Assembly (NCBI GenBank): GCA_008080745.1
Contig: SHMX01000001.1
Coordinates: 600,001 to 632,000 of the forward strand
Reading direction: 5' to 3'
Source of the DNA: Candidatus Thorarchaeota archaeon
GTDB taxonomy: Archaea; Asgardarchaeota; Thorarchaeia; Thorarchaeales; Thorarchaeaceae
Length of the DNA stretch: 32,000 bases
Made by a program: the position numbers and the translations under genes. Of the stretch, positions 1 to 32,000 are shown one piece after another. Below the pieces are notes generated by a model. The model had not been told where the DNA came from. It worked only from the letters and a program-made list of their open reading frames with translations, and made no database searches. How positions within the stretch are numbered: position 1 is the stretch's first letter; every line of letters starts with the position of its first letter.

Positions 1-2
1 GT

Positions 3-287
3 TTGATATTTCCCATTGGGTTCCCACAGAGTTTTGTAAGCATTATTGTGATAGCTCTATTCTGGGTTCCATTTTTGTCAATGTTATATGTAATAAGAGA
101 GGACAATATTTGGCAGCTACGGATACCACATTTGATAGCCATGCTTGGCCCACTCGCTATGGTAGGATCATTTCTGATTGTAGCGAACCTGTTAGATGTG
201 CCGTTGATTCTACTACCGGGTGTATATCTAGCAATTCTTGTTCCTGTATCATGGATAGGAACATATGCATTGAAGAAACACAACTAA
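3..287 (+). CDS. Hypothetical integral membrane protein (about 3 TM), possibly 5'-truncated by the window edge
   Basis: Hydrophobic 94-aa ORF; the TTG at 3 may not be the true start; stop lies just before the wHTH gene. Confidence 0.6.
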   Translation: MIFPIGFPQSFVSIIVIALFWVPFLSMLYVIREDNIWQLRIPHLIAMLGPLAMVGSFLIVANLLDVPLILLPGVYLAILVPVSWIGTYALKKHN

Positions 288-303
288 TGGTAAGGTGCTA
301 GAG

Positions 304-750
304 ATGACTAAAGATGATGAGCTAGATATTTCATTGGTCTTTGAATTGGGTGAAACAACGTGGAAGGTCTTGGTCACCATGCTTAGCATCAAGAAACCCA
401 TAGGTCCCAGAGAGCTAGCTCGTCATCTTAATCTGAGCAGTCCCAGCGTGGCACTCTACCACCTTGACAAGCTCAAAGAACACGGGCTAGTAACAAAGGA
501 TGTTCATGGCGAATATCAGATAGATCCAAAAGCAGACATAGGATTTCTGGATAATTTCCTATTTCTCAAGCAGAAGATCGTTCCACGGACTTTATTCTAT
601 GCTGTATTCTTGACCATAGTTCTTGCAATATATGTAACCATTGTCAGATTTGACTATGGCATTCATAATGTGTTTGCCCTCGTTCTAGGTATTTCTGGTT
701 GTGCTTTTCTATGGGCGGAAGTCATCCGAATTTGGAAAGGGCTTGTTTAA
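304..750 (+). CDS. Membrane-anchored winged-helix (ArsR-like) transcriptional regulator
   Basis: HTH 'IGPRELARHLNLSSPSVALYHLDKLKEHGLV' plus wing, followed by two C-terminal TM helices. ATG at 304 has AAGGTG upstream; alternative GTG start at 295. Confidence 0.8.
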   Translation: MTKDDELDISLVFELGETTWKVLVTMLSIKKPIGPRELARHLNLSSPSVALYHLDKLKEHGLVTKDVHGEYQIDPKADIGFLDNFLFLKQKIVPRTLFYAVFLTIVLAIYVTIVRFDYGIHNVFALVLGISGCAFLWAEVIRIWKGLV

Positions 751-870
751 TACGGGAAAATATTCCGGAAAACAAGATGTACAAGATAGAGACGTAATCC
801 CATAAGCCCCACAATCAAAACGGCAGATAGAAATCTAATGCGATAGAATTCTCGTAATATTTAATAGTCA

Positions 871-883
871 CCGAACATTTCCC
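871..883 (-). promoter_or_regulatory. Putative TF box (reverse complement GGGAAATGTTCGG) between a TATA-like tract (855-866) and the ATG at 891
   Basis: 12/13 match to GGGAAATATTCGG seen at 2559-2571 (+) and 8532-8544 (-). Confidence 0.55.
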
Positions 884-890
884 ATATATT

Positions 891-1382
891 ATGAAATCGT
901 TGAAGGGTAGAACCATTATTCTTGGTCTGGTTCTCATAATGGCTGTTAGCCTGTTACCAAGTTCTGTTGTTGCGTATTCCAGCAATAGCTCACTGTTATC
1001 AATAACCCATGCCGATTATGGTGACTTGGACGATGACGGAGCAGATGATGATGTAATTACAGAGGCCCGAATTGGGTCGCTCACCGGTTTTCCAGAATTC
1101 ATTATCTGTACAGTGACATTTACACTTACATTACCGTCAGGAGCCAATTATACAACTGACGTAGTGATATGTGGGATATATGATGTAGTAGATCTTACAA
1201 TCGAATGGTACGACCATGCAACCGAATCAGGATGGTATAAGATCCACGCAGAGATGGAATCAGTCACTATGTTATGGGAATTCTCAGCTGATGCATATGT
1301 TATATTCGACCCACCAGAAGAGGGTCCACCAGGTACACCCTGGGTAAGAGTCCTTGTAAATAACCAAGTACCCTTCTGGTAA
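891..1382 (+). CDS. Secreted hypothetical protein with acidic Ca-binding-like motif and Pro-rich C-terminus
   Basis: Signal peptide (MKSLKGR + hydrophobic stretch + VVA/YS); 'DYGDLDDDGADDD'; beta-rich body; 'DPPEEGPPGTP'. Confidence 0.75.
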   Translation: MKSLKGRTIILGLVLIMAVSLLPSSVVAYSSNSSLLSITHADYGDLDDDGADDDVITEARIGSLTGFPEFIICTVTFTLTLPSGANYTTDVVICGIYDVVDLTIEWYDHATESGWYKIHAEMESVTMLWEFSADAYVIFDPPEEGPPGTPWVRVLVNNQVPFW

Positions 1383-1411
1383 TCATGATACTTGTGGGGG
1401 AAACCACATAG

Positions 1412-2530
1412 TTGAGTAATGGCCTTACGGCCAATCATCTCAGAGTGTTAGTTGCTCTTCAACAAATACCCCTTGGTACGTATGACCAACTCTCCGAGAA
1501 AGTAGGCCTAGCAAAATCAGTAGTTTATGGATACGTCCAAGAGCTAGCAGAATGGCCTGGAACTGGAGAGTCCTACTTTGTAGTTGCTGCAAACCCACAC
1601 CTAGAAAATCTAGGACTGCAGCTAGTTGATGTACTTGTGGAGGCAGACAGTGAACCTAAGTTAGAAGCAGTCGAAAGGATTTGTCAGAAACACCCATACA
1701 CGGTATACAGAGCTAGATGTTTTGGAGACACTAATGGCATGCTAACCCAGTTCCGTATACCAATTGGAAACACAGGAAAAATAGAAGAACTCTTCGGCAA
1801 AGCATCAAAAAGAGGGGTTTGTGACGATTTCAAAATCTTACCTTTTGTCGATTCAACACCTACGTACACCACAATGGACATAGATCACTGGAACCATGAC
1901 ATAGGTCATTGGGAATTCAATTGGGAGAAATGGTTTTCAGAAGAAGCCAAACTTAATCAGCCAACAGAAACTAAGCAGGCCCTGGGCTCTGAGAAGTCTT
2001 GGCTATCTCGAGAGGACATCATCATTATTCGAGAATTGACCAAGAACGCACGACAGAAAAACAAAGACATCATGGCGACTTTGAAAAAAGCAGGAATTGA
2101 AATGACTTCTCAGGCGTTTAGCAGAAAATTAGCAAGAATCAAAAAACGATGTATCAATGGATATCGTGTTCAGATAAACCCGTTTGCATTTGATTCTTAT
2201 AATCCAGTTCTTATCTGGGGTGAAGGAAAAATCGAAGATATTCAGTCACTTCAAGCGAGAATTTCAAAGAATCCAATACCATTTACATCAACCTTCAAAA
2301 CAGACGATGGAAATCTGTTCTGGTACCTCCATCTCCCCGCAACACATCTTTCTGATCTCCTCTTTCATCTCCGTCCCATTCTACACGACCTTAGATTTAA
2401 TCACATAGACTATGTACGAAGTAGCACTTACTATCTCTGGCCGGAAACATTCAATGAGAAAGAACACGACTGGAAAAATGATTCCAATTTCATGATTGAC
2501 AGTGTCCTTGACCAGATAAGTGATCGATAA
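1412..2530 (+). CDS. Tandem (HTH + effector domain) x2 Lrp/AsnC-like transcriptional regulator
   Basis: HTH1 'LRVLVALQQIPLGTYDQLSEKVGLAKSVVYGYVQEL' followed by an Lrp-like 'NPHLENLGLQLVDVLVE'; HTH2 'REDIIIIRELTKNARQKNKDIM...SQAFSRKLARI' followed by 'GYRVQINPFAF'. TTG start. Confidence 0.7.
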   Translation: MSNGLTANHLRVLVALQQIPLGTYDQLSEKVGLAKSVVYGYVQELAEWPGTGESYFVVAANPHLENLGLQLVDVLVEADSEPKLEAVERICQKHPYTVYRARCFGDTNGMLTQFRIPIGNTGKIEELFGKASKRGVCDDFKILPFVDSTPTYTTMDIDHWNHDIGHWEFNWEKWFSEEAKLNQPTETKQALGSEKSWLSREDIIIIRELTKNARQKNKDIMATLKKAGIEMTSQAFSRKLARIKKRCINGYRVQINPFAFDSYNPVLIWGEGKIEDIQSLQARISKNPIPFTSTFKTDDGNLFWYLHLPATHLSDLLFHLRPILHDLRFNHIDYVRSSTYYLWPETFNEKEHDWKNDSNFMIDSVLDQISDR

Positions 2531-2558
2531 GGGTATGTAGCAGCCCGCAACCCGTTAT

Positions 2559-2601
2559 GGGAAATATTCGGTAAATATATATAATATGAAGAATATATCC
2601 G
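2559..2601 (+). promoter_or_regulatory. Promoter of the S8 protease gene: TATA box flanked by inverted operator boxes
   Basis: GGGAAATATTC-GGTAAATATATATAATATGAA-GAATATATCCG; GAGAGGT RBS-like motif at about 2631-2637. Confidence 0.7.
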
Positions 2602-2644
2602 CAATATCTCTAGTCTTTATGGACAATAGAGAGAGGTAAACAAA

Positions 2645-4921
2645 ATGAGAATTGAACGGAAAATGCTGGCGGCATTATTATTCATTGCCACCTTATTAAG
2701 TGTGAGCGGGCAATTCTATGGGGCACCCATTCATACACAAGTAATTGTATATGAGCCTGTAGAACAGCCATACTCACCGTCATGGGATTCTGATCTAAAC
2801 AGAATCCACGACGATCTTGATAAGAAACTCAGAGATATGAGTTTTGGTGATTCGGTAAACGTGATAGCCAAAGGCGCATCTATTGAACTACTAGAAGCTG
2901 CTGCTGCGGATTATAATTGTGAGGTCAGTTCACGATATCCAGCTATCAACGCTATAGCTCTTCAAATCGATAAACATCTAATCGATGATTTCAGCAAGGA
3001 CGTTAGAATCCATCATCTTGAGGATGCAGATCTTGAGATGAAGACGTTTCTTGACAGCTCACTAGATGTTACGGAAATACCCGAGGCGTATGCAAATTAT
3101 CCCTACCATGGTGAAGGAATGGTCATTGCCATTGTAGATACTGGTATTGACAACAGCCATATGGACCTAGATGATGACGATCCATATAATGATCATAAAG
3201 TCATAGCATTTAGGGACGTTATCAATGGTAACGACGACTTTTCATTACCCATTGATGCTTATGATGATCAAGGACATGGTACCCATTGTGCCAGCATCGC
3301 TGCTGGAACCGGTGAGGCAAGTAGCGGGCAATACAGAGGTGTTGCATATGCATCACAGCTGGTCGGCGTAAAAGTTCTGAGTGGAGAGGGCAGCGGAACA
3401 GAACAGCAAATCCTTGATGGGATGCAATGGGTCATAGACAATAAGGATGTCTATGGTATAGACATAGTCTCAATGAGTCTAGGATCAAACAGTGCAACTC
3501 CATCTGATGGAACTGATTCACTCTGTCAAATGGCTGATGCAATGATGGATGCGGGATTACTTCTATTTGTAGCGGCTGGTAATCACGGATATCCAGAGTG
3601 GTTGTATGGATACAATACTATTGGATCTCCAGCAGCTTCAGAAAAGGCAGTAACAATCGGTTCCGTTAATGATGATGGAAGCTGGTCTTCATTTAGCAAC
3701 GAGGGGCCAACAGGTGATGACCGCATTAAGCCAGATGTGATGGCAGTTGGAGCTGATGTCACAGCCGCTAAAGCTGATTCGACCAATCAGTATGTGGCAT
3801 ATTCTGGAACCAGTATGGCAACACCAACCGCAGCTGGTATTGGAGCACTTCTGCGCCAAGCAAATCCCAGTCTCAACCCATCTCAATTGAAAGATGTATT
3901 GCAGGATACTGCAATGGATATGGGAGATCCTGGAAAGGACAATACCTACGGTTCGGGAATCATTCAGACCAAGCAGGCTCTTGATGTGGTGACAGGAGGA
4001 ATAGACAATCCACCAACAGTCAGCATCGAGGCACCACTTGACCAGAGTACGGTTTCAGATACCTACCGGATTCTTGTTGCAGCTAGTGACGATAACTCTG
4101 TTACATCCGTTGAGCTTGCAATAGATGGCACTTGGATTGATATTACCGCTAATTATGATGGTACCCATTATTATTATGACTGGGATACAACCACATATTC
4201 CGAAGGACTTCACACTATATCAGCCAGGGCGACCGATGACGCAAGTCAGACTGCTGAGACCACCATTGAAGTAACGGTCTCAAACGAGGGGCCCATTGAC
4301 AATCCACCCACCTGTGTAATAGCTGATCCCACTGAGGGAGAAACAATCACAGGTACTCATAGAATTCTTGTCTCAGCAAGTGATGATAATGGCATCAATG
4401 CTATCGAGGTAAGAATCGATGGGGGAAGTTGGATTGATATAACTGGTAACTTTGACGGTGCATACTATTACTATGACTTTGATTCAACAACTGTTGATGA
4501 TGGAACACATGGAATAGAGGCAAGAGCCATTGATACCATCTCCCAGGCCACTTCTGATACGATTAGTGTCACTGTCGAAAATGAGATTGTTCAAAATGCA
4601 ATGTTTATTGCCGACATAGAGGTCAGTAGTTGGAGCTTTTGGATCTTCACTTATTGTGAAGTCGAGGTCACCATAGTGGCAGGTACACCCTCAGACTATG
4701 TGGGTCTATCTGGTGCAACGGTGAACTTGGAAACAACATCTCCACTGGGAAGTACCAAATCCTATTCTGACACTACCGACTCATCAGGTGTAGCCTACTT
4801 TGACATCGGTTGGATATCTTCAGGTACGTGGGTGTTCAAGGTAATTGATGTCACACATGCCGATTACACATATGATCCATCTCTCAACATAAACGGTGAC
4901 ACCGTAGAAGTGGATCTCTGA
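2645..4921 (+). CDS. Secreted subtilisin-like serine protease (S8) with propeptide, two Ig-like domains and a C-terminal beta-sandwich
   Basis: Signal peptide; catalytic motifs 'IVDTG', 'HGTHCA', 'AAGN', 'GTSMATP'; two 98-aa 'DNPPT...WDTT/FDST...H' Ig repeats starting at 4004 and 4298. Confidence 0.95.
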   Translation: MRIERKMLAALLFIATLLSVSGQFYGAPIHTQVIVYEPVEQPYSPSWDSDLNRIHDDLDKKLRDMSFGDSVNVIAKGASIELLEAAAADYNCEVSSRYPAINAIALQIDKHLIDDFSKDVRIHHLEDADLEMKTFLDSSLDVTEIPEAYANYPYHGEGMVIAIVDTGIDNSHMDLDDDDPYNDHKVIAFRDVINGNDDFSLPIDAYDDQGHGTHCASIAAGTGEASSGQYRGVAYASQLVGVKVLSGEGSGTEQQILDGMQWVIDNKDVYGIDIVSMSLGSNSATPSDGTDSLCQMADAMMDAGLLLFVAAGNHGYPEWLYGYNTIGSPAASEKAVTIGSVNDDGSWSSFSNEGPTGDDRIKPDVMAVGADVTAAKADSTNQYVAYSGTSMATPTAAGIGALLRQANPSLNPSQLKDVLQDTAMDMGDPGKDNTYGSGIIQTKQALDVVTGGIDNPPTVSIEAPLDQSTVSDTYRILVAASDDNSVTSVELAIDGTWIDITANYDGTHYYYDWDTTTYSEGLHTISARATDDASQTAETTIEVTVSNEGPIDNPPTCVIADPTEGETITGTHRILVSASDDNGINAIEVRIDGGSWIDITGNFDGAYYYYDFDSTTVDDGTHGIEARAIDTISQATSDTISVTVENEIVQNAMFIADIEVSSWSFWIFTYCEVEVTIVAGTPSDYVGLSGATVNLETTSPLGSTKSYSDTTDSSGVAYFDIGWISSGTWVFKVIDVTHADYTYDPSLNINGDTVEVDL

Positions 4922-4943
4922 AATCTGTAGAATATCTTCTCCC

Positions 4944-4978
4944 GGAATGAAGGTTCGTCCTTCATTCCTTTTTCTTTT
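4944..4978 (+). terminator. Hairpin plus U-tract terminator after the protease gene
   Basis: Perfect 10-bp stem GGAATGAAGG / CCTTCATTCC, loop TTCGT, followed by TTTTTCTTTT. Confidence 0.75.
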
Positions 4979-5048
4979 CAAACTGGATTCGTTTCCTTGA
5001 CTGAAAAAGAAGAGTAAGCATTACTTTTTAACAGGCTTCGATAAATGG

Positions 5049-6263
5049 ATGTCCGAGGGACGATATTTGGTTTGGTCGATTCCAAAGAGGAATACGCTCT
5101 TTTTGATTTTGATAATGGTCAGCCTTTGTTCGTCCATAACCAGTATTGAAGAATACACCTTAGCAGATCAAAACATAGAAACCCGAGCTGTCTGGCTAAA
5201 CCATTATGCCTTCAATTCTGATGCAAAACGGAATGAAACATTAGAAAAGATTCGTTCAGCAAACCTGAACACGGTATTAATGATATCTCCTCCGATAGGA
5301 GATAACAACGGTTGGTCCGAGATAGAGGATTTCTCAGAAATGCTAGAAGAGTTGGTAGAATATGACATAAGTGTACATGCTTGGATTGCCAACCTATACA
5401 GAGTAAAAGGACAAAGAGCCGATTTTAGTAACACCACGGAACAGTCAGAGCAAATCAATTGGGCATTGGAAATTCTGCGCACATATCCAAAACTCGATGG
5501 AGTTCATTTTGATTACATACGAACAGAGAATTTGGATTACGTTAATGCAACAAAAATGAACGCAATCAGTTCCGTGATTGAACACACCAAAGAGAGAATC
5601 AGAGAAGAGTTTCCCGAAAAATACCTTACCACCGCCGGATGGTCTCTATCAGGAGAGATAAGGACACCACAAGACGAGCTTCCCGAATGGTATCTCGAAT
5701 GGTTCAATCAGTATGAAGACGATCCAGTAAACAGATGGAGTAAAGCCGCTTACAGCCACAATGGACATCCCACATGTTTTGGTGTTCAGCAAGATCCTGT
5801 AATTTGGCTATCTCAAGGCGAATTGGATTTTCACATCTCGATGGAGTATTGTTATGAAACAGACTGGTGGACAGGTGAAGTGGATATCTGGAATACCTTC
5901 CCCTACGAGGTGGTGGAACATATCTTCATGGGACTTGGTTGGTATTCAGGAGTTTGGGAGGAGGAGAGCTACACAGAAGAAATGGTTGCAACAGAGATTG
6001 TGAATAAGATTCAGTACGGCAGATCTCATAAAATCACAGGATTCAGTATATTCGAACTTGGTGAGCCTTACAACAATGATAGTATTCTAATCTCGAAACT
6101 GGCAGGAGATGAAAATGATCCATTCTGGAACAAGGCAATATCCGGATTCAAAGCTGAATCTCATAGTCCTATTGACCTTTTCCAAGAGAATATCTTCCCA
6201 ATAGCTCTGATAGGAATCATATCACTAGTTGTTGTATATGCAATCAAAAGGAAGAGAAAATAA
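5049..6263 (+). CDS. Exported glycoside hydrolase-like family 10 (GHL10/DUF187, YddW/DigH-like) protein with C-terminal membrane anchor
   Basis: 'RAVWL...NLNTV', 'ISVHAWI' and 'LDGVHFDYIR' motifs; N-terminal hydrophobic signal; C-terminal TM plus KRKRK. Confidence 0.75.
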   Translation: MSEGRYLVWSIPKRNTLFLILIMVSLCSSITSIEEYTLADQNIETRAVWLNHYAFNSDAKRNETLEKIRSANLNTVLMISPPIGDNNGWSEIEDFSEMLEELVEYDISVHAWIANLYRVKGQRADFSNTTEQSEQINWALEILRTYPKLDGVHFDYIRTENLDYVNATKMNAISSVIEHTKERIREEFPEKYLTTAGWSLSGEIRTPQDELPEWYLEWFNQYEDDPVNRWSKAAYSHNGHPTCFGVQQDPVIWLSQGELDFHISMEYCYETDWWTGEVDIWNTFPYEVVEHIFMGLGWYSGVWEEESYTEEMVATEIVNKIQYGRSHKITGFSIFELGEPYNNDSILISKLAGDENDPFWNKAISGFKAESHSPIDLFQENIFPIALIGIISLVVVYAIKRKRK

Positions 6264-6264
6264 G

Positions 6265-6296
6265 AAAAAAGGAACCTCAGAGGGGTTCCTTTTTTT
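6265..6296. terminator. Bidirectional hairpin terminator between the convergent GHL10 and esterase genes
   Basis: AAAAAAGGAACCTC-AGA-GGGGTTCCTTTTTT: stem with an A-run before and a T-run after. Confidence 0.75.
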
Positions 6297-6301
6297 ACAT
6301 G

Positions 6302-8479
6302 TTATTCTATCTGTTTTCGAATTATATCAAAGATAGAGAAATCCAATAGGATGTTAGAACCAGTGGTTTGGTATGTCAGAGTCACCGTAAGTTCATAGGA
6401 TCCCGATCCCCAATAACTATGGACCATGATATACATGACCCCAGTAGAGGGGTTTTCAATGGTGATATCCTCGCCACCCCATGTACTTGCCTTGAAGTCA
6501 TAGTTAGAAGTAGTTGGCTCGGAACCCATTTTACCATATATGTCAAAATCTGTGAACCATCCAGAAGATAGTTGAACTCGCATTGACACACAGTCTTGAT
6601 CGATTACTATGAACCAAACTTCACTTGATCCACTGGAAAGGGAACCACCAACCGGAACTCCATTCTCCAGTTCATTCTCTACAGCATTTAGCACTTGCAC
6701 CGTGATTTCAGCTGACCCAACATTTCCTGCTGCATCTGCTGCCTCACAAGTAATTATGTGGTCTCCATCGGTATAACTGGTAGTATCCCAGGTAAAGGAG
6801 GAATCAGTAGAAACCTCAATACCATCAATCAATATGCGATAACTAGTCACACCTACATCATCAGTTGCAGAAAAATCGATGTTTGCATTTCCAGACACGG
6901 TTGCTCCATCAACAGGGGATAGAATTTCTACCTCTGGAGGAGTAGTATCAATATATGAATTATCAACTACAACAGAGATTGACGAACTTCCAAGATTGCC
7001 ACTAGTATCAATAGCCTCACAAAGAATAGTATGATATCCATCTTCGTAAGTTTCCGTGTCCCACAGGTAGTGGGTTTCGGCAGATACTGAAATACCATCA
7101 ATCTTGATACAGTATGAGTCAACACCCTTGTCATCTTCTGCTGAGAAGATTATTTCAACGACATCCTTCACAGTTGCACCATCTGTTGGTTGACTAATTG
7201 TTACTACAGGCAGGGAATCATCTATATTATCGACAGTAACAGATATCTCTTCAGAACCCTGGTTGCCCAATGTATCGATTGCTTCGCACCGTATGAAGTG
7301 GGTACCATCGGACCATCCAGTTGAGTCCCAGTGGTATGTGTTCGATTCTGATACAAGAACATCATCAATGTAGGTCTTTATTTCTGAAACACCGCTTTCA
7401 TCTTGAGCTGAAAAGCTAATAGTAACGATGCCATCCACAATAGAACCGTCAGTGGGGGATTCAATTGTTATTGTTGGAGGAGTCTGATCGATTCCTTCAT
7501 GAGTACGAGCCTCAACGATTCCTGCATTTACATCAGCATCGAGCTCTTCACCAAAAAGATACTTATGAAATGATACATCACCAACTAAGAAATATTGAAG
7601 ATGAGCTATAGCATATTTACAAGCAAGTCTATGGTGTTCCTCAAGACTTATTGTAGGACTATTATCACCCATTCCGCTATTTTCATCCATGTATTGATAG
7701 TGATTTGCACCAACTATACCAATAAAGATCTTTGACACATCTGAGAGTGTACCATATACATAATCAGGATCGTTTCTAGCAACGTCATCCAATGTTCCTT
7801 TTTGAATCATTCCAGGAACATCAATTCCAGCAACCTCATCATACATATCAGGATCAGGCTGTCCAGGAAACATATTCGTCTTGTTTGCAGGAGCCATCGC
7901 AATAAATGTGCTGATTCGAGAATCACGATTTGTTGCCAACAATATAGCCCGAGCTCCCATTGAGTAGCCTACTGCAGCAAACTTTGATACATCGAACATT
8001 CCTGCGAGGAAATAGGAAGTATCAGCGTTCCTATTAATCACCCAATCAATACAATCAGAAATATCCTGTGCATTTCTTTCATGATTAGTTGAAAACAACC
8101 CATCACTAAAGTCAATGACAGCAACTATGTAACCCCAGCTTGCCTGCCATTCTGCATACCACTCATATTGAGATGGATCAGAATTGAATCCCCTCCCAAA
8201 TATGACGACAGGATATGGAGCGTTATCCTGTGAAGGATTTGTATCAGTACCACCTTCTGTTGCAGGATAGTATAATTCAACGTCTATGGTGTACCCAGAT
8301 TCATCCACGAAACTTCCTGTTGTGAACCCTACTTGATAGGCACCAGGAGAATCAGGAGAAGTTGTAGAGAGTCTACTAAATCTGACAGCAACACTTTCTG
8401 TGGAAGTCTGAAAGCCAGAATACAGGACTCCACTAGTAATGATGGTCAGAAGTAGTAAGATAGCAAATGTCTTTTTCAT
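6302..8479 (-). CDS. Secreted alpha/beta hydrolase (cutinase/PETase/chlorophyllase-like) with three Ig-like domains and a PPC domain
   Basis: Signal peptide; 'PYPVVIFGRGF', 'ASWGYIVAVID', nucleophile 'VGYSMGA', acid 'GTLDDVA', His 'GANHY'; three '(D)xxPP/LP...WD(S/T)...DG.H.I.CEA' repeats; PPC-like 'DFDIYGKMGSEPTTSNYD...YIMVHSY'. Confidence 0.85.
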   Translation of the reverse strand: MKKTFAILLLLTIITSGVLYSGFQTSTESVAVRFSRLSTTSPDSPGAYQVGFTTGSFVDESGYTIDVELYYPATEGGTDTNPSQDNAPYPVVIFGRGFNSDPSQYEWYAEWQASWGYIVAVIDFSDGLFSTNHERNAQDISDCIDWVINRNADTSYFLAGMFDVSKFAAVGYSMGARAILLATNRDSRISTFIAMAPANKTNMFPGQPDPDMYDEVAGIDVPGMIQKGTLDDVARNDPDYVYGTLSDVSKIFIGIVGANHYQYMDENSGMGDNSPTISLEEHHRLACKYAIAHLQYFLVGDVSFHKYLFGEELDADVNAGIVEARTHEGIDQTPPTITIESPTDGSIVDGIVTISFSAQDESGVSEIKTYIDDVLVSESNTYHWDSTGWSDGTHFIRCEAIDTLGNQGSEEISVTVDNIDDSLPVVTISQPTDGATVKDVVEIIFSAEDDKGVDSYCIKIDGISVSAETHYLWDTETYEDGYHTILCEAIDTSGNLGSSSISVVVDNSYIDTTPPEVEILSPVDGATVSGNANIDFSATDDVGVTSYRILIDGIEVSTDSSFTWDTTSYTDGDHIITCEAADAAGNVGSAEITVQVLNAVENELENGVPVGGSLSSGSSEVWFIVIDQDCVSMRVQLSSGWFTDFDIYGKMGSEPTTSNYDFKASTWGGEDITIENPSTGVMYIMVHSYWGSGSYELTVTLTYQTTGSNILLDFSIFDIIRKQIE

Positions 8480-8501
8480 TTTGCAGTCTCCATTGTGGGT
8501 A

Positions 8502-8544
8502 GGGAAATATTCTTTTAATTATATATATCTGCCGAATATTTCCC
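8502..8544 (-). promoter_or_regulatory. Promoter of the esterase gene: TATA box flanked by a perfect 11-bp inverted repeat
   Basis: Minus strand reads GGGAAATATTC-GGCAGATATATATAATTAAAA-GAATATTTCCC, ending 22 nt before the ATG. Confidence 0.75.
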
Positions 8545-8677
8545 TTATTTGCAATAACAGATTCATTCGGAAATCAAACTAGCATAAATGAAAATTCGAA
8601 ATTGTGATTCAGCGGAAGAGTGCTAATATAGCAAAGTCATAATACAGACGACACATTATTAGAATATGGTGTACTAA

Positions 8678-8896
8678 ATGAAAGAAATAGCAATTAAAGA
8701 CCATGAGAAGGGTGGAACCTACAAGATATATGTCAAGCGCGAAGAAGATGGTGGAATTGCTATTTATAAAAAGCCTGATGACCCAAAAAAGTTTGTATCA
8801 ATTGTTGGAAATCGGGTATATATCCATGGAGACTGGATTAGTTCCGAGGCATTCAAAGTAGTTGCTTCTGTAATCGATTGTATCGACCTGATCTAA
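8678..8896 (+). CDS. Small soluble hypothetical protein
   Basis: 72-aa ORF with ATG preceded by GGTG, natural-looking composition, fills an otherwise long intergenic gap. Confidence 0.6.
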   Translation: MKEIAIKDHEKGGTYKIYVKREEDGGIAIYKKPDDPKKFVSIVGNRVYIHGDWISSEAFKVVASVIDCIDLI

Positions 8897-8951
8897 AAGC
8901 CAATAATGTGCCACAAACTAAGGTGTAAAATACTCTCATAAGAATTATATG

Positions 8952-9027
8952 AGGAAATATACACTGTAATCATTGGTGTGTATCTAAGGTTATCATAGAG
9001 GAGATGGCCTTAATCAGGAAATATACA
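8952..9027 (+). repeat. 12-bp direct repeat AGGAAATATACA (8952-8963 and 9016-9027) upstream of the giant surface protein gene
   Basis: Two exact copies 64 bp apart; shares the GGAAATAT core with the protease/esterase boxes. Confidence 0.6.
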
Positions 9028-9043
9028 GAAGAGGCAAAACAGG

Positions 9044-12000
9044 ATGCGATGGCGTCGCTTGACCCCTGTTCTAGCCCTGATGTTTCTATTAGTTGGTTCA
9101 ACCTTATCAGGCTATCCAGCGATAGATGATGAGCAAGAGAATCAATCTGAACCGAATAGGGCGGAGAGTTCAGTACCGGACAACAGAAATGAAGGGGTCA
9201 ACCCAAAGAGGATATTAACAGAGGGTGGTTCAAAGACAGGTGTTCTAGAACCATTATTAGTGGAAACCATAGGTTATTACTCAACGGGAACTATCAGCAC
9301 GATTACTGCACCGGGTTTTAATGAAACCTTCGGGCTCCCAATTGATACAGATAACAACTGGAAAGCAAGTCTAACCGAAATCAGTTTGTGGAATCTTGAA
9401 CGACTCTATGCGATTAATGGAACGTTTGATGATGGAATTCCAGGATTCAACCAAAATCCCAATGGGTCAGTATCATATTATCCATATGGCTGGGATGCGT
9501 ATAGCAATAACACAGACCCAGATAGCGAACAGATTCAAACGGCTGGATATGATACAACTACACCATCATATATCAAATTGGAAAACCAAGGAAAGAAAGA
9601 CGGACCGTCAGGAAGGAAATTCGACCATTTTGCGGGGACATGGGTAAATTGGATACAGACCGTTAGCAACACACCATTGATTCAAAATTTCATACTAAAT
9701 TTTGATTACATTTACACATCTGGTCCGCTACATAGATCAGGCGGTGTATCTCTTGATGGTAATTGTTCACTAAAAATCTATGTGAACAATACGGAGGCAT
9801 GGAGCCAGACCCTGACTACACTTGACTCTCGAGGAACTTGGTATGAAAGTGGCGCGATTAATATCAGCCTTTCCACAGTAGGAAACTTCGATTTTAAAAT
9901 CGTATTAGAGATTGATAAAAACTTCAATGACCTAAATGCAGAGAATGATTATGATAATGATGGAATCGATGATGGGATAGCAAATGCTGCTTACATTACA
10001 GTTAACGTAGACAACGTCCATCTTATTGGAGAAATTCCTCCAACGCCAGAAAGTGTTGGGCTTCAATTTGAGGCGAATACTAATTCCACTAATATAGAAG
10101 GGTCATCAGGAATAGGAAACGCAACAATACAATCGGAAAGTTACTGGACAGATTCACCAGTTAACATCACATTATCATCCAATGTCAGCGTATCATACGA
10201 TTATGAATCTAGACTACTAAACCACAGATTTACAAATTCATCGTGGACTACAGATAATTCAAAGCAAGGTATTGCCTATTCTATAGAACCCAATTCCAGC
10301 TCAAATAATGAATTATACTTCTACCTTGGTTCAACAAGCACCTATGAAGACCAAGAGATATTTTTGTATTATCCAAAGGATTGGGATAATGCCACGATAT
10401 ATGACCCATTTCTTAATGATGTTACTTCACAGTGTACAATTACAAGTGGAGAGATTACGATTCCCACATCACTATTCAGTAGGTTAGGTTGGTGGGAAAT
10501 TACAATAGACTCACCCAATTATGCTGCAAATGCAACAGTTCAAAAATATGACAGCTCACTAGGACAATGGGAAAATAGTTCTACGTTCAGAAGCGGAAAC
10601 GAAACCAGAGCAACGATAGAGATTAGGCATAACACAGACCAACCCATTTTACAACATCCAGTTAATGTTTCACTCATAATGCCAAATGGAACGGTCTGGG
10701 CTGATGATTCCACTACTAATGATATAGGATACACGGTAAACACAAGCTCATGGACATTGGATGGACTAAACACAACAGCAGGTCAATGGTTCTATGATTA
10801 CATTTGGAGTAATGGAACTGAAGTAGCGTATGGAACTACACACTTAGAGTTGTACCATGCATCAACTTTGACACCAATCAATTCCCTTATTGAAACAGAC
10901 CATGGGTTAGTTGTAACTAACTTCATTCAGTTTGTGGACGCAGATAATGGTCAATATTTGATGAGTGATGCAGCCACAATCAAAGGTAATTGGTCAGGAA
11001 GCTTTGTCAACTTCGAACCAAATCTACTAAGAAATTGGTGGGAAGGAAGCTTTGATACCTCACTTGCGTCTAACGGTCAATTCACGGTAGTAGTAAATGC
11101 CTCACAACCATATTATGACTCTGTCAGTTGTCAATTCGTTATCGAGTCAATATATCCAACTTTGTTTACACTGACCAATGTAGGATCTGACCCTGTTGAA
11201 ACTGAAGTGTTTATGGATGAATCAATAGATTTGACCTACACTTTTGAAAATGGAACCGGAATTGTCGGTGCAGATATTCAGATGAGCTACTCGGGACCAT
11301 CAGGAGGACTAAACCAAGGAACAACAAATGATCATGGAGATGGAAACTATACAGTTACTATTACCACTCTTCAAACAGGGACCTATACAGTCACTCTGAC
11401 CGGAGTTAAAGACTACTACGAAACAACTCAAAAATCATTCACTCTTCTTGTGGGTAAGATAGATACTGACTTGACAAGTATGAATGGAACCTCAGATATA
11501 CAAGAAGTATTCCAGAGTTACAATCTCACAGTATTTTACGAGAACTCAACAGGAGATGGTCTGGGAGAATCTACTGTTCAAATAACTTCGATGTCGCCAA
11601 GCTCAGGAGTGTCCTATGGTGCTTTTGTAGATGATACAAATGGCTATTATTCAATCGAACTGACTCCAATGCAGGCTGAAACATACACATTCACTATACA
11701 AGCTAACCTATCTAATCATGAAACACAGACAACAACCTTTGTCTTAGCGGTCACACAAGTTCAGACTTCACTTACTGTAAACTTTTCGTCCGTAAGTATG
11801 GGTCTTACAGACACACTATTTGTTCAGGCATCCTATGTAGATGTCTACTCAAATGGACTTGAATCTGCAACAATCTCAGTTATAGATCAACCCGCAGCAA
11901 TTTCAGTAGATATCCAAGAGGGAGTGAATGGTAACTACTCGATTTCAATTCAATCATCACTGGTTGGCACATATATTCTAAGATTCTCAGCAAATCGAAC

Positions 12001-15000
12001 TAATTACGAAACGAGTTATGCTTCATTTTCACTGACGGTTAACCCAATTGGAACCAATTTCCAAAGTGTTAACGGAACTTCTGGGATAGTGGAGATTCTT
12101 GATGAGTATAGGCTAGTTGTCAGATATACGAACAGTACGGGATATGGTTTGGATGGAGCAAATATCCAAATTACAGCTGTAACCCCAACGACGGGGCTTG
12201 CAAATACATCATTTTCATATCTCTATGATGGGTACTATTACATTTTATTGACACCTGAAAATAAGAATACATTCACCATCGAAATCAGAGCAGAACGTCT
12301 GAATCATGCTACCAGAATTCTAACTTTTACTCTTAGTGGTTCAGAAATCCCCACAACACTTACAGCTAATATAACAAGTGCAACACTACCTGTTTATGAT
12401 TCAATAGAAGTACAGGTATCATTTGTAGATAAATATTCAAATGGTATAGAAGGAGCAACAATTAGCATAATAAATCAACCAGTAAATGTTAGTGTGACCA
12501 TTCAAGAGGTATCCGATGGAAACTATACTCTCACCTTGAGCGCTAATCTTCAAGGAACGTATCTCATAAAGGTGGGAGCCAATCGGTCAAATTACGATGA
12601 TGGAATTACCTCATTCTCACTGGTATTTGAACCAAAGGCATCGTCACTTCTTCGGGTTAATGGAACATCAGGTATAATGCAAGTCAATCAGTCGTATAGA
12701 TTAGTCATTCAATATCTAAATGGTACTGGATCTGGACTGGAAAATGCAACAACAACCATAGTTGAAATTTCACCATCCATAGGATTATCATATGGTGCTT
12801 TTAGTGAGGAGGCAGAAGGGTATTATTCGATATATCTATCCCCACAAAACACTGAAACATTCACCATTGTGATTAGAGCAAATATTACAAATCATGTCAC
12901 CCAAACAACTACTTTCACCTTGACCGGATCGGAGATTCCCACATCTTTTGTATTCAACATAACCAGCGCCACAATCGCTATTTCTGACGTTCTGGATGTC
13001 CAAGCTTCTTTCGAAGACTTCAATGGTAACGGATTAGATGGGGCCACATTGAATCTTGTTGATTCATATTCTGGATTAGATATCGGTATCACGGAAGTAA
13101 ATGATGGAAATTATACCATCACTGTGATTGCTAACGAGTCTGGAAGTTACTTGATAACTATAGCTGCTAGTGTCCCGAACTACCAGAGTCAAGTGAAATC
13201 ATTTTCTGTTATTGTAGAGTCCATTGGAACAAAAATACAAATCCTGAATGGTTCTTCTGCAATGATACAATATGGAGAAAATTATTCTGTTGTGATTCAA
13301 TACACTAACAATACAGGGTATGGTCTTGATGATGCAAATATTACTGTTCTAAGTATTAATCCAGAGGGAGGTATGAGTGTTGATGATGCAATACCTTTGG
13401 GAGAGGGATGTTTCCAGGTTGTCCTGAAACCAACCCTAACTGCCACCTACTCGATCCTCTTTCAAGCAAATCGAACAAATCACGTCACAAGAACCATAAC
13501 ATTCACATTGACTGTGAGCGACATCCCATCCATTCTTACTGTAAACACTGGAAGTAAAACAATTGCTTTGGATCAGACTTACACATTACAACTAATTTTC
13601 ACTGATGAGGATATAATGCCTCTTGACTCTGCCACGATTATTGTATTAGACCCACCCAATAGTCTCGAGTTCTCTGATGTGATTTCATTAGGCTCGGGAA
13701 AATATAACATCACAATAACACCAAGTGTAATTGGAGCATATACTCTTGCATTTCGGGCCGTTCAATCAAATTATGAGAATGCAACAGTTGGATTCAGCCT
13801 TATAATAATTGAAATCCCAACAGAGCTTTCATTCATGGGAGAATCATCCGCTTCGATTAGATTCAAAGATTCCTATGAGATAGTTATTCAATATATAAGA
13901 ACAGACTTGGTAGAAAATATCACAGAGGCTCAAATCAACTTTTACACAACCGACTCTGAAGGGCTAAATATTACAATCTCTGAGCTGGACGGACTATATT
14001 ATGTGAGAATTACAGCTTCATCTACGGGAACATGGACCCTGACTGTATCTGCATCCAGAAACAATTATCAGTCAAAATCGAAACAGTTCATACTAGAAGT
14101 TCAAAATATAGAAACAGAAACAATTCCCAATTATGACTTGGGACAAGTAGTCTATGGACGAGTCTATGAAATAGTAGCTGAATATATTTTCTCAAATAAC
14201 GAGAGTCATATTATCAATGCAAATTCAATTGTATTAGGCGACTCTATAGAATGGTTCGAAATCGTCAATTCGGAGAATGGTAGTTATATCATCAAACTGA
14301 ACCCCAATGCGTTAGGAAGATATCAGACAACAATTAGGTTGGAAAAAGAGGGATTTGAATCTCAAAGATTTCTGATTGACTACACAGTGGTTCAAGTCCC
14401 AATAGATGTTGAAGTCCTCTCATCGATGAGTGTTATGGAGGGAATGGACTTTGAGGTGAGAATAAGACTTTTTGAGAGTGACACCGGGAACCCAATAAGT
14501 GAAGCGGATGTCACTTGTGGAATCTCTCTAAATGGTAATGAGCCATCAAACGAAATCGAGATGACAGAGATAGAAGCTGGAATTTATGTTGCGACTATTA
14601 CCATGCCAATCGCATATGGTGAAGAAACCTACACATTGAGAATATTTGTGGATAAGGAATATCATACTTTGGAGGACACCTATTTTGAAACTAACCTTAT
14701 ACCCAGGTATAATGATAGTGCACGATTAACAGCAGCGGTTGTAGGCTGGTCGCCAATAATAGCTTTATTGATTGGCGGCCCATTGTTTCTTATAGTAGGA
14801 TATCGAATCTATGACAAGCGAAAACGGACTAGAATTCTTAGAAATCAAGCCGTTAAACGTCAGTTCGATGATTTACATAACCTGATTGGAGTTCTAGTTC
14901 TTCATAGGTCTAGCGGATTGCCGGTCTACTCAAAATTCCTTCGTGGAGGCTTTGATGAAGCCATGATATCTGCATTCATCACAGCTGTAACACAATTCAG

Positions 15001-15493
15001 GTTGGAGGTTGAACAGGAAAGCGAGATACCTGATGATGCACTAATCCCAGTGTCTGATATTATCAGAGTGATCTCAACAGAAACGCTAATCTGTGCATTC
15101 ATCACGGTACGAAGTCCTTCAATGTTCCATAGGGAGAAAATGATTGAATTTGGAGAAACAGTAGGAAATCAGTTTGATGAGATATTCAGACTGACTCCAG
15201 CAGAGGTTCTTGATGGAGATACACAAGATAGATTCGATGCCCTTTTTGATGAGATACTTGACGGAGCACTGCTGAAGAAATATAGACTTGATGATGATAA
15301 AGCAATTCCAAGAGATATGAGATGCCTAGAATTGGGCGCAGATGCCATGGAAAAGGGAGAGCTCGATCTTGATGAGTTGGCCAAGAAGATGGCAATGTGC
15401 GGACTTGAAGAGGGGAGGGTGTATTATCTAATCATGGAAGCTATAAAGAAAGACCTCATAAAACCTGTTGAAGGCTCTGCAGACACATACTAA
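9044..15493 (+). CDS. Giant type I membrane/cell-surface protein (2149 aa): signal peptide, large ectodomain with tandem Ig-like repeats, single TM, cytoplasmic longin-like plus winged-helix-like tail
   Basis: Many N-x-S/T sequons; alternating Ig-like repeats; TM about 14732-14803 followed by basic 'DKRKRTR'; 'LIGVLVLHRSSGLPVYSK...DEAMISAFITAVTQF' resembles a longin beta-beta-alpha start. Confidence 0.85.
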   Translation: MRWRRLTPVLALMFLLVGSTLSGYPAIDDEQENQSEPNRAESSVPDNRNEGVNPKRILTEGGSKTGVLEPLLVETIGYYSTGTISTITAPGFNETFGLPIDTDNNWKASLTEISLWNLERLYAINGTFDDGIPGFNQNPNGSVSYYPYGWDAYSNNTDPDSEQIQTAGYDTTTPSYIKLENQGKKDGPSGRKFDHFAGTWVNWIQTVSNTPLIQNFILNFDYIYTSGPLHRSGGVSLDGNCSLKIYVNNTEAWSQTLTTLDSRGTWYESGAINISLSTVGNFDFKIVLEIDKNFNDLNAENDYDNDGIDDGIANAAYITVNVDNVHLIGEIPPTPESVGLQFEANTNSTNIEGSSGIGNATIQSESYWTDSPVNITLSSNVSVSYDYESRLLNHRFTNSSWTTDNSKQGIAYSIEPNSSSNNELYFYLGSTSTYEDQEIFLYYPKDWDNATIYDPFLNDVTSQCTITSGEITIPTSLFSRLGWWEITIDSPNYAANATVQKYDSSLGQWENSSTFRSGNETRATIEIRHNTDQPILQHPVNVSLIMPNGTVWADDSTTNDIGYTVNTSSWTLDGLNTTAGQWFYDYIWSNGTEVAYGTTHLELYHASTLTPINSLIETDHGLVVTNFIQFVDADNGQYLMSDAATIKGNWSGSFVNFEPNLLRNWWEGSFDTSLASNGQFTVVVNASQPYYDSVSCQFVIESIYPTLFTLTNVGSDPVETEVFMDESIDLTYTFENGTGIVGADIQMSYSGPSGGLNQGTTNDHGDGNYTVTITTLQTGTYTVTLTGVKDYYETTQKSFTLLVGKIDTDLTSMNGTSDIQEVFQSYNLTVFYENSTGDGLGESTVQITSMSPSSGVSYGAFVDDTNGYYSIELTPMQAETYTFTIQANLSNHETQTTTFVLAVTQVQTSLTVNFSSVSMGLTDTLFVQASYVDVYSNGLESATISVIDQPAAISVDIQEGVNGNYSISIQSSLVGTYILRFSANRTNYETSYASFSLTVNPIGTNFQSVNGTSGIVEILDEYRLVVRYTNSTGYGLDGANIQITAVTPTTGLANTSFSYLYDGYYYILLTPENKNTFTIEIRAERLNHATRILTFTLSGSEIPTTLTANITSATLPVYDSIEVQVSFVDKYSNGIEGATISIINQPVNVSVTIQEVSDGNYTLTLSANLQGTYLIKVGANRSNYDDGITSFSLVFEPKASSLLRVNGTSGIMQVNQSYRLVIQYLNGTGSGLENATTTIVEISPSIGLSYGAFSEEAEGYYSIYLSPQNTETFTIVIRANITNHVTQTTTFTLTGSEIPTSFVFNITSATIAISDVLDVQASFEDFNGNGLDGATLNLVDSYSGLDIGITEVNDGNYTITVIANESGSYLITIAASVPNYQSQVKSFSVIVESIGTKIQILNGSSAMIQYGENYSVVIQYTNNTGYGLDDANITVLSINPEGGMSVDDAIPLGEGCFQVVLKPTLTATYSILFQANRTNHVTRTITFTLTVSDIPSILTVNTGSKTIALDQTYTLQLIFTDEDIMPLDSATIIVLDPPNSLEFSDVISLGSGKYNITITPSVIGAYTLAFRAVQSNYENATVGFSLIIIEIPTELSFMGESSASIRFKDSYEIVIQYIRTDLVENITEAQINFYTTDSEGLNITISELDGLYYVRITASSTGTWTLTVSASRNNYQSKSKQFILEVQNIETETIPNYDLGQVVYGRVYEIVAEYIFSNNESHIINANSIVLGDSIEWFEIVNSENGSYIIKLNPNALGRYQTTIRLEKEGFESQRFLIDYTVVQVPIDVEVLSSMSVMEGMDFEVRIRLFESDTGNPISEADVTCGISLNGNEPSNEIEMTEIEAGIYVATITMPIAYGEETYTLRIFVDKEYHTLEDTYFETNLIPRYNDSARLTAAVVGWSPIIALLIGGPLFLIVGYRIYDKRKRTRILRNQAVKRQFDDLHNLIGVLVLHRSSGLPVYSKFLRGGFDEAMISAFITAVTQFRLEVEQESEIPDDALIPVSDIIRVISTETLICAFITVRSPSMFHREKMIEFGETVGNQFDEIFRLTPAEVLDGDTQDRFDALFDEILDGALLKKYRLDDDKAIPRDMRCLELGADAMEKGELDLDELAKKMAMCGLEEGRVYYLIMEAIKKDLIKPVEGSADTY
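11460..14105 (+). repeat. Intragenic tandem repeat of a two-domain (A+B) Ig-like unit with 588-nt (196-aa) period; four full units plus an extra A
   Basis: Asn codons of the NG(T/S)S motif at 11483, 12071, 12659 and 13247, exactly 588 nt apart; copies are diverged at DNA level. Confidence 0.85.
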
Positions 15494-15554
15494 TGACAAT
15501 GCTTTCGCTTCTAAATCGAAAGAATCCTTTATGAGATGTGTCATAATCAAAATC

Positions 15555-15986
15555 ATGAAAACGCGGGTGTTATATTTGGGACTAGAGGGAAAATCTCGGA
15601 GACAAGTTTTGGCAATAATCGGATGTATAGTTCAATTAGGTTTTGGAGTGTGGCATTTTGCTGTTCCAAATCTCTATGACTGGTATACATACCTTCAAGA
15701 TATTCCACAGGAACTCATCAATGGTATAAACGCAACGAACTTTTTCCTTTCAGCTTTGATGACATTAACAGCCATCTATGCAATGTACATCTTCATCACA
15801 TCATGGGATCTTATAAAAAACCGAGATGCGCTGCTCATCATCCTATCCATCTTGTGGGTCTCACGCACAGGATATCAATTAGTTGTACCGCAGGGTACTA
15901 TGATTCCGGGATTATCAACAGTATTGCTAGTAGTATTCGGCCTCACTGCTTTGACCTTCATCATACCTTTACTTGGGAGAGAATAA
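15555..15986 (+). CDS. Hypothetical membrane protein (about 4 TM)
   Basis: Hydrophobic helices; ATG at 15555 avoids overlap with the upstream gene; stop lies 1 nt before the DUF362 start. Confidence 0.65.
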   Translation: MKTRVLYLGLEGKSRRQVLAIIGCIVQLGFGVWHFAVPNLYDWYTYLQDIPQELINGINATNFFLSALMTLTAIYAMYIFITSWDLIKNRDALLIILSILWVSRTGYQLVVPQGTMIPGLSTVLLVVFGLTALTFIIPLLGRE

Positions 15987-15987
15987 C

Positions 15988-16818
15988 ATGGACACTGTAT
16001 CGCTAATAAAAACCGATGAGAAACTGAAAAGAAGCATAGAAGCAGGTCTAGATCTCATAGGAGGTTTTGGTGGTTTACGTTCCCCGGTATTGATAAAACC
16101 CAATATATGCACGATATCGGATGGAACAGGATATTCAGTATCCGACATAAAGTTAATTGAGGCACTTGTTCAAGTTTTGTTTGAGTGGGATTCTAGCCTC
16201 TCAATACGAATAGTAGAATCTGACAGTCAGAGTAAATATGCAGATAAGGCGTTTGAAAAATTTGGATATACTGAACTTGTTGAAAAAATCAATGACAAAG
16301 GACAAGATCTCAAATTAGTGAACCTGAGTAAATCAGAATTGGTTGAAACCAATTTTGAAGGGAGATACTTCAAACATGCAAAATTGCCAAAAGAACTGGT
16401 AGAACCACACTATTTCATCACGGTGCCAGTTGCAAAAACCCACTATCTCACATGGATTACTGGAGCTCTAAAAAATCAATTTGGATTGCTACCTGAAAAG
16501 AATCAAGCATCATTCCATAAAAAAATAATCGAAATTGTAATCGATTTCAACAGACTTGTTCAACCAGAACTATGTATTATTGATGCAAGAATAGGGGTGG
16601 AGGGCTGGAACGGACCAAAAACACATGAGATAGGAGTATTGATTCTGGGACACAGACCAGTTTCTGTAGATTCTGTAATGGCTCAACTGATGTGTTTCGA
16701 ACCAGAGAAAATAGAACATCTCGTTGAATCTAGTAAGCATAATTTAGGTAGTCTATCTCCTGAGATTGTTGGAGAGAGCTTGGAATCGGTCAAAATAGAA
16801 TTTAGTTCTCCACATTGA
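15988..16818 (+). CDS. DUF362 domain (Fe-S-associated) protein
   Basis: 'VLIKPNIC', 'IVESD', 'VPVAKTHYLTWITGALKNQFG', 'CIIDA...GWNGP', 'PVSVDSV' motifs; start reassigned to the ATG at 15988. Confidence 0.85.
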   Translation: MDTVSLIKTDEKLKRSIEAGLDLIGGFGGLRSPVLIKPNICTISDGTGYSVSDIKLIEALVQVLFEWDSSLSIRIVESDSQSKYADKAFEKFGYTELVEKINDKGQDLKLVNLSKSELVETNFEGRYFKHAKLPKELVEPHYFITVPVAKTHYLTWITGALKNQFGLLPEKNQASFHKKIIEIVIDFNRLVQPELCIIDARIGVEGWNGPKTHEIGVLILGHRPVSVDSVMAQLMCFEPEKIEHLVESSKHNLGSLSPEIVGESLESVKIEFSSPH

Positions 16819-16832
16819 CCGATTCTCATTAT

Positions 16833-17684
16833 TCATTGGTTGGATATTCCAAGATCTGATTCGGTTAGAGGGCCCGCTTGTTGTAATCCTTTTCGGAGAT
16901 AGTCGTTGCTCATTCTGGTATAGACGATATAACCCGGAATTGTTTGAAGGATTAGAAAAAGAGGAATGAGTAGTGTAAATACAGCAACTTCAACAAGTCC
17001 CTCCTGTCCCGCAAACAGAAGGAAGATAGACACAAAGAAAATTACAGAAGATAGTCCAGCATAGCCCTTCAGGTATCCACTATATTGGTGATGAATTGGT
17101 TCAATATCATACAACACTCCATCCTTTTCTGGGAGATAGTATTGTAGTATACCTGCATCCTCCAGAGCCCATGATACAGCCCAAAGCCCAAATGCAAGAG
17201 GAGAAAGAAAACCAGCAATAGAGATTGTTACAGGAGGTGTATATTGCGGAAGCCCTGTTTCCGCAAGAAGATCAGCATAGTTTGTGGGAGTCATAAGAAT
17301 CTGTGGATCGATGATATTGATTACGGCCGCCATTAGACCCAAGATGAGTAAAGCTGTAAGCACTGCCCGGCCAAACCATCTCCGGATTCCGAGACGGTCA
17401 TGATGGACTGGAAGATATGCAGTCTTGTACTTGCGCATTTTCAGTCCAACTAATCGTAAAAAGAGAGGTGTAATAAGTCGTGGAAAAACTATTCCGGTTA
17501 TAATTCCTCCGAGCATAGGAATTACAAAGGCCACAACTAAGAAATGCAATGGAGTAGGAAGGCCAAATAATGGAGTAATATCACTGAAATCGGACCCGAA
17601 AAATGCCCATAACATACTTAGGATAAATCCAATCGTGGTGAGTAGAAGTAGAACTACTAAGGATCTTTTATTGATAGACGCCAT
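16833..17684 (-). CDS. Hypothetical multi-pass membrane protein (about 6 TM)
   Basis: 283-aa ORF with several TM helices; 'WALEDAG' polar motif. Confidence 0.75.
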   Translation of the reverse strand: MASINKRSLVVLLLLTTIGFILSMLWAFFGSDFSDITPLFGLPTPLHFLVVAFVIPMLGGIITGIVFPRLITPLFLRLVGLKMRKYKTAYLPVHHDRLGIRRWFGRAVLTALLILGLMAAVINIIDPQILMTPTNYADLLAETGLPQYTPPVTISIAGFLSPLAFGLWAVSWALEDAGILQYYLPEKDGVLYDIEPIHHQYSGYLKGYAGLSSVIFFVSIFLLFAGQEGLVEVAVFTLLIPLFLILQTIPGYIVYTRMSNDYLRKGLQQAGPLTESDLGISNQ

Positions 17685-17894
17685 TCAATGCACCAAAGAA
17701 TAGGTAGACATCCACATAGAAAAAAGAACCTATCATCAAATTAAATTGTGGTTAGAAATAGTTTCAATCATTGTATCCCCATAGTAGTTTCAAAATCACA
17801 ATCCTTTCCTCTGAATAATCATACAATTAACCAAAATATATCTTCACAAAAGTTTATTACAGTTTGAAACTATCCAATTATTAACTATAGTAAA

Positions 17895-26927: not shown

Positions 26928-27546
26928 GTTCTTTCTTCATCTGTTTTGTGCTGACATAATCAATGTGAATTGCATTGAGATCAATAAATTGAGACCTATA
27001 TTCATTGTTTTCTAATTGCAGGTAGATGTGGCTTCCATCAGGAGAAATGTCGAGTATATTGAATGAACGACGAAGCGGGGGGGGATAGTATACAATAGAG
27101 GTGATTATACTCATTAAGACAATAACCACAATCAGTCCCTGCAGAGAGGGTATCCAATTACTTCCCAAAAAATAGGAGTTACTAAATTGAAAAATGAGAA
27201 AGATACTGGTAAAAAGCAGAACTAGAAGTAGAAAGAGAAAAATCACTCTTCTATTGTCGTCTATGGATGAGTATTCATGGGAGTCACAAGTTGGAATCTC
27301 CAGATACTTCTTTGGTATTCTGGGTGTTCCCTGTACAAATGCAGTCTTTTGAATGCCTGTAACTACCCGCTGTTCCGTATACCTTTCAGCAGGATAGAAG
27401 CGAATATCACGAGGGCGTTCATAACCAGAGGATGAAGGATTCAAAACAATATATGAAAAGGAAGTAGATTCATTGTTACAGACAGGACAGATCGGGGGAT
27501 ATTCTATCTTCTCAGTTGGAACTTTGAGAATATCGGTTTCATTCAT
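26917..27546 (-). CDS. Zn-binding (CxxC...CxxH) two-TM membrane protein
   Basis: 'PPICPVC', 'IPTCDSH', two TM helices; start reassigned to the ATG at 27546 because of an upstream GGAGG; overlaps the pseudo-kinase start. Confidence 0.7.
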   Translation of the reverse strand: MNETDILKVPTEKIEYPPICPVCNNESTSFSYIVLNPSSSGYERPRDIRFYPAERYTEQRVVTGIQKTAFVQGTPRIPKKYLEIPTCDSHEYSSIDDNRRVIFLFLLLVLLFTSIFLIFQFSNSYFLGSNWIPSLQGLIVVIVLMSIITSIVYYPPPLRRSFNILDISPDGSHIYLQLENNEYRSQFIDLNAIHIDYVSTKQMKKELGR

Positions 27547-27641
27547 AATAAATCCTCCAAGTAGAGTATGTATCCAGATCAACTGAACACGAATATCTTT
27601 CACCATACAAAGGGTTTATTTGTGTATTTAACTATTGTTAA

Positions 27642-28046
27642 ATGGTGAAAGAGATGGATAAGACGGAGAAAGATTGGAAACTCGAATTATCGCCAGAACA
27701 ATATCGGGTACTAAGACAATGTGGAACAGAACCACCATTTAGTGGAAAATATGTGCATCATAAAGAAGATGGAACCTATGTCTGTGCAGGTTGTGGAGCT
27801 GAACTGTTCTCATCAGATAAAAAATTCGAGTCAGGAAGTGGTTGGCCGAGTTTTTGGGACAAGATTTCGGAAGATAGTGTAGAGCTAAAACGAGATACCA
27901 GTCATGGTATGATTAGAACTGAGGTTGTTTGTGCCAATTGCGGAGGACATCTTGGTCATGTATTTAGAGATGGACCAAATCCAACTGGTTTGCGTTATTG
28001 TATCAATTCTGCAGCATTGGATTTTAAATCAAAAGAGAAGAATTGA
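27642..28046 (+). CDS. msrB: Peptide-methionine (R)-S-oxide reductase MsrB
   Basis: 'GTEPPFSG', '[22 protein letters not shown]', '[30 protein letters not shown]'. Confidence 0.97.
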
Positions 28047-28123
28047 ATGCATAAATTATTTTAATTTTAGCACCAATTTTTGAAAAGAAGGATATATCAA
28101 GAGCTGGTTCAATACACAGTTGG

Positions 28124-28591
28124 TTGATGATGGAGCAAAGAAAGTCACTCTCTGGACTAATATGTGTGATTGCATTCATATTGTTTTGGATTAGCGTTAT
28201 ATTGTACATGGGATTCATGTTTTTAGACTTCGCGTCCACATGGCCCAGTGATATGCCCGGATTACATCCTATGTTCAGTGTATTTATTCTATTCATCATG
28301 GCAGGTTTTGGGGTCTTAATGTTAGGAGGTATTATTGTTGGTTATTTCAGAGAATCCAGCGAAGTAAGACCTGATCGTCATATAACAAAAATCATTGAAC
28401 CAATGTTAGAGAGTACAGGAGACTGGATGTCCTCTGGTAGAAAAGGAAAATATACTGGTTATGATATCCCACCATTCTGTGATAATTGTGGAGTGAAGCT
28501 CGATATTGGTGAGGTTGAGTGGATTGGGCCTGTTTCTTTCAAGTGCCCAAGGTGTCATGAAGAACATAGAGCCAGAAAAATTCACGTATAA
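28124..28591 (+). CDS. Two-TM membrane protein with C-terminal zinc ribbon
   Basis: Two TM helices; 'CDNCG...CPRCH'. Confidence 0.75.
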   Translation: MMMEQRKSLSGLICVIAFILFWISVILYMGFMFLDFASTWPSDMPGLHPMFSVFILFIMAGFGVLMLGGIIVGYFRESSEVRPDRHITKIIEPMLESTGDWMSSGRKGKYTGYDIPPFCDNCGVKLDIGEVEWIGPVSFKCPRCHEEHRARKIHV

Positions 28592-28761
28592 TAGGACGTA
28601 ACACAATATTGGTTCAGAAGAATAGTTCCAGATGGAGAAGATTACAAGTCTGTAGCACAAAAAGTAGATGAAATTAGAAATAGAATCGAGCTATTTACTT
28701 TCTCTCAAAAACAATATATCAAAGGAATGTCATTCATATACTTCTATAGGAGTATGTTTTG

Positions 28762-29145
28762 ATGTCAACTGAAGAAGTAATGCTTGAAGAATTGCGAGAA
28801 ATAAGAAAATTACTAACGCCTACTCCACCTCCGCCCCCTCCAGAGGGGGTTAAGGATGAGTTTCTTACATTTCTGAAAAAATATCAAGTTCTTGGTCTTG
28901 CCGTAGCATTCATTATGGGAATTTACCTAGGACAGCTGGTACAGTCATTGGTAAACAATTTGATTATGCCATTAGTATCAATAGCACTGAATGCTCTTGG
29001 TGGTGGTGAACCAGTTCTTTGGGAGAATATAGCAATTGGTCCTTTTACCATTGGATTATTCTTCGCAGATCTAATAACCTTCATCATTATAGCAATTGTA
29101 ATTTTCCTAATAGTGAAGTTCGCAAATAGAGTAGGTATTAAGTAG
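28762..29145 (+). CDS. mscL: Large-conductance mechanosensitive channel (MscL family), with the coiled-coil-like helix at the N-terminus
   Basis: 'EFLTFLKKYQVLGLAVAFIMG...LVQSLVNNLIMPLV' and 'IGLFFADLITFIIIAIVIFLIVK'; AGGAG RBS; alternative TTG start at 28759. Confidence 0.9.
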   Translation: MSTEEVMLEELREIRKLLTPTPPPPPPEGVKDEFLTFLKKYQVLGLAVAFIMGIYLGQLVQSLVNNLIMPLVSIALNALGGGEPVLWENIAIGPFTIGLFFADLITFIIIAIVIFLIVKFANRVGIK

Positions 29146-29153
29146 TCCAGTTT

Positions 29154-29181
29154 TGGTGGCGCTGAAGCAATAGTGCCACTA
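29154..29181 (+). terminator. Putative hairpin terminator downstream of mscL
   Basis: TGGTGGCGCT-GAAGCAAT-AGTGCCACTA (10-bp stem with two G-U pairs) followed by TCATTCTTTT. Confidence 0.45.
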
Positions 29182-29545
29182 TCATTCTTTTCAGAACACT
29201 AGTCTTTTGCCTAAATATATAAGCAAAGTTATCTATTGTTAACTAGAGATGCGACCACCATCAGGCAATAAGAAATGCAAAATCCGGTAAATGATTGTCT
29301 TATATTGATTGACTCGTACCTAAGTCAAGAATATGTAATTAAAGGAAATCCAGATACTACTTTTCGACAGGCTGCAATTAGAACCTTGCCGAACACTATG
29401 TTGGAACTGGAAGCCTTTCATATTATAGATGTTCGCGGCCAGGACATCTCTAATAAGCCTCTTTCTCAGTATGAGGGAAAAGCAAAACTGCTCAGAATAA
29501 TGTGATTATTGAGAAGCTTATTTTGGTGCGATTTTTGGTTCACAA

Positions 29546-30106
29546 CTAAGGTTTAGTTCCAGGAGGGTATCTCTCAAAGAACTCTTCTGCAAGAATATCC
29601 ATGATAATCTCAGCATGGTATGCACCTTCTATGAATTTGCGTTGGCGTAGAACTCCTACTTTCTTGAATCCTGCTTTTTCATATGTGCGTATCGCACGGG
29701 GATTATAGCTAAACACTCGTAGCATGAGTGAGTTTAGACCCATTATATGAAAAGCTATCCAAAGTGTTACAATTGTTGCATCAGAACCATATCCCTTTTC
29801 CCAGTAATCAGGATTGTAGATGGAAATGCCAAACTCAGCATGTTTGCTGTCAAAACTAATGTCATGCAGACCTGCACCACCTATCAGGTTCCCGGTCTTC
29901 TTATCAGTAACTGCAAATACTATATCGCGATCTCTCCAAGGATTGAGTTTTGATGCTCGGTCCAACCATTCCTTCTCGCTTTCGCTGGAAACAGGAATCG
30001 CATCACCAAGAAATTTGCGGAGATCAAAATTGTTCCAATGTTTCATTATCTCATCTAAATCATCCAATTCGAAAGCACGAAGTGTAGTTAATTCACCATC
30101 ATACAT
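29546..30106 (-). CDS. GNAT N-acetyltransferase, RimJ/RimL family
   Basis: 'TLRAFELDDL', 'HAEFGISIYNPDYWEKGYGSDA', 'VFSYNPRAIRTYEKAGFKKVG'. Confidence 0.92.
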   Translation of the reverse strand: MYDGELTTLRAFELDDLDEIMKHWNNFDLRKFLGDAIPVSSESEKEWLDRASKLNPWRDRDIVFAVTDKKTGNLIGGAGLHDISFDSKHAEFGISIYNPDYWEKGYGSDATIVTLWIAFHIMGLNSLMLRVFSYNPRAIRTYEKAGFKKVGVLRQRKFIEGAYHAEIIMDILAEEFFERYPPGTKP

Positions 30107-30160
30107 AGTTCGAAATTTTTAGTGAGTTTGATTTAAACATATGGCCAAATGGACTGGCTA

Positions 30161-30442
30161 TCATGGGGCACGGATCATATGAAGTGATTCACCAAATTTC
30201 ATAGAAATTGCCTGCTCGGGACAGGCTTCAACACATTTGTTACAGCCCATACACATGGAGGGCCAAACTGCCGTAACTTTCCAGCGTTCAGGATTCCATG
30301 GATCAGGATGGTCTTCTAGTGTTGGATGCATTAGAAACACTGCTGGGTCACAGACAAGCATACACTTTCTGCATTCGCGGGGGTCTGTATTGCCATCCGG
30401 TCCGCATTTAGAATAATCGATTTGAATCTTAGTCTTCTTCAA
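30161..30442 (-). CDS. Small ferredoxin-like 4Fe-4S protein
   Basis: 'IDYSKC...ECRKCMLVC' and 'CMGCNKCVEACP'; TTG start with an upstream GGAGG. Confidence 0.85.
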   Translation of the reverse strand: MKKTKIQIDYSKCGPDGNTDPRECRKCMLVCDPAVFLMHPTLEDHPDPWNPERWKVTAVWPSMCMGCNKCVEACPEQAISMKFGESLHMIRAP

Positions 30443-30453
30443 TAAAATACCTC

Positions 30454-31323
30454 CTAGTATCTTCCTGCCTGACCGGGCACCTCATTTCGTGGAACAAGCT
30501 CTAGTGCATCGTGTTTACAGGCGTGACGACAGACTCCACAACCGAAACACTTGTCCAAGTCAACAATTACTCTTTTTACCGACGGGAGATAGCGAAGCGC
30601 ATTGAACTGACACATCTTTACACACTGTTGACAGCCTTGGCATTTATCTTGGTCGACATTGATGATGTACTCTGCCTTGTAAACCGTTTTCAATCCAAAG
30701 TCATTTCTGAGTCGTAAACCACCACACTCTGGGCTCTCACAAGAACAGATAGCATTGATATATGGTACGGGTTGGAACCACACTGATGCAACATACCCCC
30801 TCTTATTATGTTCTTCAAGGGCAGCTATTGCTTCTTCTCTGTCAAGTCGATATTTCACATCTTTGGGGATATAGCGTGGGAGTTTCTCAATCACACCAGA
30901 TAATTGGCCGAAATTGATACAGACTGCATCTTTTACACCACGTTGCATCCAGCGGCACACACAGTAATTTTTGATGATAGGTTCAGCAGCAAGATTTCCA
31001 AGAATATGCTGAGCATCTTCCAAGGGAATAACTTGTCCAAAGTGACCATCTGCCCTGGCGGGATTTCGAGCATGATCCTCACTATGAATCTGAGATTCAG
31101 CAGCTTTTCGAATGATCCGTCCAATAATTGGCATCTGCATCTTGTAACCAAGCCCTACTGAGCTAAAACCCATAATCTTTCGAATGAATAGGGTTTCCAT
31201 ATTCTTCCATTGCTCTTCCAAGTACTCACGCAAGTTATGTTCGTCAGCTAGTTCATCAGAATATAATCTAGCGTTATTGTACCATTTTCCACCATCACCG
31301 TGTTTTAGGCACCATTCGCACAT
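30454..31323 (-). CDS. Multi-cluster Fe-S protein with a C-terminal 2x[4Fe-4S] ferredoxin domain
   Basis: 'MCEWCLKHG', 'CVCR', 'ICSCESPEC', 'CQGCQQCVKMC', 'CFGCGVCRHAC'. Confidence 0.85.
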   Translation of the reverse strand: MCEWCLKHGDGGKWYNNARLYSDELADEHNLREYLEEQWKNMETLFIRKIMGFSSVGLGYKMQMPIIGRIIRKAAESQIHSEDHARNPARADGHFGQVIPLEDAQHILGNLAAEPIIKNYCVCRWMQRGVKDAVCINFGQLSGVIEKLPRYIPKDVKYRLDREEAIAALEEHNKRGYVASVWFQPVPYINAICSCESPECGGLRLRNDFGLKTVYKAEYIINVDQDKCQGCQQCVKMCQFNALRYLPSVKRVIVDLDKCFGCGVCRHACKHDALELVPRNEVPGQAGRY

Positions 31324-31456
31324 TCAAAGTCACCAACATATGAGAGGGCACTAGAAAGAATGTGTATCCAGTCGTCCTATTTAAATTCTCAGAGTTGTTA
31401 TGACCTCATTTCGACAATTGACGAGTTAGCTGTTTCAATAGGAGAATAAATTAGAT

Positions 31457-31666
31457 TCAATCAGGGTTTCGTTCTTTTTTGCTTCTAGTATGAGCTGGCA
31501 TGGTTTTGGGAACTTGGCCAGTTCGAATGTGTTCTACATCACGTCCAACCATTCCAGCAGATGTGGAATCTGGTCTAGTATGTTCGGTTCTTCTTGTAAA
31601 TAGGGAAACAAGGTAGAAAAATATTCCAATAAAAACTCCAGTAACTGCCAACCAAATCATAATCAT
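31457..31666 (-). CDS. Small single-TM hypothetical protein
   Basis: N-terminal TM helix followed by a charged tail; GAGG upstream of the ATG. Confidence 0.55.
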   Translation of the reverse strand: MIMIWLAVTGVFIGIFFYLVSLFTRRTEHTRPDSTSAGMVGRDVEHIRTGQVPKTMPAHTRSKKERNPD

Positions 31667-31740
31667 TTATTGACCTCATTGAAAATAATACAGATTCCGA
31701 TATGAGCTTTTCACTATTAGTAAGAAGAGAAGATTCCCCT

Positions 31741-32000
31741 CTAGGTGATTTCTTCTAGGGGAGCTTCTGCTTCAGCAGTTTCAATCTGGAGATCACCAGC
31801 CTTGGGAATATCTTGTTTGAAACTCATAGCTATCAAGATGATGCCTGCTATTGAGATAATACCCATAATGAGGAATGCTAGTGAGAATCCATAGAGTGGA
31901 ACTAGCCACCCAAAGAATACCAATAGAGGTATGGATGCTGCCGTGAATGAGGTTGCTCGAAGAGAATACATACCATTCCTAATCTTATTAGGAACTACAT
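31741..32000 (-). CDS. C-terminal fragment of a probable MFS transporter (5'-truncated by the window edge)
   Basis: Frame is open to the window end ('VVPNKIRNGMYSLRAT...'), followed by two TM helices typical of MFS TM11-12. Confidence 0.6.
   Translation of the reverse strand, partial: VVPNKIRNGMYSLRATSFTAASIPLLVFFGWLVPLYGFSLAFLIMGIISIAGIILIAMSFKQDIPKAGDLQIETAEAEAPLEEIT

Follow-up and report, generated by a model that had tools for sequence, protein, structure and literature searches.

Genes and products of the locus

The locus covers positions 295-15493 of the window, the whole 32,000-nucleotide stretch of Thorarchaeota DNA analysed here. Its genes are arranged in the order regulator 1, small exported protein, regulator 2, S8 protease, 404-aa protein, esterase (minus strand), 72-aa ORF and giant surface protein; features lie on the plus strand unless stated otherwise. 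An earlier note on this DNA had placed two regulators directly upstream of five genes for exported proteins. All five products indeed start with a basic-then-hydrophobic export segment, but the actual gene order does not put the regulators together upstream of the five genes, as the small-protein gene lies between them.

Regulator 1 (295..750) is an ArsR/Lrs14-like winged-helix protein, matched by Pfam HTH_20/HTH_5 and weakly by Lrs14 in NCBIfam, with two C-terminal hydrophobic segments (residues 94-147). Its gene starts 8 nt past the stop codon of an upstream gene for a 631-aa membrane protein; the two form a pair that is conserved in G001, a genome of the same genus, and in G015.

The small exported protein (891..1382, 163 aa) is the first product of a cassette that continues with regulator 2 (1412..2530). 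It is predicted to be a β-sandwich (all-β AF2 model, pLDDT 88) and carries an invariant Y-x-D-x-D-x-DG-xx-DD loop (alignment A6). A fold search returned generic β-sandwich matches only, such as the Wzt C-terminal domain and MD-1/MD-2, none of them decisive. At rank 32 of the same search stands a weak match to the intracellular proteinase inhibitor of B. subtilis, a lead at most.

The S8 protease (2645..4921) is a secreted subtilase composed of a signal peptide, a propeptide region, the S8 domain, two Big_7 modules and a C-terminal β domain. Pfam Peptidase_S8 matches it over the full profile at 201 bits, Big_7 is matched as well, and the triad motifs are present (DTG165, HGTH211 and GTSMA388). 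A hairpin followed by a T-run (4944..4979), read from the sequence as a likely terminator, separates this gene from that of the 404-aa protein. The esterase (6302..8479, minus strand) is a secreted PETase/cutinase-like α/β hydrolase with three Big_7-type Ig modules and a C-terminal β domain. It matches Pfam PETase (PF12740) at 55.1 bits, against a cut-off of 28, along with Big_7 and Big_3_3, and has its G-x-S-x-G nucleophile motif, GYSMG, at residue 171. With Big_7 in both enzymes, the Ig module class noticed earlier in protease and esterase is the same. The esterase is very divergent: a search of 40 relatives gave no homologue of its catalytic domain, and one of 5.8 billion proteins gave one match, at 26% identity, so that no donor can be named.

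The 404-aa protein (5049..6263) is a membrane-anchored, TIM-barrel glycosidase-like protein with hydrophobic segments at both its N- and C-termini. It had been called a GHL10 glycosidase. The fold neighbours point towards this name: its Atlas structure neighbours are GHL10/DUF4015 clusters (TM 0.61-0.67 over about 270-300 residues), and DUF4015/GHL10 are also its feature neighbours at 0.85-0.87, which the tool grades as leads only. The family assignment does not follow, as Pfam gives no match up to an E-value of 10 except a spurious DUF1554, and a precomputed GHL10 domain (PF02638) is found in 0 of 31 homologues. By these models the protein appears to be GHL10-like in fold only.

The 72-aa ORF (8678..8896), 86% identical in G001, has neither an export signal nor a Pfam family. 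It is followed by the gene of a 2149-aa single-pass surface protein with Ig-like repeats (9044..15493), in which Pfam finds Big_1, Filamin and CarboxypepD_reg. The hydrophobic segments of this protein span residues 6-27 and 1892-1923, and its cytoplasmic tail of 226 aa resembles stand-alone Asgard proteins. The orthologue of this giant protein in G001 is 78.8% identical over its full length (tblastn) and 73% over the first 500 residues; its other matches are paralogues of at most 45% identity.

A 13-bp box at four promoters

Four of the five genes for exported proteins (small protein, S8 protease, esterase and giant protein) have a common box upstream, as the earlier note had reported; the exception is the 404-aa gene, upstream of which no box is found within 1 mismatch. 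The box is 13 bp long and has the classical Lrp/FFRP form of five bases, three A/T and five bases, with asymmetric outer bases (GG...GG).

The promoters of the S8 protease and of the esterase each have a pair of inverted boxes of the GGGAA-ATA-TTCGG type, one on either side of a TATA tract, with cores 30 bp apart from centre to centre. The protease operator (2559..2601) consists of a distal box (2559-2571), the TATA tract (about 2573-2587) and a proximal inverted box (2589-2601), with 2 mismatches to a perfect palindrome and a spacer of 21. The esterase operator (8502..8544, minus strand) is a perfect 11-bp inverted repeat around a 21-bp spacer containing the TATA; it has 0 mismatches, is the best palindrome match of the genome, and its proximal arm ends 22 nt from the ATG. 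In the intergenic DNA of the 3.16-Mb genome, these two promoters are the only places with a TATA-flanking palindrome of up to 2 mismatches.

The promoter of the small-protein/regulator-2 operon has a single proximal box on the minus strand (871..883), where it reads GGGAAATGTTCGG; it sits between a TATA-like tract (about 857-866) and the ATG of the small protein at 891. The gap of 29 nt that separates the small gene from regulator 2 contains no TATA tract. The giant gene has two copies of AGGAAATATACA, at 8952..8963, immediately 3' of a TATA-like tract, and at 9016..9027, 16 nt before the ATG (18 nt for the 10-mer core). These are direct repeats at an unusual spacing of 64 bp, with A for T at one core position. 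In addition, a variant box with one A more than the consensus, GGGAAAATATTCCGG (754..768, repeat family D2), directly follows regulator 1.

The pattern GGAAATRTWC has 7 exact matches in the window, where shuffled sequence predicts 0.57; all but one are intergenic (873, 2560, 8503, 8534, 8953 and 9017). The whole genome holds 72 matches, 9 of them intergenic, and 6 of these 9 fall in this stretch. The 12-mer GGAAATRTTCGG occurs in three exact copies in the genome, all three of them here, and in none in the 4.3 Mb of G001. Such enrichment within the genome is partly circular, since the pattern was derived from the same sites; independent support for the box comes from its conservation in other genomes.

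A genome-wide regulon was considered and rejected. Outside the locus, matches with up to 1 mismatch are intergenic at ~10%, which equals the intergenic share of the genome. The genome-wide scan that had been proposed to check the motif thus speaks for a local system and against a wider one, and the box is no general feature of the promoters of this genome.

Conservation of box and cassette in related genomes

In 25 of 28 related loci, the gene immediately downstream of the small-protein gene encodes a regulator 2 homologue. S8 protease orthologues adjoin this cassette in about 10 other loci (9-10), across two clades of the regulator tree. At least six genomes repeat the arrangement of box, TATA tract and box at promoters of S8 and small-protein genes; they do not count as six independent observations because orthologous promoters are related by descent. 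In the S8 promoters of L032, G013, G007, G012 and G002, a gcGGAAA..TTCGG-type box is retained 2-5 nt ahead of the TATA tract, with flanks that are unrelated. At small-gene promoters a ...TTTCCC box persists in the interval from TATA to ATG, and a related box occupies this position in G013, L032, G002, G017, G009 and G001. Both promoters share one box variant in G002 (TACATTTTCCCAAAC) and another in G007 (TTGCATAATCC). The S8 proteins of the compared genera are only 52-68% identical.

A shared operator is thus seen at separate promoters: boxes are present at four, at two of which they are conserved in other genomes. From these comparisons the box is genuine and conserved. The core that is conserved across several Thorarchaeota genera consists of the S8 protease and the small-protein/regulator-2 operon, each with its operator, and so is narrower than the earlier note had it.

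The likeness of the promoters could be historical rather than regulatory, the esterase promoter having been copied from that of the protease, and the other boxes being chance or ordinary promoter sequence. The two 43-bp elements are identical at 36 of 43 positions, spacer included, so duplicated-promoter ancestry could explain this pair taken alone; the esterase is moreover a recent arrival, and single boxes are short. A plain copy, however, would have no need of the perfect inverted-repeat symmetry at the esterase promoter, and the flanks beyond the 43 bp are unrelated. Across genera it is the boxes that are conserved, not the spacers or flanks, and the box is not found at promoters generally. 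We judge this account to be quite unlikely.

Two insertions in a conserved backbone

In G001 the 631-aa membrane protein, regulator 1, the TIM-barrel (404-aa) protein, the 72-aa ORF and the giant protein are kept in the same order. Two blocks are missing, namely the small protein with regulator 2 and the S8 protease, and the esterase; both carry the operator in our genome. Similarity to G001 ends directly after the stop codon of regulator 1, where the variant box marks the left edge of the first insertion, and the G001 orthologues of regulator 1 and of the 404-aa gene are directly adjacent. Neither insertion shows target-site duplications or flanking repeats, which were looked for as signs of mobile elements; the box is the only repeated element, and the GC content of the stretch is unremarkable.

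The stretch therefore reads as a mosaic, with two insertions within a conserved backbone rather than one unit, and the comparison corrects the impression that neighbouring genes all form one functional island. The box, conserved in relatives, most likely belongs to a small local regulon rather than to the proposed island of seven genes. Regulator 1 and the 404-aa gene, judged by synteny, are neighbours through insertion history and not members of a regulon. The esterase, absent from the syntenic G001 locus, is an addition specific to this genome.

The earlier note had proposed that either locally encoded regulator switches on all five exported proteins as one island, the GHL10-like glycosidase included. 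The genes are all adjacent, and the export signals and the four boxes agree with it. Yet the 404-aa gene is boxless and has its promoter in common with G001, a genome lacking the module, where regulator 1 and this gene stand side by side in the backbone; the stretch consists of two insertions; and the positions of the boxes do not favour activation. We consider this proposal very unlikely. What stays plausible is its idea of a locally encoded regulator acting on exported proteins through a shared operator; it does not extend over the whole of 295-15493, in which regulator 1 and the 404-aa gene are boxless backbone. The suggested dismantling of bacterial envelopes falls away too, having rested on the GHL10 gene, which has no box.

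It is also very unlikely that the box is bound by regulator 1, the membrane-tethered winged-helix protein. Winged-helix dimers bind palindromes, and regulator 1 stands at the left edge of the locus with the variant box after its stop codon. Against this, regulator 1 is beside the cassette in none of about 30 related loci, and forms a conserved pair of its own with the 631-aa membrane protein. Its orthologue in G001 is 93% identical, yet that genome lacks the exact 12-mer and has no exact box at the syntenic promoters.

The giant gene is present in both genomes, and its two boxes are missing from G001. The alignment of the 72-aa ORF and the intergenic region with G001 is 84% identical overall, with 4 changes inside box 1 and a 6-nt gap exactly at box 2. 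Gain here and loss in G001 look the same in this comparison, as there is no outgroup orthologue. On this evidence the giant protein is perhaps a peripheral member of the regulon, and its membership specific to this genome. Upstream of the 72-aa gene G001 has a box-like GGAAATATCT, although the module is absent.

Regulator 2, a predicted tandem Lrp-like protein

The AF2 model of regulator 2 (372 aa, pLDDT 91.5) has two units per chain, each made of a helix-turn-helix (HTH) and an α/β-sandwich. Pfam HTH_24 matches the first half (residues 7-46) at 22.2 bits, against a cut-off of 21.9, and the G013 orthologue at 32 bits. The second half gives faint AsnC-type HTH and Lrp/LrpA matches (residues 198-268). 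No match is found to Pfam AsnC_trans_reg or to PDB sequences, and an NCBIfam scan of regulator 1, the small protein, regulator 2, the 404-aa protein and the 72-aa ORF gave sub-threshold matches only.

In Foldseek, each half aligns with whole Lrp/AsnC regulators (among them 2cyy, 2e1c and 1ri7; TM by target 0.6-0.72, probability 1.0), and resembles the HTH + RAM fold of FL11, LrpA, Ptr2 and Ss-LrpB. The best match over the full length is the siroheme decarboxylase NirDL (E 2e-10, TM by query 0.52, 14% identity); NirDL/AhbAB (PDB 4ch7, 4czc) alone among solved structures shares its fused tandem architecture. From the model we are confident that regulator 2 folds as a tandem Lrp/AsnC-like protein.

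Each Lrp-like unit is followed by a Trp-rich extension, in which W160, W167, W171, W174 and W354 are invariant in the alignment, and both HTH units retain Lrp-like recognition-helix signatures (alignment A1). All 168 strong relatives measure about 360-400 aa when full length, and the regulator 2 family counts 523 representative clusters. Lrp/AsnC proteins are single HTH+RAM chains of ~150 aa, whereas regulator 2 fuses two units in 372 aa; we therefore predict an Lrp-like mode of action in a distinct fused family.

Archaeal Lrp/FFRP proteins bind abcdeWWWe'd'c'b'a' sites, for instance CCGAAA[AAT/ATT]TTTCGG, and the candidate box has the same form with a GAA-WWW-TTC core (PMC2715240); its binding by regulator 2 is predicted. 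The asymmetry of its outer bases, a departure from that form, is as expected for two non-identical HTH units. The sites of these archaeal proteins follow one another at two or three helical turns; bound immediately before BRE the proteins activate, bound immediately after TATA they repress, and as a rule they control their own genes (PMC2995911). Here also, paired sites about three helical turns apart lie by or over BRE/TATA or between TATA and the start, with autoregulation predicted. Unlike archaeal Lrp/AsnC genes, that of regulator 2 is paired with a gene for a small exported protein, and its predicted targets are secreted hydrolases and not genes of amino-acid metabolism.

That the best full-length structural match is an enzyme means that DNA binding by regulator 2 is not guaranteed. 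Membership among siroheme decarboxylases is contradicted by its surroundings: the likeness is one of fold, and the neighbours encode exported proteins and S8 proteases, not haem synthesis enzymes. Unlike NirDL/AhbAB, regulator 2 also has a conserved operator beside its gene and several paralogues per genome.

The box could then be the real operator of a factor encoded elsewhere, such as an Lrp-type paralogue, another winged-helix protein or a specialised TFB/TBP, with regulator 2 in a different role, possibly non-DNA-binding like NirDL. The genome indeed has at least five regulator 2 paralogues and many winged-helix genes, and adjacency is not proof of binding. But from genus to genus the box accompanies the regulator 2 cassette, its variant changing along with the cassette, and the presence or absence of box and cassette agrees between our genome and G001. 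The recognition-helix signatures are Lrp-like in both HTH units, and NirD-type Pfam families give no match up to an E-value of 10. Altogether, an outside factor is unlikely but not far-fetched, and regulator 2 is the likely binder of the box.

A proposed local regulon

From the boxes, their rarity and conservation, the synteny and the fold, which are established by the analysis, we infer a binder, a direction of regulation and an effector. The locus probably holds a small local regulon, with regulator 2 as its likely regulator acting through Lrp/FFRP-type boxes. With its two HTH units, a single fused regulator 2 molecule would span one box. At the protease and esterase promoters the boxes would cover the expected BRE position and the stretch from TATA to the start site. 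The single box between TATA and ATG of the small-protein/regulator-2 operon implies autoregulation, and the giant gene would be under its two weaker, direct copies.

The earlier note had the regulator switch its targets on. The boxes lie on both sides of TATA, over the expected BRE and start-site positions, and repression therefore fits at least as well as activation; we find it somewhat more likely. Regulator 2 would repress by blocking TBP/TFB or RNA polymerase, and an effector bound by its two RAM-like domains would lift the repression, amino acids or other products of proteolysis being the natural guess. The esterase and the giant gene would have been wired into the regulon only in this genome.

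It is possible, though we hold it less likely to be true than not, that regulator 2 is the founding member of an Asgard-centred family of single-chain tandem Lrp proteins that senses products of extracellular proteolysis and gates subtilase secretion through a TATA-clamping operator. The circuit would be a growing one, with the newly acquired orphan esterase and the existing giant gene wired in by gain of boxes. If true, this would be the first directly testable regulator-operator pair of Asgard archaea, and would provide a clear example from nature of a regulon growing by operator capture.

To our knowledge, almost nothing is known of gene-specific transcription control in Asgard archaea, most of which cannot be grown. 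As the earlier note had supposed, no regulon of this kind was found in the literature searched on Asgard archaea. With one soluble protein of 372 aa and an operator of 43 bp, the locus provides a concrete pair amenable to tests in vitro. Extracellular protein breakdown is thought to be important for carbon turnover in marine sediments; the conserved target being a secreted subtilase, the proposed regulon bears on when sediment Thorarchaeota invest in this process. A look-up of sequencing runs containing this stretch gave two DNA runs of a single marine-sediment study, possibly its source, and none of RNA. The comparison with the sister genome G001 illustrates, at the level of sequence, how a local regulon can absorb new genes.

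Similar control in other organisms

In Thermococcales, TrmB and TrmBL1 have been shown experimentally to govern local regulons, with the regulator encoded beside its targets. Where their palindromic motif stands with respect to BRE/TATA determines whether genes for the uptake and breakdown of external polymers are repressed or activated. The system proposed here is alike in its local regulator and palindrome; the protein family, the motif and the lineage differ. The subtilisin gene aprE of Bacillus subtilis is under nutritional control by CodY, AbrB, ScoC and DegU at its promoter. It likewise ties a secreted subtilase to nutrient and amino-acid status, but through bacterial sigma-factor promoters and unrelated regulators; unlike in aprE control, amino-acid sensing is suggested here solely by the RAM-like domains of regulator 2.

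TATA-flanking inverted repeats are also seen at small-gene promoters of other paralogues (L013, L014, L020, L028 and L030); we give them no weight, since their enrichment is modest by a rough count. For a paralogue on contig C11, the small-gene promoter reads GGAATT...AATTCC.

Organisation of the locus

The genome comprises 3.16 Mb in 19 contigs, the window being contig C1 600001-632000. Nearest homologues of the window proteins are labelled Thorarchaeota, remoter ones Lokiarchaeota or Promethearchaeota, and the window DNA is present in marine-sediment metagenome runs. The short contigs C14, C15, C17, C18 and C19 of the assembly have 62-65% GC, versus ~41% in the remainder, and are probably binning contamination; the assembly's reported contamination is 4.8%.

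The locus opens with regulator 1 (295-750), a winged-helix protein whose C-terminal part has two hydrophobic segments, followed by a small exported protein of 163 aa (891-1382) and regulator 2 of 372 aa (1412-2530), which has an N-terminal HTH_24 and a further, faint HTH of AsnC type around residue 200. Next come an S8 subtilase (2645-4921), a 404-aa protein without Pfam family (5049-6263), a PETase/cutinase-like hydrolase on the minus strand, here called the esterase (6302-8479), a 72-aa ORF (8678-8896) and a giant Ig-repeat protein of 2149 aa (9044-15493). All five proteins that an earlier note took to be exported begin with a basic-then-hydrophobic segment, consistent with that prediction; the 404-aa and giant proteins additionally carry a C-terminal membrane segment. 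The note's Ig class common to protease and esterase is also recovered, as two Big_7 domains in the former and three Big_7-type modules in the latter. An ORF of 172 aa with five hydrophobic segments (15468-15986) overlaps the end of the giant gene; its conservation in the same-genus genome G001 is limited to the last 42 residues, so its start or gene status is doubtful.

Paired boxes around the TATA tract

Putative operators made of two inverted boxes, whose 21-bp spacer is the TATA tract, precede the protease (2559-2601) and the esterase (8502-8544, minus strand). At 13 bp the box reads GGGAA-ATA-TTCGG, and the palindromic cores (GAA-WWW-TTC) of paired boxes lie 30 bp apart centre to centre, about three helical turns. 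The distal box stops 1-2 nt ahead of the TATA tract, at the expected BRE position, and the proximal one sits downstream of TATA and ahead of the expected start site. When the genome was scanned for palindromes with spacers of 12-30 bp, the esterase site ranked first, with 0 mismatches, and the protease site second, with 2; with up to 4 mismatches, intergenic matches occur only at these two promoters.

The small gene has one box between a TATA-like tract and its ATG (871-883) and a variant with one extra A (754-768), and two identical direct 12-mers precede the giant gene (8952-8963 and 9016-9027). Upstream of the 404-aa gene, which a hairpin and T-run (4944-4979) separate from the protease gene, there is no box within one mismatch: the previous count of four boxed genes among the five holds.

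The pattern GGAAATRTWC has seven exact matches in the window (0.57 expected), six of them intergenic, and 72 genome-wide, about chance density; six of the nine intergenic matches in the genome fall in the window. The exact 11-mer GGGAAATATTC has four genomic copies, of which three are intergenic, all at the protease and esterase promoters. This within-genome enrichment is partly circular, because the pattern was derived from the very sites counted; comparison with other genomes is the stronger test. Outside the locus, matches with at most one mismatch are intergenic at about the 10% share of the genome that is intergenic. The genome-wide scan suggested in the earlier note therefore reveals no genome-wide regulon.

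Conservation of the operator in related genomes

The S8 promoters of five other genomes (L032, G013, G007, G012 and G002) all bear, a few nucleotides 5' of the TATA tract, a box of gcGGAAA..TTC(G/A)G type; on the 3' side of the tract there is mostly an inverted box, ...TTTCCC or a related one. Outside the box and TATA elements there is no alignment. At the small-gene promoters of ten genomes a box lies between TATA and ATG, with an inverted upstream partner at several (G001, G009). The two promoter types carry one common variant per genome, such as the same 15-mer in G002 and the same 11-mer in G007. Since the proteins at these loci are just 36-68% identical, neutral intergenic DNA is not expected to align. 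The motif conservation looked for in relatives is thus present, and we read it as a phylogenetic footprint, although the loci are related by descent and are no independent trials.

In G001 the backbone order is kept (739-aa protein, 631-aa membrane protein, regulator 1, 404-aa protein, 72-aa ORF, giant protein, DUF362 and further genes), with regulator 1 93% and the giant protein 78.8% identical, the latter over its full length. Synteny holds for this backbone only: the block of small protein, regulator 2 and S8 (~752-4990) and the esterase with its promoter (~6264-8600) are absent. The operator is present in both missing blocks. The 72-aa ORF and the DNA 5' of the giant gene align at 84% identity between the two genomes, and there G001 differs by four substitutions within box 1 and lacks 6 nt at box 2. 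Exact GGAAATRTTCGG has no copy in the 4.3 Mb of G001, where the closest regulator 2 relative is only 41% identical. Taken together, boxes and cassette (small gene plus regulator 2 gene) are co-present or co-absent. The difference may reflect gain in our genome or loss in G001; both fit.

Despite the missing regulator 2 module, G001 has a box-like GGAAATATCT 5' of the 72-aa gene (L048 ~17395-17410), where our genome has GGAAGAGTGC; it may have arisen by chance or may serve a different paralogue.

Probable assignment of the operator to regulator 2

The confidently predicted structure of regulator 2 (pLDDT 91.5) has two HTH and alpha/beta-sandwich units. With the full-length model, Foldseek ranks the fused siroheme decarboxylase NirDL highest; taken singly, both halves match many Lrp/AsnC regulators, among them the PH1519-DNA complex. 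The fold is like that of NirDL, but the gene context is unrelated to haem, and the sequence matches neither NirD-type families nor any PDB chain. Both recognition helices carry Lrp-like signatures, with little or no variation at R214, K216, Q234, F236 and R238. The window box matches the abcdeWWWe'd'c'b'a' form of the sites that archaeal Lrp/FFRP proteins bind (PMC2715240); its outer bases are asymmetric, as would fit a pair of HTH units that differ from each other.

The gene for the membrane-tethered regulator 1 begins 8 nt past the stop of that for a 631-aa polytopic membrane protein without Pfam family (10392-12287 of the fetched locus L039). This pair is conserved separately in other genera; it recurs in G001 and G015 and, less tightly, in three further genera. 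The near-identical G001 orthologue of regulator 1 occurs without any box. For these reasons the operator, if real, probably belongs to regulator 2; of the two local regulators proposed as controller, regulator 1 is the unlikely one.

The TTG start at 1412 is supported by residues 5-17, which are conserved across orthologues; the stored protein cluster, of 361 aa, begins 11 residues later (1412-1444 being the difference). Upstream of the membrane-protein gene in L039, two tandem paralogous ORFs of ~65 aa (~9605-9808 and 9990-10194) are each followed by a hairpin and T-run.

Proposed mode of regulation

LrpA represses from just 3' of TATA, where it keeps polymerase from being recruited; Ptr2 and other activators attach immediately 5' of the BRE, and archaeal Lrp sites lie two or three helical turns apart, with autoregulation the rule (PMC2995911). 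Every putatively regulated promoter of the window has a box at the LrpA-like position; those of protease and esterase have an extra box over the BRE position. By this analogy we slightly favour repression of the target promoters, relieved by an effector, to activation or a dual mode. The RAM-like domains of regulator 2 suggest that it would respond to a small molecule; if this were an amino acid or peptide, the circuit would plausibly loop back to the secreted protease. Binding, direction of regulation and effector are all what we infer.

A cassette family linked to subtilases

The regulator 2 family is multi-copy: our genome has five members, and 24 of 41 related genomes give matches. Among 28 loci fetched around its members, a small-protein homologue lies directly upstream on the same strand in 25, and an S8/Big_7 protease adjoins the cassette in ~10. 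Regulator 1, the 404-aa protein, the esterase and the giant protein occur beside no other cassette among these loci. In a tree of 27 members, regulator 2 clusters with those of G013 (65% identity) and L032 (61%), both S8-adjacent, and a second well-supported clade is likewise mostly S8-adjacent.

Archaea are well known to have local Lrp-type regulons whose operators surround the TATA box, and the principle is not new. What is new is the fused regulator family (523 representative clusters, not a Pfam family), its constant pairing with a small exported protein, its conserved association with a secreted subtilase, and evidence for regulon expansion in one genome. Our literature search retrieved no description of a comparable regulon in Asgard archaea, in agreement with the earlier note.

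A distant paralogous cassette on contig C11 (~27700-28400) has a divergently transcribed S8 protease and a TATA-flanking inverted repeat of other sequence, GGAATT...AATTCC; for this reason each paralogue may have its own operator, built to one common design. Cassettes without S8 neighbour (L012, L013, L015, L021, L033) often have a divergent gene of 135-213 aa, whose product has a beta domain in common with the C-terminal regions of the S8 protease or of the esterase.

Properties of the encoded proteins

The protease has an intact Asp/His/Ser triad and the esterase a GYSMG nucleophile motif. With no homologue in 40 relatives and one match, at 26% identity, among 5.8 billion proteins, the esterase is an orphan. 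The 404-aa protein, formerly called a GHL10 glycosidase, has no GHL10 profile match and hence no membership by profile; its fold neighbours are nevertheless GHL10/DUF4015 TIM barrels.

The small protein has a signal peptide and a modelled beta-sandwich. Its family (alignment A6) shares an invariant acidic loop resembling a calcium site, Y-x-D-x-D-x-DG-xx-DD at residues 43-54, and a conserved C-terminal tail, FDPP..G.PG.P. The cytoplasmic tail of the giant protein (226 aa; 14813-15490) belongs to no known family and resembles stand-alone ~230-aa proteins of Promethearchaeota and Thorarchaeota (feature score 0.92).

Follow-up and report, generated by a model that had tools for sequence, protein, structure and literature searches.

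The locus carries genes for a small exported protein, a candidate regulator and two secreted hydrolases. The small exported protein (891..1382, + strand; 163 aa) has a signal peptide and a DxDxDG-type acidic motif, and its gene is always located 5' of that of a tandem (fused) Lrp/AsnC-type protein (1412..2530, +; 372 aa), our candidate for the factor that binds the boxes described below. The first candidate target gene encodes a secreted S8 subtilase with Big_7 Ig domains (2645..4921, +), and the second a secreted PETase/cutinase-like alpha/beta hydrolase with Ig domains (6302..8479, -); we call them the protease and the esterase. An Lrs14/ArsR-like membrane wHTH gene occupies positions 295-750. 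All positions refer to the window, by which we mean the whole 32-kb stretch of DNA analysed, i.e. C1:600001-632000 of the G000 assembly (3.16 Mb, 19 contigs).

The small exported protein matches no Pfam family and is characterized by the conserved motifs Y-x-DLD-x-DG-x-x-DD, WY..ESGWY and FDPP..GP.G.P. Its identity is 54-58% in the relatives G013 and L037 and 32% in a paralogous module. A short hairpin, TGTGG GGGAAA CCACA, is found in the 29 nt (1383-1411) that separate the small-protein gene from the regulator gene. Directly after the protease stop codon, at 4944-4979, there is a 10-bp stem (GGAATGAAGG / CCTTCATTCC) with a 5-nt loop, followed by TTTTTCTTTTC, which looks like a terminator.

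Besides G000, the genome that carries the window, the comparisons involve a congeneric genome, G001 (L048), and three relatives with orthologous loci, G013, L037 and L039. Pattern matches were compared between the window, a 12.6-kb G013 locus and a 19-kb L037 locus. About 10.5% of the G000 genome is intergenic, and TBP is encoded in the assembly. Five short contigs, C14, C15 and C17-C19, have a GC content of 62-65% versus about 41% elsewhere in the assembly and are likely contaminants.

Anatomy of the shared promoter element

The initial annotation had pointed to two 43-mers, one in front of the protease gene (2559-2601, +) and one in front of the esterase gene (8544-8502, -), that are identical at 36 of 43 positions and share a left box, a 21-bp spacer with a TATA tract and an inverted right box. 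Both the coordinates and the sequences are exactly as described. In the protease element, the spacer separates the left arm GGGAAATATTC from the right arm GAATATATCCG, and in the esterase element the same left arm is paired across the spacer with GAATATTTCCC, its perfect complement (11-bp arms). Although the arms are symmetric, the spacer is directional, because the 36/43 agreement in gene orientation drops to only 28/43 when one copy is reversed. The similarity between the two copies ends sharply at both edges of the 43 bp.

When the left arm is extended by a conserved GG, it becomes the 13-mer GGGAA-ATA-TTCGG, and the proximal 13-mer is an inverted, weaker copy of it. The box consensus is sGGAA-WWr-TTCGG, with the TTCGG end facing the TATA on both sides. 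The 13-mer has an A/T centre flanked by complementary inner GAA/TTC positions, whereas its outer two positions are not complementary, which makes it a pseudo-palindrome. In the protease promoter-operator (2559..2601, +), the distal box at 2559-2571 (GGGAAATATTCGG) is followed by a BRE-like sequence at 2570-2575, the TATA at 2576-2583 (TATATATA) and the proximal box at 2589-2601 (AAGAATATATCCG). The corresponding parts of the esterase promoter-operator (8502..8544, -) are found at 8544-8532, 8533-8528, 8527-8520 and 8514-8502. The centres of the two boxes are 30 bp apart, or about three helical turns, and the TATA lies at the exact centre of the element.

The promoter of the small-protein/tandem-Lrp operon (860..883, +) is simpler. 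Its TATA (TTTAATAG, 860-867) is followed by a single box, CCGAACATTTCCC, at 871-883 (reverse complement GGGAAATGTTCGG). This box ends 7 nt before the ATG at 891 and, judged by its sequence and position, is a probable autoregulatory site on a near-leaderless transcript. A looser 15-bp variant of the box, GGGAAAATATTCCGG, is present at 753..767 (+), directly after the stop codon of the wHTH gene and at the left edge of the DNA that is absent from the congeneric genome.

The middle of the element resembles a core promoter of its host. The tRNA upstream regions of G000 contain a purine-rich AAAG-type BRE and then TTTTAWAR, 22-30 nt before the mature 5' end. Positions 7-14 of the spacer read TATATATA (TTTATATA or TTTAAATA in the orthologs) and are preceded by GGYARA, which is the same form as in the tRNA promoters; the element has, like host promoters, an A/T-rich 8-mer with a purine-rich BRE directly upstream. 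Archaeal transcription starts about 22-27 bp downstream of the TATA. If the geometry of the tRNA promoters is applied, the start sites are predicted at about 2606-2608 for the protease and about 8496-8498 for the esterase. Such starts would result in 5' UTRs of about 38 nt and about 18 nt, respectively, both with GAGGT/GGAG Shine-Dalgarno motifs, of a kind that the G000 genome has in strong excess 10-20 nt 5' of its start codons.

Two further kinds of sequence were noted in the neighbourhood of the esterase promoter. At 8558-8599 there are half-box-like motifs, ATTCATTCGG and AAAATTCGAAATT (core AATTCGAA, an 8-bp palindrome), on the upstream side of the distal box of the esterase and at distances of roughly 26 and 55 bp from it; these could be auxiliary sites or chance. 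The sequence AGGAAATATACA occurs at 8952-8963 and at 9016-9027, 64 bp apart, upstream of the gene of a 2149-aa giant protein; the genome contains no other copy. This sequence is similar to the left arm (GGAAATAT) but has no TTCGG, and its first copy directly follows a TATA-like tract.

Rarity and conservation of the element

The exact 11-mer GGGAAATATTC had been reported three times in the window, always in intergenic DNA. We found the same three sites (2559 +, 8502 + and 8534 -), all of them intergenic, and 4 occurrences in the entire 3.16 Mb. With one mismatch allowed, the window contains 6 matches compared to 1.05 expected, a number reached by none of 100 shuffles. A whole-genome scan with either 43-mer (about 6.3 million positions, both strands) returned the query itself with a score of 43, its partner with 36 and the reversed partner with 28, and the rest did not exceed 27. 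Similarly, a genome-wide search for the two arms with a spacer of 15-27 bp and up to 5 mismatches found only the two promoter sites and weak matches; two of the latter were checked, and both are coding, one being conserved as protein sequence in the congener. Because the full 43-mer occurs genome-wide only at two promoters, the element does not represent a repeat dispersed without regard to gene starts, which would have spoken against the original proposal. Both of its copies in the 3.16 Mb lie 22-44 nt 5' of start codons.

Two sets of matches were discarded. At G000 C4:7228 and G001 C8:3933, sequences that nearly match the full element are coding and lie inside a conserved 723-aa ORF. In public genome and metagenome contigs, the strict composite pattern retrieved one unrelated family, an Ignavibacteria sigma-factor-like ORF, and we consider these to be chance matches. 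The shorter sequence GGAAANNTTCGG occurs 6 times in the 3.16 Mb, of which 4 sites are intergenic and 3 of those 4 are inside the 8-kb island. The fourth intergenic site, at G000 C5:123,940-123,975, consists of AGAAATATTC, 6 nt and CCGAATTTTTCC. It is located about 70-100 nt 5' of the gene of a 479-aa multi-pass membrane protein (start 124040), and this gene may be another target.

A gapless alignment can be made of the two G000 elements and the protease promoters of G013, L037 and L039. In these five promoters, the length of the 21-bp spacer is invariant, so that the boxes are phased by whole helical turns in all of them, and 17 columns do not vary (left-box AA, TTCG, the TATA core and GAAT), whereas the flanking DNA has diverged on both sides; this footprint comes from 3-5 genomes that are related to one another and not independent. 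Of the two boxes, the distal one is better conserved, with TTCGG invariant in 4 of the 5 promoters. Beyond GAAT, the proximal box is poorly conserved in the orthologs. A footprint of the esterase promoter was impossible because no close homolog of the esterase catalytic domain was found (none at E <= 1e-20 in a near-length word-indexed search).

The pattern GGAANNNTTCGG has 25 matches in G000, or about one per 126 kb. In the window and the G013 and L037 loci, however, it matches only the promoters of the protease, esterase and small-protein genes, and every one of these matches is followed by 4-5 nt and then a TATA tract. In G000, G013 and L037 alike, the small-protein/regulator operon has a single box between the TATA and the start codon, which ends 7-8 nt before the probable ATG. 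A site in the control region of an Lrp-family gene, present in three genomes, is what autoregulation would be expected to leave in the sequence.

Dyad symmetry between the arms of the hydrolase promoters is preserved even where both sides have changed, as 80% of the cells pair versus 30-49% in slid controls; in five related sequences such covariation is only suggestive. We also considered whether the 7 differences between the G000 copies avoid the columns conserved elsewhere. They do not, as 2 of the 7 fall in the 19 of 43 conserved columns, and the argument was dropped. The view that the element is shared for regulatory reasons is supported by every computational test applied, namely by its restriction to two promoters, its tRNA-promoter-like centre and its conservation before orthologous protease genes.

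The candidate regulator and its linkage to the element

The 372-aa protein consists of a wHTH (residues 7-46) and a RAM-like domain (56-153) followed by a second wHTH (200-247) and a second RAM-like domain (248-339). It repeats, in a single chain, the arrangement typical of the Lrp/AsnC family, an N-terminal wHTH and then a RAM domain. Pfam recognizes only a marginal N-terminal wHTH. When compared to solved regulators, a profile of the family (88 members) matched FL11/PH1519, LrpA and PH0140 over residues 3-90 and ST1022 over residues 193-298 with E-values of 1e-10 to 5e-12 (about 5e-11 for FL11). The AlphaFold (AF2) model has a pLDDT of 95 and a pTM of 0.92 and contains two HTH + beta-alpha-beta-beta-alpha-beta units. 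In Foldseek searches, each half retrieved Lrp/AsnC regulators, and the whole chain retrieved NirDL (4ch7) with a TM-score of 0.52-0.62. BLASTP of the N half against the C half detected no similarity, and the duplication is visible by profile and fold only. Because the best whole-chain match, NirDL, is a fused AsnC-like enzyme and not a regulator, the tandem Lrp may have a role other than DNA binding.

Prediction of two copies of the protein gave an ipSAE of 0.75 compared to 0.00 for the best control, with a contact agreement of at least 83%, a partner pLDDT of at least 86 and an interface in the RAM-like domains. The same mark is attained by 20 of 30 proteins with structures solved as pairs and by 1 of 23 with structures solved as single chains. 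The model supports self-association of the regulator, with the qualification that the signal may reflect likeness to solved Lrp assemblies. We also tried to derive the preferred bases with the contact code of FFRPs (residues 24, 34-37 and 39), an attempt that was dropped as the relevant residues of HTH1 (Y24/A34/K35/S36/V37/Y39) fit the published rules poorly. The asymmetry of the outer arms might be the preference of a chain with two different HTH domains.

The regulator family is small, as a search of 1.84 billion proteins yielded 252 representatives (E <= 0.001), with several paralogs per genome in the archaeal family of G000. In one genome of this archaeal family, the source records of the regulator homologs carry the names Thorarchaeota or Asgard, and G000 is accordingly regarded as an Asgard archaeon of the Thorarchaeota type. 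Orthologs of the regulator are 64%, 61%, 51%, 49% and 48% identical to it; a single-sequence search of the genome contigs collection found no relatives.

A gene for a homolog of the small exported protein precedes the regulator gene in every contig recovered, and the operon formed by the two adjoins an S8 protease gene in G000, G013, L037 and L039. Among the 86 family genomes, the composite pattern is present only in G000 (twice) and G013 (once), and the same two genomes are the only ones with a close regulator ortholog (E <= 1e-95). As the strict pattern used for this count was derived from the same sequences, the count demonstrates a lack of chance matches and co-occurrence, and nothing more. 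The element is also carried by L037, where the regulator ortholog is 61% identical.

The congeneric genome G001 shares the flanks of the island, with 87% identity over 1-751, and has both the 404-aa gene and the giant gene; the synteny is maintained at 68-87% identity. Missing from G001 are the DNA from 752 to about 5146, with the small protein, the regulator and the protease, and that from about 6083 to 8678, with the esterase and its promoter. G001 contains neither the composite element nor a close ortholog of the regulator. The regulon appears, from these comparisons, to reside in variable DNA and to have been moved or lost as a complete cassette.

A paralogous module (L049; G000 C5:37270 and C5:41623) encodes a 170-aa exported protein and a 386-aa tandem Lrp. 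Its motif, CTATGATAG followed after 0-3 nt by ATTAGTAAA, occurs exactly twice in the genome, once next to the TATA in the module's own promoter and once upstream of the gene of an exported 637-aa protein 4 kb away. This arrangement hints that each module carries its own operator.

Interpretation and relation to known systems

The most likely explanation, to which we assign a probability of about 0.55, is that the element is a composite archaeal core promoter-operator that is bound by the tandem Lrp, most likely for repression. The parts of this explanation differ in strength. That the element is a specific operator-promoter is very probable, and the tandem Lrp is probably its binder, while the odds that repression is the main mode are roughly even. 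The genes involved probably form a small, self-contained regulon.

In such a promoter-operator, a BRE/TATA module in the middle of the element would be flanked by two 13-bp Lrp/FFRP-type boxes. Relative to the predicted start, the distal box would abut the BRE at about -48 to -36, and the proximal box would lie at about -18 to -6, between the TATA and the start. The 372-aa tandem Lrp/AsnC protein, whose gene lies immediately upstream, is the best candidate for the binder; one of its chains would supply two non-identical wHTH domains and thereby suit a pseudo-palindromic box. Two chains paired via their RAM-like domains could then occupy both boxes on one face of the DNA and clamp the TATA. Occupancy of the proximal box would block the recruitment of RNA polymerase, as in LrpA-type repression, and occupancy of the distal box would hinder or modulate the action of TFB/TBP. 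By binding the single proximal box at 871-883, the tandem Lrp would furthermore control the operon that encodes it. Its RAM-like domains might accommodate a small-molecule ligand, probably similar to an amino acid, that relieves or alters DNA binding, and expression of the secreted protease and esterase would in this way depend on nutrient status.

The same element and the same binder could instead serve mainly in activation, which we consider possible but distinctly less probable. The tandem Lrp at the distal box would recruit TBP/TFB in the manner of Ptr2 or LysM, and the proximal box would only dampen expression or autoregulate at high protein concentration, resembling the switch of Ss-LrpB. 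The higher conservation of the distal box, with its TTCGG invariant in four of five promoters, is in agreement with such a role, and archaeal Lrp activators work just upstream of the BRE/TATA (PMC2995911). However, the TATA and the BRE-like sequence already have the strong tRNA-type form, which is found more typically in promoters under repression than in those dependent on an activator, and the sole box in the regulator operon lies between the TATA and the start, which is the position of a repressor.

It is unlikely that the operator-promoter is bound by some other factor, either the Lrs14/ArsR-like membrane wHTH protein (295-750) or an unlinked regulator, and that the linkage to the tandem Lrp is coincidental. 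The wHTH gene is nearby, and its stop codon is immediately followed by a 15-mer resembling the box. Nevertheless, this protein is disfavoured as the binder because G001 retains a 92% identical ortholog of it and yet has neither the element nor the island. In G013 and L037, the element travels with the tandem-Lrp operon with no such wHTH gene adjacent, and the box itself resembles the Lrp/FFRP form.

Less probable still is a promoter without a dedicated regulator, in which the esterase gene would have acquired a copy of the protease core promoter, and the symmetric flanks would be basal context or a DNA cruciform/hairpin. A recent assembly of the island is plausible as both genes reside in DNA absent from the congener, and the arms of the esterase copy can pair perfectly over 11 bp (-15.2 kcal/mol, z -4.8). 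Against this, orthologous promoters from genomes with regulators of 49-65% identity retain the boxes between diverged flanks, three genomes have the lone box in the promoter of the regulator operon itself, and none of the tRNA promoters listed has such boxes. That the inverted repeat is an RNA hairpin, serving either in a leader or as the terminator or 3' end of the operon upstream, is very improbable even though the protease element begins 28 nt after the regulator stop codon and the arms covary, given that the esterase and G013 copies (2 of 4) have no co-directional upstream gene, no T-run as in a terminator follows the stem, the other three copies fold unremarkably (z -1.2 to -1.8), the TATA is in the loop, so that the predicted start lies downstream of the element, and there is no Rfam match at E <= 1.

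The promoter-operator bound by a tandem Lrp can be extended to a broader proposal, which we regard as doubtful. The element could be the place where a portable, Asgard-specific sensing circuit meets the DNA. This circuit would consist of secreted hydrolases, an exported protein of acidic character and a regulator with two Lrp units in one chain. The regulator would clamp the TATA via two asymmetric boxes, its ligand would come from the extracellular hydrolase activity or from the exported partner, and an operator sequence of its own would have evolved in every paralogous cassette. If true, there would be a feedback between external digestion and transcription.

In the literature searched, we found no study of specific gene regulation or of mapped promoters (TSS maps) in Asgard archaea and nothing directly relevant on fused Lrp regulators. 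The locus provides a compact and directly testable regulatory case for these organisms, with a defined 43-bp promoter-operator and a conserved putative autoregulatory site, and it can be tested with recombinant proteins, with no need to culture the organism. The asymmetry of the site would be explained by the unusual fused architecture of the linked candidate regulator, and the candidate targets are extracellular hydrolases, a PETase-like esterase among them.

The element introduces no new principle, and its parts have counterparts in several known systems. LrpA of Pyrococcus furiosus represses its own gene from a site that borders the TATA downstream, where it blocks the recruitment of RNA polymerase (PMC2995911). 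The box at 871-883 and the proximal boxes have a similar position, the former likewise in the regulator's own promoter. Unlike in the LrpA operator, the candidate here is a single-chain tandem Lrp, the targets have a second box upstream of the BRE, and these targets are secreted hydrolases. Ptr2, LysM and Ss-LrpB act from upstream sites, Ss-LrpB with several phased boxes (PMC2995911). The Ptr2 site of Methanocaldococcus jannaschii resembles the distal box in being an Lrp-family site directly upstream of the BRE/TATA, but Ptr2 activates by TBP recruitment and does so without a TATA-proximal downstream partner box. The control region of Ss-LrpB also has boxes spaced by whole helical turns, for which cooperative binding and DNA wrapping have been proposed (PMC2995911), whereas the present element has two inverted boxes 30 bp apart with the TATA exactly between them.

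The form of the box resembles that of archaeal FFRP sites, abcdeWWWedcba, in which complementary arms of 5 bp enclose three A/T pairs within 13-15 bp, exemplified by the FL11 site CCGAAA[W3]TTTCGG (PMC2715240). As in the sites of FL11 (PH1519) and other FFRPs, there are 13 bp, an A/T triplet in the centre and arms of the CGAA/TTCG type, and the FL11 optimum is close to the CCGAA-TAT-TTCCC found here (PMC2715240). The arms differ from those of FFRP sites in being non-identical (GGGAA versus CCGAA), and the candidate protein is a fused pseudo-dimer instead of a homodimer. The tandem HTH-RAM-HTH-RAM chain has its counterpart in the fused AsnC-like siroheme decarboxylases NirDL/AhbAB (PDB 4ch7). 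These, however, are enzymes of haem d1/haem biosynthesis, and the profile of the present family is nearer to true regulators (E-values of 1e-10 to 5e-12 versus 9e-5 for NirDL). Furthermore, the tandem Lrp proteins described here belong to several paralogous modules per genome, each of which includes an exported protein and in many cases also a protease.

Follow-up and report, generated by a model that had tools for sequence, protein, structure and literature searches.

A giant predicted surface glycoprotein of a Thorarchaeota archaeon with a longin-type cytoplasmic tail

Asgard archaea encode dozens of small GTPases and longin or roadblock proteins of unexplained cellular role, and in eukaryotes the longin fold serves to dock small GTPases. 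A 32,000-nt stretch of a Candidatus Thorarchaeota contig (the window) contains a very long reading frame that a first-pass annotation interpreted as a receptor-like protein joining an Ig-repeat ectodomain to a cytoplasmic longin-like domain. This locus raises the question of whether such an architecture is real, and of what a longin-type domain might do directly beneath a surface protein. A large unannotated family of this kind would provide a concrete physical connection, one that can be tested, between cell surface and eukaryote-like machinery.

Membrane topology and ectodomain

ORF listing and translation of positions 9044-15493 on the forward strand yielded a single ORF of 2149 aa, whose product comprises, from N- to C-terminus, a signal peptide, a head, an Ig-like stalk, a transmembrane (TM) helix, a basic helix and a 225-aa tail (Table 1). 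Hydropathy analysis revealed only two hydrophobic segments in the whole protein, the signal-like residues 6-27 and the TM helix at residues 1895-1923. All 61 NxS/T sequons (61/61) lie N-terminal of the TM helix, with none in the tail, and the 60 sequons of the ectodomain are twice the number expected from composition-preserving shuffles (31.9 ± 4.7). Across 119 full-length relatives, 3709 sequons were counted per 150,419 ectodomain residues, versus 24 per 28,039 tail residues. The TM helix is followed by RIYDKRKRTRILRNQAVKRQ, and the first 22 residues of the tail carry a net charge of +6. In the AF2 model this stretch forms a juxtamembrane helix that passes straight into strand β1 of the tail, and its residue D19 is nearly invariant in the family alignment. 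These sequence features identify the product as a predicted type I, heavily N-glycosylated surface protein with a cytoplasmic tail. The sequon-rich giant ectodomain, the one TM helix and the basic juxtamembrane helix of the first-pass annotation were thus all recovered, and a tail outside the cell does not fit the lack of sequons within it or the basic stretch behind the TM helix.

Table 1. Features of the gene and its upstream region, in window coordinates.
Feature	Position (nt)	Strand	Basis or remark
Box GGAAATATAC, two direct copies (8953-8962 and 9017-9026)	8953..9026	+	Upstream of start codon
Start codon and signal-peptide-like N-terminus, MRWRRLTPVLALMFLLVGSTLSGY...	9044..9115	+	Hydrophobic residues 6-27 behind basic n-region
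Non-repetitive, sequon-rich head, ~residues 25-704 (~680 aa)	9116..11155	+	No internal repeats (self-comparison)
Ig-like stalk, residues 705 to ~1860, and short linker to membrane	11156..14725	+	Pfam, self-BLAST
Single TM helix, residues 1895-1923	14726..14812	+	Kyte-Doolittle 2.11
Basic juxtamembrane helix, residues 1924-1946	14813..14881	+	AF2 helix, tail residues 2-22, pLDDT 90-93
Longin-type domain, residues 1947-2071	14882..15256	+	AF2 model, fold search
Acidic winged-helix-like domain (residues 2072-2141), short unconserved end and stop codon	15257..15493	+	Model

The head returned no Pfam match above cut-off and no NCBIfam match, and leads from a protein-atlas feature search were weak and of Big_1 type (0.81); it shares homology with the heads of two paralogs (46-54% identity). 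Self-comparison resolved the stalk into approximately 11-12 tandem repeats of ~97 aa each over residues 705-1800+, with two repeat types alternating at a period of ~196 aa and repeat identities of 26-53% by self-BLAST. Four Pfam families score above their cut-offs in this region, namely Big_1 (44.4 versus 34.9 bits), Filamin (44.9 versus 26.9), CarboxypepD_reg (52.1 versus 32.3) and YtkA (35.5 versus 25.9), confirming the Ig-repeat character proposed for the ectodomain. A tandem stalk of Big_1, Filamin and CarboxypepD_reg type is shared with bacterial Ig-repeat adhesins (invasin/intimin Big_1 type), while N-glycosylation sequons and a C-terminal membrane anchor are held in common, as sequence features alone, with archaeal surface-layer glycoproteins. 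Unlike the protein described here, both of these groups end at the anchor and are not known to have a conserved folded cytoplasmic longin and winged-helix module.

Predicted fold of the cytoplasmic tail

The tail yielded an AF2 model with a pLDDT of 87.1 and a pTM of 0.83, in which the longin-type domain follows the order β-β-α-β-β-β-α-α (strands at tail residues 23-30, 36-41, 83-87 and 91-97, a bridge at 77-78, and helices at 48-65, 103-120 and 134-147). Solved longin domains align to model residues 22-150. Foldseek matched the tail exclusively to longin and roadblock proteins, and an unbiased structural search, independent of Foldseek, had longin or roadblock proteins in all of its first 49 rows (49/49). 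VIA-align superposed the model on TRAPP Trs20 (7kmt_K) with Z 12.0 and rmsd 2.9 over 121 residues, covering the full target domain, and gave Z values of 11.3 for sedlin (2j3w), 10.9 for Fuzzy, 10.8 for Sec22b (1ifq), 10.5 for VAMP7 and 10.9 for MK-D1 Roadblock3. GAP-type longins were also found by structural search (Lst4, Z 9.2; GATOR1, 8.7; folliculin-complex longins, 8.0). At the sequence level, the tail has no Pfam match at E ≤ 0.1, no NCBIfam or PDB profile match, no match to the curated longin families (Pfam Longin, Sedlin_N, Sybindin and Clat_adaptor_s) and no recognised GTPase-regulator signature, and 86 tails returned no consistent Pfam match, Robl_LC7 (PF03259) included. On the strength of the model, we assign the tail a longin-type fold. 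The longin-like stretch placed at 14880-15190 by the earlier reading accordingly stands: the modelled β1-to-α2 core spans tail residues 22-125, starting at nt 14882, and the domain ends near nt 15256 once α3 is counted.

The tail alignment contains four invariant residues (G34, F54, A57 and F61) and 17 that are nearly invariant, including P36 and R62. G34 and P36 are separated by L35, forming the SGLP hairpin between β1 and β2, which is conserved together with a FITA..FR.E helix. Conservation peaks in β1-β2-α1 and β5, and from the strand order of the model it can be deduced that the conserved residues would cluster at one pole of the longin domain.

Less can be said of the C-terminal end, which had been described as winged-helix-like. 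When it was modelled alone (pLDDT 84.6; strands at 28-31 and 88-90, helices at 39-49, 58-66 and 72-84), the best structural hits were without exception winged-helix or RRE domains, but with Z values of only 5.0-7.2 and Foldseek E-values of at least 0.12. This domain is small, carries a net charge of -4 (family mean -2.3) and shows the lowest conservation within the tail.

Compared with eukaryotic longins (TRAPPC2/sedlin Trs20, TRAPPC4/synbindin, AP sigma/mu-N, zeta/delta-COP, Sec22b, VAMP7, Fuzzy, Mon1-Ccz1 and SR-alpha SRX), the tail is of equal size and arranges its strands and helices in the same order, with Z of 9-12 over 115-125 residues and whole target domains covered, whereas a sequence relation is undetectable in Pfam and PDB profile searches. 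Some of these longins are likewise membrane-bound, namely the longin SNAREs and, by way of SR-beta, SRX, but the domain studied here lies on the C-terminal side of the TM helix in a giant type I glycoprotein, has a winged-helix-like domain after it, and lacks a SNARE motif and any coat or TRAPP context. Roadblock/LC7-MglB-LAMTOR proteins, including the solved MK-D1 Roadblock3 (9JUE) and Thorarchaeota SMTZ1-45 roadblock (7F8M), share the core β-β-α-β-β-β sheet, give the lowest rmsd (2.1-2.2 over ~100 residues, Z 10.9) and possess a DGLP hairpin resembling SGLP. They differ in that the tail has no Robl_LC7 match and, by hhalign against the roadblock proteins of its own genome, a probability of only 12.5%. 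Roadblock targets align from model residue 18-19 (β1) to ~123, leaving the juxtamembrane helix outside the superposition and probably not a counterpart of roadblock α1, and the tail sheet is followed by two C-terminal helices, as in longins. Roadblocks are, moreover, free small dimers, whereas the tail domain would be tethered to the membrane.

Family distribution and gene neighbourhood

The tail family comprises 135 clusters at 50% identity, in every case with the tail at the C-terminus. Close sequence relatives are confined to Thorarchaeota, where each genome has 1-7 copies, often in tandem, and every member carries the label hypothetical; diverged tails that follow a TM helix occur in ORFs of 1000-2000 aa from other Asgard families. 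The distance from the end of the TM helix to the start of the tail profile is 6-14 residues in relatives, and the order of TM helix, short spacer and tail is kept in the distant Asgard families too. Ectodomain length differs considerably across paralogs, from 936 to 2342 aa. Judging from these alignments, the tail is under family-wide constraint. This census substantiates the wider, unannotated Asgard family that had been anticipated, and we conclude that the architecture of ectodomain, TM helix and longin-type tail is genuine and occurs commonly among Asgard archaea. No published description of a glycoprotein with a longin tail was found.

The genome contains 32 Ras-family and 16 Roadblock/LC7 (Robl_LC7) matches, and all 32 Ras-family genes lie at least 27 kb from the gene. 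Neither this gene nor its two paralogs, its ortholog or three further family members have a linked GTPase, roadblock or cytoskeletal gene; the examined loci are also free of nearby Rag or Arf genes, and Pfam NPR2 has no match in the genome. The first-pass annotation had coupled the protein to small GTPases or membrane-remodelling machinery, a proposal that gene neighbourhood does not bear out and that stays conditional, given that every copy examined lacks a linked GTPase or roadblock gene. This functional half of the earlier reading is an analogy drawn from the fold, and a fold by itself does not establish function.

Possible functions and co-regulation

The reading that we favour, with modest confidence, is a type I glycoprotein whose ectodomain binds outside the cell and whose tail offers a docking platform close to the membrane. 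The stalk of 11-12 Ig-like domains would carry the head away from the cell, with the ectodomain acting as an adhesin or as an envelope protein that binds a substrate or partner, in keeping with the complex surface proteins of cultured Asgard cells, in which an ordered S-layer is lacking (PMC9834061). On the inner side, a docking pole made up of the SGLP β1-β2 hairpin, the α1 end (F61, R62 and E64) and the β4-β5 region may bring a soluble partner from the cytoplasm to where the surface protein is located, most plausibly a small GTPase or a roadblock/longin protein, of which the genome encodes many. A stronger version, in which the protein is a true outside-in receptor, appears doubtful. Here ectodomain contact with a particle or partner cell would alter how the rigidly joined longin platform clusters or is oriented, after which the platform would recruit, or regulate, a small GTPase or a factor of the cytoskeleton; if true, it would represent an archaeal forerunner of eukaryotic adhesion receptor-GTPase coupling. 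Integrins and Ig-CAMs offer an analogy of layout only (glycosylated modular ectodomain, single pass, potentially recruiting tail), as no part is homologous and their tails are short linear-motif peptides, not folded longins. Should the tail of the favoured docking protein bind a GTPase or cytoskeletal factor, membrane-tethered longin platforms would be older than eukaryotic endomembranes; should it bind neither, the family would still point to probable major components of the envelope in Thorarchaeota and further Asgard lineages.

In a less likely alternative, the protein is a passive coat glycoprotein taking the place of an S-layer, its tail anchoring or clustering copies without signalling or a GTPase. 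Tandem paralogs, heavy glycosylation and the lack of a linked signalling gene at the examined loci are consistent with it, as are the complex and numerous surface proteins displayed by cultured Asgard cells without an ordered S-layer (PMC9834061) and the dimers or lattices common among longin and roadblock domains (PMC10933270). A plain anchor, however, would have no need of a tail of 225 aa and two domains whose invariant residues in surface loops are kept across Asgard families, and the spread of ectodomain lengths is unfit for a regular lattice. An enzymatic role, as a membrane-tethered GAP related to the catalytic longins of folliculin, NPRL2 and SMCR8, is improbable. Such longins, and Asgard folliculin-like longins, share the fold and carry a GP motif in the loop before β2, adjoining an arginine finger (PMC12290439); G34 and P36 fall exactly at this place, and R62 is a conserved arginine nearby in sequence. 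Yet the tail motif is G-L-P rather than GP, DGLP-like hairpins occur in ordinary roadblock proteins too, and R62 sits at the α1 end, its equivalence to the arginine finger, R164 in FLCN, R78 in NPRL2 and R147 in SMCR8, being putative. The GAP-type matches score below those to TRAPP, AP and roadblock proteins (Z 10-12), the tail has no DENN or NPRL2 C-terminal part, and the gene neighbourhood described above holds no candidate Rag or Arf substrate.

There is a slim chance that the longin domain is a sorting tag, a folded signal recognised by the machinery of trafficking, secretion or vesicle budding, and that it would direct the protein to protrusions or extracellular vesicles. Eukaryotic membrane-anchored longin SNAREs are sorted through their longin domains, Sec22b being read by Sec23/24 and VAMP7 by AP-3, and both longins are among the best structural matches; against this, no coat or adaptor gene is linked, the SNARE motif is missing and a type I protein with a C-terminal longin does not have the orientation of longin SNAREs. 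Very improbable is a ToxR/CadC-like transcription regulator whose winged helix binds DNA under surface control. The C-terminal domain does resemble MecI/BlaI, Fur and histone H5 winged helices (Z 5-6), but its matches are weak and headed by peptide-binding RRE domains, and it is both acidic and poorly conserved.

The sequence GGAAATATWC occurs six times in the window, versus 0.23 expected, and five of the six copies lie in the promoter regions of a subtilase gene, an esterase gene and the glycoprotein gene, making it a candidate regulator site common to the three. Because the box is common to the hydrolase promoters, it suggests that the glycoprotein is co-regulated with neighbouring secreted protease and esterase genes of external digestion, and its expression would probably be joint with that of the secreted protease, esterase and glycosidase encoded next to it.

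Topology and ectodomain of the giant surface glycoprotein

Analysis of the giant gene shows that its product is a glycosylated surface protein of type I topology, in which an Ig-repeat stalk is joined through a single TM helix to a conserved longin-type domain in the cytoplasm. The gene was recovered as a single long open reading frame on the + strand, with the same limits as in the first-pass annotation. Hydropathy analysis of its product identified only two hydrophobic segments: a signal-like stretch at residues 6–27, preceded by MRWRR, and a TM helix at residues 1895–1923, directly followed by RIYDKRKRTRILRNQAVKRQ. The first 22 residues of the ensuing tail carry a net charge of +6. Of the 61 NxS/T sequons, every one precedes the TM helix and the 225-aa tail has none; the 60 sequons of the ectodomain compare with 31.9 ± 4.7 in composition-preserving shuffles. 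Among 119 full-length relatives, 3709 sequons were counted in 150,419 ectodomain residues versus 24 in 28,039 tail residues, a 29-fold depletion in the tail, where Asn content drops just 2.5-fold. Together with the positive-inside rule, this distribution assigns the N-terminus to the cell exterior and the tail to the cytoplasm, in agreement with the single-pass topology claimed for the protein.

Between residues 745 and 1855, Pfam searches detected Ig-like domains of the Big_1, Filamin, CarboxypepD_reg and YtkA families, all scoring above cut-offs, and segment-against-whole BLAST revealed ~11–12 tandem repeats of ~97 aa starting at residue 705. The stalk repeats are of two alternating types with a period of ~196 aa and are 26–53% identical; with the sequon excess, they bear out the proposed sequon-rich Ig-repeat ectodomain. 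The first ~700 residues constitute a head free of repeats, for which no Pfam family scored above cut-off, no NCBIfam match was obtained and a protein-atlas feature search returned weak leads only (scores of at most 0.81).

Coordinates of the features discussed in the text. Positions refer to the window unless a locus, contig or tail numbering is given; tail elements are from the AlphaFold2 model.
Feature	Coordinates	Strand	Remarks
Giant gene	9044–15493	+	Single long ORF, 2149 aa
Small membrane protein ORF	15468–15986	+	172 aa, about four TM helices; overlaps giant gene 3′ end by 26 nt
Soluble 240-aa protein	20096–20818	+	Within methyltransferase operon
787-aa protein	24564–26927	-	
GGAAATATWC copies	2560–2569, 8503–8512, 8534–8543, 8953–8962, 9017–9026, 25497–25506		
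Tail helix	tail 2–22		Continues from membrane
Tail strands	tail 23–30, 36–41		
Tail helix	tail 48–65		
Tail strands	tail 83–87, 91–97		Short bridge at 77–78
Tail helices	tail 103–120, 134–147		Followed by small α/β unit
Nearby paralog (split)	L039 4455–10351 (G000:C1:634455–640351)	-	
Distant family member	L042 1153–7032	-	Genome G282, 1959 aa
PEMT/ICMT-like gene	L045 9250–9888		Same strand as family member
PEMT/ICMT-like gene	L047 9200–9793		Same strand as family member
Soluble longin-like ORFs	G000:C7:43746 (L004)		
16S rRNA match	G000:C2:589938–592348 (L005)		2411 nt

Fold and conservation of the cytoplasmic tail

The tail (residues 1925–2149) had no Pfam, NCBIfam or PDB sequence match. A PDB sequence-profile search gave nothing below E 0.15, and Pfam searches across 86 tails yielded no consistent family (MAPKK1_Int in three members, E at least 0.031); a precomputed PF21868 (GbpA_D3) label was not reproducible and was rejected. 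When 1.84 billion representative proteins were scanned, 135 tail clusters were identified, 84 of them scoring below 1e-30, with long matches located at the C-terminus of 1000–2300-aa proteins and short matches that look fragmentary. In the alignment of 86 tails, G34, F54, A57 and F61 (tail numbering) are invariant and 17 further residues nearly so, with conservation peaking in β1-β2-α1 and β5.

The AlphaFold2 model built on this alignment (pLDDT 87.1, pTM 0.83) shows a juxtamembrane helix predicted to be rigid and to run from the TM helix into the longin-type domain. Foldseek searches of the PDB matched the tail to longin/roadblock proteins only (E 5e-4 to 1e-2), and all 49 of the first 49 rows of a Foldseek-independent structure search were longin/roadblock chains (Z 7.6–10.9). 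Superposition with VIA-align gave the highest score for TRAPP Trs20 (Z 12.0, rmsd 2.9, 121 residues), followed by sedlin (Z 11.3, rmsd 3.2, 123 residues), Fuzzy (Z 10.9, rmsd 3.2, 120 residues), Prometheoarchaeum Roadblock3 (Z 10.9, rmsd 2.2, 99 residues), Sec22b (Z 10.8, rmsd 3.3, 120 residues) and MglB (Z 10.5, rmsd 2.4, 103 residues). Longin targets align to model residues 22–150, covering both C-terminal helices, and roadblock targets align over a shorter span, from β1 to ~residue 123, identifying the β-β-α-β-β-β-α-α succession as the longin order. Structure prediction and fold search therefore uphold the longin-like stretch proposed at about 14880–15190, which corresponds to β1 to α2 of the model. 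An hhalign comparison of the tail profile with the roadblock proteins of the genome was in register, with a probability of just 12.5%. As deduced from strand order in the model, the SGLP hairpin (β1-β2), the end of α1 (F61, R62, E64) and the β4-β5 turn should cluster at one pole of the domain. A predicted complex of two tail copies scored 0.22 against a mark of 0.42, which speaks neither for nor against a dimer.

Modelled alone (pLDDT 84.6), the C-terminal end matched winged-helix/RRE domains only, including TbtB RRE (Z 7.2), SAMD1 WH (Z 6.0), MecI (Z 5.7) and MCM WH (Z 5.5). The label winged-helix-like is hence passable as a description of fold, resting on weak matches (best Z 7.2, Foldseek E at least 0.12). 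Conservation within the tail is lowest at this end. A distant family member carries a second copy of the segment, with profile positions 131–176 matched twice.

Paralogs and distribution across the Asgard archaea

The genome (3.16 Mb, 98% complete, with an archaeal 16S gene) contains 16 Roadblock/LC7 and 32 Ras-family matches. Its 16S rRNA match is longer than the 1478-position model, which probably reflects an intron or insertion within the gene. Three full copies of the giant gene are present, including one on the opposite strand 20 kb downstream and one on contig 3, homologous over their whole length (head 46–54%, repeats 30–43%, tail 38–44%). The nearby paralog is divided between two ORFs, of which one (349 aa) matches head residues 64–274 of the giant protein (34% identity) and overlaps the start of the other (1647 aa), which holds the remainder; either the gene is frameshifted or a pseudogene, or the assembly is in error here.

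Named homologs are hypothetical proteins of 'Candidatus Thorarchaeota archaeon', except for one Lokiarchaeota record, two Promethearchaeota records and three with automatic domain-based product names. The same-genus ortholog (recorded as Promethearchaeota archaeon RBin_111) was the only locus found with a single-tail query. A census of Asgard genomes identified matches at E <= 1e-5 in 357 of 400. Matches that are both strong (E < 1e-60) and full-length are essentially restricted to the genome's own family, where they occur in 83 of 85 genomes, with 1–7 per genome and often in tandem. Weaker matches in five genomes of other Asgard families fall mostly in 600–2000-aa ORFs, and at 8 of 10 distant loci the profile start is preceded, at a distance of 6–21 residues, by the end of a TM helix. 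Four distant proteins examined in full (1350–1991 aa) carry 37–60 sequons; three of the four have a clear TM helix just ahead of the tail, and in three of the four, Ig-like (Big_1/MG) domains lie on the N-terminal side of the membrane. An atlas fold search added three unannotated Promethearchaeota clusters (354, 70 and 54 members; TM-score 0.81–0.84 across the whole tail). The distant loci, full-length relatives and atlas clusters indicate that the architecture is phylum-wide, in line with the wider Asgard family anticipated in the first-pass annotation, and that the present sequence family is its Thorarchaeota branch.

The longin/roadblock repertoire of Asgard archaea is known. Liu et al. (10.1101/2020.10.19.343400) describe 130 roadblock/longin asCOGs together with many Asgard-specific fusions, among them NPRL2-like longins that bear a small C-terminal domain and occur in most Thorarchaeota MAGs; the tail may have an asCOG label in the supplements of that study. 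Structures of soluble Asgard roadblock proteins have been solved (Tran et al., PMC10933270), and the GP motif and Asgard folliculin-like longins have been described (PMC12290439). Pfam NPR2 had no match in the whole genome under study. The literature searched contained no TM-anchored longin beneath a giant ectodomain, and it is this architecture that is new; it makes the protein, with a function that is so far putative, truly interesting for the study of Asgard cells.

Gene neighbourhood, putative function and co-regulation

None of the genes linked to the giant gene encodes a GTPase, roadblock or cytoskeletal protein; the nearest Ras-family gene lies ~27 kb away. Conserved operon partners were sought around the two paralogs, the ortholog and three other family members, revealing only lineage-specific synteny (PEMT/ICMT-like, or folE2/PTPS). 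The neighbours of the paralogs are unrelated, with a DUF5700 peptidase and an MFS transporter at one and folE2 and PTPS at the other. DUF362 follows the ortholog, as it does the giant gene. The 172-aa downstream ORF was rejected as a partner, since at the ortholog locus DUF362 comes directly after the ortholog and the small membrane protein is missing. On two syntenic Thorarchaeota contigs (L045 and L047), family members are immediately preceded by a gene for a PEMT/ICMT-like membrane methyltransferase.

The ectodomain may bind particles, polymers or partner cells. At the membrane, the tail would act as a docking platform for a soluble partner. By analogy with TRAPP, Ragulator, MglB and GAP/GEF longins, in which such folds act in this way, the most plausible class of partner is a GTPase or a roadblock/longin protein. 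We also considered that the tail is a folliculin-type GAP longin, for which G34-x-P36 and R62 are suggestive; its motif, however, is not GP, GAP longins score lower against the tail model (Z 8.0–9.2) and there is no linked Rag or Arf gene. A tethered transcription factor was weighed as well: DNA binding by the C-terminal end, which is acidic (net charge -4; family mean -2.3), is unlikely. The remaining alternatives considered were a passive coat scaffold and a tail serving as a sorting tag. Overall, the observation of a receptor-like giant with a longin-like tail is confirmed, and its earlier interpretation is partly supported.

Two further proteins in the window were noted. The soluble 240-aa protein has an N-terminal domain related to the tail longin core (hhalign E 9e-5, probability 59%, common HKSGLP motif), and further soluble longin-like ORFs lie on another contig. 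The 787-aa protein matches 7TMR-DISM_7TM weakly, below cut-off (E 8e-4), and is possibly 7TM receptor-like.

Only two sequencing runs are listed, both of DNA from marine sediment that is probably the source sample, and none of RNA. The box GGAAATATAC occurs twice upstream of the giant gene, at 8953 and 9017, and GGAAATATWC is present in six copies in the window versus 0.23 expected. Promoter regions account for five of these six, namely those of the secreted subtilase, the PETase-like esterase and the giant gene. From sequence, this motif suggests one regulator for a set of surface and digestion genes, and its presence in both the giant gene and hydrolase promoters suggests co-regulation with external digestion.
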